From Squalus acanthias (Eukaryota): 64,000 nucleotides of DNA. Positions 1-64,000 of the stretch are shown one piece after another (positions within the stretch are counted from its first letter, which is position 1; each line of letters opens with the position of its first letter). The notes below the pieces were generated by a model, which had not been told where the DNA came from, did no database searches, and saw nothing but the letters and a program-made list of their open reading frames with translations. Both the position numbers and the translations under genes were made by a program. The stretch spans positions 992,001 through 1,056,000 of the forward strand of contig JASTWF010000069.1 of the NCBI GenBank assembly GCA_030390025.1. The letters are read 5' to 3'.

Positions 1-194
1 ACTCCAAGGATCACAATCGTGAGTCGTCACAGTTTCGCCATCGGACCCGGCTGTCTGGAGACCTGAGAGATGGTGACTGTTCCCTGATTATAAACAACAT
101 CACACAGCGAGACGCAGGACCTTATTATTTCAGAATAGAATTTGACAACAGTGATCTGTTTAACTACTACCCTGAACACAGCTTCATGTTTCTG
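1..194 (+). CDS. Siglec-like gene A, V-set Ig exon (5'-partial; 1-bp deletion near the 3' end)
   Basis: Frame from nt 3: SKDHNRESSQFRHRTRLSGDLRDGDCSLIINNITQRDAGPYYFRIEFDNSDLFNYYP. It has the Siglec E-strand Cys (DCSL) and the F-strand essential Arg (YYFRIE). Donor TCTG|GTAAGT at 194/195. Near-identical to the V exons at 32812-33177 and 42800-43165. Confidence 0.9.
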
Positions 195-994
195 GTAAGT
201 GCTGGGTTATAATTACTCCACAATTCACGCTCAACAGTCAGTGGGAAATAACATAAACTGTGGCGGTTACACATTAACACAAAACACAGCTTATTATAAC
301 ACAGCGTCTGATTATCAATAACCTGGCGATACCTTCCAGTTCAGTCCTAAAGCAACCTCTAATACTCACTTTATTATCAATGATTGAATGTCTTGACTGT
401 GTCCATCATTGTTATCAGGTTATCGACTCCTATCTATCTCTCTAATTGTGTTTAAAAGTCTTACATACAGACAAAAGACAGTCTCACATTTCTCCAGCAC
501 CTTTCACCACCTCAGGAGGTCCCAAAGCGCTTCACAGACAATGAAGTTCTTTTTTTGAAGTGTGGTCACTGTTGTAATGTAGGAAACGTGGCAGCCAGTT
601 TGCGCACAGCAAGCTCCCACAAACAGCAATGTGATAATGACCAGAACATCTGGTTTAACACTTCAAAAGTACTTCATTGGCTGTGAAGCGCTTTGGGACG
701 TCCTGAGGTCATGAAATGCGCTGTAGGAATGCAAGTCTTTCTTTTATGTTTTGGTTGAGTGATCATTGCAAATTGTTTCTGTCCTGCCGTGGAGAAGATT
801 TAATTTAACATTGGCAGAGATCTCTGAGCGAGTGGAGAGCCAGTGTTCCTGGGGCTGTGACCAGGTCCTCCACCCCGAACCAGTATTGTCAATTCAAGTA
901 TCTCAGAGAGAAAGTGCATTAAGCTCAGTGACAGACACTCCGCAAACCCTGGAAATAGGAAACAATGTTTTCTTATACATTCACACAAAGTTAC

Positions 995-1450
995 ATAGAG
1001 ACTACCGCTCAGAAAGAGGCCATTCAGCACAACTGGTCCATCCCGGTGTTTATGCTCCACACCAGCCTCCTCCCACCCCTCTTCATCTCACCCCATCAAC
1101 ATATCCTTCTATTCCTTTCTCCCTCATGTGTTTATTCAGCTTCCCCTTAAATGCATCTCTGCTCTTCGCCTCAACCACTCCCTGTGGTAGCGAGTTCCCC
1201 ATTCTCACCACTCTCTGGGGAAAGAAGTTTCTCCTGAATTCCCTATTGGATTTATCAGTGACTATCTTATATTGATGGCCCCTAGTTCTGGTCTCCCCCA
1301 CAAGTGGAAACATCTTCTCTACGTCTACCCTATCGAAACCCTTCATAATTTTAAAGACCTCTATCAGGTCACCCCTCAGCCTTCTCTTTTCTAGAGAAAA
1401 GAGCCCCAGCCTGTTCAATCTTTCCTGATCGTTGTAACCTCTCAGTTCTG
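995..1450 (-). mobile_element. CR1 LINE 3' fragment in the V-C2 intron (also present in the paralogous introns at about 31.55-32.0 kb and 41.3-42.1 kb)
   Basis: ORF 1083-1418 LGLFSLEKRRLRGDLIEVFKI...RTRGH is the CR1 ORF2 C-terminus. Confidence 0.85.
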
Positions 1451-1554
1451 GTATTATCCGTGTAAAAGTACTTTCTCTTGCGGGACTGTGATTTCTATTT
1501 GAACTGATGCCTCACGTTATATTTATCTAAAAGGATCCATTCTCTGTGTGTTAG

Positions 1555-1848
1555 ATTTCACAGATAAACCCAGGATATTCCCTGCTGAAATGATTGCAGG
1601 AAAGCGTGTGAACGTAAGCTGCACCTTCAACACCACGTGCACTGGAACAGCACCTGTCTTAACCTGGGTCAATCCCACTGACGTACCCGGGTCAGTCTCA
1701 AACAGTGTAACTCAGCATGGCGTCACTCTGACATATACTTCTGTTCTGTCCCTGATTCCATCACTCAAACACCACGGACAAACTCTCACCTGCAGAGTCA
1801 GATATCCATCTGTTTCATCGGAACAGACCCTCGCACTCACTGTGCAAT
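1555..1848 (+). CDS. Siglec-like gene A, C2-set Ig exon 1 (CD33-type C2 domain)
   Basis: TTAG|ATTTCA acceptor, AAT|GTAAGT donor, phase 1-1, 294 nt. DFTDKPRIF...VSCTFNTTCTG...LTW...HHGQTLTCRV has the extra Cys typical of Siglec domain 2. Confidence 0.92.
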
Positions 1849-2078
1849 GTAAGTACGGATATCCTTAAATTTAATTACCCGTGCTAGTCTACATTGCGCA
1901 CGGCAAGATCCCACAAAGGGCAACATGGTGAGGCCTAGATCAGAAAATTTTTATTGATAAATATTGACAAGAACACTGGGGAGAACACTTCTTTAAATCG
2001 TGTCATCGGATCTTTAACTTCCACCTGAGAGGGCAGATGGGGCCTTTGTTTAACATCTTATCTGAAAGACACCACATC

Positions 2079-2800
2079 CGACAATGCAGTGCTCCCTCAG
2101 TACTGCCCCTGCGACAGTGTGGCGCTCCCGCAGTGCTGCCACTCCAACAGAGCTGCACTGTCTCAATACTGCCCCTCCAACAGTGCTGCACTCCCTCAGT
2201 ACTGCCCCTCCGACAGTGCAGCGCTCCCCCAGTACTGCCCCTCCGACAGTGCGGTGCTCCCTCAGTACTGCCCCTCCGACATTGCGGCGCTCCCTCAGTA
2301 TTGCCCCTCCGACAGTGCGGCGCTCCATCAGTAATGCCCCTCCGACAGTGAAGGTCTCCCTCAGTACTGCCCCTCCGACAGTGCAGCTCTCCCTCAGTAA
2401 TGCCCCGCCGACAGTGCGGCGCTCCCTCAGTACTGCCCCTCCGACAGTGCGGCGCTCCCTCAGTACTGCACCTCCGAAAGTGCGGCGCTCCCTCAGTACT
2501 ACCCCTCCAACAGTGCGGCACTTCCTCAGTACTGCCCCTCCGACAGTGCGGTGCTCCCTCAGTTCTGCCCCTCCGACAGTGCAGTGCTCCCTCGGTACTA
2601 CCCCTCCAACAGTGCGGCACTTCCTCAGTACTGCCCCTCCGACAGTGCGGCGCTCCCTCAGTACTGCCCCTCCGACAGTGCGGCGCTCCCTCAGTACTGC
2701 CCCTCCGACAGTGCGGCGCTCCCTCAGTACTGCCCCTCCGAAAGTGCAGCGCTCCCTCAATACTACCCCTCAGACAGTGCGGCGCTCCCTCAGTGCTGCA
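2079..2800 (+). repeat. 33-bp minisatellite (CAGTACTGCCCCTCCGACAGTGCGGCGCTCCCT)n inside a SINE remnant
   Basis: About 22 tandem units; preceded by SINE body sequence (CCACCTGAGAGGGCAGA...). Confidence 0.95.
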
Positions 2801-2924
2801 CTAAAGTGTCTGCCTGGATTACGTGCTTCGTAATGAAGGAACTTGCTTTGATATCACACCTTTGACGATCTCAGGGTCTCTCAAAGTGCTTCACAGCCGA
2901 TGTAAGTTAACTTTTGCTGATCAT

Positions 2925-3300
2925 CTTAAAGGAGGAGAGAGAGGCGGAGAGGTTGAGGGAGGGAATTCCAGAGCTCGGGACCCAGGCGGCTGAAGGCACG
3001 GCCGCCAATGGTGGAGCGATGGAAATCGGGGGGATGCTCAAGAGGCCAGAATTGGAGGAAGGCAGAGATCTGGGAGTGTTGTAGGGGCTGGTGGAGGTTA
3101 CAGAGATAGTGAGGGGCGAGGGCCATGGAGGGATTGGAACATGAGGATCAGAGTCTTAAATTGGAGGTGTTGCCGGACCGGGAGCCAATGTAGGTCAGCG
3201 AGCAACAGGGGGGTGATGGGTGAGTGGGACACGCGGCAGCAGTTTTCGGAGGGACTGAAGTTTACAGAGGGTGGAAGATGGGAGCGCCGGCCAGGAGAGT
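2925..3300 (-). mobile_element. L2/CR1-group LINE 3' fragment
   Basis: ORF 2926-3126 ...GGRAFSRLGPELWNSLP; related pieces at about 49.5-49.85 kb and 60.1-60.4 kb. Confidence 0.7.
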
Positions 3301-3340
3301 GTGGGAATTACCTGCTGATTCTCCTCTGGTCTTGTTCCAG

Positions 3341-3616
3341 ATCCACCCAAGGAGACGACAGTGGCCATCAGCGGAGCCACGGGCGGAATAAGAGAGGGAA
3401 GCAACATCACGTTAACCTGCTCCAGCGAAAGCGTCCCCCCGGCATCGAGTTACACCTGGTTCAGGATCGACGGAGACACGATCACCCAGTTAAACACAAG
3501 TGCTCGGTCCATCTACTTCAGACACGTAACACGGGAGGATGATGCCGGTTTCTACTGCACAGCGAGGAACCCATTGGGTATCGGCAGGTCCACCATTGTA
3601 CACCTGTGTGTGGAAT
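3341..3616 (+). CDS. Siglec-like gene A, C2/I-set Ig exon 2
   Basis: TTCCAG|ATCC acceptor, GAAT|GTAAGT donor, phase 1-1. YPPKETTVAISG...EGSNITLTCSSESVPPASSYTWF...DAGFYCTARNPLG is a canonical Ig domain. Confidence 0.9.
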
Positions 3617-3969
3617 GTAAGTAGTTTCCTCTGTCTGTCTCTTATTAAAACTCAGGCACTTCCTGTCTGTGAAGAGCGTACATCCTGTCGTCACCTGTCC
3701 AGTGTCCACTTTTCCAGTTAACTCCCGTGTCCACATCACCAATGGACACTGCCTATGTAAACGTCACGCTGTAATTACACCCTCCCACCAGTGGTGACGT
3801 TGCAGTATTCAATCCTTGCGTCTCCCAGCTCCTCAGCCTGTGCTAGGCTCCAACCAACTCTACTCCCCAATTTGGTACAGATTTAATTGGAAATAAAATA
3901 TGACTTTAAAATGGTTACATTTTACAAGCCAATCTATTGCTTATTGAAAGCTACACCTGCGCTCCCTGT

Positions 3970-4870
3970 AGCTGATGACTGCACAGTGTTCAGCGCCATT
4001 CACAACTCCTCAGATAATGAAGCAGTCCATGCCCGCATGCAACAAGACCTGGACGACGTTCAGGCTTGGGCTGATAAGTGGCAGGTAACATTCGCGCCAA
4101 ACAAGTGCCAGGCAATGACCATCTCCAACAAGCGAGAGTCTAACCACCACCCCTTCACATTCAACGGCATTATCATCACTGAATCCCCCCACCATCAACA
4201 TCCTGGGGGGTCACCATTAACCAGAAACTTAACTGGACCAGCCACATAAATACTGTGGCAACAAGACCAGGTCAGAGGCTGGGTATTCTGCAGCGAGTGT
4301 CTCACCTCCTGTCTCCCCAAAGCCTTTCCAACATCTACAAGGCACAAGTCAGGAGTGTGATGGAATACTCTCCACTTGCCTGGATGAGTGCAGCTCCAAC
4401 AACACTCGAGAAGCTCGACACCATCCAGGACAAAGCAGCCCGCTTGATCGGCACCCCATCCACCACCTTAAACATTCACTCCCTCCACCACCGGCGTACC
4501 GTGGCTGCAGTGTGTACCATCTACAAGATGCACTGCAGCAACTCGCCAAGGCTTCTTCAGCAGCACCTCTCAAACCCGCAACCTCTTCCACCTAGAAGGA
4601 CAAGGGCAGCAGGCGCATGGGAACACCACCACCTCCAAGTTCCCCTCTAAGTCACACACCATCCTGACTTGGAAATATATTGGCCGTTCCTTCATCGTCG
4701 CTGGGTCAAAATCCTGGAACTCCCTCCCTAACAGCACTGTGGGAGCACCTTCACCACATGGACTGCAGCGGTTCAAGAAGGCGGCTCACCACCACCTTCT
4801 CAAGGGGCATCTAGGGATGGGCAATAAATGCCGGCCTTGCCAGCGACGCCCACATCCCGAGAATGAATTA
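3970..4870 (+). mobile_element. CR1-superfamily LINE (second family), 5'-truncated RT C-terminus and 3' end
   Basis: ADDCTVFS...WADKWQVTFAPNKC; IYKAQVRSVMEYSPLAW; frameshifted. Confidence 0.8.
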
Positions 4871-5544
4871 AAAATAAAATTTACAGGACAGAAATTATTT
4901 TGTGATTCACGTGAGATGGTGTGTGTACGTGAGAAGTGAGCTGGATCAAGTCATTTCCCTCAAGCCTGTGATCGCTCCCTGAGTAAAGATGACTTGATTC
5001 GCGCAGTGCACTGTACTGGCTACTTCATCTCACCCCATCAACACATCCTTCTATTCCTTTCTCCCTCGTGTGTTTATCCAGCTTCCCCTTAAATGCATCG
5101 CTGCGATTCGCCGCAACCACTCCCTGCGGTGGCGGGTTCCACATTCTCCCCACTCTCTGGGTAACGAGCAGAAGTGATTATTAAGCGGGGCGTGTAACGG
5201 GAGTCCGATCCGATAGCGCCCCAACTGCACAACTGCCCGTCATGAATTTTCACCCTGTGATAAATGTTTCCAGATCATTCTACAGCACAACCCTGCACAC
5301 GTCAATAGATCAGGACCTTGGACAGGGTGTAAAACAGTCCACTAACGCCAGCGTTCCACCCTGAGGAGCGAGTTACAATTGCTCCCTCTCACAGTGTTTG
5401 CCATGAAATCATTCCTTACAGATGTTTTAGTCGATGTATGAATGTGACACCAAATATTCCAGTAATATTAAGCTTGATTGCTGATCGCACAGCGAGGGAT
5501 CGAAAGCGGAGAGTAAGTCATCGTTTCTTGCTGTATGTTTCCAG

Positions 5545-5714
5545 GCACTCTGCACACGATTCAGATCCTGGGAATACGAGCTGCGATATTCATTCTCGCC
5601 GTCATCGCCACTGTCACTGGGGTTCGCGTCTGGGACCGAAGACCAGCTAAAGGAAGCCGAGAGCCTGTTGAGAGCTGTGAGGATACGGGAGTCGATCGGG
5701 AATCAGCGGCCTGA
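5545..5714 (+). CDS. Siglec-like gene A, terminal exon: transmembrane helix with Arg plus short Tyr-free tail (activating type)
   Basis: TTTCCAG|GC acceptor; phase 1 matches the previous exon. Translation (C)TLHTIQILGIRAAIFILAVIATVTGVRVWDRRPAKGSREPVESCEDTGVDRESAA*, Arg codon at 5577-5579, TGA at 5712-5714. Confidence 0.82.
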
Positions 5715-5940
5715 CCACTTATTTCATCGGACAACTGACTAAAGCCGAGCGCTCGCCCCCACGAGCACACTTCTCATTGCTAGAAAAGCGAGGGAAAGAA
5801 CAAGGGAGACTCAGAGCCGCCTGCAGCTTATCTTTTATCTCTTTCTCAATCAGTGGGAACGCGCAAAGCTTTGTGAGTCGTTGAAACATAACCAAATACA
5901 AATCCCTTTTGCTAATTTTCAGCATTAAGCTTTGCTAGAT

Positions 5941-6528
5941 TGTAGTTTAATATTAAGATTTCTAGTTTACAGTTTTATTAATTTAGTCTCATTTCTCCTC
6001 TGTTAGAATCAGGGGAAAGTCTATTAAAGTCTAGATTTTATTTACAGTGGGAACCCATTGTCCTCTAGTTCCTGGGTTGCCTTATCTCCATGGAAACAGA
6101 AAGCAAGCACCGAAAGAGCTTGTGCTGAGGGTAAAAAGCAGATAAGGGAGGCCCAGAGCCTGTGCCTGGACACAGAGAACCCGCCGTGCCTATGGTTGGA
6201 TGGGTTTCTCCACAGTTCCGGCTCTTGGGGGACATCCTGGTGGGTTTGGTCTGGGTCTCAGTGTAGAAGGGCCAGCAAGGACACCGATCCGGACAGGTGC
6301 AGACACGCAGGGGGAGGAGGAGGATCGGGGGAAACGGGCCAGGCCTTCTACTCAAAGGGGGCAACAGCGGGTAATCCAATTCTCAATCGTACTTTGTAAA
6401 CTGATGCTCAGATACCGAGTGTATTCGGTCTCACTGCTGCTTCAATAAAACCAGAACTCTTACCAATACGGAGTCAGCTTCGAACCATTGACCAGACAGT
6501 CCACAGGGAATCCAAATCCATTCTTACA
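5941..6528 (+). mobile_element. Possible solo LTR downstream of the gene A stop codon
   Basis: TGTAG...TTACA ends, about 590 bp, AATAAA at 6444; no TSD recognised. Confidence 0.35.
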
Positions 6529-6549
6529 TAAGAACATAAGAAATAGGAG

Positions 6550-7475
6550 CAAATTTCTAAATTTGCCGATGACACCAAACTTGGGGGTGTGGCAAACAGT
6601 GATGATGACATCAATCGACTGCAACAGGACATAGAAAGGCTAGCAGAATGGGCAGACAAGTGGCAGATAGAATTTAATACAGAGAAGTGTGAGGTGATGC
6701 ATTTTGGCAGAAGGAACAGGGATTGGCAATATACACTTAATGGCACAGTTTTAAAGAGTGTGCAGGGACAGAGGGACCTGGGAGTTAATGTGCATAGGTC
6801 CCTGAAGGTGGCAGTACATATTAAGAGAGTGCTTAAAAAAGAATATGGGATCTTGGGCTTCAGAAATAGAGGTATTGAGTACAAAAGTAGAGAAGTTATG
6901 CTGAACATTTATTAAGTGCTGGTTAGGCCACAACTGAAGTATTGCATCCAGTTCTGGTCACCACACTTTAGGAAGGATGTGAAGGCACTTGAGAGGGTGC
7001 AGAAGAGATTTACCAGAATGGTTCCGGGGATGGGGGTTCTTAGCTACAAGGACAGGTTGGAGAAGCTGGATTTGTTATCATTAGTGCAAAGGAGGTTGAG
7101 GGGTGATTTGATGGAGGTGTACACGATTATGATGGGTTTGGATAGGCTAGATGGGGAAAGGCTGTTCCCACTAGTTGATGGTACAAGGACTAGGGGACAC
7201 AGATTTAAGATTTTGGGCAAGAGATACAGGGGGGCCGTGAGGAAAAGCTTTTTTACACAGCGAGTGGTGAGGACCAGGAACTCGCTGCCGACGGAAGTGG
7301 TGGAAGCGGAGACACTCAATGTTTTCAAGGGGAGACTGGATAGCCACTTGAGGGAAATAAACTTGCAGTGTTACGGGGATAGAGCGGGGGAATGGGACTG
7401 ACTGGATTGCTCTACAGCGAGCCGGCACGGACTTGATGGGCCGAATGGCCTCCTTCTGTGCCGTTATGACTCTAT
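6550..7475 (+). mobile_element. CR1 LINE, 5'-truncated, degenerate
   Basis: SKFADDTKLGG RT motif through the C-terminus (ORFs 6589-6915, 6916-7401), followed by the 3'UTR tail. Confidence 0.9.
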
Positions 7476-8035
7476 GGGGCAGAAATTCAGTATCGCCCCA
7501 TTTGGGGCGCAATTATCGGCCGGGCGCAAAGATTAGCGCCTGGCGCAAATTATCGCCACCGACTGCAAACTTGACTTTTATCGCCCCTGGAGGCGATTGG
7601 AGTGCTAAATCAGGCGCTGCACACCTGTCTTGAGGCACAAAGACCGAGGAGCGAGGCGCTACCTCAGAGCGCTGGCGAAGTTCATGTAATGTCAGTCAGC
7701 AATGGAACACACACACAATGGCATGGGCCAGTTCTTAAAGGGGATGGTTAATCTTGCTTTCCAACCACATCCTGCTCATTGCAGCCTTGAATCTCGGCCT
7801 GGAGAGACCTGCACATCAAATCTGCTGGAAAGAACAATGGAGAGTACCAGGCAAGGAGCTCAGAGTGCAGCCCCCACAGTCTCTTCAAAATCGATACAAG
7901 GAATGGCAAATCAAAATGAACCTGCAAAGTGCTGCTCAGTACCCAAAACTCCTTCACACAACGTTGAATCTCTCCAGAAGTCTCTCTCTCTCTCTCTCTC
8001 AGAATGCGTAGTTCAAAAATGGAACCAACAATACA

Positions 8036-8262
8036 AGGCAGGAAGCGGTCACCTTTAAATAGCGCCCCCCCTTTCCCTTCATGACTGCAGAACGCTCCCC
8101 TCAACCTGTCGTCGCTAGCGTCAGGCGGTAAGGCAGGGGGCGCCACTCAGGCAGGAAGCGGTCACCTTTAAATAGCGCCCCCCCTTTCCCTTCATGACTG
8201 CAGAACGCTCCCCTCAACCTGTCGTCGCTAGCGTCAGGCGGTAAGGCAGGGGGCGCCACTCA
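8036..8262. repeat. Near-perfect tandem duplication of about 114 bp
   Basis: GGAAGCGGTCACCTTTAAATAGCGCCCCCC...GGCGCCACTCA begins at both 8041 and 8155. Confidence 0.9.
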
Positions 8263-8324
8263 ATAAGTCGGCCATTCGGGCCCTCGAGCCTGCCAAGCCA
8301 TTCAATGAGATCATGGCTGATCTG

Positions 8325-8760
8325 ATAGCAAAATACTGCGGATGCTGGAAATCCAAAATAACAACAGAAAACGCTGTAAAAACTCAGCAGGCCAGGCAGC
8401 ATCCGTGGAGACAGAAACAGAGATAACGTTTCAGGTCGAAGACCTTTCGTCAGAACTGGAAAAAAGCAGGAAATGAAATAGATTTTTAAGCAAGTATAAC
8501 CTGGGAAAAGCGGGAGGGGATGAAAGAACAAAAACGGTCAGTGATAGGATAGAAAGCAGGAGAGATTAAGAGACATTGAGAGACATTAAGAGATATTCAA
8601 GGCAAGAGGAGGTGGTAATGGGACAGGTTGAGGAAGAAAGGATGCTCGAGATGAAGTGTGAAATGCGCTGGCAGAATGAAGGACAAAAATGAGAAGTCGC
8701 ACAACACCAGGTTATAGTCCAACAGATTTATTTAATTTTACAAGCTTTCGGAACAGCTGC
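8325..8760. mobile_element. Penelope-like element fragments
   Basis: ATACTGCGGATGCTGGAAATC...CAGCAGGCCAGGCAGCATC...CGTTTCAGGTCGAAGACC and ACAACACCAGGTTATAGTCCAACAG...GCTTTCGGA resemble common shark Penelope-derived repeats (recalled, not searched). Confidence 0.45.
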
Positions 8761-8887
8761 GAGGGAAAAAAAACAAGGGCCAAACAAAAGGGTGGATAAA
8801 AAAAACCATCCTGTGTTCCTCTTGTCACATTGTAATTACACCCTCCTACCAGTGGTGGCGCTGTAGTGTCGCAGCTCTGCTTCTCAG

Positions 8888-9393
8888 AGGAAATCTTCCG
8901 CTGTGTTTACGATGTTGTTAAGACAGAGGGACCGGGGGCGGGGGAGAATCTTCCCACTGTCTTTAGGATGTTGTTAAGACACAGGGACTGGGGGGAAATC
9001 TTCTGGCTGTGTTTACGATGTTGTCGAGACACAGGGACCAGGGGGGATTTTCCCACTGTCTTTAGGATGTTGTTAAGACACAGGGACCAGGGGGAATCTT
9101 CCGGCTATGTTTACGATGTTGTTAAGACACAGAAACGCGGGGAGAATCTTCCAGCTGTGTTTACGATGTTGTTAAGACACAGGAACGCGGGGGGAATCTT
9201 CTGGCTGTGTTTACGATGTTGTTAAGGCACAGGGACTGGGGGAAATCTTCCGGCTGTGTTTATGATGTTGTTGAGACACAGGGACCAGGGGGGAATCTTC
9301 TGGCTGTGTTTACGATGTTGTTAAGACACAGGGACCAGGGGGAATCTTCCGGCTGTGGTTACGATGTTAAGACAGAGCACTGAGGAAATCTTC
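8888..9393. repeat. About 49-52-bp minisatellite, about 10 copies
   Basis: Unit GGGGGAATCTTCCGGCTGTGTTTACGATGTTGTTAAGACACAGGGACCA. Confidence 0.92.
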
Positions 9394-9641
9394 CTTCACC
9401 TTCAACTTGAGGGCAGGTCCAGGCCTGTCTGTGAGGCCCTCACGACCTCCCTCATCATTGCGATTGAGTTTACTTCAGCACCCAGGACACATTGAACCCT
9501 CCATTGGTTGCTGCTGGGCTTGTTCCAGTATCTCAGACACATTGAACCTCCTCATGGCTGTGGATGGGCAGCTTGGGCACTTCTTGTGGTTTAGCGTTTT
9601 CACCAGACACTCGCTTTTTACCTCTTTATTACTATTCAGAC

Positions 9642-11567
9642 CGTCGAGCCTGTTACACAGGAACAGGAGGAGGCCCATTCAGCCCCTCGAGCCTGTTACA
9701 CATGAACAGGAGGAGGCCCATTCAGCCCCTTGGGACTGTTACACAGGAACAGGAGGAGGCCCATTCAGCCCCTCGAGCCTGTTTCACAGGAACAGAAGCA
9801 GGCACATTCAGCACCTCAAGCCAGTTACACAAGAACAGGAGTAGGCACATTCAGCCCCTCGAGCCTGTTACACAGGAACAGGAGGAGGCCCATTCAGATG
9901 CTCGAGCCTGTTACAGAAGAACAGGAGGAGGCCCATTCAGCCCATCGAGCCTGTTACACAGGAACAGGAGGAGACGCTTTGAGCCCCTCGAGCCAATTAC
10001 ACAGGTAGAGGAGGAGGCGCCTTCAGCCCCTTGGGCCTCTTACACAGGAACAGAAGGAGGCCTATTCATCCCCCTCGAGCCTGTTACACATGAACAGGAG
10101 GAGGCCCATTCAGCCCCTTGGGCCTGTTACACAAGAACAGGAGTAGGCACATTCAGCCCCTCGAGCCTGTTACACAGGAACAGGAGGAGGCCCATTCAGC
10201 CCCTCGAGCCTGCTTCACAGGAACAGGAGGAGGCCCATTCAGCCCCTCGAGTCTATTACACAGGAACAGGAGGAGGCCCATTCAGCCCCTTGAGCCTAAT
10301 ATACAGGTAGAGGAGGAGGCGCCTTCAGCCCCTTGGGTCTGTTACACAGGAACAGGAGGAGGCCTATTCATCCCTCTCGAGCCTGTTACACATGAACAGG
10401 AGGAGGCCCATTCAGCCCCTCGAGCCTGTTTCACAGGAATAGAAGGAGGCACATTCAGCACCTCAAGCCTGTTACACAAGAACAGGAGTAGGCACATACA
10501 GCCCCTCGAGCCTGTTACACAGGAACAGGAGGAGTCCCATTCAGCCCCGCGAGCCTGTTTCACAGGAACAGGAGGAGGCCCATTCAGCCCCTCGAGCCTG
10601 TTACACAGGAATAGGAGGAGTCCCATTCAGCCCCTCGAGCCTGTTACACAGGAACAGGAGGAGGCCCATTCAGATGCTCGAGCCTGTTACAGAAGAACAG
10701 GAGGAGGCCCATTCAGCCCCTCGAGCCTGTTACACAGGAACAGGAGGAGACGCTTTGAGCCCGCTAGATCCTGTTACACAATAATAGGAGGAGGCCCATT
10801 CAGCACCTCGAGCCTTTTACACAAGAACAGATGGAGGCCCATTCAGCCCCTCGAGTCTGTTACACAGGAACAGGAGGTGGCATATTCAGACCATCGAGCC
10901 TGTTACACAAGAACAGGAGGAGTCCCATTCAGCCCCTCGAGCCTGTTTCACAGGAACAGGAGGAGGCCCATTCAGCCCCTCAAGCCTGTTACACAGGAAC
11001 AGGAGGAGTCCCATTCAGCCCCTCGAGCCTGTTACACAAGAACAGGAGGCGGCCCATTCAGATGCTCGAGCCTGTTACAGAAGAACAGGAGGAGGCCCAT
11101 TCAGCCCCTCGAGTCTATTACACAGGAACAGGAGGAGGCCCATTCAGCCCCTCGAGTCTGTTACACAGGAACAGGAGGAGGCCCATTCAGCCCGCTCGAG
11201 CCTGTTACACAGGAACAGGAGGAGGCCCATTCAGCCCCTCGAGCCTGTTACACAGGAACAGGAGAAGGCCCATTCAGCCCCTCGAGCCTGTTACACAGGA
11301 ACAGGAGGAGATTCATTCAAGCACCTGGAGCCTGTTACACAGGAACAGGAGGAGGCCCATTCAGCCCCTCGAGCCTGTTTCACAGGAATAGAAGGAGGCA
11401 CATTCAGCACCTCAAGCCTGTTACACAAGAACAGGAGTAGGCACATTCAGCCCCTCGAGCCTGTTTCACAGGAACAGGAGGAGGCCCATTCAGCCCCCTC
11501 GAGCCTGTTTCACAGGAACAGGAGGAGGCCCATTCAGCCCCCTCGAGCCTGTTTCAGAGGAACAGGA
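9642..11567 (+). repeat. 43-bp satellite (GTTACACAGGAACAGGAGGAGGCCCATTCAGCCCCTCGAGCCT)n
   Basis: About 45 tandem units; opposite orientation to the array at 51.6-58 kb. Confidence 0.95.
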
Positions 11568-12352
11568 TGTTAGATTCGAATTTGGAGAAACTCTAGACGG
11601 AGATGAAATTGAGGACAAGAACAAAATTTATTAAAACAACTAAGAGAGACTTGTGCACAAGGGGAGCCACCCAGCTTCCTCAAGCTTGAGGTGCACTCAC
11701 AAAGGAAAAACAGCGGTTCATTCAAGATATACAGTTCTATAATCAACGCCCACTTACTACAGAATGGGGGGCGTACACGTACAAACAACGTCACCACAGT
11801 TACTCTTTATTGGTTTCGGTGTTCAGTCACTCAACTGTTGGGCCCATCCCCTGAGCTCAGGTGCCCCTCCCCTGCCCATGCTGGACACAGATGTTGGGAG
11901 TAACCCTACCTCCACATTCCTGTTGTTATCTCTTCCTCGCTATAAGCATAGTTTATTGTTCGAGAGGACCGGTTTTACACTTAACTGCCGAACAAGCACA
12001 AAGCCACAGCGATTCATGTGTCCAGCGAACTCGTACCATGTTTGATAATTGGTCCCCTTATCTCCTGGGAGGACAGGCCGTGCTTGGACAGTGACTCCAC
12101 TAAGGCGCTGTGAATACACATCCCGAAGTTTAATTAGTGAAGAGACGCCTTGCAGCCTGCAAAAGTGCCTGTTCCTTGCATTTTACGATCCCCTTCTCAC
12201 TTTTACTGGTCTCTGATGTTCGATATTCGACCTGGCTTACATCCCTGCTATCTGTTCCCAGCTGCATGTTGTCAGTCTCCGTTTTAATTAAGCCCCATCT
12301 TCGAATCTACAGCTAGTCCTTACAAGCGCCTTTTTTATGAGAGGCTTAAACA
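11568..12352 (-). mobile_element. LTR-like insertion terminating the satellite
   Basis: Abrupt TGTTAG start after the last satellite unit; TTTATT (AATAAA on the - strand) about 60 nt inside; candidate CA end at 12352; no TSD found. Confidence 0.45.
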
Positions 12353-12439
12353 TAGTCAAGTATCCCAGAATTCTTTGGGAACTAGCTGGATCCTTCAGCT
12401 TGTTCAAAACGCCCGAAGTGAGTAAAAGCTTGGTTGAAG

Positions 12440-15270
12440 CATGTCCAGTTAACCATTTGCCCCGGTTTGCAGGGCCGCAGTCAAATGGGTTTTGTTCCCG
12501 AATCCCGTGTCTGATTTGGGTCGGGGATGGTTGGTTGGGAAGCCCAGGCGCCGGCGCACACTATATTGCTGCACTGGCCCCGGGCGAGTTCGGGAAAGTG
12601 TCGGAATCTCGTGCCGCCTGCCGGGCCATCGGTCAGCGGGCACGGTATCGGGTATAACTTCGGGCAGGAATGTCGGATCCGGACCGGGTCAACGGCGCCT
12701 GAATGGGTAGCCGAGCGGCCTGGGCAGGCCGGGGGCAAGGGGCATCCAGCGGTACCGGAACGGCGTCGGTGCGACACCGGGAAGCCGGGTGCCGACCGCT
12801 CCCAGTCCAGCCTATGTTTTCCCGTTTAAAACGACGGGAATGAGTGCTGTCCTCTGGTGGTGGAATCCTGCCGTTGCAGCTTTTCGTGTACAATTACCAT
12901 TTGCCCCGGTCGGCGGGGCGGCAGTCAAACGCCTGACGTTCCGGACTGGCGTGTCCGATTTCGGTCGGACATGGCTCGTTGGAAAGCCCCGGCGCTGGCG
13001 CACACTATATTACTGCGCTGGCTCCGGGCCCGTTCGGGAAAGTGTCAGAATCGCCTGCCGCTGCCGGGCCGTCGGTCAGCGGGCACGTCGTCGGGTATAA
13101 CTTCTGGCCGGAAGGTCGGATCCGCACCGGGTCAACGGCGCCTGAATGGGCTTGCGGGGCTGAAGAGACCAGCACCGACCCGGTGTAGCTGCGCCTTTGC
13201 CCGGCTGGGTGACAGCAGTCAGGCTGCAGACCGCTTTCCGACTGCTAAATCGGCGGACTGGCCACCGATCTGCTGGGGGGCGCCGTTTGCAGAAGCCGAG
13301 GGCAAGCGGCATCGGCCGGTACCAGAACCAGAGCGGTGGCCCACCGGGGAGCGTGTCGGCAGGCGCCGAAACTTGGCAGGGTGACCCCGCCCGCCCCGCT
13401 GGAAAAGGTGCAAAATGCCGCAAAAACCACCCGGGGAGCTCGAGCCGAGTGGGAAACGCTCATCTGGAAAGCCGGGACATTTTTCAACAAAGTCGTCCAT
13501 ACGAACGAAAATTCTTGCAAAAGTGGCCCAGAGACTGAGTGGGAAAGTGACAAATGGTTAATCAAAAGTCAAAGGGACAAATAGTTAACCAAAGTCTCAA
13601 AAGAGGCAACTCGTTAACTGAAATTTGAAAAGTGACAAATGTTTAACCAAATGTCAAAGAACGACATTTTATACCCTTTTTGGGTGGAATTTTTTTTGCA
13701 TTTTTGCCCATTTTTCGGATTTTTGGTCGGGATTTAAAAACGGCCGCCTGACGCCCGGCAGAGGCCGGGGATTCGCCTCCCCTGCGTAAGGGACCGTGTC
13801 CGAACCGATTGAGGCCGAGAGACCCGAGTTCAGGCCGGAAAATGATTTTCCCGAAATCGGCCGAAAATTAAAAAAAAATTCCCTGTCCGCCGGCCGGGGC
13901 GGCGTTCGACTGGGCACCGGGAATCCGCGTCTAACGGTGTCAAAACCGCGTGGCTCCGACGCCGGAGTGCGGAGATATGGCCGTTCAAAGTTGTTCCGGA
14001 GGTCCGAAGGGATCGGATTCGGCCGCCTTACCCGGGCTTCGGGTGATGATTTCCCGCTTGGGGAAGCGAGTTGCTCCCGGCGAATGGACATGTGCATTTT
14101 CTGGCAAGTGTTCCCGAACCATGGTTATCGACTTTGATGGCGGGAAATCAGTAACCCAGACGGAAGTTTGGATGGAGAATAAAAACTGGCCATTTGCGGG
14201 GATTTGGGTGCTCCTGGTCGGATCGAGGTGGCGGTTCGACCCGCTGATTTGACACTTGTCATTTCTGTCCTTGGGGGTTGGCGGGGTTCCTGCAGAATGG
14301 TAGGAGGTGGCATTTCCAGACTCGGTCTGATTTCCAGATTAATGTCTAGCGCCTCCAGGTCTGCAGAGACCGACCCGGGCTGCCGTCCCACCGACTTTTA
14401 ACCCTTTTTGGGTGGAAATTATTTACCATTTTCGGCCATTTTTCGGGTTTTTGGTCGGTCTTAGAAAACGGCGGCCTGACGCCTGGCAGAGGCCGGGGCT
14501 TCGGCTCCTTTGCGGAAGGGACCGTATTCGACCCGATTCAGCCCCGAAAGTGGATCCAAAGTCGGCCGATAGACCCGAGTTCAGGTCCGGGGACGCCCCG
14601 GCGTCTAACTCATTAACCAAAAATGAAAGACTTGGGTTGCTGGAGAGACTGAGTCCCGGGCTGGGCATATCATTAACCAAAAATGAAAAAAGCCAGGCCG
14701 AGATTGGACCAGGGCCAACTGATTAACCAAAGTGCACACCGACCGGGCTGACATTGAGTGAGCTGCCCGTGGCTAGGGGGGTAGAAAGCGGCAGAGTGTC
14801 AAAACCCCGAAAATACGGAAGTCCGATGGGATCGGATTTGGCCGCCTTATTAGGGCGGAGGGTGAAGCCTTCCCGCTTGGGGAAGTGAGCTGCTCCCGGC
14901 AAATAGTGATGTACCAATTCTGGGAAGTGTTCCCGAACCATGGTTAACGAGTTAGCAGGTGGGAAATCATTTACCAAGTCGGAAGTCCGGATGAAGGAGA
15001 AAAAAATGCCATTTGCGGCGATTTGGGTGCTCCTGGTCGGACCGAGGTGGCCCTTTGACCCGCTGATTTGACACTTGTCATTTCTGTACTTGGGGGTTGG
15101 CGGGGTGCCCGGAGATTTTCGGGAACACGATTTTCAGAACAAATTTTACACAGCGAGTACATTTTGAAAATGCCCGAAAAATGTAACTTTGCTAAAAGGC
15201 TCATTTTATCAAACTCGAGACCTCTTTCAAAGAGTAATCGAAAGTCATTAAAAATGGTTTTGGTGGTTCT
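12440..15270. repeat. Unclassified CpG-rich non-coding element with two internal diverged tandem duplications
   Basis: 12452-12710 repeats at 12896-13150; 13667-14290 repeats at 14395-15110; very high CpG density; no credible ORF. Confidence 0.7.
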
Positions 15271-15284
15271 GACTTTGCTGACTT

Positions 15285-16082
15285 TTTTGATGTATATAAA
15301 TGACCTGGATATTGGAATACAGAGTAGAATTTCTAAATTTGCTGATGACACCAAACTTTGGGGGTGTGGCAAACAGTGATGATGATACCAATCGACTGCA
15401 ACATGACATAGAAAGGCTAGCAGAATGGGCCGATATGTGGCAGATGGAATTTAATACACTGAAGTGTGAGGTGATACATTTTGGCAGAAGGAACAGGGGG
15501 AGGCAACATACACTTAATGGCACAGTTTTAAAGAGTGTGTTGGGACAGAGGGACCTGGGAGTTAATGTGTATAGGTTCCTGAAGGTGGCAGGACATATTG
15601 AGAGTGTGGCTAGCAAAGCATATGGGATCTTGGACTTCATCAATAGAGGTATTGAGTACAAAAGTAGAGAAGTTATGCTGAACCGTTATAAAGCGCTGGT
15701 TAGGCCACAACTGGAGTATTGTGTCCAGTTCTGGTCACCACACTTTAGGAAGGATGTGAAGGCACTTGAGAGGGTGCAGAGGAGATTTACCAGAATGGTT
15801 CCGGGGATGGGGATCTTAGCTACAAGTGCCGTATGACTCTATGACTCTAGTGATTCAGGATGGAGATAGTGTCGTGAGTTCTGACGGATCCTAATCCACT
15901 GTTCCTGCCTTTTAAGTCAGCACAGAATATACCTCAATGGGTGCGTCATTTAGGCATTGTGTTGGGTGGAAGACCTGCTTCACTGAACAGGGTCCTGAGG
16001 TCTGTGAGCCAATATAGAATGAACTTGTCCACTCCCATGCCAACGATTCCCTTCCATCCATTGGATTGATGGAGCCATCTGT
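15285..16082 (+). pseudogene. Relic of the Siglec leader-V intron (CR1 fragment plus unique intron sequence), no V exon following
   Basis: 15850-16082 is the reverse complement of about 33560-33795 and 43548-43783, adjacent to the same CR1 subfamily fragment. Confidence 0.75.
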
Positions 16083-17939
16083 GTGGTGAGGTAAGTGTGT
16101 GAGGTGAGTGAGAAGTGAGAGAAAATGTAAACTTACCTTTGTTTCTTCCTGCAGGCTTCAACAGTTGGGGATGCGGAGAGTCTCGCATCTCACTGGCAGA
16201 GATGACAGAATGGCTGCTGCATTCTCCGATGCAACAGCCATCTGATTTCTGCTAAAGAAAGAGGTTTGATGAGTCTTGAATACAAGGACTCATCAAACAA
16301 CAGAGCATGTCAGTGTTTGACAGCTTCACAGAGCTGTCAAACTATGACAATTCATCTATCCAAAATCTTTGACAGATGAAACGTCATACGCTGACATTCT
16401 CTGTAACCGGCTTCCCCTTAATTGGCCTGCTAAACCCGCTGGGTGGGCTTAACAAGGTCAACCAAGGGGAACTAGCGTGGGTTGGCCACAAGTTGATGGA
16501 GGCGGGACTGAAAGCCGACAAGCAGCAGTCCCTCTGTAGCTTTTAGAAGCTCTTTATAATAATTTGTCCGTGACGACACAAACCACTCTGGGTCCAGGTA
16601 TATTGTGTATCAGTAAAACAGGTTTATTGTGCATTAAACATCCAGTACAAGGAAATAATAATTAACAAGAAGATAGTCGCAGTCTGTTCATTGAACCCCC
16701 GGTGTTCCTTCCGAGTGACCCTTTAACACTTGCTGTGTTCTGTTGACTGGAGCTTCTCATCCTCTGGTTTCGCGCTGCTTTCAGTGTTCAATAGCTGTTG
16801 CCTTATACCTTTTATTTCCCTTTCAAAAATACATAGCAACTTGCAGCTGCTTGGGCTATCTCACCATTCTGACCTTCACAAGTACGGTCTATGATTTCCT
16901 CCCTTTTTCTGCTGTGAGCTTTTCTCTGAGTACTTTTTCCGGTTCTTGGGGGACATCCTGGTGGGTTTGGTCTTGGTCTCAGTGTAGAAGGGCCAGCAAG
17001 GACACCGATACGGACAGGTGCAGACACGCAGGGGGAGGAGGAGGATCGGGGGAAATGGGCCAGGCCTTCTACTCAAAGGGAGAAAGAGCGACGGGCGCGA
17101 GCAGAAGCCGTTGGGGGGACAAAATGTTTCAAATTGGAAAGTGGGCTGGGAGGTGAAAGGTCAAACTCAATGGCCAACTTCAGAAAGCTCAGTCTATTGG
17201 GGGAAATCACATTCAGGAAGCCCAGAGAAGGAGCTGTTGGTGCGGTAATGTTTAATGTGATGGGAGAAGGAGTTGGATTTACCCTAAAGAAGGTTTTTTT
17301 AGTGAAAGAATGAGTTTATTGACTGGGATTGAAGCTTCCTAGAGTAGGGTGACAGGACAAGGAGGATAACAAGTCTTCTTTCTCTTCTGTGCCCAGTGTC
17401 ACATTCTTCGACAAAACCTCCCAAACACGTCACCTCCAGCACCACTCCTAGGATAAGGACAGCCGGCGCATGGGAACAGGGGAGAGTTCTTTCAGCGAGC
17501 TAGCACAGAGGGAGACGGGCCGAATGGGGGAAGGGTGGATAAATGGGACTAAGGGGATAGCTCTTTCAGGCACGATGGGCCCAATGGTCTCCTCCTGAGC
17601 CATCGAATTCCCTGACTGTACGCAGGGAGCTCGTATCAGCATCTCCGCCCATCACATTGGATGATTGTGGGAGAGAGGTGCTTGCGCGGAGAGAGGCGGA
17701 TCTTTGAATCTCCTGCCCCAATGAGTCAGCATCAAGTTGTCCCTGGTCAAGCATTTCATCCCAAACACATCAAACGCAAAACCTTTCCATCCCTTCCCTC
17801 CTCCCAACATCTCCCCCAGCAGGTTGTCTGTTGTTGCCCGGAATCTCAAACCCACCTCACCCCTCATTCCTCATCTCCTCCCATCACACCTCATCACCCC
17901 TCACCCCATTACCTTCTTACCTCCTTACCTCCTCACCTA

Positions 17940-20345
17940 GAAACATAGAAACATAGAAGCAGGCCATTCAGCCCCTCGAGCCTGCTCCGCCATTCGATAA
18001 GATCATGGCTGATCCTCCAAACTCAGTACACTGTCCCTGCCTTCTCCCCATATCCCTTGATACCTTTAGCCGTAAGAAATATATCTAACTCCTTCTTGAA
18101 TATATTTACTGAATTGGCCTCAACTGCCTTCTGTGGTAGAGAATTCCACAGGATCACCACTCTCTGGGTGAAGAAATTCCTCCTCATCTCTGTCCTAAAT
18201 GGCTTACCCCTTATCTTTAGACTGTGACCTCTTGTTCTGGACTCCCCCGCCATTGGGAACATCCTTCCTGCATCCAGTCTGTCTAGCCCTGTTAGAATTT
18301 TATAAGTTTCAATGAGATCTCCTCTCATTCTTCTAAACTCCAGCGAGTATAAGCCCAATCGACCCAATCTCTCCTCGTACGTCATTCCTGCCATCCCAGG
18401 TATCAGTCTTGTGAATCTTCGCTGCACACCCTCCATGGAAAGAACATCCTTCCTCAGAGAAGGCGACCAAAACTGCCCACAATACTCCAGGTGTGGTCTC
18501 ACCAAGGCCCTGTACAGCTGCAGAAAGACATCCTTGTTCCTGTACTCAAACCCTCTCGCTACAAAGGCCAACATACCATTTGCCTCTTAACCGCCTGCTG
18601 CACCTGCATGCTTACCTTCAGCGACTGGTGCACAAGGACACCCAGGTCTCGTTGCACTTCCCCTTCTCCCAATCTATTGCCGTTCAGATAATAATCTGCC
18701 TTTCTGTTTTTGCCACTAAAGTGGATAACCTCACATTTATCCACATTATACTGCATCTGCCATGCTTCTGCCTGTTGGTGAAAAATAAATTCACTCGAGT
18801 CTGTCTCAAAGCAAAAGATCACAGTTTATTATTCAAAGCACCCTGGGAGAAGAGTCATAGACCCCCGCGGTCTAGTGACCAGCTTTTCAATTTAATAGCA
18901 GCAGCCAAGCTTCTTTATACACTTCAAGAAGCCAGAAAGTACAAAGATCAGCAGTTATTACATCATGAGTGACCGTAAGTCAGGGTCTCTAAAAACAACC
19001 TGATTAGAATCTTACAATGTTAGCGAAACCCATTCCCTAGTTCTGCTTTTGTCTAATGGTGGTTAGCCATCTGGGCTGCAAGGTTTATTCTTGCTCCATC
19101 ATAGCTTCGGTCAACCTGAGTTGTCTGTTGGTGATTGGACACCATTCGAGGTTAGTTTATTATAGACAACAATGATTCACGTTTTGTTCTGCAGTGTCTG
19201 CATTATCTATACCGCAGACCAAGCAAGCTGGTTCTTATTTAATTATACCCCTGTCTCCATCGGCTTGTGGCCTTCGGGAGATATTTTGACCTTTACTCTA
19301 GTCCTGTAAGCAGTCCAACTAACTTTAAGCATTACAACTGATTTGCCCTTACATTATTACAATTAATTTTACCCTTACATGCCCAATCACCCAACCTGTC
19401 CAAATTATACTGTAGTTTCTCGGCATCCTCCTCGCAGCACACATGCCCACCCAGCTTTGTGTCATCTGCAAACTTGGAGATATTACATCTAGTTCCCTCG
19501 TCTAGATCATTAATATATATAGTGAATAGCTGGGGTCCTAGGACCGATCCCTGCGGAACCCCACTAGTCACTGCCTGCCACTCGGAAAAAGACCCGTTTA
19601 TTCCAACTCTTTGCTTCCTGTCTGCCAACCAGTTCTCTATCCAAGTCAATACCTTGCCCCCAATCCCATGTGCCTTAACTTTACACGCTAATCTCTTATG
19701 CGGGACCTTATCGAACGCCTTCTGAAAGTCCAAATACACCACATCCACTGGTTTTCCCTTATCTATTCTATCAGTTACATCCTCAGAAAATTCCAGTAGA
19801 TTAGTCAAGCACGATTTACCTTTTGTAAATCCATGTTGACTTTGTCCAATCCTGTCACTGTTTTCCAAGTGCTCTGCTATTACATCTTTTATAATGGACT
19901 GTAGCATTTCTCCCACAACCGATGTCAGGCTTACCGGTCTATAATTCCCCGTTTTTTCTTTACCACCTTTTTTGAACATTGGGGTAACATTAGCTACCCT
20001 CCAATCCATGGGAACTGTTCCAGAGTCTATAGAATTTTGGAAGATGACCAGCAATGCATCTACTATTTCTAGGGCCACTTCCTTAAGTACCCTAGGATGT
20101 AGATTATGAGGCCCTGGGGATTTATCGGCCTTTAATGCCGTCAATTTCCCTAACACTATTTCCCTACAAATACTGATTTCATTCAGTTCCTCCCTCTCAT
20201 TAGACCCTATGTTCCCCGACATCTCTGGGAGGTTATTTGTGTCCTCCTTTGTGAAGACAGAGCCAAAGTATGTATATAATTATTCTGCCATTTCTTTGTT
20301 CCCCATTATAAATTCCCCTGATTCTGACTGCAAGGGACCTACACT
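17940..20345 (-). mobile_element. CR1 LINE, 5'-truncated, split by a solo LTR
   Basis: ORFs 19332-20222 (RT: [25 protein letters not shown]), 18559-18822 and 18023-18574; (TTTCTATG)n tail at 17940. Confidence 0.93.
18773..19379 (-). mobile_element. Solo LTR, 607 bp
   Basis: TG...CA termini; 4-bp TSD TGCC at 18769-18772 and 19380-19383; removing it restores CR1 DWAEAWQM; AATAAA on the - strand near 18830. Confidence 0.88.
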
Positions 20346-20463
20346 TGACTACTCACCCCCTCACCCCCCAGCCCCCAGCCCTCACCTCCTCAAGCCTCCC
20401 CCCTCAGCCCCTCACCCCCTCAACCTCTCACTTCCACCCCCTCACCCCGTTTCATGCTCAGTT

Positions 20464-20706
20464 TCACTGAAATCTGATCTCTGCGTATTCCGTTCCCTCG
20501 TCCTTGTCGACAGTCCCGTCGACGTTGGGCAGCTTTAAGAATTTGATGCTGGCGTACAGAAGGTCCTCATGCTTGGTGGGTTGTCCATGTCCAGCATCTC
20601 CTCCCGCCCGACCTTCAGAGAGACCCCGGGGAGCTGGTGTCTCCGCCTCGCTCGTTGCCTCACTGGTTACATTCCAGGAGTCAGGAACCATCCCGCACTG
20701 CGAACC
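20464..20706 (-). CDS. Siglec-like gene B, terminal exon with ITIM (LLYASI) and ITSM/ITIM-like motif (TEYAEI)
   Basis: TTTGTAG|GGT acceptor, phase 0. GSQCGMVPDS...HEDLLYASIKFLKL...DEGTEYAEIRFQ* has the same two-motif layout as CD33-related Siglec tails. Confidence 0.9.
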   Translation of the reverse strand, partial: GSQCGMVPDSWNVTSEATSEAETPAPRGLSEGRAGGDAGHGQPTKHEDLLYASIKFLKLPNVDGTVDKDEGTEYAEIRFQ

Positions 20707-20792
20707 CTACAAAGCAAATGGAAGCACAAGACATTCTCAGGTCATTTCCCGGGGCTGATGGGGTGAAATGATTGCACAGACTCACTAGTGTA

Positions 20793-20890
20793 AGTCGTGG
20801 CTCAGTGGGTTTAACACTCGCTCGCTCGTCTCTGAGACAGAAAGCCGTTGGTTCGAGTCCCCACTCCAGAGACTTGAGCCCCATAATTCA
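20793..20890 (+). mobile_element. tRNA-derived SINE head
   Basis: A-box TGGCTCAGTGG and B-box GGTTCGAGTCC, followed by CACTCCAGAGACTTGAGC SINE body. Confidence 0.75.
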
Positions 20891-20939
20891 CAAGCTCAGA
20901 ACATCCTGAAACGCTTCAAAGCCAATGAAATACTTCGTG

Positions 20940-22157
20940 ATGTTGGTTGAGTGATAAAAATTAGACCTTGACTCTGGGGAGAACTTCCCCTGCTCTTCGC
21001 AATATTAGCCATGGGATCTTCCATGTCAACCTTACAGGTTTAATGTCTCATCTGAAAAACTGCCCCTCCGATGGTGCAGCGCTCCCTCAGTACTGCCCCT
21101 CCGACAGTGCGGCACTCCCTCAGTACTGCCCCTCCGACAGTGTGGCGCTCCCTCAGTACTGCCCCTCCGACAGTGCGGCGCTCCCTCAGTACTGCCCCTC
21201 CGACAGTGCGGCCCTCCCTCAGTACTGCCCCTCCGAGAGTGCAGCGCTCCCTCAGTACTGCCCCGCCGACAGTGCGGTGCTCCCTCAATACTGCCCCTCC
21301 TACAGTGCGACGCTCCCTCAGTACTGCCCCTCCAACAGTGCGGCGCTCCCTCAGTACTGCCCCTCCGACAGTGCGGCGCTCTCTCAGTACTGCCCCTCCG
21401 ACAGTGCAGCTGTCCCTCCAACAGTACAGCGCTATCTCAGTACTACCCCTCCGACAATGCAGCCCTCCCTCAGTACAGCACCTCCGACAGTGCAGCGCTC
21501 CCTCAGTACTGCCCCTCTGACAGTGCAGCGCTCCCTCAGTACTGCCCCTCCGACATTGCGGCACTTCCTCAGTACAGTCCCTCCGACAGTGCGGCGCTCC
21601 CTCAGTACTGCCCCTCCGACAGTGTGGCGCTCCCTCAGTACTGCCCCGCCGACAGTGCGATGCTCCCTCAATACTGCCCCTCCTACAGTGCGACGCTCCC
21701 TCAGTACTGCCCTTCCAACAGTGCGGCGCTCCCTCAGTACTGCCCCTCCGACAGTGTGGCGCTCCCTCAGTACTGCCCCTCCGACAGTACGGCGCTCCCT
21801 CAGTACTGCCCCTCCGACAGTGCAGCGCTCCCTCAGTACTGCCCCTCTGAAAGTGCGGCGCTCCCTCAATACTGCCCCTCCTACAGTGCGACGCTCCCTC
21901 AGTACTGCCCCTCCGACAGTGCGGCCCTCCCTCAGTACTGCCCCTCCGACAGTGCAGCGCTCCCTCAGTACTACCCCTCAGACAGTGCGGCACTCCCTCA
22001 GTACTGCCCCTCAGACAGTGCGGCGCTCCCTCAGTACTGATACTGGGGAGTGTCGGCCTGGATTATGGGCTCAAGTCTCTGGAGTGGGGACTTGAACCCA
22101 CGACCTTCTGACTCAGAGTCGAGAGGGAGATTTGTAAACCCACTGAGCCACGACTGA
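20940..22157 (-). mobile_element. tRNA-derived SINE with an internal 33-bp minisatellite expansion (about 21060-22040)
   Basis: Pol III head at about 22070-22157 on the - strand (TGGCTCAGTGG, GGTTCAAGTCC); about 30 units of the 33-mer; SINE body resumes below 21060. Confidence 0.85.
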
Positions 22158-22261
22158 CATCTCGGGCAGAAATTCGTGGGCAACCTGTCTGGGAATCTCC
22201 AACACGTGTTGCCTACACCCTGAGATTGAGGCTTCAGACTAAGTGCAAACAGCTTCTGTAC

Positions 22262-22343
22262 CTGGTGCTTGGCGGAGAGTGGACTGGAGGTCATTGCAAT
22301 GTCACTGGGCTCTGAAGCTCTCTCCTCATTCGCTGCCTTTCTC
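22262..22343 (-). CDS. Siglec-like gene B, cytoplasmic exon 1
   Basis: TATTTCAG|G acceptor, CCAG|GTACAG donor; phase 2-0 fits both neighbours. RKAANEERASEPSDIAMTSSPLSAKHQ. Confidence 0.82.
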
Positions 22344-22814
22344 CTGAAATAGCAGAATATCACACTGCGGTTATATCTCAGAGTGTAACGTTACAGCAAC
22401 TACCGGACTGTCTCTTTAAATCGCTTCTGTCCACATACATAGAATCACACAGCATAGAAAGAGGCCATTTGGCCCTTTGTGCCTGTGCTGGCTTTTGAAA
22501 GAGCTCTCCAATTAGTCCCACTCTCCCCCCTGCTCTTTCCCCACAGCCCTGTGAATTTTTCCCCTTCAAGTATTTATCCAATTCCCCTTTTGAAAGTCTC
22601 TGTTGAATCTGCTTCCACCGCCCTTTCAGGCAGCGCATTCCTGATCACAACAGCTGGACACTGAGCCGTGAAAGGCGCACTCCAGGTCATAGCGGACGCA
22701 GGGACCGCTCACGGGGAGTGGCGTCTGCTGCTGAACCCGAGGGAAACAGTCACTGACTCAAGGAGAGATGATTGGAGTAAAGATTTAAAAATCCAATGAA
22801 ACCTTCGCACTTAC

Positions 22815-22911
22815 TTTCGCACGCACATAAAGATTACGAATCCAGCCAGTGCAACGCTCAGTGCGATCCCAGCAGCAAGCAATCCTACTCTCCATTCATT
22901 GCCGTCTCCAC
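22815..22911 (-). CDS. Siglec-like gene B, transmembrane exon (uncharged helix)
   Basis: TTTTTCCAG|GT acceptor, GAAA|GTAAGT donor, phase 1-2. GGDGNEWRVGLLAAGIALSVALAGFVIFMCVRK. Confidence 0.88.
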
Positions 22912-23404
22912 CTGGAAAAACTGCCAGCAATTCATTAATTTTTGGCCATTCATTATCAGGGTGTGAGCGTCGCTGGCAAGGCCATCCATAGTTCGACGGT
23001 GTAAGATTCTAAACACTGTAATTAAACCGCTGCTACCGTCTGGAGATCGAGGTTCAGAATGAATTGTGAATTGGTTACAGACAGATTCAAAATGTAGGAG
23101 GTGAGCATGTGTTCTTTGTTTGTGAAGACACAGAATGGTGGAAGTCAGCAGGGGGTCCCTTGCCTGGTGGTCAGTCTGGTCCTTAGTTTGTAAGGCCACA
23201 TGGACAGGAAGGAGAAACACCGGGTGAAGAGGAAGTCCCGCCCCCCCCACACACCTCACAGGAACATGAACGTGTCATGTGGGAGGAACGCCAATCAGGG
23301 AAGTGTTGGAGTGAAACTGACCTATCAGAGGTATGGCAGACAGTGATATACGACTGGGGGCCGGCAGAAAGGCCCGAGAAAGAGTGACCCAGAGGCGGGG
23401 AATT

Positions 23405-23685
23405 CAGAAGGACAAGGGCAGCAAGCGCATGGGAACACCACCACCTCCAAGTTCCCCTCCAAGTCACACACCATCCTGACTTAGAAGTATATCGGCGATC
23501 CTTCATCGTCTCTGGGTCAAAATCCTGGAACTGCCTACCTAACAGCACTGTGGGAGTACCTTCACCACACGGACTGCAGCGGTTCAAGAAGGCGGCTCAC
23601 CACCACCTTCTCAAGGGCAATTAGGGATGGGCAATAAATGCTGGCCTTGACAGCGACGCCCAGATCCCATAAACAAATTTAAAAA
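23405..23685 (+). mobile_element. 3' end of a second-family CR1-like LINE
   Basis: Matches 4595-4870. Confidence 0.8.
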
Positions 23686-24330
23686 TATATATCTATATCT
23701 ATATATATATATATATCAACCAATGTCACTAAAATAACAGATTATCTGGTCATTATCACATTGTTGTTTGTGGGAGCTTGCTGTGCGCAAAATGGAGGCC
23801 ATGTTTCCTGCATTACAACAGTGACTACACTGGTATGTCCTGTCCACAAACAGCAAGACAAATCCAATCCGGCCAATTACCGCCCCATCAGTCTACTCTC
23901 AATCATCAGCAAAGTGATGGAAGGTGTCATTGACAGTGCTATCAAGCGGCACTTACTCACCAATAACCTGCTCACCGATTCCCAGTTTGGGTTCCGCCAG
24001 GATCACTTGGCTCTCGACCTCATTATAGCCTTGGACCAAACATGGACAAAAGAGCTGAATTCCAGAGGGGAGGTGAGAGTGACTGCCCTTGACATCAAAG
24101 CAGTGTTTGACCGAGTGTGGCATCAAGGAGCCCCAGTTAAACTCAAGTCAATGGGAATCGGGGGGAAAACTCTCCACTGGCTGGAGTCATACCTAGCACA
24201 AAGGAAGATGGTTGTGGTTGTTGAAGTTCAATCATCACAGCCCCAGGACATCGCTGCAGGCATTCCTCAGGGCAGCGTCCTAGGCCCAACCATCTTCAGC
24301 TGCTTCATCAATGACCTTCCCTCCATCATA

Positions 24331-27300
24331 GATTCATAGTCATAGAGTCATAACGGCACAGAAGGAGGCCATTAGGCCCATCGAGTCCATGCTGGCTCTC
24401 TGTAGAGCAATCCAGTCCATCCCATTCCCCCGCTCTATCCCCGTAGCCTTGCAAGTTTATTTCCCTCAATTGCCTATCCAGTCTCCCCTTGAAAACATTG
24501 AGTGTCTCCGCTTCCACCACTTCCGTCGGCAGCGAGTTCCAGGTCCTCACCACTCGCTGCATATAAAGGTCTTTCCCCTGTATCTCTTGCCCAAAATCTT
24601 AAATCTGTGTTCCCTAGTCCTTGTACCATCAACTAGTGGGAACAGCCTTTCCCCGTCTAGCCTATCCAAACCCGTCATAATCTTGTACACCTCTATCAAA
24701 TCACCCCTCAACCTATTTTGCTCTGATGAAAACAAATCCAGCTTCTCTAACCTGTCCTTGTAGCTAAGATCCCCCATCCCCAGAACCATTCTGGTAAATC
24801 TCCTCTGCACCCTCTCAAGTGCCTTCACATCCTTCCTAAAGTGTGGTGACCAGAACGGGATGCAATACTCCAGTTGTGGCCTAACCAGCGCTTTATAAAG
24901 GTTCAGCATAACTTCTCTAATTTTGTACTCAATACCTCTATTTCTGAAGCCCAAGATCCGATATGCTTTGCTAACCACTCCCTCAATATGTCCCGCCACC
25001 TTCAGGGACGTATGCACATTAACTCCCAGGTCCGTCTGTCCCTGCACACGCTTTAAAACTGTGCCATTAAGTGTATATTGCCAATCCCTGTTCCTTCTGC
25101 CAAAATGCATCACCTCACACTTCTCTGTATTAAATTCCATCTGCCACATGTCTGCCCATTCTGCGAGCCTTTCTATGTCCTGTTGCAGTCGATTGGTATC
25201 ATCCTCACTGTTTGCCACTCCCCCAAGTTCGGTGTGGTCGGCAAATTTAGAAATTCTACTCTGTATTCCAATATCTAGATCATTTATATATATATTTTAA
25301 AAAAAAGCAGTGGCCCCAGCACTGACCCTTGGGGAACACCACTGTCTACCATCCTCCAGTCTGAAAAACAGCCATTTACCACAACTCGCTGTTTTCTGTC
25401 CTTAAGCCAATTTCTTATCCAGCTATTCCATGAGTCTCAATTGTTAACCAGCCTTCTATGTGGTACTTTGACAAACACCTTCCGAATACCGATGTAGACA
25501 ACATCCATTGCATTCCCTTCATCAATCATCCTTGCTACTTCATCAAAAAATTCAATTAAATTAGTCAAACACGATCTGCCTTTTACAAATCCGTGCTGGC
25601 TCTCCTTAATTAGCTTAAACCTCTCCAAGTGCCTGTTAATTTTTTCCTTGATTATTTTTTCTAAAACTTTACCCACCACTGATGTTAAACTGATTGGCCT
25701 GTAGTTACTAGGATTGTCCTTACACCCTTTCTTGAACAATGGTTTCACATTTGCCATTTTCAAATCCTCAGGCACCTCCCCCGCATCTATGGAAGATTGG
25801 AAAATTATGGCAAGCCCTTCCGCTATCTCCTCCCCCAATTCCCTTAGCAACCTGGGAAGCAAGCCATCTGGACCAGGCGACTTATCCACTCTAAGCATAC
25901 CCAGTCTTTCTAGTACTTCCTGTCTATCAATTTTCACCCCTTCCATTGCTGCTACCTTTTCCACTTCTACCGATATTTTGTCAGCATCCACCTCCTTAGT
26001 AAACACCGATACAAAGTACTCATTGAGTATTCTAGCCTTGCCCTGCGCCTCTAAGCATATATCACCTTCTTTTTCTCTAATAGGCCCCACCCCGCCTCTT
26101 ATTACCCGCTTACTGTTTACATGCCGGTAGAAGATTTTTGCGTTCCCTATTATGTTAACCGCCATTCTACTCTCATACTCTCTCTTTGCCAATCTTATTT
26201 TCATCTTCACTTCCCCTCTCAACTTATTGTATTTGGTCTGGTACTCCCTTGAAGAATTCACCTGACATGCACCATACACCCTCTTTTTTTGGTTCATCAT
26301 CTTCTCTACCTCCCTCGTCATCCAAGGAGTCCTTGCTTTGGTTCCCTTACCCTTCCCTCTTGTTTGAATGTATCTGGCCTGTACTTGGAACATCTCCTCC
26401 TTAAAGATCACCCATTGTTCTGTTACATTTCTTCCTGTCAGTCTTTGGTTCCATTTTACCCTGGCTAGATCCTTTCGCATCCCATTGAAGTTAGCCCTAT
26501 TCCAGTTTAGAAGTTCCACTCTAGATTGTTCCTTGCTCCTCTCCATTGCTGATCTAAACCTTATGATACGATGATCACTCGTACCCAAGTGTTCTCCCAC
26601 AGACACTTGGTCGACCTGGCCCACCTCATTCCCCAGCACCAGATCCAGCAATGCCTCCTTCCTAGTTGGGCCAAGAACATACTGGTCAAGGAAATTTTCC
26701 TGAACACATTTCAGAAATTCCTCCCCTCCTTTCCCTTTACCCTAGCATTATCCCATTCGATATTTGGGTCATTAAAGTCCTCCAATATCACCACTCATAG
26801 CTTTTGCATATCTCTGCGATTTCCATGCAGATTTGCTCCTCTACCCCCCTCTCACTATTTGGAGGCCTATAGAATACCCACAATAGCGTGATCATACCCT
26901 TTTTGCTCCTCAACTCTAACCAAATGGATTCTGTCCTTGTCCCCTCAAGAACATCCTCCCTTTCCAACACTACAATGTCTTCCTTAATCAGCACTGCCAC
27001 CCCACCTCCCTTTTTTCCTTCCCTATCTTTTATGAACACCTTGTACCCTTGAATATTAAGTGCCCAGTCCTCACCGTTTTTAAGCCACGTTTCCATTATT
27101 GACATAACATCATATTGCCACACGGCTAATTGTGCTTGTCGCTCACCAACCTTATTCACCACACTTTGTGCGTTTACGTACATGCATTCTAAACTCATTT
27201 TTTGAATTTTTCGTAGTCTTTCTTAGTTTGCTCCTATCTAATATGGTACTACTTCCGCCTCTAGAAGTATTTCCTTCTCTAGTACTCTCCAACACACTCA

Positions 27301-27355
27301 CTCTTTTATGCACCTTATTCCTCTTTTCTACTCCTATATGCTGGTCAGAGGTTTT
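24331..27355 (-). mobile_element. CR1 LINE with degenerate ORF2 (APE + RT)
   Basis: ORFs 26788-27198 (endonuclease), 25437-26651 and 24547-25218; tail at about 24331-24350. Confidence 0.93.
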
Positions 27356-27590
27356 CATAAGATCAGAAGTGGGGATGTTCGCTGATGACTGCACAGTGTT
27401 CAGCACCATTCGCAACTCTTCAGATAATGAAGCAGTCTGTGCCTGAATGCAGCAAGACCTGGACGACATTCAGGCTTGGGCTGACAAGCGGCAAGTAAAA
27501 TTCGCGCCACACAATCGCTGTGTACCATCTACAAGATGCACTGCAGCAACTCGCCAAGACTTCTTCGACAGCACCTCCCAAACCCGCGAC

Positions 27591-29407
27591 AAACAGGGGG
27601 CTATAGGGGGAGAGGAGCTAAACACGATCAAAATCACTAAGGAAGTGGTACTCGGTAAAATAATGGGACTCAAGGCGGATAAATCACCTGGACCTGATGG
27701 CTTACATCCTAGAGTCTTGAAGGAAGTGGCGGTAGGGATTGTAGATGCATTGGTAATAATTTTTCAAAACTCCCTGGATTCCGCTAAGGTCCCGGCAGAC
27801 TGGAAAACTGCTAATGTAACACCCTTATTTAAAAAGGGCAGTAGACAGAATGCTGGTAACTATAGACCAGTTAGCCTAACATCTGTGGTAGGTAAAATTT
27901 TGGAGTCCATTATTAAGGAAACAGTAACAGGACATTTGGATAATCATAATTTAATAGGACAAAGTCAGCATGGTTTTACGAAGGGGAAGTCATGTTTGAC
28001 AAATTTGCTGGAGTTCTTTGAGGAAGTAACATATAGAGTGGATAAAGGGGAACCAGTAGACGTAGTGTATTTAGACTTCCAAAAGGCATTTGACAAGGTG
28101 CCACACAAAAGATTATTGCTTAAGGTAAAAAATCACGGTATTGGGGGTAATATTCTGGCATGGATAGAGGATTGGCTATCTAACAGAAAGCAAAGAGTTG
28201 GGATAAATGGTTCATTCTCAGACTGGCAATCAGTAACTAGTGGTGTTCCACAGGGGTCAGTGCTGGGTCCCCAACTCTTTACAATCTATATTAACGATTT
28301 GGAGGAAGGGACCAAGTGTAACATATCAAAATTTGCAGATGATACTAAGATGGGAGGGAAAGCAGTGAGTGAGGAGGACATAAAAAACCTGCAAGGGGAC
28401 ATAGACAGGCTAAGTAAGTGGGCAGAGATTTGGCAGATGGAATACAACACTGGAAAGTGTGAGGTGATGCACTTTGGCAGGAAAAATCCTAGAGCAATTT
28501 ATTATCTTACTGGCAAGAAACTGGAGAGTACTGAAGTGCAAAGGGATCTGGGGGTCCTGGTGCACGAAACTCAAAAGGTTAGTATGCAGGTGCAGCAAGT
28601 GATTAAGAAGGCAAATGGAATGTTGGCTTTCATTGCTAGGGGGATAGAATATAAAAATAGGGAGGTATTGCTTCAGTTGTACAAGGTATTGGTGAGACTG
28701 CACCTGGAATACTGCATACAATTTTGGTGTCCTTACTTAAGGAAAGACATCCTTGCTCTCGAGGCAGTGCAAAAAAGGTTCACTCGGTTAATCCCGGGGA
28801 TGAGGGGGTGGTCATATGAGGAGAGGTTGCGCAGATTGGGACTCTACTCATTGGAGTTCAGAAGAATGAGAGGAGATCTTATTGAAACATATAAGATTGT
28901 GAAGGGGTTGGATCGGGTGGATGCGGGGAGGATGTTCCCGATGACGGGTGAGACTAGAACTAGGGGACATAGTCTTAGAATAAGGGGCTGCTCTTTCAAA
29001 ACTGAGATGAGGAGGAACTACTTCACTCAGAGGGTGGTAGGTCCATGGAATATGCTGCCACAAAAAGCTGTAGAAGCTACATCATTAAATAAATTTAAAA
29101 CAGAAATAGACAGTTTCCTAGAAGTAAAGGGCATTAAGGGTTACAGGGAGCGGGCAGGAATTTGGACATGAGTCTAGGTTCGGATCGGTCATGGCCCTGT
29201 GGGTAGTGGAGCGGGCCCAGGGACCGTGTAGCCTGATTCTGCTCCTATTTCGTGTGTGCAATTCTGTTAGATGCAGGAGATGGTTCTGTGATAGTAGATA
29301 GTAGATTGGCGGTTAGGATCAGATCAGCCATGATCTTATTGAATGGCGGAGCAGGCTCGAGGGGCCGATTGGCCTACTCCTGCTCCTATTTCTTATGTTC
29401 TTATGTT
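27591..29407 (+). mobile_element. Young 5'-truncated CR1 LINE with an uninterrupted RT region
   Basis: ORF 27447-29171 is open through RT and the C-terminus; TTCTTATG tail repeats at about 29390-29407. Confidence 0.93.
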
Positions 29408-29744
29408 CTCTACCACCTAGAAGGACAAGGGCACCAGGTGCATGCGAACACCACCACCTTCTCAAGGGCAATTAGGGATGGACAATAAATGCTGGCCTTG
29501 CCAGCAACGCCCACATGACAGGAATGAATAATTAAAAGAATGCACTTCAAAAGTACTTCATTGGCTGTAAAGCACTGAGGGACTACATAAGCGTTACATA
29601 AAGGCAATTCTTCACATTCTATGAAATATCTATATGTGTAATATTTATAAGTGTAATATCTAAAGATGCAATATTAATTGACCTCCAGTTTCTCCCTATC
29701 TACTCTCTCAAAACCCCTCATTTTGAACGCCTCTATTAAATATC

Positions 29745-30030
29745 CTGTTAACCTTCTCTGCTCTAAGGAGAACCTCCCCAGCTTCTCCAGTCTCTCCACA
29801 TCACTGAAGTCCCTCATCCCTGGTACCATTCTGGACAATCTGCTCTTAACCTTCTCTGCTCCAAGGAGAACAACCCCAGCTTCTCTAGTCTCCCCACGTC
29901 ACTGAAGTCCCTCATCCCTGGTACCATTCTGGTCAATCTCCCCTTAACCTTCTCTGCTCTCAGGAGAACAACCCCAGCTTCTCCAGTCTCTCCACATCAC
30001 TGAAGTCTCTCATCCCTGGGACCATTCTGC
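29745..30030. repeat. Three tandem copies of a 98-bp CR1-derived unit
   Basis: TTAACCTTCTCTGCTC...CTGGTACCATTCTG at about 29748, 29846 and 29944. Confidence 0.85.
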
Positions 30031-30120
30031 AATGTTTGTGCAGTTCTGCCTGATGCAACAACCAGCTGTATTGTATCAGACAACAACAACCAGCTTGTAT
30101 TTAGAGAGATGTGGAAGTAC

Positions 30121-30414
30121 CTGCAGACTCATGTTCCACAGTGATGGTTATGGTCCACTCCACTGCTCCATGTCCATTCTCCGCCACACACTGATAGTCT
30201 CCAGCGACCCTGGGTGTAACGTGAGGAATCTCCAACCACAGCTCATTGTTGGAACTTGTTCTGTTCAGTGTGACACCATGATGTCGCCAGGTCAGGTTAG
30301 AAGCCGGGAAGCTCGCGACAGAGCAGAGTATCGCTGTAGAATTCCCTTCTTTTATATGGATCAATGAATTTTTAATCGCATCACGAGAAGTAATGGAGAG
30401 ATTCCGTGGGGCGT
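30121..30414 (-). CDS. Siglec-like gene B, membrane-proximal Ig exon
   Basis: CTTTAG|AC acceptor. YAPRNLSI...EGNSTAILCSVASFPASNLTW...AGDYQCVAENGHG...ITVEHESA. Donor GCAG|GTACTT keeps phase 1. Confidence 0.85.
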
Positions 30415-30549
30415 CTAAAGACAAATTAAGATCAGTTAACGTACATCGGCTGTGAAGCACTTTGAGAGACCCTGAGAATGTCAAAGGTGTGATATCAAAG
30501 CAAGTTCCTTCATCACAAAGCACGTAATCCAAGCAGACACTTTGGTGCA

Positions 30550-31133
30550 GCACTGAGGGAGCGCCACACTGTCGGAGGGGCATTACTGTGGGAGCGCCGC
30601 ACTGTCGATGGGGCAGTACTGAGGGAGCGCCGCACTGTCGGAGGGGCAGTACTGAGGGAGCGCTGCACTGTCGGAGGGGCAGTACTGAGGGAGCGCCGCA
30701 CTGTCGATGTGGCAGTACTGAGGGAGCGCCGCACTGTCGGAGGGGCAGTACTGAGGGAGCGCTGCACTGTCAGAGGGTCAGTACTGAGGGAGCACCGCAC
30801 TGTTGGAGGGGCAGTACTGAGGGAGCACTGCACTGTCAGATGGGCGGTTCTGTGGGAGCGCTGCTCTGTCGGAGGGGCATTACTGAGGGAGTGCCGCACT
30901 GTCGAAGGGGCATTAGTGAGGGAGCACTGTACTGTCGGAGGGGCAGTACTGAGGAAGCGCCGCACTGATGGAGGGGCAGTACACAGCGAGCACGGCGCTG
31001 TCGGAGGGGCAGTACTGAGGGAGCGCCGCACTGTCAGAGGGGCAGTACTGAGGGAGCGCCGCACTGTCTGAGAGGCAGTACTGAGGGAGCGCAGCACTGC
31101 TGGAGGGGCAGTACTGAGGGAGTGCCGCACTGT
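30550..31133 (-). repeat. 33-bp minisatellite (paralogous to 2079-2800)
   Basis: About 18 units in the same intron position as in gene A. Confidence 0.95.
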
Positions 31134-31157
31134 AGAATTAAGGATGTCCGTACTTAC

Positions 31158-31451
31158 ATTGCAAAGTGACTGCGAGGGTCTGCTCCGATGAAACAGATGG
31201 ATATCTGACTCTGCAGGTGAGAGTTTGTCCATGGTGTTTGAGTGATGGGATCAGGGACAGAACAGAAGTATATGTCAGAGTGACGCCATGCTGAGTTACA
31301 CTGTTTGAGACTGACCCGGGTACGTCAGTGTGATTGACCCAGGTTAAGACAGGTGCTGTTCCAGTGCACGTGGTGTTGAAGGTGCAGCTTACGTTCACAC
31401 GCTTTCCTGCAATCATTTCAGCAGGGAATATCCTGGGTTTATCTGTGAAAT
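31158..31451 (-). CDS. Siglec-like gene B, C2-set exon (proximal copy)
   Basis: Within ORF 31138-31458; phase 1-1; about 97% aa identity to the other two C2 exons. Confidence 0.92.
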
Positions 31452-32811
31452 CTAACACACAGAGAATGGATCCTTTTAGATAAATATAACGTGAGGCATC
31501 AGTTCAAATAGAAATCACAGTCCCGCAAGAGAAAGTACTTTTACACGGATAATACCAGAACTGAGAGATTACAACGATCAGGAAAGGCTGAACAGGCTGG
31601 GGCTCTTTTCTCTAGAAAAGAGAAGGCTGAGGGGTGACCTGATAAAGGTCGATAAAATTATGAAGGGTTTCGATAGGGTAGACGTAGAGACGATGTTTCC
31701 ACTTGTGGGGCAGACCAGAACTAGGGGCCGTCAATATAAGATATTCACTGATAAATCCAATTGGGAATTCAGGAGAAACTTCTTTACCCAGAGAGTGGTG
31801 AGAATGGGGAACTCGCTACCACAGGGAGTGGTTGAGGCGAAGAGCAGAGATGCATTTAAGGGGAAGCTGGATAAACACATGAGGGAGAAAGGAATAGAAG
31901 GATATGTTGATGGGGTGAGATGAAGAGGGGTGGGAGGAGGCTGATGTGGAGCATAAACACAGGGATGGACCAGTTGTGCTGAATGGCCTCTTTCTGTGCG
32001 TCAGACTCGATGTAACTTTGTGTGAATCTGTAAGAAGATATTGTTTCCTATTTCCAGTATTGGCAGAGTGTCTGTCACTGAGCTTAATACACTTTCTCTC
32101 CGAGACCCTTGAATTGACAATACTGGGTGGGGGTGGAGGACCTGGTCACAGCCCCAGGAACACTGGCTCTCCACTCGCTCAGAGATCTCCGCCAATGTTA
32201 AATTAAATCCTCTCCAGGGCAGGACAGAAACAAGTTGGAATTATCCCTCAACCAACATTTAAAAGAAAGACTTGCATTCCTACAGCGCATTTCATGACCT
32301 CAGGACATCCCAAAGCGCTTCACAGCCAATGAAGTACTTTTGAAGTGTTAAACCAGATGATCTGGTCATTATCACATTGCTGTTTGTGGGAGCTTGCTGT
32401 GCACAAATTGGCTGCCACGTTTCCTACATTACAACAGTGACCAGAATTCAAAAAAAGTGCTTCATTGGCTGTGAAGCGCTTTGGGAACTCCTGAGGTGGT
32501 GAAAGGTGCTGGAGAAATGTGAGTCTGTCTTTTGTCTGTATGTAAGACTTTTAAACACGATTAGAGAGATAGATGGGAGTCGATAACCTGATAACAATGA
32601 TGGACACAGTCAAGACATTCAATCATTGATAATAAAGTGAGTATTAGAGGTTGCTTTAGGACTGAACTGGAAGGTATCGCCAGGTTATTGATAATCAGAC
32701 GCTGTGTTATAATAAGCTGTGTTTTGTGTTAATGTGTAACCGCCACAGTTTATGTTATTTCCCACTGACTGTTGAGCGTGAATTGTGGAGTAATTATAAC
32801 CCAGCACTTAC

Positions 32812-33177
32812 CAGAAACATGAAGCTGTGTTACAGGGCAGTAGTATAACTGATCACTGTTGTTAAATTCTATTCTGAAATAATAAGGTCCTGCGTCTCGC
32901 TGTGTGATGTTGTTTATAATCAGGGAACAGTCACCATCTCTCAGGTCTCCAGACAGCCGGGTCCGATGGCGAAACTGTGGCGACTCATGATTGTGATCCT
33001 TGGAGTGAAAGGCTATAGGCGATGAACTCTGTTCGTCATAATTATACCAGATTCCAACTTGTGGTTGGTTTGCCAGACGCGATGGAAAAGTGTAATGACA
33101 TGGAATCTGTGCACACAAACCTTCCTGTGCTGTCACCTCTCGTGGAGTCTCGCCTTTCCACTCCTCTGACAATACAG
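32812..33177 (-). CDS. Siglec-like gene B, V-set exon (proximal copy, V2)
   Basis: Within ORF 32750-33196; intact AG/GT sites, 366 nt. GLCAQIPCHY, DCSL and GPYYFRIE (essential Arg) are present. Confidence 0.92.
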
Positions 33178-33794
33178 CTGGGGAGAGAAATATCAATATT
33201 TAGCACTGGATGGCTTGTCGCTCCACTGGACTCGATATCCACCCCCTCCGTCACTGGCGCACAGTGTCTGCAGTGTGGACCATCTACAGGACACACAAGG
33301 AACTCACCAAGGTTACATTGACAGCACCGCCCTCCCCTGCGAGCTCTACCACCCAGAAGGACAAGAGCTACTGAGACAACACAATCCAAGAATGAATATC
33401 AAACACTGCGCACCGTGTTCTGTGATTGGGGAGCATTATAGTGAACCCACATGTCGGACAGACTCATAGTCACCTTGCCCGTGGACATCGCACCCGCCTG
33501 TCCTCATGCCTTTTCCTCAGCACACAATGTTTCTGTATGTGAAGACAATTCTTGACCCAACAGATGGCTCCATCTACCCAACGGATGGAAGGGAATCCTC
33601 GGCACGGGAGTGGACAAGCTCATTCTATATTGGCTCACAGACCTCAGGACCCTGTTCAGTGAAGCAAGTCTTCCACCCAACACAATGCCTAAATGACGCA
33701 CCCATTGAGGTATATTGTGTGCTGACTTACAAGGCAGGAACAGTGGATTAGGATCCGTCAGAACTCACGCCACTATCTCCATCCTGAATCATTA

Positions 33795-35005
33795 GAGTCA
33801 TAGAGTCATACGGCACAGAAGGAGGCCATTCGGCCCATCGAGTCCGTGCCGGCTCTCTGTAGAGCAATCCAGTCAGTCCCATTCCCCCGCTCCAGCCCCG
33901 TAGCCCTGCCAGTTTATTTCCCTCAAGTGCCTATCCAGTCTCCCCTTGAAAACATTGAGTGTCTCCGCTTCCACCACTTCCGTCGGCAGCGAGTTCCAGG
34001 TCCTCACCACTCGCTGCGTAAAAACATTTTTCCTCACATTCCCTCTGTATCTCTTGCCCAAAACCTTAATCTGTGTCCCCTAGTCCTTGTACCATCAACT
34101 AGTGGGAACAGCCTTTCCCTGTCTAGCCTATCCAAACCCATCATAATCTTGTACACCTCTATCAAATCACCCCTCAACCTCCTTTGCTCTAATGAAAACA
34201 AATCCAGCTTCTCCAACCTGTCCTTGTAGCTAAGATCCCCCATCCCTGGAACCATTCTGGTAAATCTCCTCTGCAACCTCTCAAGGGCCTTCACATCCTT
34301 CCTAAAGTGTGGTGACCAGAACTGGACGCAATACTCCAGTTGTGGCCTAACCAGCGCTTTATAAAGGTTCAGCATAACTTCTCTACTTTTGTACTCAATG
34401 CCTCTATTTATGAAGCCCAAGATCCCATTTGCTTTGTTAACCACTCTCTCAAAATGTCCCGCCACCTTCAGGAACCTATGCACATTAACTCCCAGGTCCC
34501 TCTGTCCCTACACACTCTTTAAAACTGTGGCATTAAGTGTTCCTTCTGCCAAAATGCATCACCTCACACTACTCTGTATTAAATTCCATCTGCCACTTGT
34601 CTGCCCATTCTGCTAGCCTTTCTATGTCCTGTTGCAGTCGATTGGTATCATCGTCACTGTTTGCCACACCCCCAAGTTTGGTGTCAGCGGCAAATTTAGA
34701 AATTCTACTCTGTATTCCAATATCCAGGTCATTTATATATATCAAATAAAACAGTGGCCCCAGCACTGACCCTTGGGGAACACCACTGTCTACCATCCTC
34801 CAGTCTGAAAAACAGCCATTTACCACAACTCGCTGTTTTCTGTCCTGAAGCCAATTCCTTATCCAAGCTGCCACTGACCCACCTATTCCATGAGCCTCAA
34901 TTTTATTAACCAGCCTTCTATGTGGTACTTTGTCAAACGCCTTCCAAAAATTCATGTAGACAACATCCATTGCATTCCCTTCATCAATCCTCCGTGTTAC
35001 TCCTT
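33795..35005 (-). mobile_element. CR1 fragment of the leader-V intron, truncated by the satellite
   Basis: Paralogous to 43790-45010; RT motifs in ORFs 34034-34483 and 34569-35147. Confidence 0.9.
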
Positions 35006-35009
35006 TTGA

Positions 35010-38000
35010 CTGCACTGTCGGAGGGGCGGTACTGAGCGAGCGCTGCACTGTCAGAGGGGAGGTACTGAGGGAGCGCCGCACTGTCGGAGGGTCAGTACTG
35101 AGGGAGCGCCGACCTGTCGGAATGGCTGTACTGAGGGATCGCTGCACTGTTGGAGGGGGAAGTACTGAGGGGGCGCCGCACTATCGGAGGGGCAGGACTG
35201 AGGGAGCTACGCACTGTTGGAGGGACAGTACTGAGTGAGCGCTGCACTGTCGGAGGGGCAGTACTGAGTGAGCGCCGCACTGTCGGAGGGGCAGCACTGA
35301 GGCAGCGCTGCACTTTCGGAGGGGAGATACTGAGGGAGCGCCGCACTGTCGGAATGGCTGTACTGAGGGATCGCTGCACTGCTGAAGGGGGTAGTACTGA
35401 GGGAGCGCTGCACTGTCGGAGGGGCAGTACTGAGGGAGCGCTGCACTGTCAGAGGGGCAGTACTGAGGGAGCGCCGCACTGTCGGAGGGTCAGTACTGAG
35501 GGAGCGCCGCACTGTCGGAGGGGCGGAACTGAGGGAGCGCCGCACTGTCGGAGGGTCAGTACTGAGGGAGCGCCGCACTGTCAGAGGGGCAGTACTGAGG
35601 GAGCGCCGCACTGTGGGAGGGGCAGTACTGAGGGAGCGCCGCACTGTCAGAGGGACATTACAGATGAAGCGGCGCACTGTCGGAGAGGCAGTACTGAGGG
35701 AGCGCCGCACTGTTGGAGGGACAGTACTGAGGGAGCGCTGCACTGTTGGAGCAGCAGTACTGAGGGAGCGCTGCACTGTCGGAGGGGCAGTACTGAGGGT
35801 GCGCTGCACTGTCTGAGGGGCTTATACTGAGGGAGTGCTGCACTGTCGGAGGGGCAGTACTGAGGGAGCGCCGCACTGTCGGAAGGGCAGTACTGAGGGT
35901 GCGCTGCACTGTCTGAGAGGCTTGTACTGAGGGAGCGCTGCACTGTCGGAGGGGCAGTACTGAGGGAGTGCCGCACGGTCGAAGGGACAGTACTGAGGGA
36001 GCGCCGCACCATCAGAGGGGCAGGACTGACGGAGCGCCGCACAGTCAGAGGGGCAGTACTGAGTGAGCGCCGCACTGTCGGAGGGGCAGTACTGAGGGAG
36101 CGCCGCACTTTCAGAGGGGCATTACTATTGGAGCGCCGCACTATAGCAGGGGCAATACTGAGGGAGCACCGCACTGTCGGAGGGGCAGTACTGAGGGAAC
36201 GCCGCACTGTCGGAGGGGCAGTACTGATGGAGCGCCGCACTGTCGGAGGGGTAGTACTGAGTGAGCTCTGCACTGTCGGAGGGGCAGTACTGCGGGAGCG
36301 CAGCACTGTCGGAGGGGTAGTACTGAGGGAGCGCCGCACAAGCGGATGGGCAGTACTGAGGGAGCGCCGCACTTTCAGAGGGGCATTACTGATGGAGCTC
36401 CGCACTGTCGGAGGGCAGTACTGAGTGAGCGCTGAACTGTCGGAGGGGCATTACTGAAAGGAGCGCCGCACTGTCGGAGGGGCAGTACTGTCGGAGGGGC
36501 AGTACTGAGGGAGCGCCGCACTGTCGGAGGGCCAGTACTGAGGGAGCGCCGCACTGTCGTAGGGGCAGTACTGAGGGAGCGCCGCACTGTCGGAGGGCCA
36601 GTACTGAGGGAGCGCTGCACTGTTGGAGGGGCAGTACTGAGGGAGCGCCGCACTGTCGGAGGGGCAGTACTGAGGGTGCGCTGCACTGTCTGAGGGGCTT
36701 GTACTGAGGGAGTGCTGCACTGTCGGAGGGGCACTACTGAGGGAGCGCCGCACTCTCGGAAGGGCAGTACTGAGTGAGCGCCGCACTGTCGGTGGGGCAG
36801 TACTGAGGGAGCGCCGCACTTTCAGAGGGGCATTACTGATGGAGCGCCGCACTGTCTAAGGGGCAGTACTGAGGGAGTGCCGCACTGTCTGAGGGGCAGT
36901 ACTGAGGGAACGCCGCACTGTCGGAGGGGCAGTACTGAAGGAGCGCCGCACTTTCGGAGGGGCAGTACTGAGTGAGCGCTGCACTGTCGGAGGGGCAGTA
37001 CTGCGGGAGCGCCGCACTGTCGGAGGGGCAGTACTGAGGGAGCGCTGCACTGTCGGAGAGGCAGTACTGAGGGAGCACCGCTCTGTCGGTGGGTCAGTAC
37101 TGAGGGAGCGCCGCACTGTCGGAGGGGTAGTACTGAGGGAGCGTCGCACTGTCAGAGGGGCAGTACTGAGTGAGCGCTGCGCTGTCGAAGGGTCATTACT
37201 GAGGGAGCGCCGCACTGTCGGAGGGGCGGCACTGAGGGAGCGCCGCACTGTCAGAGGGGCATTACTGAGGGAGCGCCGCACTGTCGGAGTGTCAGTACTG
37301 AGGGAGCGCCGCACTGTTGGAGGGACAGTACTGAGGGAGCGCTGCACTGTCGGAGGGGCAGTACTGAGGGAGCGCCGCACTGTTGGAGGGGCAGTACTGA
37401 GGGTGCGCTGCACTGTCTGAGGGGCTGTACTGAGGGAGCGCTGCACTGTCGGAGGGGCAGTACTGAGGGAGCGCCGCACTGTCTGGAAGGGCAGTACTGA
37501 GTGAGCGCCGCACTGTCGGTGGGGCAGTACTGAGGGAGCGCCGCACTTTCAGAGGGGCATTACTGATGGAGCGCCGCACTGTCGGAGGGGCAGTACTGAG
37601 GGAGTGCCGCGCTGTCTGAGGGGCAGTACTGAGGGAACGCCGCACTGTCGGAGGGGCAGTACTGAAGGAGCGCCGCACTTTCGGAGGGGCAGTACTGAGT
37701 GAGCGCTGCACTGTCGGAGGGGCAGTACTGCGGGAGCGCAGCACTGTCGGAGGGGCAGTACTGAGGGAGCGCCGCACTGTCGGAGGGGCAGAACTGCGGG
37801 AGCGCAGCACTGTCGGAGGGGTAGTACTGAGGGAGCGCCGCACAAGCGGATGGGCAGTACTGAGGGAGCGCCGCACTTTCAGAGGGGCATTACTGATGGA
37901 GCGCCGCACTGTCGGAGGGCAGTACTGAGTGAGCGCTGAACTGTCGGAGGGGCATTACTGAAAGGAGCGCCGCACTGTCGGAGGGGCAGTACTGTCGGAG

Positions 38001-40680
38001 GGGCAGTACTGAGGGAGCGCCGCACTGTCGGAGGGCCAGTACTGAGGGAGCGCCGCACTGTCGTAGGGGCAGTACTGAGGGAGCGCCGCACTGTCGGAGG
38101 GCCAGTACTGAGGGAGCGCTGCACTGTTGGAGGGGCAGTACTGAGGGAGCGCCGCACTGTCGGAGGGGCAGTACTGAGGGTGCGCTGCACTGTCTGAGGG
38201 GCTTGTACTGAGGGAGTGCTGCACTGTCGGAGGGGCACTACTGAGGGAGCGCCGCACTCTCGGAAGGGCAGTACTGAGTGAGCGCCGCACTGTCGGTGGG
38301 GCAGTACTGAGGGAGCGCCGCACTTTCAGAGGGGCATTACTGATGGAGCGCCGCACTGTCTAAGGGGCAGTACTGAGGGAGTGCCGCACTGTCTGAGGGG
38401 CAGTACTGAGGGAACGCCGCACTGTCGGAGGGGCAGTACTGAAGGAGCGCCGCACTTTCGGAGGGGCAGTACTGAGTGAGCGCTGCACTGTCGGAGGGGC
38501 AGTACTGCGGGAGCGCCGCACTGTCGGAGGGGCAGTACTGAGGGAGCGCTGCACTGTCGGAGAGGCAGTACTGAGGGAGCACCGCTCTGTCGGTGGGTCA
38601 GTACTGAGGGAGCGCCGCACTGTCGGAGGGGTAGTACTGAGGGAGCGTCGCACTGTCGGAGGGGCGGCACTGAGGGAGCACCGCACTGTCAGAGGGGCAT
38701 TACTGATGAAGCGCCGCACTGTCGGAGTGTCAGTACTGAGGGAGCGCCGCACTGTTGGAGGGACAGTACTGAGGGAGCGCTGCACTGTCGGAGGGGCAGT
38801 ACTGAGGGAGCGCCGCACTGTCGGAGGGGCAGTACTGAGGGTGCGCTGCACTGTCTGAGGGGCTTGTACTGAGGGAGTGCTGCACTGTCGGAGGGGCAGT
38901 ACTGAGGGAGCGCCGCACTCTTGGAAGGGCAGTACTGAGTGAGCGCCGCACTGTCGGTGGGGCAGTACTGAGGGAGCGCCGCACTTTCAGAGGGGCATTA
39001 CTGATGGAGCGCCGCACTGTCGGAGGGGCAGTACTGAGGGAGTGCCGCACTGTCTGAGGGGCAGTACTGAGGGAACGCCGCACTGTCGGAGGGGCAGTAC
39101 TGAAGGAGCGCCGCACTTTCGGAGGGGCAGTACTGAGTGAGCGCTGCACTGTCGGAGGGGCAGTACTGCGGGAGCGCCGCACTGTCGGAGGGGCAGTACT
39201 GAGGGAGCGCTGCACTGTCGGAGAGGCAGTACTGAGGGAGCACCGCTCTGTCGGTGGGTCAGTACTGAGGGAGCGCCGCACTGTCGGAGGGGTAGTACTG
39301 AGGGAGCGTCGCACTATCAGAGGGGCAGTACTGAGTGAGCGCTGCGCTGTCGAAGGGGCATTACTGAGGGAGTGCGACACTGTCGGAGGGGCAGTACTGA
39401 GGGAGCGCCGCACTGTCGGAGGGGCAGTACTGAGGGAGAGCCGCACATTCTGAGTGGGAGCACTGAGGGAGTGCGACACTGTCGGAGGGGCAATACTGAG
39501 GGAGCGCTGAACTGTCGGAGAGGGAGTACTGAGGGAGCGCTGCAATGTCGGAGGGGCGGTACTGAGTGAGACCGGCACTGTCAGAGTGGCATTACTGATG
39601 GAGCGCCGCACTGTCGGATGGGCAGTACTGAGGGAGCACCGCACTGTTGGAGGGGCAGTACAGAGGGAGAGCCGCACTGTCGGAGGGGCAGTACTGAGGG
39701 AGCGCGGCACTGTCGGAGGGGCAGTACTGAGGGAGCGCCGCACTGTCGGCGGGGCAGTACTGAGGGAGCGCCGCACTGTTGGAGGGTCAGTACTGAGGGA
39801 GCCCCGAACTGTCGGAGGGGCAGTACTGAGGGAGCACCGCACTGTCCGAGGGGCAGTACTGAGGGTACGCTGCACTATCTGAGGGGCAGTACTGAGGGAG
39901 TGCTGCACTGTCGGAGGGGCAGTACTGAGGGAGCGCCGTACTTTCGGAGGGGCAGTACTGTGTGAGCGCTGCAATGTCGGAGGGGCATTACTGAAAGCAG
40001 CGCCGCACTGTCGGAGGGGCAGTACTGAGGGAGCGCCGCACTGTCTGAGGGACAGTACTGAGGGAGCGCCCCACTGTCGGAGGGGCAGTACTGAGGGAGC
40101 GCTGCACTGTCAGACGGGCAGTACAGAGGGAGCACCGCACTGTTGGAGGGCCAGTACTGAGGGAGCGCCGAACTGTCAGAGGAGCTGTACTGAGGGAGCG
40201 CCGCTCTGTCGGAGCGGCAGGACTGAGAGAGCGCCGCTCTGTCAGAGGGGCAGTACTGAGTGAGCGCCGCACTGTCAGAGGGGCATTACTGATGGAGCGC
40301 TGCACTGTCGGAGGGTCAGTACTGAGGGAGCGCCACACTGTTGGAGGGGCAGTACTGAGGGACCGCTGCACTGTCGGAGGGGCAGTACTGTGGGAGCTCC
40401 GCACTGTCAGAGGGGCATTACTGAGGGAGCTCCGCACTTTCAGAGGGGCAGTACTGATGGTGCGCCGCACTGTCGGAGGGTCAGTACTGAGGGAGCGCCG
40501 CACTGTCGGAGGGGCAGTACTGAGGGAGCGCCGCACTGTCAGAGGGGCAGTACTGAGGGAGAGCTGCACTTTCGGAGGGGCTGTACTGAGGGAGCGCTGC
40601 ACTGTTGGAGGGGCAGTACTGAGGGAGCGCCGCACTGTCGGAGGTTCAGTACTGAGGGAGCGCCGCACTGTTGGAGGTGC
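35010..40680 (-). repeat. Large 33-bp minisatellite array (about 5.7 kb, about 170 units) with higher-order duplication
   Basis: Tandem 33-mers; identical translations recur at an offset of 1504 nt (36375/37879, 36451/37955, 36833/38337). Confidence 0.95.
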
Positions 40681-40881
40681 CGTCTTTCACATGAGTTTTA
40701 TAACCCGAGGCAACGTCTGCCCTCTCAGGTGGATGTAAAAGATCCCATGACACTATTGAACAAAGGCTCCAGCTGTATAATACAGATGATCTTGTCATCG
40801 GAACATTGCTGCTTTTGGGATCTTGCTGTGCACAATGTGGACTGTCACAGGTATTGTAGAATTAAGGATGTCCGTACTTAC

Positions 40882-41175
40882 ATTGCAAAGTGAGTGCGAG
40901 GGTGTGCTCCGATGAAACAGATGGATATCTGACTCTGCAGGTGAGAGTTTGTCCGTGGTGTTTGAGTGATGGAATCAGGGACAGAACAGAAGTATATGTC
41001 AGAGTGACGCCATGCTGAGTTACACTGTTTGAGACTGACCCGGGTACGTCAGTGGGATTGACCCAGGTTAAGACAGGTGCTGTTCCAGTGCACGTGGTGT
41101 TGAAGGTGCAGCTTACGTTCACACGCTTTCCTGCAATCATTTCAGCAGGGAATATCCTGGGTTTATCTGTGAAAT
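40882..41175 (-). CDS. Siglec-like gene B, C2-set exon (distal copy)
   Basis: Within ORF 40862-41182; same splice sites as 1555-1848; 2 aa differences from the gene A copy. Confidence 0.9.
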
Positions 41176-41340
41176 CTAACACACAGAGAATGGATCCTTT
41201 TAGATAAATATAACGTGAGGCATCAGTTCAAATAGAAATCACAGTCCCGCAAGAGAAAGTACTTTTACAAGGATAACACCAGAACTGAGAGGTTACAAGG
41301 ATTAGGAATGATTGAACAGGCTGGGGCTCTTTTCTCCAGA

Positions 41341-41768
41341 ACACGGTGGCATAGTGGTTAGCACTGGTGCTTCACAGTGCCAGGGACCCGGGTTCGAATC
41401 TGACCTCGGGTATCTGTCTGTGTGGAGTTTGCACATTCTCCCCGTGTCTGCGTGGGTTTTCTCCGGGTGCTCCGGTTTCCTCCCACAGTCCAAAAATGTG
41501 TAGGTTAGGTTGGTTTGGCTGTGATAAATTAACCCTTAGTGTTAGGAGGGGATTAAATATGTGGGGTTATGGGGATAGGATGGGCTATGTTAGGGGGAAT
41601 TAAATACGTGGGGATAGGGTGGGATAGGTGCAGGCTCGATGTGGGGATTCTGTGTGAGAAAGCAGCGACAGGGTACTGGATTTGGATGATCAGCCATGAT
41701 CATATTGACTGGTGGAGCAGGCTTGACGGGCCGAATGGCCTACTCCTGCTGCTAGTTTCTATGTTTCT
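41341..41768 (+). mobile_element. V-SINE (HE1-like) insertion specific to the distal V-C2 copy
   Basis: tRNA head GGTGGCATAGTGGTTAGCAC...GGTTCGAATC; V-domain GTGTGGAGTTTGCACATTCTCCCCGTGTCTGCGTGGGTTT; CR1-type tail; the site is empty at about 1390 and about 31615. Confidence 0.85.
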
Positions 41769-42799
41769 AAAAGAGAAGCCTGAGGGGTGACCTGATAGAG
41801 GTCTTTAAAATTATGAAGGGGTTCGATAGGGTAGACGTAGAGAAGATGTTTCCACTTGTGGGGGAGACCAGAACTAGGGGCCGTCAATATAAGATATTCA
41901 CTGATAAATCCAATCGATAATTGAGGAGAAACTTCTTTCCCCAGAGAGTGGTGAGAATGGGGAACTCGCTACCACAGGGAGTGGTTGAGGCGAATAGCAG
42001 AGATACATTTCAGGGGAAGAAGGAAAAACACATGAGGGAGAAAGGAATAGAAGGATATGAAGAGGGGTGGGAGGAGGCTGGTGTGGAGCAGAAACACCGG
42101 GATGGACCAGTTGTGCTGAATGGCCTCTTTCTGTGTGGTATACTCGATGTAACTTTGTGTGAATCTCTAAGAAGAAATTGTTTCCTATTTCCAGGGTTTG
42201 CGGAGTGTCTGTCACTGAGCTTAATGCACTTTCTCTCAACCAACACTTAAAAGAAAGACTTGCATTCCTACAGCGCATTTCATGACCTCAGGACGACCCA
42301 AAGTGCTTCACAGCCAATGAAATACTTTTGATGTGTTAAACCAGATGATCTGGTCATTATCACATTGCTGTTTGTGGGAGCTTGCTGTGCACAAATTGGC
42401 TGTCACATTTCCTACATTACAACAGTGACCACACTTCAAAAAAAGAACTTCATTGTCTGTGAAGCGCTTTGGAACCTCCTGAGGTGGTGAAAGGTGTTGG
42501 AGAAATGTGAGTCTGTCTTTTGTCTGTATGTAAGACTTTTAAACACGATTAGAGAGATAGATGGGAGTCGTTAACCTGATAACAATGATGGACACAGTCA
42601 AGACATTCAATCATTGATAATAAAGTGAGTATTAGAGGTTGCTTTAGGACTGAACTGGAAGGTATCGCCAGGTTATTGATAATCAGACGCTGTGTTATAA
42701 TAAGCTGTGTTTTGTGTTAATGTGTAACCGCCACAGTTTATGTTATTTCCCACTGACTGTTGATTGTGAATTGTGGAGTAATTATAACCCAGCACTTAC

Positions 42800-43165
42800 C
42801 AGAAACATGAAGCTGTGTTACAGGCCAGTAGTTATACGGATCACTGTTGTCAAATTCTATTCTGAAATTATAAGGTCCTGCGTCTCGCTGTGTGATGTTG
42901 TTTATAATCAGGGAACAGTCACCATCTCTCAGGTCTCCAGACAGCCGGGTCCGATGGCGAAACTGTGACAACTCACGATCGTGATCCTTGGAGTGAAAGG
43001 CTATAGACCATGAGCTCCATTTCACATTATTAAACCAGACTCCAACTCGCGGTTGGTTTGCCAGACGCGATGGATAAGTGTAATGACATGGAATCTGTGC
43101 ACACAAACCTTCCTGTGCTGTCACCACTCGTGGTTTCTCGCCTTTCCACTCCTCTGACAATACAG
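42800..43165 (-). CDS. Siglec-like gene B, V-set exon (distal copy, V1)
   Basis: CTCCCAG|CT acceptor, TCTG|GTAAGT donor, 366 nt, phase 1-1. AVLSEEWKGEKPRVVTAQEGLCAQIPCHY...DCSL...GPYNFRIE...TQLHVS has the CD33-like GLCxxxPC motif and the essential Arg. Confidence 0.92.
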
Positions 43166-43784
43166 CTGGGGAGAGAAATATCAATATTTAGCACTGGATG
43201 GCTTGTCGCTCCACTGGACTCAATATCCACCCCCTCCATCACTGGCGCACAGTGTCTGCAGTGTGGACCATCTACAGGACACACAAGGAACTCACCAAGG
43301 TTACATTGACAGCACCGCCCTCCCCTGCGACCTCTACCGCCCAGAAGGACAAGAGCTACTGAGACAACACAATCCAAGAATGAATATCAAACACTGCGCA
43401 CCGTGTTCTGTGATTGGGGAGCATTATAGTGAACCCACATGTCGGACAGACTCATAGTCACCTTGCCCGTGGACATCGCACCCGCCTGTCCTCATGCCTT
43501 TTCCTCAGCACACAATGTTTCTGCATGTGAAGACAATTCTTGACCCAACAGATGGCTCCATCAACCCAACGGATGGAAGGGAATCCTCGGCACGGGAGTA
43601 GACAAGTTCATTCTATAGTGGCTAACAGACCTCAGGACCCTGTTCAGTGAAGCAAGTCTTCCACCCAACACCATGCCTAAATGACGCACCCATTGAGGTA
43701 TATTCTGTGCCGATTTACAAGGCAGGAACAGTGGATTAGGATCCGTCAGAACTCACGCCACTATCTCCATTCTGAATCACTATA

Positions 43785-45325
43785 GTCATAGAGTCATAGA
43801 GTCATAACGGCACAGAAGTAGGCCATTCGGCCCATCGAGTCCATGCCGGCTCTCTGTAGAGCAATCCAGTCCGTCCCATTCCCCCGCTCTATCCCCGTAG
43901 CCCTGCAAGTTTATTTCCCTCAAGTGCCTATCCAGTCTCCCCTTGAAAACATTGAGTGTCTCCGCTTCCACCACTTCCGTCAGCAGCGAGTTCCAGGTCC
44001 TCACCACTCGCTGCATAAAAAAGATTTTCCTCACAATCCGCTGTATCTCTTGCCCAAAACCTTAATCTGTGTCCTCTAGTCCTTGTACCATCAACTAGTG
44101 GGAACAGCCTTTCCCCGTCTAGCCTATCCAAACCCATCATAATCTTGTACACCTCTATCAAATCACCCCTCAACCTCCTTTGCTCTAATGACAACAAATC
44201 CAGCTTCTCCAACCTGTCCTTGTAGCTAAGATCCCCCATCCCCGGAACCATTCTGGTAAATCTCCTCTGCACCCTCTCAAGGGCCTTCACATCGTTCCGA
44301 AAGTGTGGTGACCAGAACTGGTTGCGATAACTCCAGTTTTGGCCTAACCAGTGCTTTATAAAGCTTCAGCATAACTTCTCTACTTTTGTACTCAATACCT
44401 CTATTTTTGAAGCCCAAGATCCCATATGCTTTGCTAACCCCTCTCTCAAAATGTCCCGCCACCTTCAGGGACCTATGCACATTAACTCCCAGGTCCCTCT
44501 GTCCCTGCACACGGTTTAAAACTGCCATTAAGTGTATATTGCCTCTCCCTGTTCCTTCTGACCAAAATGCATCACCTCATACTTCTCTGTATTAAATTCC
44601 ATCTGCCACTTGTCTGCCCATTCTGCTCGCCTTTCTATGTCCTGTTGCAGTCGATTGGTCTCATCACTGTTTGCCACACCCCCAAGTTTGGTGTCGTCGG
44701 CAAATTTAGAAATTCTACTCTGTATTCCAATATCCAGGTCATTTATATATATAAGAAAAAGCAGTGGCCCCAGCACTGACCCTTGGGGAACACCACTGTC
44801 TACCATCCTCCAGTCTGAAAAACAGCCATTTACCACATCTCGCTGTTTTCTGTCCATAAGCCAATTCCTTATCAAAGCTGCCACTGACCCACCTATTCCA
44901 TGAGCCTCAATTTTGTTAACCAGCCTTCTATGTGATACTTTGTCAAACGCCTTCCGAATATCCATGCAGACAACATCCATTGCATTCCCTTCATCAATCC
45001 TCCTTGTTACTTCAGCAAAAAAAATTCAGTTACATTAGTCAAACACGATCTGCCTTTTACAAATCCGTGTTGGCTCTCCTTAATTAGCTTAAACATCTCC
45101 AAGTGTCCGATAATTTTTTCCTTGATTATTGTTTCTAAAACTACACCCACCAACGATGTTATACTGACCGGCCTGTAGTTATTAGAATTGTCCGTACACC
45201 CTGTCTTTAACAATGGTGTCACATTTGACACTTTCCAATCCTTAGGCACCTGCCCTGCATCTAGGGAAGATTGGAAAATTATGGCAAGCCCTTCCGCTCT
45301 CTCCTCCCCCAATTCCCTTAGCAAG
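43785..45325 (-). mobile_element. CR1 LINE, 5'-truncated, in the leader-V intron
   Basis: ORFs 45007-45324, 44528-44980 and 43928-44290. Confidence 0.92.
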
Positions 45326-45883
45326 CCTGACCTTCTTGTTTGCTCTTCAGCCCTCTTGATTGTCTAAGCTGATTCAGTCTACTTGGCGAATTTTGGATCC
45401 TCATTGTCTAAGGAATTTCTTTGGATTTTCATTGTCTAAGGAATCACTTTGGATCCTCATTTTCTAAGGGATTATTTCAGGTCCAACAATATTGCTGTAG
45501 GGTGATTCCGATACAGCATTGTTGACTGACTTGTCCCCAAGCTCAGCACTGGCCCATCTCCTGCAGACTCTTTGAAGCACAGGAGTGAATCGCCTCTCGC
45601 CTGAGCTCTGAATGTGTCGGAGGTGCAGGGGCGTTGGGTTCATGGCTTTTACAGGCGGTCTCGCTGCGTGTTTGTTAAAACTGAACTGGGCTTCAAACTA
45701 AAGGTCGGTGGCAAACACCTCTTGTTCCGTGTTCGTCTGAAATATTCATGATTTCAGCAGGGCTGTGGGGGAAGAGCGGGGGAGTGGGATTAATTGGATA
45801 GCTCTATCAAAGAGCCGGCACAGACACGATGGGCAGAATGGCCTCCTTCTGTGCTGTATCATTCTATGATTCTATGAAATGTA

Positions 45884-48800
45884 ATTTAGGGATGTAATTA
45901 ATACAAGCAGAATTTAGGGAGCTAGGAGCTAAATTAAAAAGTAGGACCTCTAAGGTAGTAATCTCTGGATTGCTACCAGGGCCACGTGCTAATCAGAATA
46001 GAGAGAACAGGATAGTGAGATTGAATACGTGGCTTGAGCAGTGGTGCAGGAGGGAGGGATTCAAATTCCTGAGGCATTGGAACCAGTTCTGGGGGAAGTG
46101 GGACCTGTACAAAAGGGACGGTCTGCACTTGGGCAGGACTGGAACCGATGTCCTCGGGGTAATATTTGCTAAAGCAGTTCGGGAGGATTTAAACTAATAT
46201 GGCAGGGGAATGGGAACCTATGTAGCGAAACAGGGGGAAGTAATATGCAGTCAGAAACAAATGTTAGAAGGGTGAGAAACAATAGGGGAAGGCCGAGTAA
46301 ACAAAGGCAAGAAACACAAAGGGCCATACTAAATCATAAGTCTAAAAGGACAAAGGATGTTAATAAAACAAGCCTAAAGGCTCTGTGTCTTAATGCAAGG
46401 AGTATCCGTAATAAGGTGGATGAATTGACTGTGCAAATAGATGTTAACGGATACGATGTGATTGGGATTACAGAGACGTGGCTCCAGAACAATCAAGGAT
46501 GGGAACTGAACATCCAGGGGTATTCAACATTCAGAAAGGATAGAATAAAAGGAAAAGTGGGTGGGGTAGCATTGCTGGTTAAAGAGGAGATTAATGCAAT
46601 AGCTAGGAAGGACATCAGCTTGGAGGATGTGGAATCAATATGGGTTCAGCTGCAGAACACCAAAGGGCAGAAAACGTTAGTGGGAGTTGTGTACAGACCT
46701 CCAAACAGCAGTAGTGAGGTGGGGGAGGGTATGAAACAGGAAATCAGAGGTGCGTGCAAAAAAGGCACGGCAGTTATCATGGGTGACTTTAATATGCATA
46801 TAGATTGGGCTACTCAAACTGGAAGCAATACGGTGGAGGAGGATTTCCTGGAGTGTTTAAGGGATGGTTCCTAAACCAATATGTTGAGGAACCAACTCGA
46901 GGGGAGGCCATCCTGGACTGGGTGTTGTGTAATGAGGAAGGACTAATCAGCAATCTTGTGGTACGAGGCCCCCTGGGGAAGAGTGACCATAGTATGGTGG
47001 AGTTCTACATTAGGATGGAGAAGGAAACAGTTAAGTCAGAGACCATGGTCCAGAACTTAAATAAGGGCAACTTTGAGGGTATGAGGCGTGAATTGGCGAG
47101 GTTAAATTGGCAAGCGATATTTAAGGGGCTATCAGTGGAAGGGCAATGGCAGACATTTAGAGATCGCATGGATGAACTACAACAATTGTACATCCCGGTC
47201 TGGCGTAAAAATAAAAAAGGGAAGGTGGCTCAACCATGGCTAACAAGGGAAATCAGGGATAGTATTAAAACCAAGGAAGTTGCATACAAATTGGCCAGAA
47301 GTAGCAGCAAACCTGGGGACTGGGAGAACTTCAAAACTCAGCAGAGGAGGACGAAGGGTTTGATTAGGGCAGGGAAAATAAAATATGAAAGGAAGCTTGC
47401 AGAGAACATTAAAATAGACTGCAAAAGCTTCTATAAATATGTAAAAAGAAAGAGGTTAGTAAAAACAAACGTAGGTCCCCTGCAGTCGGAAAAAGGGGAA
47501 GTCGTAATGGGGAACAAGGAAATGGCTGATCAATTGAACAAGTACTTTGGTTCGGTGTTTACTGTGGAGGACACACACAACCTGCCGGAAATAAAAGGGG
47601 TCAGAGGATCTGGTAAGAGGGAGGAGCTGAGGGAAATCCTTATTAGTCGGGAAAAGGTATTGGGGAAATTGATGGGACTGAAGGCTGAAAAATCCCCGGG
47701 GCCTGATGGTCTGCATCCCAGAGTACTTAAGGAGGTGGCCTTGGAAATAGTGGATGCATTGACGATCATTTTCCAACATTCTTTAGACTCTGGATCAGTT
47801 CCGATGGAGTGGAGGGTGGCCAATGTAACCCCTCTTTTTAAAAAAGGAGGGAGGGAGAAAGCAGGGAATTATAGACCGGTCAGCCTGACATCGGTCGTGG
47901 GTAAAATGATGGAAGCAATTATTAAAGATGTCATAACAGAGCATTTGGAAAGTGGCGACATGATAGGTCCAAGTCAGCATGGATTTGTGAAAGGGAAATC
48001 ATGCTTGACAAATCTTCTGGAATTTTTGAGGATGTTTCCAATAGGGTGGACAGGGGGGAACCAGTAGATGTGGTGTATTTGGACTTTCAGAAGGCCTTCG
48101 ACAAGGTCCCACACAAGAGATTGGTGAGCAAAGTTAAAGCACATGGGATTGGGGGTAATGTGTTGACGTGGATTGAGAACTGGTTGGCACACAGGAAACA
48201 AAGAGTAGGAGTAAATGGGTACTTTTCAGAATGGCAGGCAGTGACCAGCGGGGTACCGCAGGGTTCGGTGCTGGGACCCCAGCTGTTTACATTATATATT
48301 AATGATTTGGACGAAGGGATTAAATGTAATATCTCCAAATTTGAGGATGACACTAAATTGGGAGGCAGTGTGAACAATGAGGAGGATGCTAGGAGGCTAC
48401 AGAGTGACTTGGACAGGTTGGGTGAATGGGCAAATGTATGGCAGATGAAGTACAATGTGGATAAATGTGAGGTTATCCACTTTGGTGGTAAAAATAGAGA
48501 GGCGGACTATTACCTGAATGGTGGCAGATTAGGGAAAGGGGAGGTGCAACGAGACCTGGGCATCATGGTACATCAGTCACTGAAGGTGGGAATGCAAGTG
48601 CAGCAGGCAGTCAAGAAAGCAAACGGAATGATGGCCTTCATAGTAAGGGGATTTGAGTACAGGAGTAGGGAGGTGATGCTGCAGTTGTACAGGGCCTTGG
48701 TGAGGCCACACCTGGAGTATTGTGCGCAGTTTTGGTCTCCTAACTTAAGGAAGGACATTCTTGCTATTGAGGGAGTGCAGCGAAGGTTCACTAGATTGAT

Positions 48801-49280
48801 TCCTGGGATGGCCGGACTGACATATCAAGAAAGATTGGGTCAACTGAACTTGTATCCTCTGGAGTTCAGAAGAATGAGGGGGGATCTTATAGAGACATTT
48901 AAAATCCTGACTGGTTTAGACAAATTAGATGCGGGCAGAATGTTCCCAATGGTAGGGAAAACTAGAACCAGGGGTCACAGTCTAAGGATTAAGGGGAAGC
49001 CATTTAGGACTGAGCTGAGGAGGAACTTCTTCACCCAGAGAGTGGTGAATCTATGGAATTCTCTTCCACAGAAGGTTGTTGAGGCCAGTTCGCTAAATAT
49101 ATTCAAAAGGGAGTTAGATATAACACTCACAACTAAGGGGATCAAGGGGTATGGCGAGAAAGCAGGAATGGGGTACTGAGGTAGCATGTTCAGCCATGAA
49201 CGCATTGAATGGCGGTGCAGGCTCGAAGGACCGAATGGTCTACTCCTGTACCTATTTTCTATGTTTCTATGTTTCTATGT
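45884..49280 (+). mobile_element. Near full-length CR1 LINE: ORF1 C-terminus (SGNH esterase-like) and frameshifted ORF2
   Basis: 45970-46197 ...WDLYKRDGLHL; ORF2 in three pieces (46245-46874, 46805-48067, 48001-49179; FEDD in place of FADD); (TTTCTATG)n tail; empty site at about 59885. Confidence 0.93.
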
Positions 49281-49931
49281 AACTGCACAGCAGATCAGAG
49301 GCAAACAGAGAAACTGTATATATGACACCTTTATATACTTCCTGTCTTATTTGCTTGTTATCTTAACCACATCTTGTACCCTTACCACGATTGCTATCAT
49401 CCTGAGAATGGGCAGTAATTGTGAGGACTGAACTGCCTGTCTATTCTCAGCACTGCTGTGCTGTCATCATGGCGAATTGTAACTAAAATTTGGATCTGTG
49501 TAATACACCAATTCTGGCCTCTTGTCCATCCCCGAGTTTTGGAAGGGAATTCCAGAGCTTAGGGTCTAGACGTCTGAAGGCACGGCCGCCATTGTTGGAG
49601 CGATGGAAATCGGGAAGGCACAAGAGGCCAGAATGGGTGGAACGCAGAGATCTCGGAGGCTTGCAGGGCTGGAGGAGGTTACAAAGATAGTGAGGCAGGG
49701 GGCGAGGCCAGGGAGTGATTTGAAGACGAGGATGAGCATTTTAAATTTGGGGCGTTGCCGGACCGGGAGCCAATGTAGATCAGTGAGCGCAGGGTTGAGA
49801 AGTGAACGGGACTTGGTGCGAGTTAGGACACTGGGTCACTGCTGAATTTGGTCCCCAATCATAGCTCAATAAGAATGATCTTTCACAAAGACTATTAACC
49901 ATATGTATGTCCGAGCTGACGATGATATTAC

Positions 49932-49971
49932 CTTGGAGGAGTGACAGGAGGAAGTAAGATTTTCTGATCAT
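49932..49971 (-). CDS. Siglec-like gene B, signal-peptide exon
   Basis: ATG at 49971, MIRKSYFLLSLLQ+G, donor CAAG|GTAATA (phase 1). It joins the V exon to give MIRKSYFLLSLLQAVLS-EEWKG, a typical signal peptide. An acceptor CTTTCAG lies at 50014, so the exon probably spans 49932-50013 with 5'UTR. Confidence 0.8.
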
Positions 49972-50834
49972 TGTCCACTCCCCGATATTTCATCAACTTC
50001 TCACTCTCAAGGTCTGAAAGAGAAAGGAGTTAATGAGACCTCACCTCTTGCCCGACAGCTCTCGAGAGATAAAAACTGCTTTGAGACAATGTCCTCATGG
50101 AATAATTTGACTCACTGTGGGATGATAGGTGCTCTGCAGTGAGTTACAAGGCTTTAAGAAAGAAAAACAAAGAAATACTTGCATTTCTCCAGCACCTTTC
50201 TCCACCTCAGGACGTCCCAAAGTGCTTCACAGCCAATGAAGTACTTCTTACAGTGTAGTCACTGTTGTAATGTAGGAAATGCAGCAGCCAAATGGCACAC
50301 AGCAAGATCCCACGGACAGCGATGGCATAAACGATCAGACAGTCTGTTCTTGATGTTACCGAAACTCACTGCTTGGGCTGAATGGCCTCTTCCTGTGCTG
50401 CACCCTCTGTGTATTCAACTTTAAATGTTGATGCGTAGCAGTGAGTTAAATCAGGAAGCTGTGTACCAGTGAGATAACATCACTTTGTCCGGCCTTATAA
50501 GAAAACTGTTAACCCTTTGAGTCCTGACACTCTGAAGTTATTTCTGCTCGAAGCTGGGCAGAAGTTGCCATGGCGTTTCCAGCGGGGCTCAGTGCGTTTA
50601 GCTCTCTCTCTTTCTCTCCCTCTCCCTCTCTCTCTCCCTCAACCACTCCTCTGAGTCAGAAGGATGTGGGCTCAGAGACTGTTGAGTGATGCTGGTTGAG
50701 GGATAAATATCGGCCCCAGGACACCGGGAAGAACTCCTCCTGCTCTTCTTCAAGATATTGGCCCTGGGATCTTTTAGGTCCACCTGAGAGAGCAGACAGG
50801 GCATCGGTTTAACATCTCATCTGAAAGACGGCAC

Positions 50835-51520
50835 CTCCGACAGTGCAGCACTGCCGCTCCGACAGTCCGGCGCTCCCTCAGTACTGCCCCTCCGACAGTG
50901 CGGTGCTCCCTCAGTACTGCCCCTCTGACAGTGCGGCGCTCCCTCAGTATTGACCCTCCGACAGTGCAGCGCTCCCCCAGTACTGCCCCTCAGACAGTGC
51001 GGCGCTCCCTCAGTACTGCCCCTCCGACATTGGGGCGCTCCCTCAGTACTGCCCCTCCGACAGTGCGGCGCTCCCTCAGTACTGCCCCTCCGACAGTGCG
51101 GCACTCCCTCAGTACTGACACTCCGACAGTGCAGTGCTCCCTCAGTACTGCCCCTCCGACAGTGCGGCGCTCCCTCAGTACTGCCCCTCCGACAGTGCGG
51201 CGCTCCCTCAGTACTGCCCCTCCGACAGTGCGGCGCTCCCTCAGTACTGCCCCTCCGACAGTGCGGCGCTCCCTCAGTACTGCCCTCCGACAGTGCGGCG
51301 CTCCCTCAGTACTGCCCCTCCGACAGTGTGGCGCTCTCTCAGTACTGACCCTCTGACAGTGCTGCACTTCCTCAGTACTGCTCCTCCGACAGTGTGGCGC
51401 TCCCACAGTACTGACCCTCTGACAGTGCTGCACTTCCTCAGTACTGCTCCTCCGACAGTGTGACTCTCACTCAGTAATGCCCCTCCGACAGTGCGGCGCT
51501 CCCTCAATACTGCCCCTCCG
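50835..51520 (+). repeat. 33-bp minisatellite within a SINE remnant
   Basis: About 20 units following SINE body at 50690-50835. Confidence 0.93.
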
Positions 51521-51569
51521 ATTAATTTTTGTGGGTTAATGATGTCAATGGATGTGGAGTTGACGTGCA

Positions 51570-54500
51570 GATGTAACAGGCTCGAGGGGCTGAATGGGCC
51601 TTCTCCTGTTTCTATGTTACAGGCTCGAGGGGGCTGAATGGGCCTCTTCCTATTGCTGTGTAACAGGCTCGAGGGGCTGAATGGGCCTCCTCCTGTTCAT
51701 AAGAACATAAGAACATAAGAAATAGGAGCAGGAGTAGACCAATTGGCCCCTCGAGCCTGCTCCGCCATTCAATGAGATCATGGCTGATCTGATCCAACCT
51801 CAACTCTAAAGAACACAAGAAGCAGGAGCAGGACCAGGCCACTCGGCCCCTGGGCCCGCTCCGCCACCCACAGGGCCTTGACCGATCCGAACTCAAACTC
51901 ATGTCCAATTTCCAGCCCGCTCCCCGTAACCCCTGATTCCCTTTACTTCTAGGAAACGGTCTATTTCTGTTTTAAATTTATTTAATGAAGCAGTTTCCAC
52001 AGCTTCCTGGGGTAGCAAATTCCACAGACCCACTACCCTCTGAGTGAAAAAGTTTCTCCTCATCTCAGTTTTGAAAGAGGAGCCCCTTATTCTAAGATTA
52101 TGTCCCCTAGTTCTAGTTTCACCCATCATTGGGAACATCCTCACCGCGTCCACCCGATCAAGCCCCTTCACAATCTTATATGTTTCAATAAGATCGCCTC
52201 TCATTCTTCTGAACTGCAATGAGTAGAGTCCCAATCTACTCAACCTCTCCTCGTATGTCCACCCCCACATCCCCGGAATTAACCGAGTGAACCTTCTTTG
52301 TACTGCCTCGAGAGCAAGTATGTGTTTTCTTAAGTATGGACACCAAAACTCCAGGTGCGGTCTCACCAATACCCTATACCCTATACAACTGCAGCAATAC
52401 CTCCCTATTTTTATATTCTATCCCCCTAGCAATAAAAGCCAACATTCCATTGGCTTTCTTGATCACCTGCCATACTAACTTTTTGATTTTCTTGCACCAA
52501 GACCCCCAGATCCCTTTGTACTGCAGTACTTTCCAGTTTCTCGCCATTAAGATAATAACTTGCTCTCTGATTTTTCCTGCCAAAATGCATAACCTCACAT
52601 TTTCCAATATTGTATTGCATCTGCCAAATCTCTGCCCACTCACCCAGCCTGTCTATATCCCCTTGTAGGTTTTTTATGTCCTCCTCACTCTCTACTTCCC
52701 CTCCCATCTTTGTATCATCTGCAAACTTTGATATGTTACACTCGGTCCCCTGCTCCAAATCGTTAATATAGATTGTAAAGAGTTGGGGACCCAGCACCGA
52801 CCCCTGCGGAACACCACTGGCTACTGGTTGCCAGTCCGAGAATTAACCATTTATCCCAACTCTCTGCTTACTGTTAGATAACCAATCCTGCACCCATGCC
52901 AGAATATTACCCCCAATCCAGTGATTTTTTATCTTGAGTAATAATCTTTTATGTGGCACATTGTCGAATGCCTTCTGGAAGTCTAAATACACCACATCCA
53001 CTGGTTCCCCTTTATCCACCCTGTACGTTATGTCCTCAAAGAACTCGAGCAAATTTGTCAGACATGACTTCCCCTTCATAAAGCCAGTGTAACAGGCTTA
53101 AGGGGCTGAATGGGCCTCCCCCTGTTCCTGTATAACAGACACGATGGTCTGAATGTGCCTCTTCCTGTTCCTGTGTAACAGGCTCATGGGGCTAAATGAG
53201 CCTCCTCCTGTTCTTGTGTAACAGACTCGAGGGGCTAAATAGGCCTCCTCCTGTTCCTGTGTAACAGGTTCGAGGGACTGAATGGGCCTCCTCCTGTTCC
53301 TATGTTACAGACTCGAGCGGCTCAATGCATCTCCTCCTGTTCATTTATAAAAGGCCGAGGGGCTGAATGGGCCTCCTCCTGTTCCTGTGTAACAGGCTAG
53401 AGGGGCTTAATAGGCCTCCTCCTTTTCCTGTGTAATAGGCACAAGGAGGCTGAATGTGCCTCCTCCTGTCCCTGTGTAACAGGTTTGAGGGGCTGAATGG
53501 GCCTCCTCCTGTTCCTGTGTAACAGGCTCAAGGAGCGGAATGGGCCTCCTCCTGTTCTTGTGTAACAGACTCGAGGGGCTAAATGGGCATCCTCCAGTTC
53601 CTGTGTAACAGGCGAAGGGGATGAATGGGCATCCTCCTGTTTCAGTGTAACATACTCGAGGATCTGAATGGGCCTCCTCCTGTTCCAGTGTAACAGGCTC
53701 GATGGTCAGAATGTGCCTCCTCCTGTTCCAGTGTAGCAGTCTCGAGGGGCTGAAGGGGCCTCCTTCTGTTCCTGTGTAACAGGCTCAAGGTGCTGAATGG
53801 GTCCCCTCCTGTTCCTGTGTAAAAGGCTCAATTGTCTGAATGGCCTCCTCCTGTTCCTGTGTAACAGGCTCGAGGGGCAGAATGGGGCTCCTACTGTTCT
53901 TGTGTATTAGACTCGAGGGGCTGAATGGGCCCCCTCCTGTTCCTGTGTAACAGGCTGAGGGGCTGAATGGGCCTCCTCCTGTTCATGTGTAGCAGGTTCC
54001 AGGGGCTGAATGGGCTTCCTCCTGTTCCTGTGTCACAGGCTCAAGGTGCTGATTGGGCCTCCTCCTGTTCCTGTGTAACAGGCTCGAGGGGCTGAATGGG
54101 CCTCCTCCTGTTCATCTGTAACAGGCTCGAGGGGGCTGAATGGGACTTCTCCTGTTCCTGTGTAACAGGCTCAAGGGACTGAATGGGCCTCCTCCTGTTT
54201 CTGTGTCAAAGGCCGAGGGGTGAATGGGCCTCCTCCTTTTCCTGTGTAATAGGCACAAGGAGGCTGAATGGGCCTCCTCCTGTTCCTGTGTAACAGGCTC
54301 GAGGGGCTGAATGGCCATCCTCCTGTTCCTGTGTAACAGGCTCGAGGGGGCTGAATGGGCCTCCTCCTGTTAACGTGTAACAGGCTCAAGGGGCTGAATG
54401 GGCCTCCTCCTGTACTTTTGTAACAGTCTCGAGGGGCTGAATGGGCCTCCTCCTGTTCCTGTGTAACAGGCTCGAGGGGCTGAATGGGCCTCCTCCTGTT

Positions 54501-57500
54501 AATTGGTAGCAGGTTCGAGGGGCTTAATTGGCCTCCTCCTGTTCCTGTGTAACAGGCTCGAGGGGCTGAATGGGCCTCCTCCTGTTCATTGGTAGCAGGT
54601 TCGAGGGGCTTAATTGGCCTCCTCCTGTTCCAGTGTAACAGGCTCGAGGGGGCTGAATGGGACTCCTCCTGTTCCTGTGTAACAGGCTCAATGGTCAGAA
54701 TGTGCCTCCTCCTGTTCCTGTGTAGCAGGCTTGAGGGGCTGAAGAGGCGTCCTCCTGTTCCTGTGTAACAGGCTCGAGGGGCTGAAAGTGCCTCCTTCTG
54801 TTCCCGTGAAACAGGCTCGAGGTGCTGAATGGGTCCCCTCCTGTTACTGTGTAAAATTCTCAATTGTCTGAATGTGCTTCCTCAAGTTCCTGTGCAACAG
54901 GCTCAAGGGGCTGAATGGGCCTCCTCCTGTTCCTGTGTAATAGGCTCGAGGGGCTGAATGGGCCTCCTCCTGTTCCTGTATAACAGATACGAGGGGCTGA
55001 ATGGGCCTCTTCCTGTTCCTGTGTAACAGGTTCGAGGGACTGAATGGGCCTCCTCCTGTTCCTGTGTAACAGGCTCGAGGGGCTGAATGGGCCTCCTCCT
55101 GTTCCTGTGTAACAGGCTCAAGGAGCGGAATGGGCCTCCTCCTGTTCCTGTGTAATAGGCTCGAGGGGCTGAATGGGCCTCTTCCTGTTCCTGTGTAACA
55201 GGTTCGAGGGGCTGAATGGGCCTCCTCCTGTTCCTGTGTAACAGGCTCGAGGGGCTGAATGGGCCTCCTCCTGTTCCTGTGTAACAGGCTCAAGGAGCGG
55301 AATGGGCCTCCTCCTGTTCCTGTATAACAGACACGAGGGGCTGAATGGGCCTCTTCCTGTTCCTGTGTAACAGGTTCGAGGGGCTTAATTGGCCTCCTCC
55401 TGTTCCAGTGTAACAGGCTCGAGGGGGCTGAATGGGCCTCCTTCTGTTCCTGTGTAACAGGCTCGAGGGACTGAATGGGCCTCCTTCTGTTCCTGTGTAA
55501 CAGGCTCATGGGGCAGAATGGGCCTCCTCCTGTTCCTATGTTGCAGGCTCGAGGGGCTCAATGCATCTCCTCCTGTTCCTGTGTATCAGGCTCGAGGGGC
55601 TGAATGTGCCTCCTCCTGTTCCTGTGTAACAGGCTCGAGGTGGCTGAATGGACCTCCTCCTGTCCCTGTGTAACAGGAACGAGGGGGTGAATGGGCGTCC
55701 TCCTGTTCCTGTGTAACAGGCTCGAGGGGGCTGAATGGGCCTCCTACTGTTAACGTGTAACAGGCTCAAGGGGCTGAATGGGCCTCCTCCTGTACTTTTG
55801 TAACAGTCTCGATGGGCTAAATGGGCCTCCTCCTGTTCCTGTGTAACAGGCTAAGGGGCTGAATGGGCCTCCTCCTGTTCATGTGTAGCAGGTTCGAGGG
55901 GCTGAAGGATCCTCCTCCTGTTCCTGTGTAACAGGCTCGAGGGGCTGAATGGGCCGCCTCCTGTTCCTGTGTAACAGGCTTGAGAGGCTGAATGGGCCTC
56001 CTCCTGTTCCTGTGTAAAAGGCCAAGGGGCTGAATGGGCCTTCTCCTGTTCCTGTGTAACAGGCTCGAGGGGCTGAATGGGCCTCCTCCTGTTCCTATGT
56101 TGCAGGCTCGAGGGGCTCAATGCATCTTCTCCTGTTCCTGTGTCAAAGGCCGAGGGGTGAATGGGCCTTCTCCTTTTCCTGTGTAATAGGCACAAGGAGG
56201 CTGAATGTGCCTCCTCCTGTTAACGTGTAACAGGCTCAAGGGGCTGAATGGGCCTCCTCCTGTACTTTTGTAACAGTCTCGAGGGGCTAAATGGGCCTCC
56301 TCCTTTTCCTGTGTAACAGGGTAATTGGCTGAATGGGCCTCCTCCTGTTCCAGTGTAACAGGCTCGAGGTGCTGAATGGGCCTCCTCCTGTTCCTGTGTA
56401 ACAGGCTCGAGGGGCTGAATGGGCCTCCTCCTGTTCCTGTGTAACAGGCTCGAGGGGCAGAATGGGCCTCCTACTGTTCCAGTGTAACAGGCTCGAGGGG
56501 GCTGATTGGTCCTCCTCCTGTTCCTGTGTAACAGGCTCCAGGGGCTGAATGGGCCTCCTCCTGTTCCTGTGTAACAGGCTCGAGGGGCTGAATGGGCCTC
56601 CTCCTGTTCCAGTGTAACAGGCTCGAGGGGGCTGAATGGGCCTCCTCCTGTTCCTGTGTAACAGGCTCGAGGGGCTGAATGGGCCTCCTCCTGTTCCTGT
56701 GTAACAGGCTCGAGGGGCTGAATGGGCCTCCTCCTGTTCCAGTGTAACAGGCTCGAGGGGCTGAATGGGCCTCCTCCTGTTCCTGTGTAACAGGCTCGAG
56801 GGGCTGAATGGGCCTCCTCCTGTTCCTGTGTAACAGGCTCGAGGGGCTGAATGGGCCTCCTCCTGTTCCTGTGTAACAGGCTCGAGGGGCTGAATGGGCC
56901 TCCTCCTGTTCCTGTGTAACAGGCTCGAGGGGCTGAATGTGCCTCCTCCTGTTCCTGTGTAACAGGCTCGAGGGGCTGAATGGGCCTCCTCCTGTTCCTG
57001 TGTAGCAGGCTCGAGGGGCTGAATGGGCCTCATCCTGTTCCTGTGTAACAGAACGAGGGGCAGAATGGGCCTCCTCCTGTTTCAGTGAAACAGGCTCGAG
57101 GTGCTGAATGGGCCTTCTCCTGTTCCTATGTAACAGGCACGAGGAGGCTGAATGTTCCTCCTCCTGTCCCTGTGTAACAGGTTTGAGGGGCTGAATGGGC
57201 GTCCTCCTATTCCTGTGTAACAGGCTCAAGGGGGCTGAATGGGCCTCCTCCATTTAATGTGTAACAGGCTCAAGGGGCTGAATGGGCCTCCTTCTGTTCT
57301 TCTGTAACATACTCGTGGGGCTAAATGGGCCTCCTCCTGTTCCAGTGTAACAGGCTCGAGGGGCTGAATGGGCCTCCTCCTGTTCCTGTGTTGCAGGCTC
57401 GAGGGACTGAAGGGGCCACCTCCTGTTCCTGTGTAGCTCTCTCGAGGGGCTGAAGGGGCCTCCTTCTATTCCTGTGTAACAGGCTCGAGGTGCTGAATTG

Positions 57501-57951
57501 GTCCCCTCCTGTTCCTGTGTAAAAGTCTCAATTGTCTGAATGTGCTTCCTCAAGTTCCTGTGTAACAGGCTCAAGGGGCTGAATGGGCCTCCTCCTGTTC
57601 TTGTGTATTAGACTTGAGGGGCTAAATGGGCCTCCTCCTGTTCCTGTGTAACAGGCTAAGGGGCTGAATGGGCCTCCTCCTGTTCATGTGTAGCAGGTTA
57701 GAGGGGCTGAAGGGGCCTCCTCCTGTTCCTGTATATCAGGGTCGAGGGGCTGAATGGGCCTCCTCCTGTTCCAGTGTAACAGGCTCGGGGGCTGAATGGG
57801 CCACCTCCTGTTCCAGTGTAACAGGCTAAGGGGCTGAAGGGGCCTCCTCCTGTTCCTGTGTAACAGGGTCGAGGGGCTGAATTGGTCTCCTCCTGTTCCT
57901 GTGTAACAGGCTCAAGGTGCTGAATGGGCCACCTCCTGTTCCTTTGTAACA
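51570..57951 (-). repeat. 43-bp satellite array (about 5 kb net), containing a CR1 insertion
   Basis: (CAGGCTCGAGGGGCTGAATGGGCCTCCTCCTGTTCCTGTGTAA)n. Confidence 0.95.
51700..53085 (-). mobile_element. CR1 LINE, 5'-truncated, inserted in the satellite
   Basis: ORFs 52843-53079, 52426-52797 and 51899-52369; same subfamily as 27591-29407. Confidence 0.92.
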
Positions 57952-60514
57952 AATTAACTCCCAGGTCCCTCTGTCCCTGCACCCTCTTTAAAACTGCCAT
58001 AAATTGTATGTTGCCTCTCCCTGTTCCTTCTGCCAATATGAATCACCTCACACTTCTCTGTATTAAATTCCATCTGCCACTTGTCCGCCCATTCTGCTAG
58101 CCTTACTCTGTCCTGTTGCAGTCGATTGGTATGATCTTCACTGTTTGCCACACCCCCATGTTTAGTGTCATCGGCAAATTTAGAAATTCTTCTCTGTATT
58201 CCAATATCCAAGTCATTTACATATATCAACAAAAGCAGTTGCACCAGCACTGACCCTTGGGGAACACCACTGTCTACCATCCTCCAGTCTGAAAAATAGC
58301 CATTTACCACAACTCGCTGTTTTCTGTCCTTAAGCCAATTCCTTATCCAAGCTGCCACTGACCCACCTATTCCATGAGCATCAATTTTATTAACCAACCT
58401 TCTATGTGGTACTTTGTCAAACGCCTTCCGAAAATCTATGTAGACAACATCCATTGCATTCCCTTCATCAATCCTCTCTGTTACTTCATCAAAAAATTCA
58501 ATTGGATTAGTCAAACAGGATCTGCCTTTTACAAATCCATGTTGGCTCTCCTTAATTAGCTTAAACCTCTCCAAGTGTCCGATAATTTTTTCCTTGATTA
58601 TTGTTTCTAAAACTTTACCCAACACCGATGTTAAACTGACCGGCCTGTAGTTGGCAGAATTGTCCTAACACCCTTTCTTGAACAATGGTGTCACATTTGC
58701 CACTTTCCAATCCTCAGGCACTTCCCCCACATCTGGGGAAGATTGGAAAATTATGGCAAGCCCTTCCGCTATCTCCTCCCCCAATTCCTTAGCAAGCCAA
58801 ACCTTCTTGTTTGCTCTTCAGCCCTCCTGATTTTCTAAGCTGATTCAGTCTACTTGGCGAATTTTGGATTCTCATTGTCTAAGGAATCACTTTGGATTCA
58901 TGTCTAAGGAATCTCTTTGGATCCTCATTGTCGAAGGAATCTCTCTGGACCTTCATTGTCTGAGGAATCACTTTGGATTCTCATTGTCTAAGGAATCACT
59001 TTGGATTCTCATTGTCTGAGGAATCACTTTGGATCCTCATTGTCTAAGGAATCTCTTTGGATCCTCATTGTCTAAGGAATCTCTTTGGACCCCATTGTCG
59101 AAGGAATCACTTTGGATACTCATTGTCTAAGGAATCTCTTTGGATTCTCATTGTCGAAGGAATCACTTTGGATCCTCATTGTCTAAGGAATCACTTTGGA
59201 TTCTCATTGTCTAAGGAATCTCTTTGGATTCTCATTGTCTAAGGAATCTCTTTGGATTCTAATTGTCTAAGGAATCTCTTTGGATTCTCATTGTCGAAGG
59301 AATCTCTTTGGATTCTCATTGTCTAAAGAAACTCTTTGGATTCTAATTGTCTAAGGAATCTCTTTGGATTCTAATTGTCGAAGGAATCTCTTTGGATTCT
59401 CATTGTCTAATGAATCTCTTTGGATTCTCATTGTCTGAGGAATCTATTTGGATTCACATTGTCTAAGGAATCACTTTTGATCCTCATTGTCTAAGGGATT
59501 ATTTTAGGGTGATTCTGATACAGCATTGTAGACTGACTTGTCCCCAAGCTCAGCACTGGCCCTACTCCAGCAGCCTCTTTGAAGCACAGGAGCGAATCGC
59601 CTCTCGCCTGATCTCTGAATGTGTCGGAAGTGCAGAGGCGTTGGGTTCATGACTTTTGCAGGCGGTCTCGCTGCGTGTTTGTTAAAACTAAACTATGCCT
59701 CACACTAAACGTCGGTGGCAAACACCTCTTGTTCCGTGTTCGTCTGAAATATTCATGGTTTCAGCCGGCCTTTGGGGAAAGAGTGGGGGATTGGGATTAA
59801 TTGGATAGCTCTATCAAAGAACCGGCACAGGCACTTTGGGAAGAATGGCCTCCTTCTGTGCTGTATCATTCTCTGGTTCTATGAAATATAACTGCACAGC
59901 AGATCAGAGGCAAACAGAGAAACTGTATATATGACACCTTTATACACTTCCTGTCTTGTTTACTTGTTATCTTTAACATATCTTGCACCCTTACCATGGT
60001 ATGAGGAATGAACTGCCTGTCTATTCTAAGCGCTGCTGTGTTGTCGTCATGGTGATTTGTAACTAGAATTATGATCTCTGTGATCCTTCATTTCTGGCCT
60101 CTTGTCCATCCCCGAATTTTAGAAGGGAGAGAATTCCAGAGCTTAGGGTCTAGACGGCTGAAGGCACGGGCGCCATTGGTGGAGCGATGGAAATCGGGGA
60201 GGTACAAGAGGCCAGAATGGGTGGAACGCAGAGATCCCGGAGGCTTGCAGGGCTGGAGGAGGTTACAGAGATAGTGAGGCAGGGGGCGAGGCCATGGAGC
60301 GATTTGAAGACGAGGATGAGGATTTTAAATTTGGGGCGTTGCCGGACCGGGAGCCAATGTAGATCAGCGAGCGCAGGGTTGAGGAGTGAACGGGACTTGG
60401 TGCGAGTTACGACACTGGGTCACTGCTGAATTTGGTCCCCAATCATAGTTCAATAAGAATGATCTTTCACAAAGACTATTAACCATAAATATGTCCGAGC
60501 TGACGATGATATTA
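57952..60514 (-). pseudogene. Relic Siglec leader-V intron (CR1 fragment, 28-bp VNTR, unique intron) with no exons in the window
   Basis: Colinear with 44480-45883 plus 49278-49930; truncated on the left by the 43-bp satellite and on the right exactly at the leader splice donor. Confidence 0.8.
58862..59495. repeat. 28-bp VNTR (GGATTCTCATTGTCTAAGGAATCTCTTT)n, about 22 copies
   Basis: Tandem units; only about 3 copies at the paralogous site 45393-45470. Confidence 0.93.
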
Positions 60515-63500
60515 TGTAGAATTCGCAATATATCGCGATTTTATAAATAAGGAGAAAACACATAGTTTCGTTCAAACAGCTTTATTTCAGCAGAATGCTG
60601 TCAGGTTTTCAAAGTGGACACAAGCAGCCTGTAAAATGGCCGCCACGTGAAAGGCAGACAGAAATAAATGGTAAAAGGGTGAGGAACAAAAAACAAAGGG
60701 CCAAACTAATTCATAAAAAATGTGAGCATAAAAAAAGCCTGAGGGTTTTATACCTTAATGCGAGAAGCATCAGGAACAAGGTAGATGAATTAGCTGTGGA
60801 AATAGAGGTTAATAATTATGATCTAATTGGGATTACGGAAACATGGTTGCAGGGTGAGCAGGGCTGGGAGCTTAACATACAGGGGTATTCAGTATTTAGG
60901 AAGGATCGACAAAAAAGAAAGGGAGGAGGGGTAGCATTGCTGGTAAAAGAAGGGATAAATGCAATTGAAAGGAAGGATATTAACTCAGTTAATACAGAAT
61001 CTATATGGGTGGAGCTAAGAAATAGCGAGGGGCGAAAAACATTAATAGGAGTGGTATATAGGCCTCCAAATAGTAAAATAGAGGTTGGGGAGGGCATCAC
61101 GAGGGAAATTAGAGAAGCGTGCAATAAGAGCACAGCTGTCATCATAGGTGACTTTAACTTACATATAGATTGGAATAGCCTAATCAGTAAAAATAATGAG
61201 GAGGAGGAATTCCTTGAGTGTTTAAGGGATGGTTATCTGGATCAATATGTCGAGGAACCAACTCGGGAACAGGCTATATTGGACTGGGTACTGTGCAATG
61301 AGAAGGGACTAATTAGTAATCTTGTTGTACGGGGACCCTTGGGTCAGAGCGATCATAACATGATCGATTTCTCACTCGAAATGGAGAGCGAAGAAATTGA
61401 CTCAGATACTAAGGTCCTGAATTTAAACAAGGGGAATTATGATGCCATTAGACGGGAACTGAGTAGGTCTGATTGGACAACGTTCCTGGGAGGACTGGAG
61501 GTAGATAAACAATGGCAAGCATTTAAAGATAGAATGACAAAATTGCAAAAATTGTTTATACCAATCTGGCATAAAAGGAAATCTAAAAAGGTGACTCAAC
61601 CGTGGATAACAGGGGAAATTAGAGACAGCATAAAATCCAAAGATAGGGCGTATAAAATAGCCAAAAAAAGCGCCAGAGCGGAAGATTGGGAACAGTTTAA
61701 GATAGAGCAAAGGAGGACAAAGGGCTTAATCAAGAGGGGCAAAATAGCTTACGAAAGCAAGCTGGCGGAAAATATAAAAACTAACTCCAAAAGCTTTTAT
61801 AAGTATATCAAGAGGAAAAGACTGGTGAAAACCAAAGTTGGCCCATTGCAGTCAGATACGGGGGAATATATAACGGGAAATAAGGAAATGGCAGACCAAC
61901 TAAATGCATACTTTGGGTCAGTCTTTACGAAGGAAGACACAAAAAACCTCCCTGGGATATCGGGAAAAATAGGGACATTTGCAAAGGAGGAACTGACGCA
62001 AATCAATATCTCTAAGGATATGGTGTTAAGGAAGCTAAAGGGATTGAAGGCTGACAAATCCCCAGGGCCTGATAACATGCATCCTAGGGTGCTGAAGGAG
62101 GTGGCCCTAGAGATAGCGGATGCACTAAGTATGATTTTTCAGAATTCATTAGACTCGGGAACAGTGCCCATGGATTGGAGGGTAGCTAACGTTACCCCAC
62201 TATTCAAAAAGGGGGGTAGGGAAAAAGCAGGTAATTACAGACCTGTAAGCCTTACATCAGTTGTGGGCAAAATGCTGGAGTCCATCATTAAGGATGAAAT
62301 AGCGGAGCACTTAGCAAATGGGGACAGGATAGGACAGAGTCAACATGGATTTACAAAGGGTAAATCGTGCTTGACTAATCTATTGGAATTTTTTGAGGGA
62401 GTAACTGCTAAAATAGATGGGGGAGAGCCAGTAGATGTGGTGTACCTGGACTTCCAAAAGGCCTTCGATAAGGTCCCACATAAAAGATTAGCAGGGAAAA
62501 TTGAAGCTCATGGGATAAAGGGGAAAGTATTGACGTGGATAGAGAACTGGCTGTCAGATAGAAAACAGAGAGTTGGAATAAACGGCTCATTTTCTGAATG
62601 GCAGGCAGTAACAAGTGGTGTACCACAGGGATCTGTCCTGGGTCCCCAGCTGTTCACAATTTACATTAATGACCTGGATCAGGGAGTCGGATGCAGCATT
62701 TCCAAATTTGCAGACGACACTAAACTAGGAGTGGGGGTGGGCTCAGAGGAGGAGACCAGGAAGCTCCAGAGCGATTTGGACAGACTGGGTGATTGGGCGG
62801 ATAAATGGCAGATGCACTATAATGTGGACAAGTGCGAAGTTATCCACCTTGGGTGCAGGAACGGGAGGGCAAATTATTATTTAAATGGCAATAAATTGGG
62901 AGAGGGGGAAGTACAGAGAGACCTGGGTGTTCTTGTACATCAGTCACTGAAGGCGAGCATGCAGGTGCAACAGGCGGTCAAGAAGGCAAACGGTATGCTG
63001 GCCTTCATAGCAAAAGGGTTGGAATACAGGAACAGGGATACCTTGCTGCAGCTGTACAGGGCACTGGTGAGATCACACCTCGAGTACTGTGTACAGTTTT
63101 GGTCGCCTCATCTGAGGAAAGATGTTCTTGCCATGGAGGGGGTGCAGCGGCGATTCACCAGGCTGATACCAGGAATGGCGGGATTGACCTATGAGGAGAG
63201 ACTATGTAGTTTAGGGATGTACACACTGGAGTTTAGAAGATTGAGAGGGGACCTCATAGAAGTGTATAAAATTCTGACAGGTCTAGACAGACTAGATGCA
63301 GAAGGAATGTTTCCCTTGGCGGGTGAGAACAGAACTAGAGGACATAATTTAAGGATAAGGGCTAAACCATTTAGGACAGAAATGAGGGGGAATTTCTTCA
63401 CTCAGAGGGTGGTGAACCTGTGGAACTCATTGCCACAGAGGGCAGTGTACGCCAGCTCATTAAATATATTTAAGAGGGAATTAGATATATTTCTACAGGC

Positions 63501-64000
63501 AAAAGGGGTTAAGGATTACGGAGAGAAGGCGGGGACGGGATACTGAATTGGAGGATCAGCCATGATCTCATTAAATGGCGGAGCAGGCTCGAAGGGCTGG
63601 ATGGCCTACTCCTGCTCCTATCTTCTATGTATCTATGTAGAACATTCTAGACTTTTCGACAAGCAGACAAGATGGCGTTCCAATAAACATTTGTGCGAGA
63701 TCGATCAAGACTCAGTACATTTAAGATAATACACGAGACATCATGGGTTTGCAGTATACACATAAATACTGAAATCGGTCTCCCAGGTGCGAATAAGGGC
63801 TATTGTACCAAGTGATCAAGAACCCATCCAAAGACATTAATATGCAAAATCCCCACGACTCTACGATGAGAGAGCCGTTAGCGGGTAGTTACAGAAAACA
63901 TTTGGAAGCCCCAAAACCCCTCCAGGGAGAATACCGACCGGTTACACATTGGGAAAAGTATTAACAGGTACTCAGACAGTTACGAGTATCCCCGAAACCC
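60515..64000 (-). mobile_element. LTR-like element (runs out of the window), interrupted by a CR1
   Basis: Paralog similarity stops at TGTAGAATT; CTTTATT (AATAAA on the - strand) about 65 nt inside; unique sequence resumes after 63640. Confidence 0.55.
60595..63546 (+). CDS. CR1 LINE ORF2, uninterrupted (APE endonuclease + reverse transcriptase), 983 aa
   Basis: YLNARSIRNK, GITETWL, GDFN and SDH endonuclease motifs; [21 protein letters not shown] and FADD RT motifs; 3'UTR and tail to about 63640; ORF1 absent. Confidence 0.95.
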   Translation: MLSGFQSGHKQPVKWPPRERQTEINGKRVRNKKQRAKLIHKKCEHKKSLRVLYLNARSIRNKVDELAVEIEVNNYDLIGITETWLQGEQGWELNIQGYSVFRKDRQKRKGGGVALLVKEGINAIERKDINSVNTESIWVELRNSEGRKTLIGVVYRPPNSKIEVGEGITREIREACNKSTAVIIGDFNLHIDWNSLISKNNEEEEFLECLRDGYLDQYVEEPTREQAILDWVLCNEKGLISNLVVRGPLGQSDHNMIDFSLEMESEEIDSDTKVLNLNKGNYDAIRRELSRSDWTTFLGGLEVDKQWQAFKDRMTKLQKLFIPIWHKRKSKKVTQPWITGEIRDSIKSKDRAYKIAKKSARAEDWEQFKIEQRRTKGLIKRGKIAYESKLAENIKTNSKSFYKYIKRKRLVKTKVGPLQSDTGEYITGNKEMADQLNAYFGSVFTKEDTKNLPGISGKIGTFAKEELTQINISKDMVLRKLKGLKADKSPGPDNMHPRVLKEVALEIADALSMIFQNSLDSGTVPMDWRVANVTPLFKKGGREKAGNYRPVSLTSVVGKMLESIIKDEIAEHLANGDRIGQSQHGFTKGKSCLTNLLEFFEGVTAKIDGGEPVDVVYLDFQKAFDKVPHKRLAGKIEAHGIKGKVLTWIENWLSDRKQRVGINGSFSEWQAVTSGVPQGSVLGPQLFTIYINDLDQGVGCSISKFADDTKLGVGVGSEEETRKLQSDLDRLGDWADKWQMHYNVDKCEVIHLGCRNGRANYYLNGNKLGEGEVQRDLGVLVHQSLKASMQVQQAVKKANGMLAFIAKGLEYRNRDTLLQLYRALVRSHLEYCVQFWSPHLRKDVLAMEGVQRRFTRLIPGMAGLTYEERLCSLGMYTLEFRRLRGDLIEVYKILTGLDRLDAEGMFPLAGENRTRGHNLRIRAKPFRTEMRGNFFTQRVVNLWNSLPQRAVYASSLNIFKRELDIFLQAKGVKDYGEKAGTGY

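What the first reader, a model, noticed from the sequence alone, without database searches (positions are those of the whole stretch)
1..49971. Paired activating/inhibitory CD33-related-type Siglec system in an apparent cartilaginous fish
Seen: two convergent genes share almost identical V-set and first C2 exons (2-3 aa differences in C2) and most of the intervening intron, but have unrelated membrane-proximal Ig, TM and tail exons. Gene B has an uncharged TM and an LLYASI + TEYAEI tail. Gene A has a TM Arg and a short tail with no Tyr. The Siglec hallmarks are present: GLCxxxPC, E-strand DCSL, F-strand Y-x-F-R-I-E with no F-strand Cys, and an extra Cys in domain 2. Known: this is the logic of the human SIGLEC5/14 and SIGLEC11/16 pairs, which are kept alike by gene conversion and are thought to counter sialic-acid-mimicking pathogens. 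Inference: an independently evolved or very ancient paired-Siglec system in sharks. I do not know whether it has been described.
Basis: partly seen in the sequence, partly recalled or inferred. Interest (0 to 1): 0.92.

Follow-up and report, generated by a model that had tools for sequence, protein, structure and literature searches.

The report
Paired Siglec-like receptor genes in a shark
A shark genome region holds an inhibitory sialic-acid-receptor-like (Siglec-like) gene facing an activating-type partner that shares its binding module, a pairing so far described in mammals, although the activating copy here carries a frame-breaking one-base deletion.

Summary
There are three 92-99% identical V+C2 cassettes, not two. 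The - strand has one leader (49971-49932), two tandem V-C2 cassettes, a third Ig exon, an uncharged TM, an 82-nt cytoplasmic exon this finding omits, and a tail with LLYASI and TEYAEI. The convergent + strand gene A shares its cassette at 96% (exons and intron), then has an unrelated Ig exon and a TM with Arg and a Tyr-free tail.

RNA-like contigs stop exactly at 3341, 3616 and 5545, so gene A is transcribed and spliced. Its V exon lacks one base (between 174 and 175), which breaks the frame.

Sequence, fold and cysteine pattern place V and C2 in the Siglec family. All named close relatives are elasmobranch proteins that NCBI already labels Siglec, CD33-like or MAG-like. The Arg-TM exon recurs in two other sharks. 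V domains group by lineage, not by signalling type.

Membership in the CD33-related subgroup is unresolved. I found no paper on this. The scan has similar unchecked notes elsewhere in this genome.

The parts
1..194 (+). Gene A, 3' part of the V-set exon (its 5' part and the leader lie before the window). It carries YYFRIEF. One base is missing between 174 and 175 relative to cassettes B and C, so the exon ends in phase 0 instead of phase 1.
1555..1848 (+). Gene A, C2-set exon (phase 1-1), 98-99% identical to the two - strand C2 exons.
2077..2799 (.). 33-bp minisatellite just downstream of gene A's C2 exon. The same array follows the C2 exons of cassettes B and C.
3341..3616 (+). Gene A, third Ig exon (Ig_3/Ig_2 type, unrelated to gene B's third Ig). 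RNA-like contigs begin and end exactly at these edges.
5545..5714 (+). Gene A, TM plus tail exon: ILGIRAAIFILAVIATVTGV with one Arg, a short tail without Tyr, stop at 5712-5714. RNA-like contigs start exactly at 5545.
49932..49971 (-). The only leader exon found on the - strand: MIRKSYFLLSLLQ plus 1 nt, with a GT donor.
42800..43165 (-). Cassette C, V-set exon (intact, phase 1-1).
40882..41175 (-). Cassette C, C2-set exon (intact).
35012..40677 (.). 5.7-kb array of the 33-bp minisatellite lying between cassette C and cassette B.
32812..33177 (-). Cassette B, V-set exon (EGLCAQIPC, DCSL, YYFRIEF).
31158..31451 (-). Cassette B, C2-set exon. Its three Cys align with domain 2 of MAG and CD33.
30121..30414 (-). 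Gene B, third Ig exon. Best solved matches are MAG domain 3 and Siglec-8 domain 3.
22815..22911 (-). Gene B, stalk plus uncharged TM exon (VGLLAAGIALSVALAGFVIFMCV); it ends in phase 2.
22262..22343 (-). Gene B, first cytoplasmic exon (RKAANEERASEPSDIAMTSSPLSAKHQ).
20464..20706 (-). Gene B, last exon: LLYASI (ITIM), TEYAEI (distal ITIM/ITSM-like motif), then stop.
   Evidence: motif comparison from PMC2722167

Best explanation
The window is part of a multigene Siglec-family cluster of a shark.

The - strand carries one inhibitory receptor gene:
- leader 49971-49932;
- two tandem lectin cassettes (V+C2 at 43165-40882 and at 33177-31158);
- a third Ig exon;
- an uncharged TM;
- two cytoplasmic exons, ending in an ITIM (LLYASI) and a distal TEYAEI motif.

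The inferred mechanism is this. The V domain binds a sialylated ligand through the conserved F-strand Arg. The phosphorylated tail then recruits SHP-type phosphatases.

Facing it tail to tail on the + strand is gene A. Its V+C2 cassette is 96% identical in DNA to the - strand cassettes, intron included. Its 3' half is a different and older module: another Ig exon, then a TM exon with one Arg and a short Tyr-free tail. This is the activating type, which would pair with an acidic-TM ITAM adaptor (inferred).

The shared 5' block with unrelated, cross-species-conserved 3' modules means the lectin cassette was recently copied or converted between an inhibitory and an activating gene. That is the Siglec-5/14 logic.

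In this genome gene A is transcribed and spliced, but its V exon has a 1-bp deletion. It is most likely a transcribed pseudogene or a null allele.
For: Gene models:
- AG/GT sites and matching phases at every exon.
- tblastn with six elasmobranch relatives finds exactly these 12 exon intervals and no others.

Siglec identity:
- Pfam V-set 2.7e-14 and Ig_CD22 1.6e-8.
- The best 17 of the 60 solved-structure rows shown are all Siglecs: CD33 2.6e-14, MAG 3.7e-14, sialoadhesin 2.5e-13, then Siglec-8, -5, -10 and -7.
- The Arg of YYFRIE aligns with that of CD33 YFFRME.
- All three Cys of C2 align with MAG and CD33 domain 2.
- The AlphaFold model has pLDDT 87.8. Its five best Foldseek matches are sialoadhesin V-sets, TM 0.80-0.86.

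Tail:
- LLYASI and TEYAEI compare with human Siglec-5/-9 LHYASL and TEYSEI (PMC2722167, passage).
- 10 of 39 family representatives keep a TEYA..-type distal motif.

Activating module:
- ILGIRA.IFI... TM exons with tails of 15-19 residues occur in S. torazame and C. punctatum proteins.

Exchange:
- 96.1% identity over 1869 columns, ending near the third exon.
- In the careful V tree the S. torazame TM-Arg protein is sister to a S. canicula ITIM protein (100/96). The C. punctatum TM-Arg protein sits with orectolobiform ITIM proteins (94/93).

Expression:
- Contigs of runs X15 and X16 lie on 3341-3616 with 27-56 extra letters at the ends, or start at 5545.
- They have no depth in intron bins.
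- A DNA contig of run X2 runs through 5464-5647.
Against: - Gene A's V exon is frame-broken. None of four runs shows an insertion there, including a DNA sample independent of the best holder. So the pair is not intact in this genome.
- The joint 3616>5545 itself is not among the rows shown: 15 joints were listed and 333 were not.
- No RNA evidence was obtained for the - strand gene. It is unknown whether both of its cassettes enter one mRNA.
- Akula et al. 2014 found no FcR gamma chain in the shark genomes then available (PMC4016189, passages). I could not test for DAP12 or FcR gamma, so an adaptor is unproven.
- The excess of amino-acid changes in V (25 nonsynonymous to 3 synonymous) is not significant against neutrality (one-sided P = 0.105).
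- A 4% divergence is also what an old-enough plain duplication would give.
- Sialic-acid binding is untested. 3 of 25 aligned relatives lack the Arg.
Confidence: 0.7

Rival explanations
1. Plain duplication and decay. An inverted segmental duplication placed a copy of the V-C2 cassette in front of an older TM-Arg gene's 3' exons, or the reverse. This happened once, with no continuing gene conversion and no selective 'pairing'. The copy is now decaying, as the 1-bp deletion shows.
For: - Divergence is uniform at about 4% across exon and intron, with no indel in the 1360 intron bases between A and B.
- The V exon is frame-broken.
- The locus is full of LINE fragments and minisatellites that favour rearrangement.
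Against: - V domains of TM-Arg and ITIM proteins group by lineage in two separate shark lineages (100/96 and 94/93). That needs repeated exchange or repeated birth of pairs.
- The TM-Arg exon is conserved across shark species.
- Gene A is still transcribed and correctly spliced.
Confidence: 0.2
2. Separate use of the two - strand cassettes. They are not translated together. They are alternative, mutually exclusive ligand-binding cassettes under one leader, or cassette C is a dead duplicate that is skipped.
For: - Only one leader was found.
- All four exons are phase 1-1, so any combination stays in frame.
- The V exons differ at 22 of 121 residues, mostly in the region aligned to the C-C' part and the G strand.
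Against: - Both cassettes are intact open exons with good splice sites.
- Predicted proteins of other elasmobranchs and of a turtle carry two to four V domains in one chain. These are automatic gene models.
Confidence: 0.4
3. Siglec-like in fold only. The family has moved to a non-sialic-acid ligand, for example a protein, so the pathogen-mimicry logic does not apply.
For: - No binding data exist.
- 3 of 25 aligned relatives have E or G in place of the Arg.
- The ectodomain is only about 30% identical to any solved Siglec.
Against: - The Arg, the flanking Y-x-F-R-[IV]-E motif and the Siglec cysteine pattern are kept in 22 of 25 rows.
- They are kept in all three cassettes of the window.
Confidence: 0.12
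4. Assembly artefact. The repeated cassettes are falsely duplicated haplotypes or a misjoin.
For: The region is very repeat-rich.
Against: - The copies differ by 1-8% and by a 427-nt and a 143-nt indel, and they have different neighbours.
- An independent DNA sample holds 0.73 of the words of 1-6000.
- RNA-like contigs carry gene A's private exons.
Confidence: 0.03

Closest known systems
Human SIGLEC5 / SIGLEC14 paired receptors
   Same: - An inhibitory ITIM-bearing gene and an activating-type gene with a basic TM residue share nearly identical N-terminal Ig domains and differ downstream.
- PMC4042635 (search listing and start of abstract only) calls them polymorphic paired inhibitory/activating receptors.
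- That the two human genes are homogenised by gene conversion, and that a SIGLEC14 null allele exists, is recalled, not read here.
   Different: - Shark lineage and convergent orientation.
- The shared block ends before a third Ig exon of a different type.
- The inhibitory gene has two tandem V-C2 cassettes.
- The activating copy has a 1-bp deletion.
- The adaptor is unknown.
CD33-related Siglecs (tail type of human Siglec-5 and Siglec-9)
   Same: - Membrane-proximal LHYASL and distal TEYSEI in the human proteins (PMC2722167, passage), against LLYASI and TEYAEI here.
- V-C2(-Ig) architecture.
- V best hit in the Protein Data Bank is CD33.
   Different: - The ectodomain is no closer to CD33 than to MAG or sialoadhesin (56.3, 55.8 and 53.1 bits; C2 and the third Ig lean to MAG).
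- No tree with mammalian members could be built.
- Synteny was not examined.
Myelin-associated glycoprotein (Siglec-4)
   Same: Best or joint-best solved match for V, C2 and gene B's third Ig.
   Different: - The window's genes are three-Ig-domain (gene A) or up to five-domain (gene B) genes of a multigene family, with ITIM/TEYxEI or TM-Arg ends.
- Sharks also have separate 'MAG-like' proteins that fall outside the window's clade.
NCBI-predicted elasmobranch 'sialic acid-binding Ig-like lectin', 'CD33-like' and 'MAG-like' proteins
   Same: - Examples: XP_078093145.1 (Mustelus asterias), XP_038670873.1 (Scyliorhinus canicula), XP_072326180.1 (S. torazame, TM-Arg), XP_072409577.1 (Chiloscyllium punctatum, TM-Arg).
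- They are 54-70% identical in V.
- They share the leader (MIGKSYFLLSLLQ...), the C2, both TM types and the same tail.
   Different: - They are automatic gene models with borrowed mammalian names.
- None is identical to the window's genes.
- I found no paper that describes them as a paired system.
SIGLEC11 / SIGLEC16 with the SIGLEC16P pseudogene allele
   Same: An activating partner kept similar by gene conversion and inactivated by a small deletion in many people. This is recalled; only the title of Hayakawa et al. 2017 was seen, in a reference list.
   Different: Primate-specific. Whether the shark deletion is polymorphic is unknown.

Membership tests
Siglec family (I-type lectins) | N-terminal V-set Ig domain most similar to Siglec V-sets | tested here: met
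   - Pfam V-set 2.7e-14 and Ig_CD22 1.6e-8.
- The best 17 of the 60 PDB rows shown are Siglecs; the next is pIgR at 2.7e-8.
- The top 5 Foldseek matches are sialoadhesin V-sets, TM 0.80-0.86.
Siglec family (I-type lectins) | Conserved F-strand Arg that binds the sialic-acid carboxylate | tested here: met
   YYFRIE (A, B) and YNFRIE (C) align with CD33 YFFRME. The Arg is kept in 22 of 25 aligned family rows. That this Arg is the essential residue is established knowledge, partly supported by the passage on Siglec-15 R143 in PMC7226832.
Siglec family (I-type lectins) | Cysteine pattern: two Cys in GLCxxxPC, an E-strand Cys, no F-strand Cys, and a third Cys in domain 2 for the inter-domain bond | tested here: met
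   Present in all cassettes and aligned with CD33 and MAG. The bonds themselves cannot be shown with these tools.
Siglec family (I-type lectins) | Arg-dependent binding of sialylated glycans | not testable with these tools
   Needs V-Fc fusions, wild type and with the Arg replaced, on glycan arrays.
CD33-related Siglec subgroup | Cytoplasmic ITIM plus a membrane-distal ITIM/ITSM-like TEYSEI-type motif | tested here: met
   LLYASI and TEYAEI in the last exon, against LHYASL and TEYSEI of human Siglec-5/-9 (PMC2722167).
CD33-related Siglec subgroup | Groups with mammalian CD33-related Siglecs to the exclusion of MAG, CD22, Siglec-1 and Siglec-15 | tested here: inconclusive
   - Scores to CD33, MAG and sialoadhesin are equal within 3 bits for V.
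- C2 and the third Ig lean to MAG.
- Deep nodes of the V tree have support 36/6.
- No mammalian sequences were among the 150 representatives returned.
CD33-related Siglec subgroup | Lies in the conserved CD33-related gene cluster (synteny) | not tested
   No flanking non-Siglec gene was found in the window. Neighbouring windows were not read.
Paired activating/inhibitory receptors (Siglec-5/14 type) | Near-identical ligand-binding domains on genes with opposite signalling ends | tested here: met
   96.1% over 1869 columns, then unrelated exons. ITIM tail against TM Arg with a Tyr-free tail.
Paired activating/inhibitory receptors (Siglec-5/14 type) | Both partners encode intact proteins | tested here: not met
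   1-bp deletion in gene A's V exon: it ends in phase 0 against a phase-1 acceptor. No run shows the missing base. A GT four bases further on (199-200) would restore the phase; this was not tested.
Paired activating/inhibitory receptors (Siglec-5/14 type) | Basic TM residue pairs with an ITAM adaptor (DAP12 or FcR gamma) | not testable with these tools
   One Arg in ILGIRAAIF. Akula et al. 2014 found no FcR gamma in sharks. No adaptor search was possible without typing a sequence.
Paired activating/inhibitory receptors (Siglec-5/14 type) | Homogenisation of the binding domains within a lineage (concerted evolution) | tested here: inconclusive
   V domains of the two TM-Arg proteins group with ITIM proteins of their own lineage (100/96 and 94/93). 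This rests on one V domain per automatic gene model, and on two species of one genus for the first pair.

The most novel reading that the evidence does not exclude
Cartilaginous fishes own a large CD33-related-type Siglec family. Two ancient signalling modules are conserved across shark orders: an ITIM plus TEYxEI tail, and an Arg-TM short tail. Lectin cassettes are repeatedly copied between these modules within each lineage. Some receptors carry two tandem lectin cassettes under one leader. If so, the paired-Siglec arms-race logic, and CD33-type inhibitory Siglecs themselves, would date to the base of jawed vertebrates rather than to tetrapods or mammals. Their absence from teleosts would then be a loss.
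Probability: 0.4. Interest if true: 0.8.

Novelty: new variant of a known kind. Interest (0 to 1): 0.62.

Why it matters
Published comparative work that I could read holds that only Siglec-1, CD22, MAG and Siglec-15 are regularly present in fish, and that fish genomes lack CD33-related inhibitory Siglecs. This is PMC7226832 (abstract start and passages), a study of teleosts.

A shark locus, and by the scan's own unchecked notes many such loci, shows three things:
- a CD33-type ITIM/TEYxEI tail;
- a conserved Arg-TM counterpart;
- a freshly shared lectin cassette.

That would push this receptor logic back to the jawed-vertebrate root. It would also offer an independent system to test whether paired Siglecs arise wherever sialic-acid mimicry by pathogens exists. 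The tandem V-C2 cassettes pose a new question: one receptor with two lectin domains, or alternative cassettes.

Limits:
- The genes are already predicted and named in public shark annotations.
- The activating copy here is broken.
- All function is inferred.

Tried and rejected
- Direct splicing of the TM exon (22815) to the tail exon (20706) is rejected. The donor is phase 2 and the tail exon phase 0. The 82-nt exon 22343-22262 solves this, and P0005 residues 288-321 support it.
- A leader next to cassette B: a scan for ATG...GT with a hydrophobic peptide in 33178-35100 and 43166-45100 gave nothing signal-like. A motif scan of all six frames found one leader only, at 49971.
- The search for homologous proteins with gene A's third Ig exon gave no hit: 2 candidates, none scored. 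The length window and word index make this blank uninformative. I left the other two searches of that tool unused, because shark and mammalian Siglecs share almost no 5-residue words.
- A tree with mammalian CD33-related Siglecs, CD22, Siglec-1 and Siglec-15 could not be made.
- The quick 147-row tree and the careful 32-row tree leave all deep nodes open.
- Positive selection on V: 25 nonsynonymous to 3 synonymous changes, ratio 2.45, one-sided P = 0.105. V is more diverged than the C2 exon (P = 0.0005) and the upstream flank (P = 0.002), but not clearly more than the intron (P = 0.069).
- Depth in bin 1-200 of the RNA-like runs cannot be assigned to gene A, because about 100 bases there are identical in all three cassettes.
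- The ESM Atlas look-up of the tail exon gave best scores of 0.76-0.79, below the level the tool calls a lead.
- Scan notes hold no ITAM adaptor for this genome.
- Cao and Crocker 2011 (PMC3015071) is not held.
- Supplementary files were not opened. Supplementary file 9 of PMC8455134, which lists gene families including Siglecs, may bear on what is already reported for sharks.

Full report
WHAT IS IN THE SEQUENCE

The window is repeat-rich vertebrate DNA. It holds LINE fragments, one apparently intact EN+RT open reading frame, and long 33-bp and 43-bp minisatellites.

A self-comparison shows three copies of a V-exon/intron/C2-exon cassette, not two:
- Cassette A lies on the + strand at 1-1868.
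- Cassette B lies on the - strand at 33177-31158.
- Cassette C lies on the - strand at 43165-40882.
- A matches B at 96.1% over 1869 columns.
- B matches C at 94.5-97.1% in three blocks.

By part, A against B is identical at 187 of 194 V bases, 1303 of 1360 intron bases and 288 of 294 C2 bases. The A-B similarity runs on through the 33-bp minisatellite. It stops about 20 nt before gene B's third exon: A 2213-2912 matches 31133-30434 at 88%.

GENE MODELS

Every exon below has an AG acceptor, a GT donor and a fitting phase.

Gene A (+ strand):
- V exon, up to 194. The window cuts off its start and the leader.
- C2 exon, 1555-1848.
- A third Ig exon, 3341-3616.
- A last exon, 5545-5714. It encodes ILGIRAAIFILAVIATVTGV, a short tail without Tyr, and a stop.

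The - strand has a single leader, found by a motif taken from relatives' N-termini: 49971-49932, MIRKSYFLLSLLQ plus one base. After it come:
- V_C and C2_C.
- A 5.7-kb minisatellite.
- V_B and C2_B.
- A third Ig exon, 30414-30121.
- An uncharged TM exon, 22911-22815.
- A last exon, 20706-20464, carrying LLYASI and TEYAEI.

The TM exon ends in phase 2 and the last exon starts in phase 0. So an 82-nt exon at 22343-22262 must lie between them. It encodes RKAANEERASEPSDIAMTSSPLSAKHQ, which matches residues 288-321 of a basking-shark relative.

tblastn with six relatives finds these 12 exon intervals and nothing else. All searches and the fold were done exon by exon.

THE BREAK IN GENE A

Against B and C, cassette A lacks one base between 174 and 175. 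This is not in a homopolymer run. The exon therefore ends in phase 0, while the C2 acceptor needs phase 1.

In the laid runs no insertion is reported at that place. All four runs have depth in bin 1-200, including a DNA sample from another study than the best holder. So the deletion is not contradicted and is probably real. Contigs can hide variants, however.

A GT four bases further on (199-200) would restore the phase. Whether it is used is unknown.

EXPRESSION

Runs X15 and X16 are labelled only as guessed RNA. They behave as RNA:
- They have no depth in intron bins 201-400, 801-1000 and 5201-5400.
- One 359-nt contig lies on exactly 3341-3616, with 27 and 56 further letters that do not continue on the genome.
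- Two other contigs start at 3341 or end at 3616, each with 30 further letters.
- Two contigs start exactly at 5545.
- By contrast, a DNA contig of run X2 runs through 5464-5647.

So gene A's private exons are transcribed and spliced at the predicted edges. The joint 3616>5545 itself is not among the 15 joints shown; 333 were not shown.

Depth over 1-200 cannot be assigned to gene A, because about 100 bases there are identical in all three cassettes.

The one call allows 6000 letters, and that gene spans far more. The junction 30121>22911 is supported only by splice signals and phase. There is one further hint: a Chiloscyllium protein has the same kind of third Ig domain directly followed by the same kind of TM.

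FAMILY

V exon evidence:
- Pfam V-set (2.7e-14) and the CD22-type first Ig model (1.6e-8).
- Of the 60 best solved-structure rows, the first 17 are Siglecs: CD33 2.6e-14, MAG 3.7e-14, sialoadhesin 2.5e-13, then Siglec-8, -5, -10 and -7. The next is pIgR at 2.7e-8.
- The printed alignment puts EGLC..PC, CSL and YYFRIE on the same motifs of CD33.
- A model of V_B (pLDDT 87.8) has sialoadhesin V-sets as its five best Foldseek matches.

Other exons:
- C2 matches domain 2 of MAG and CD33, with all three cysteines aligned.
- Gene B's third Ig matches MAG domain 3 and Siglec-8 domain 3.
- Gene A's third Ig is a general C2/I-type domain, closest to CEA, FCRL5 and CD22 d6-d7.

So membership in the Siglec family is met at the level of sequence and fold. 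The subgroup is open. V scores to CD33, MAG and sialoadhesin lie within 3 bits of each other, and C2 and the third Ig lean to MAG. Only the tail is CD33-related in type. Human Siglec-5 and -9 carry LHYASL and TEYSEI (PMC2722167, passage).

RELATIVES

An HMMER scan of 1.84 billion representatives with V_B gave 1439 hits at E up to 0.001, and 33 at E up to 1e-30.

Of the 20 close representatives I looked up, 19 carry names and all 19 are sharks or rays. One is an unnamed Logan contig. NCBI calls them Siglec-8/10/11/12/13/14, CD33-like, MAG-like, CD22-like or hemicentin-like. The best identity is 70% (Mustelus asterias), so the window's species is none of these.

Ten more distant representatives are:
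- three shark MAG-like or Schwann-cell-myelin-protein-like proteins and one shark CD22-like protein;
- a paddlefish CD22-like protein;
- two teleost hypothetical proteins;
- a frog 'Siglec-12';
- a turtle CD22-like protein;
- an arowana 'Siglec-6'.

Both signalling ends recur in other species:
- ILILGIRA.IFIV... with a tail of 15-19 residues in S. torazame and C. punctatum.
- LLYASI-type plus TEYA..-type tails in 10 of 39 family representatives, many of which are partial models.

Several automatic models carry two to four V domains in one chain.

EXCHANGE BETWEEN THE TWO TYPES

In a careful V-domain tree of 32 rows, the window's two - strand V domains are sisters (98/88). They lie inside a 13-row, shark-only clade (97/93).

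The S. torazame TM-Arg protein is sister to a S. canicula ITIM protein (100/96). The C. punctatum TM-Arg protein sits among orectolobiform ITIM-type proteins (94/93).

So the 3' modules are old and the lectin domains are young. This is what repeated copying or conversion of the cassette between the two gene types would give. A single locus cannot separate gene conversion from duplication with exon shuffling. The 33-bp minisatellite sits directly after each C2 exon and is a plausible recombination substrate; this is inference.

DIVERGENCE OF V

V_B and V_C differ at 22 of 121 residues, from 25 nonsynonymous and 3 synonymous changes (ratio 2.45). The differences cluster in the stretch after the C strand and in the G strand.

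V is more diverged than the C2 exon (P = 0.0005) and the 223-bp upstream flank (P = 0.002). It is only marginally more diverged than the intron (P = 0.069). The nonsynonymous excess is not significant (P = 0.105).

LITERATURE

Five searches found no paper on Siglec pairs in cartilaginous fish:
- Siglec with cartilaginous fish;
- Siglec with shark;
- Siglec with elasmobranch;
- Siglec with teleost, CD33 and phylogenetic;
- CD33-related with fish, evolution and paired receptors.

What the papers I read say:
- The whale-shark genome paper only lists Siglecs among Ig-domain families gained in jawed vertebrates (PMC8455134, passage).
- Bornhöfft et al. 2020 state that fish regularly have Siglec-1, CD22, MAG and Siglec-15, and that fish genomes lack CD33-related Siglecs (PMC7226832, passages). 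Their fish are teleosts.
- Akula et al. 2014 found no FcR gamma chain in shark genomes (PMC4016189, passages). This leaves the adaptor for a TM-Arg receptor open.

Most subscription papers are not in the library, so 'not in print' holds only for these searches.

The scan itself holds 86 unchecked notes that fit 'siglec' in this genome. They include notes on this window that independently list the third cassette, the deletion, the fast V exons and the outer-face Arg.

VERDICT

This is a real, transcribed Siglec-family locus of a shark. It has an inhibitory gene and a convergent activating-type partner that share a recently exchanged lectin cassette. The partner is frame-broken here. The subgroup, the ligand and the adaptor are all unproven.

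It is a new variant of a known kind. It is already predicted in public annotations, but as far as I could search it has not been described.

Noticed in passing
window 2077-2799, 21059-22039, 30547-31133, 35012-40677, 50846-51521: The same 33-bp minisatellite occurs five times. It directly follows each of the three C2 exons, and also lies in the intron before gene B's tail exon and upstream of the leader. The largest array is 5.7 kb (171 copies). Its position at the edges of the shared block suggests a role in the rearrangements.
   Followed up: partly
window 9634-11567 and 53087-57951: A 43-bp minisatellite forms two arrays (45 and 113 copies) in opposite orientation, about 85% alike.
   Followed up: no
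window 60595-63546 (+): An uninterrupted 983-aa LINE open reading frame with endonuclease and reverse-transcriptase domains, so possibly an active element. Truncated relatives lie at 27447-29171, 46245-49179, 19332-20222 and 25437-26651.
   Followed up: partly
window 1823: All four laid runs read G where the window has A, a synonymous site in gene A's C2 exon. B and C have G there, so the contigs may come from the other cassettes, or the assembly base may be a rare variant.
   Followed up: no
proteins P0035, P0162, P0076: Three of 25 aligned family members have E or G in place of the F-strand Arg. This recalls the Arg-mutated Siglecs of mammals (the mammalian comparison is recalled, not read here).
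   Followed up: no
proteins P0001-P0007, P0021, P0026, P0032: Automatic gene models of sharks, rays, a turtle and a frog carry two to four Siglec-type V domains in one chain (V-V-V-C2, V-V-C2-Ig, V-C2-V-C2-V-Ig). If real, multi-lectin Siglecs are widespread outside mammals.
   Followed up: partly
window 32812-32850 (-), V_B: Cassette B has an extra Cys (LYYCPVT) near the G strand. Cassettes A and C have Y or W there.
   Followed up: no
window 8036-8262 and 58863-59496: A perfect 113-bp tandem duplication, and a 28-bp minisatellite of 23 copies.
   Followed up: no
window 41342-41768 and A 763-905: Cassette C's V-C2 intron has a 427-nt insertion and lacks 143 nt relative to A and B. A and B have no indel against each other over 1360 intron bases. 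All three cassettes share a LINE 3' fragment in that intron, so the element predates the duplications.
   Followed up: partly

Follow-up and report, generated by a model that had tools for sequence, protein, structure and literature searches.

How the activating members of a shark Siglec cluster might signal, and whether their membrane segment belongs to Siglecs alone, are questions raised by a short exon at positions 5545-5714 (+) of the window, by which we mean the whole 64,000-nucleotide stretch of Squalus acanthias DNA analysed here. The initial annotation had read this exon as an activating transmembrane (TM) segment of the FcR-gamma-coupled kind, accompanied by juxtamembrane cysteines. 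We found it to be the last exon of a CD33-like Siglec gene with the layout V-C2-C2-TM and a tyrosine-free tail. The exon is of phase 1 and follows a pyrimidine-rich AG acceptor (5543-5544); its open frame and its 10 genomic copies give further support. Translation of the frame from 5547 gives TLHTIQILGIRAAIFILAVIATVTGVRVWDRR, followed by the tail (~25 residues) up to a TGA at 5712-5714, so that a short stalk leads into a hydrophobic helix containing a single Arg, then the motif WDRR, and last a tail without tyrosine. Kyte-Doolittle windows predict the helix at 5565-5633 (Ile7 to Trp29 of the exon frame, with a start possibly two residues earlier), and its Arg codon lies at 5577-5579. Upstream on the same strand are the membrane-proximal C2-type Ig exon (3341-3616, from homolog matches), the first C2-set exon (1555-1848, from translation and domain search), whose frame is open and whose extra Cys is expected to pair with the V domain, and the 3' part of a Siglec V-set exon (1-194, from paralog comparison) whose start falls ~170 bases ahead of the window. 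A leader exon is found ~4.5 kb ahead of the window, and its frame is open.

The identity of the gene as a Siglec was assessed mainly on an open paralog. The best PDB matches of its V exon were Siglec-5, MAG, and CD33, and the 112 longer proteins matching it all came from sharks and rays, most of them named Siglec-, CD33-, MAG-, CD22- or sialoadhesin-like. V-set and Ig_CD22 profiles scored over the cut-off in paralogs. The essential F-strand Arg sits in a YxFR motif that aligns with Siglec-5, and its codon is kept in the window copy (132-134 in the paralog frame). By translation, V and the first C2 have three Cys apiece, a pattern that fits the inter-domain bond of Siglecs. As a separate observation, the sialic-acid Arg is replaced by Lys in one open activating paralog (L022 7977-8350, -).

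Homolog comparison placed a second gene on the opposite strand of the window (20467-33177, -), of inhibitory type, with V, C2, and C2 exons, an uncharged TM (~22814-22920), and tail exons in which an ITIM and an ITIM-like motif occur. The V exons of this gene and of the activating gene agree at 348 of 364 aligned bases (96%). From sequence, the activating gene and the ITIM-type gene form a paired-receptor layout. Fish genomes are described, in a statement on teleosts, as being without inhibitory CD33-related Siglecs (PMC7226832); in contrast, the CD33-like cluster of sharks is large and includes both brake and accelerator forms. Another V exon with its C2 exon was seen at 40882-43165 (-), where no TM exon belonging to the pair was found; the pair may represent either a truncated copy or the front end of the inhibitory gene in a V-C2-V-C2 form.

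Since the V exon of the window gene is frameshifted as assembled, the receptor of this particular copy may not exist as a protein. The exon measures 364 bp vs. 366 bp in the paralogs and has two 1-base deletions, one near position 174 and the other, together with an in-frame stop, just before the window; as assembled, no reading frame is open from leader to TM. Elsewhere on the window contig, four paralogs have open V, C2, and TM exons, and in a fifth no V exon was seen in the stretch of DNA examined. One open paralog lies at G000:C3542, ~765500-770200. Both C17 copies carry a 17-base deletion in C2. We consider a real pseudogene and a consensus error to be about equally probable causes of the frameshift. 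A true pseudogene, with the window copy having died within a birth-and-death cluster and making no receptor, has in our judgement slightly less than an even chance. The two deletions and the stop speak for it, as do the other V exons: among 29 examined of the 40 listed, five were frameshifted and two more had stops. The three other exons of the gene are indel-free and a 999-codon frame stands open at 60547-63543 (+), which argues against a high general error rate. On the other hand, the five single-base indels that frameshift 3 of the 14 V exons of the window contig all lie at positions where the paralogs differ most (P~0.003 against random sites), as would be expected of consensus errors among near-identical copies, although indels linked to conversion are a possible alternative cause of the same pattern. 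The leader, splice sites, and remaining exons are intact, and skipping of the V exon, which is of phase 1-1, would keep the frame; both points also tell against a dead gene. At 97% likeness, the second deletion was covered by none of three deep sequencing runs, and the extra base was found in one shallow run, under another organism code and on a diverged copy; neither result decides between the two causes of the frameshift. Because the window copy is frameshifted, the mechanism proposed below applies best to the open-frame paralogs. The 999-codon frame itself looks like a LINE endonuclease/reverse transcriptase, which we presume from familiar motifs, and many broken copies of it occur elsewhere in the window.

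What can be followed through all copies is the TM exon. DNA and protein searches agreed on its 10 copies in the genome, six on the window contig and two each on contigs C17 and C26, and the Arg is kept in every one. The helix register was estimated by simple hydropathy on 12 TM sequences. In all 12, the Arg fell at position 5-8 of the best 21-residue window (0-8 with windows of 19 residues and 5-11 with 23) and was preceded by hydrophobic residues, and the closing Trp followed 18 residues after it in 10, as it does in the window copy. An activating-type TM with its Arg near the outer face, as first proposed, is thereby upheld, the Arg lying in the outer third of all 12 helices by the 21-residue estimate. 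Neither the Asn of the NxxR motif nor the central Lys of DAP12-type partners was found in these 12 sequences, all of which have Leu at R-3 and no Lys within the helix.

Protein searches extended this pattern to other sharks. The same Arg TM ends 7 of the 112 Siglec-like homologs; P0061 and P0064, which had been flagged by a regular expression, were removed from this count as their TMs are without the Arg motif. A profile built from five own-genome copies was run against 1.84 billion proteins and returned eight matches, every one a shark protein with the Arg: three CD33-like, two CD22-like, one single-V Siglec-like, and two SLAM-type proteins. No non-shark protein matched the module at E<=0.001 in this search, and matches from rays or bony vertebrates were likewise none, with the caveat that a 49-position profile run over 50% clusters could miss some. 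With the TM exon as a protein query, none of 29 candidates scored, the ESM Atlas gave no usable match, and the PDB gave none. The Arg does not vary between the three types of ectodomain, nor among the several orders of sharks represented. That its retention exceeds chance is indicated by the 10 of 10 genomic copies and by the exon's being more alike among distant copies than is the adjoining intron (figures below). The initial annotation had also warned that automated annotation could miss the exon since its frame is absent from the ORF track; this was only partly so, as the seven NCBI-named shark proteins do carry the TM, while a SLAM-like model from Heterodontus (P0119) holds the exon in a shifted frame.

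The two copies on C26 lie outside any Siglec gene. They belong to two tandem SLAM-like genes (L028 5247-9600 and L030 6205-9770; G000:C26, ~19.977-19.999 Mb), in both of which two V-like exons and a C2 exon precede an Arg TM exon whose stop follows after ~9 tail residues. No Siglec exon stands ahead of the TM exon there; the V exon lacks the usual Cys pair and is followed by a C2 exon of SLAM/CD2 type. Such a V domain without the usual disulfide, joined to a C2 with two Cys pairs, was found in the C26 genes and is a combination that we take to be a SLAM/CD2 family feature. Among 17 homologs of the C26 V exon, 16 were named SLAM-like and one was unnamed, and the Arg TM stood in frame at the end of two of the 17 (from Hemiscyllium and Scyliorhinus). 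SLAMF6 was among the four PDB matches of one homolog (P0123), behind CEA. The C26 genes and their homologs therefore resemble SLAM/CD2 receptors in their V and C2 ectodomain and differ from them in that the shark members end in an Arg TM and a very short tail, whereas mammalian SLAM/CD2 members signal through tyrosine motifs in the tail or have none.

As judged by sequence matches, then, the same exon is present behind CD33-like, CD22-like, and SLAM-like shark ectodomains, and has the appearance of a portable activating module. Identity between the exon and its distant copies is 81-82%, and the ~375 bp of intron ahead of it (5170-5544, +) aligns at 69-70% with the intron preceding the same exon in the C26 genes. 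Near-full-length matches to this piece of intron were found in six places of the genome, five ahead of a copy of the exon and one alone on C4, and 11 shorter matches included the two C17 copies. No TM or Ig exon was found at the C4 match (L072 8331-8812, G000:C4). Since the piece stands alone there, an old repeat of low copy number may account for part of the shared flank. The orphan stretch on C4 stops ~40 bases short of the acceptor. In a public model, P0003, intron sequence related to the stretch ahead of the exon has been translated as part of the protein. In a tree of 12 TMs (in which the first two residues of both C3542 rows are intron read-through), own-genome copies grouped together at 88/91 and a clade of SLAM-type TMs alone was not rejected (p-AU 0.076), a result compatible with one transfer or several and with either direction. 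We propose, tentatively and as something less than probable, that one TM exon has served as an activation cassette, moved perhaps repeatedly onto Siglecs of the CD33-like and CD22-like kinds as well as SLAM/CD2 receptors, and wiring all of them to FcR-gamma or CD3-zeta. If this is true, there would be an adaptor-coupled class of SLAM receptors and a class of activating Siglecs that do not use DAP12.

A moved TM module has precedents. Xenopus XFL TM1 is described as common to KIR-like receptors (PMC2413239), and macaque KIR are reported to have gained the TM of KIR2DL4 (PMC8102735). The latter case and the shark one are alike in an outer Arg, which in KIR2DL4 and the macaque activating KIR was gained by recombination with a switch of adaptor to FcR-gamma. 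They differ in reach: the KIR exchange took place within one family, and the shark exchange would span the Siglec and SLAM/CD2 families, on different contigs. CD89, GPVI, LILRA2, PIR-A, NKp46, OSCAR, and Xenopus XFL TM1 resemble the shark genes as described, with an Arg in the outer third and a single terminal exon for TM and short tail; the shark exon likewise comprises a TM and a short tail without tyrosine motif, as in the NxxR-type partners of FcR-gamma. That group also shares the placing of one TM type across different ectodomain families (PMC2413239), and differs in that the shark TM has no Asn at R-3 and no match outside sharks at the threshold used above. Thus, of the likeness first drawn to the FcR-gamma-coupled receptors FcalphaRI, GPVI, NKp46, and LILRA, the outer Arg holds, as it fits the position rule, and the NxxR motif is missing. 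TCR-alpha and NKp30 pair a TM Arg with the two Asp of zeta/gamma and are not known to require an Asn. The shark TM is like theirs in carrying the Arg in the top half (PMC13107469), a likeness of position only, given the PDB search without match. In primates, the pairs Siglec-5/14 and Siglec-11/16 are described as similarly built, a near-identical V-set being present on an ITIM gene and on a short-tailed gene with a charged TM. These pairs differ in using DAP12, and the shark TM exon extends beyond Siglecs; the likeness is one of layout. Literature searches, with subscription papers outside their coverage, returned nothing on shark or other cartilaginous fish Siglecs with DAP12, only the Xenopus paper on fish SLAM/CD2 receptors with a charged TM, and, on paired Siglec or SLAM receptors of sharks, none on topic by title among the matches listed. 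Related literature includes PMC2832619, PMC6288428, PMC6890642, PMC6829431, PMC9404585, PMC13233462, PMC3210942, and PMC8198044.

Which adaptor the module would use can be approached from the position of the Arg. An Arg near the top of the TM is reported to couple CD89, TCR-alpha, NKp30, and NKp46 to gamma/zeta, and DAP12-type partners are said in the same source to use mostly a central Lys, NKG2D having a central TM Arg with DAP10 (PMC13107469). KIR2DL4 and macaque KIR with an Arg at TM position 4 reportedly bind FcR-gamma and not DAP12 (PMC8102735). Searches of the shark genome gave two matches to TM exons of CD3-zeta-like and FcR-gamma-like type, each with an Asp, which lies at about position 6 in the latter. 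We assign one exon (on C5) to CD3-zeta and the other (on C1222) to FcR-gamma on the strength of motifs that we presume to be diagnostic. A DAP10 profile gave seven matches, none over the cut-off and none credible among the six translated, an ITAM profile gave two matches, neither credible, and a DAP12-like motif pattern gave none, these searches being too weak to establish absence. On balance, the Arg in the outer third is likely to couple to FcR-gamma or CD3-zeta; beside this, coupling to DAP12 or DAP10 is unlikely, and a receptor without an adaptor is the least likely of the three.

Gene anatomy, conservation, and distribution were demonstrated directly; from these we infer splicing, expression, adaptor binding, signalling, and the spread of the exon by recombination. 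The exon would be spliced to the last Ig exon, and in the ER its Arg would be neutralised by the two aspartates of a gamma-gamma or zeta-zeta dimer. Clustering by ligand could then lead to ITAM phosphorylation and to ITAM/Syk-family signalling. The near-identical V domain would see the ligands of the ITIM twin, for example sialylated microbes, and the module would turn the receptor that carries it into the activating partner of that twin. Taken as a whole, a shark-wide membrane-and-tail module, with an Arg pairing with the Asp pair of FcR-gamma or CD3-zeta and making its carrier the activating partner of an ITIM twin, seems to us the best explanation and a reasonably probable one. If the exon works in this manner, paired receptors of early jawed vertebrates may have been built by a single-exon swap between unrelated Ig families. 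The shark genome would also offer a clean test case for the Arg-position rule, since three ectodomains share a TM there and the two candidate adaptors have been identified alongside them.

Two other accounts of the Arg deserve weighing. The module could signal via DAP12 (or DAP10), as in mammalian Siglec-14, in which the charged TM residue is also an Arg near the outer end of the TM. Because Siglec-14 is reported to be a DAP12 user (PMC13358205, PMC4042635), the position of the Arg may not by itself decide the adaptor. Human Siglecs-14, -15, and -16 are described as partners of DAP12 through Lys or Arg, and the shark TM is without the NxxR motif said to be typical of the LILR/GPVI/CD89/XFL group (PMC2413239), which adds to the case for DAP12. 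We give this account a minor chance, since the position rule favours gamma/zeta, the DAP12 and DAP10 genes were not located by our (weak) searches, and the exon occurs on SLAM-like genes as well and so need not follow the habits of Siglecs. Still less probable is an Arg that sits at the surface of the membrane, or snorkels out to it, and binds no adaptor, the protein being a tail-less decoy or adhesion form. A 19-residue window does put the Arg at or near the edge of the helix in 2 of the 12 sequences, but the hydrophobic residues ahead of it in all 12, and its invariance over the ectodomain types and shark orders, are at odds with a surface position. We therefore retain pairing with FcR-gamma or CD3-zeta as the preferred reading.

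The cysteines fared less well. The initial annotation had placed VHLCVEC directly upstream of the TM and had suggested disulfide-linked dimers. VHLCVE does exist, but it lies outside 5545-5714, at the end of the second C2 exon (3598-3615, extra Cys codon 3607-3609) and 1.9 kb upstream of the TM exon. The second Cys spans the junction as a split codon, T(3616)|GC(5545-5546), whose first base is the last base of the C2 exon, and so depends on the predicted splice. As both Cys lack conservation beyond the Squalus acanthias genome, the case for disulfide dimers through these residues is poor, and we regard such dimers as rather unlikely. The Cys of VHLCVE, on the G-strand, gives way to Asn or Ser in every one of 10 homolog matches and is present in only two of the six copies on the window contig. 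The junction residue is Asp, Tyr or Leu, and never Cys, in all nine CD33-like proteins with the Arg TM from other sharks; for the C26 gene examined, Gly is predicted. It is Cys also in members with an uncharged TM, such as P0023 and P0064. In favour of dimers, the modelled splicing would give all six window-contig copies the junction Cys, which in the two-domain copies would lack a partner; the G-strand Cys stands in place of a polar residue and is thus likely exposed. Some mammalian Siglecs, moreover, form disulfide dimers. Dimers are accordingly possible in Squalus acanthias itself without being a conserved design. Overall, the two cysteines are probably local accidents, and they add little to the finding. 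The stalk next to the junction is ~24 bases shorter in the window-contig copies (window 5545-5560) than in the C17 and C26 copies (L009, L008), which would set the last Ig domain almost on the membrane. Also variable among the six local copies are a second Arg at the inner edge of the TM (5625-5627), which is Gly in two of them, and the tail, which occurs in three lengths owing to small indels near the stop (5685-5714).
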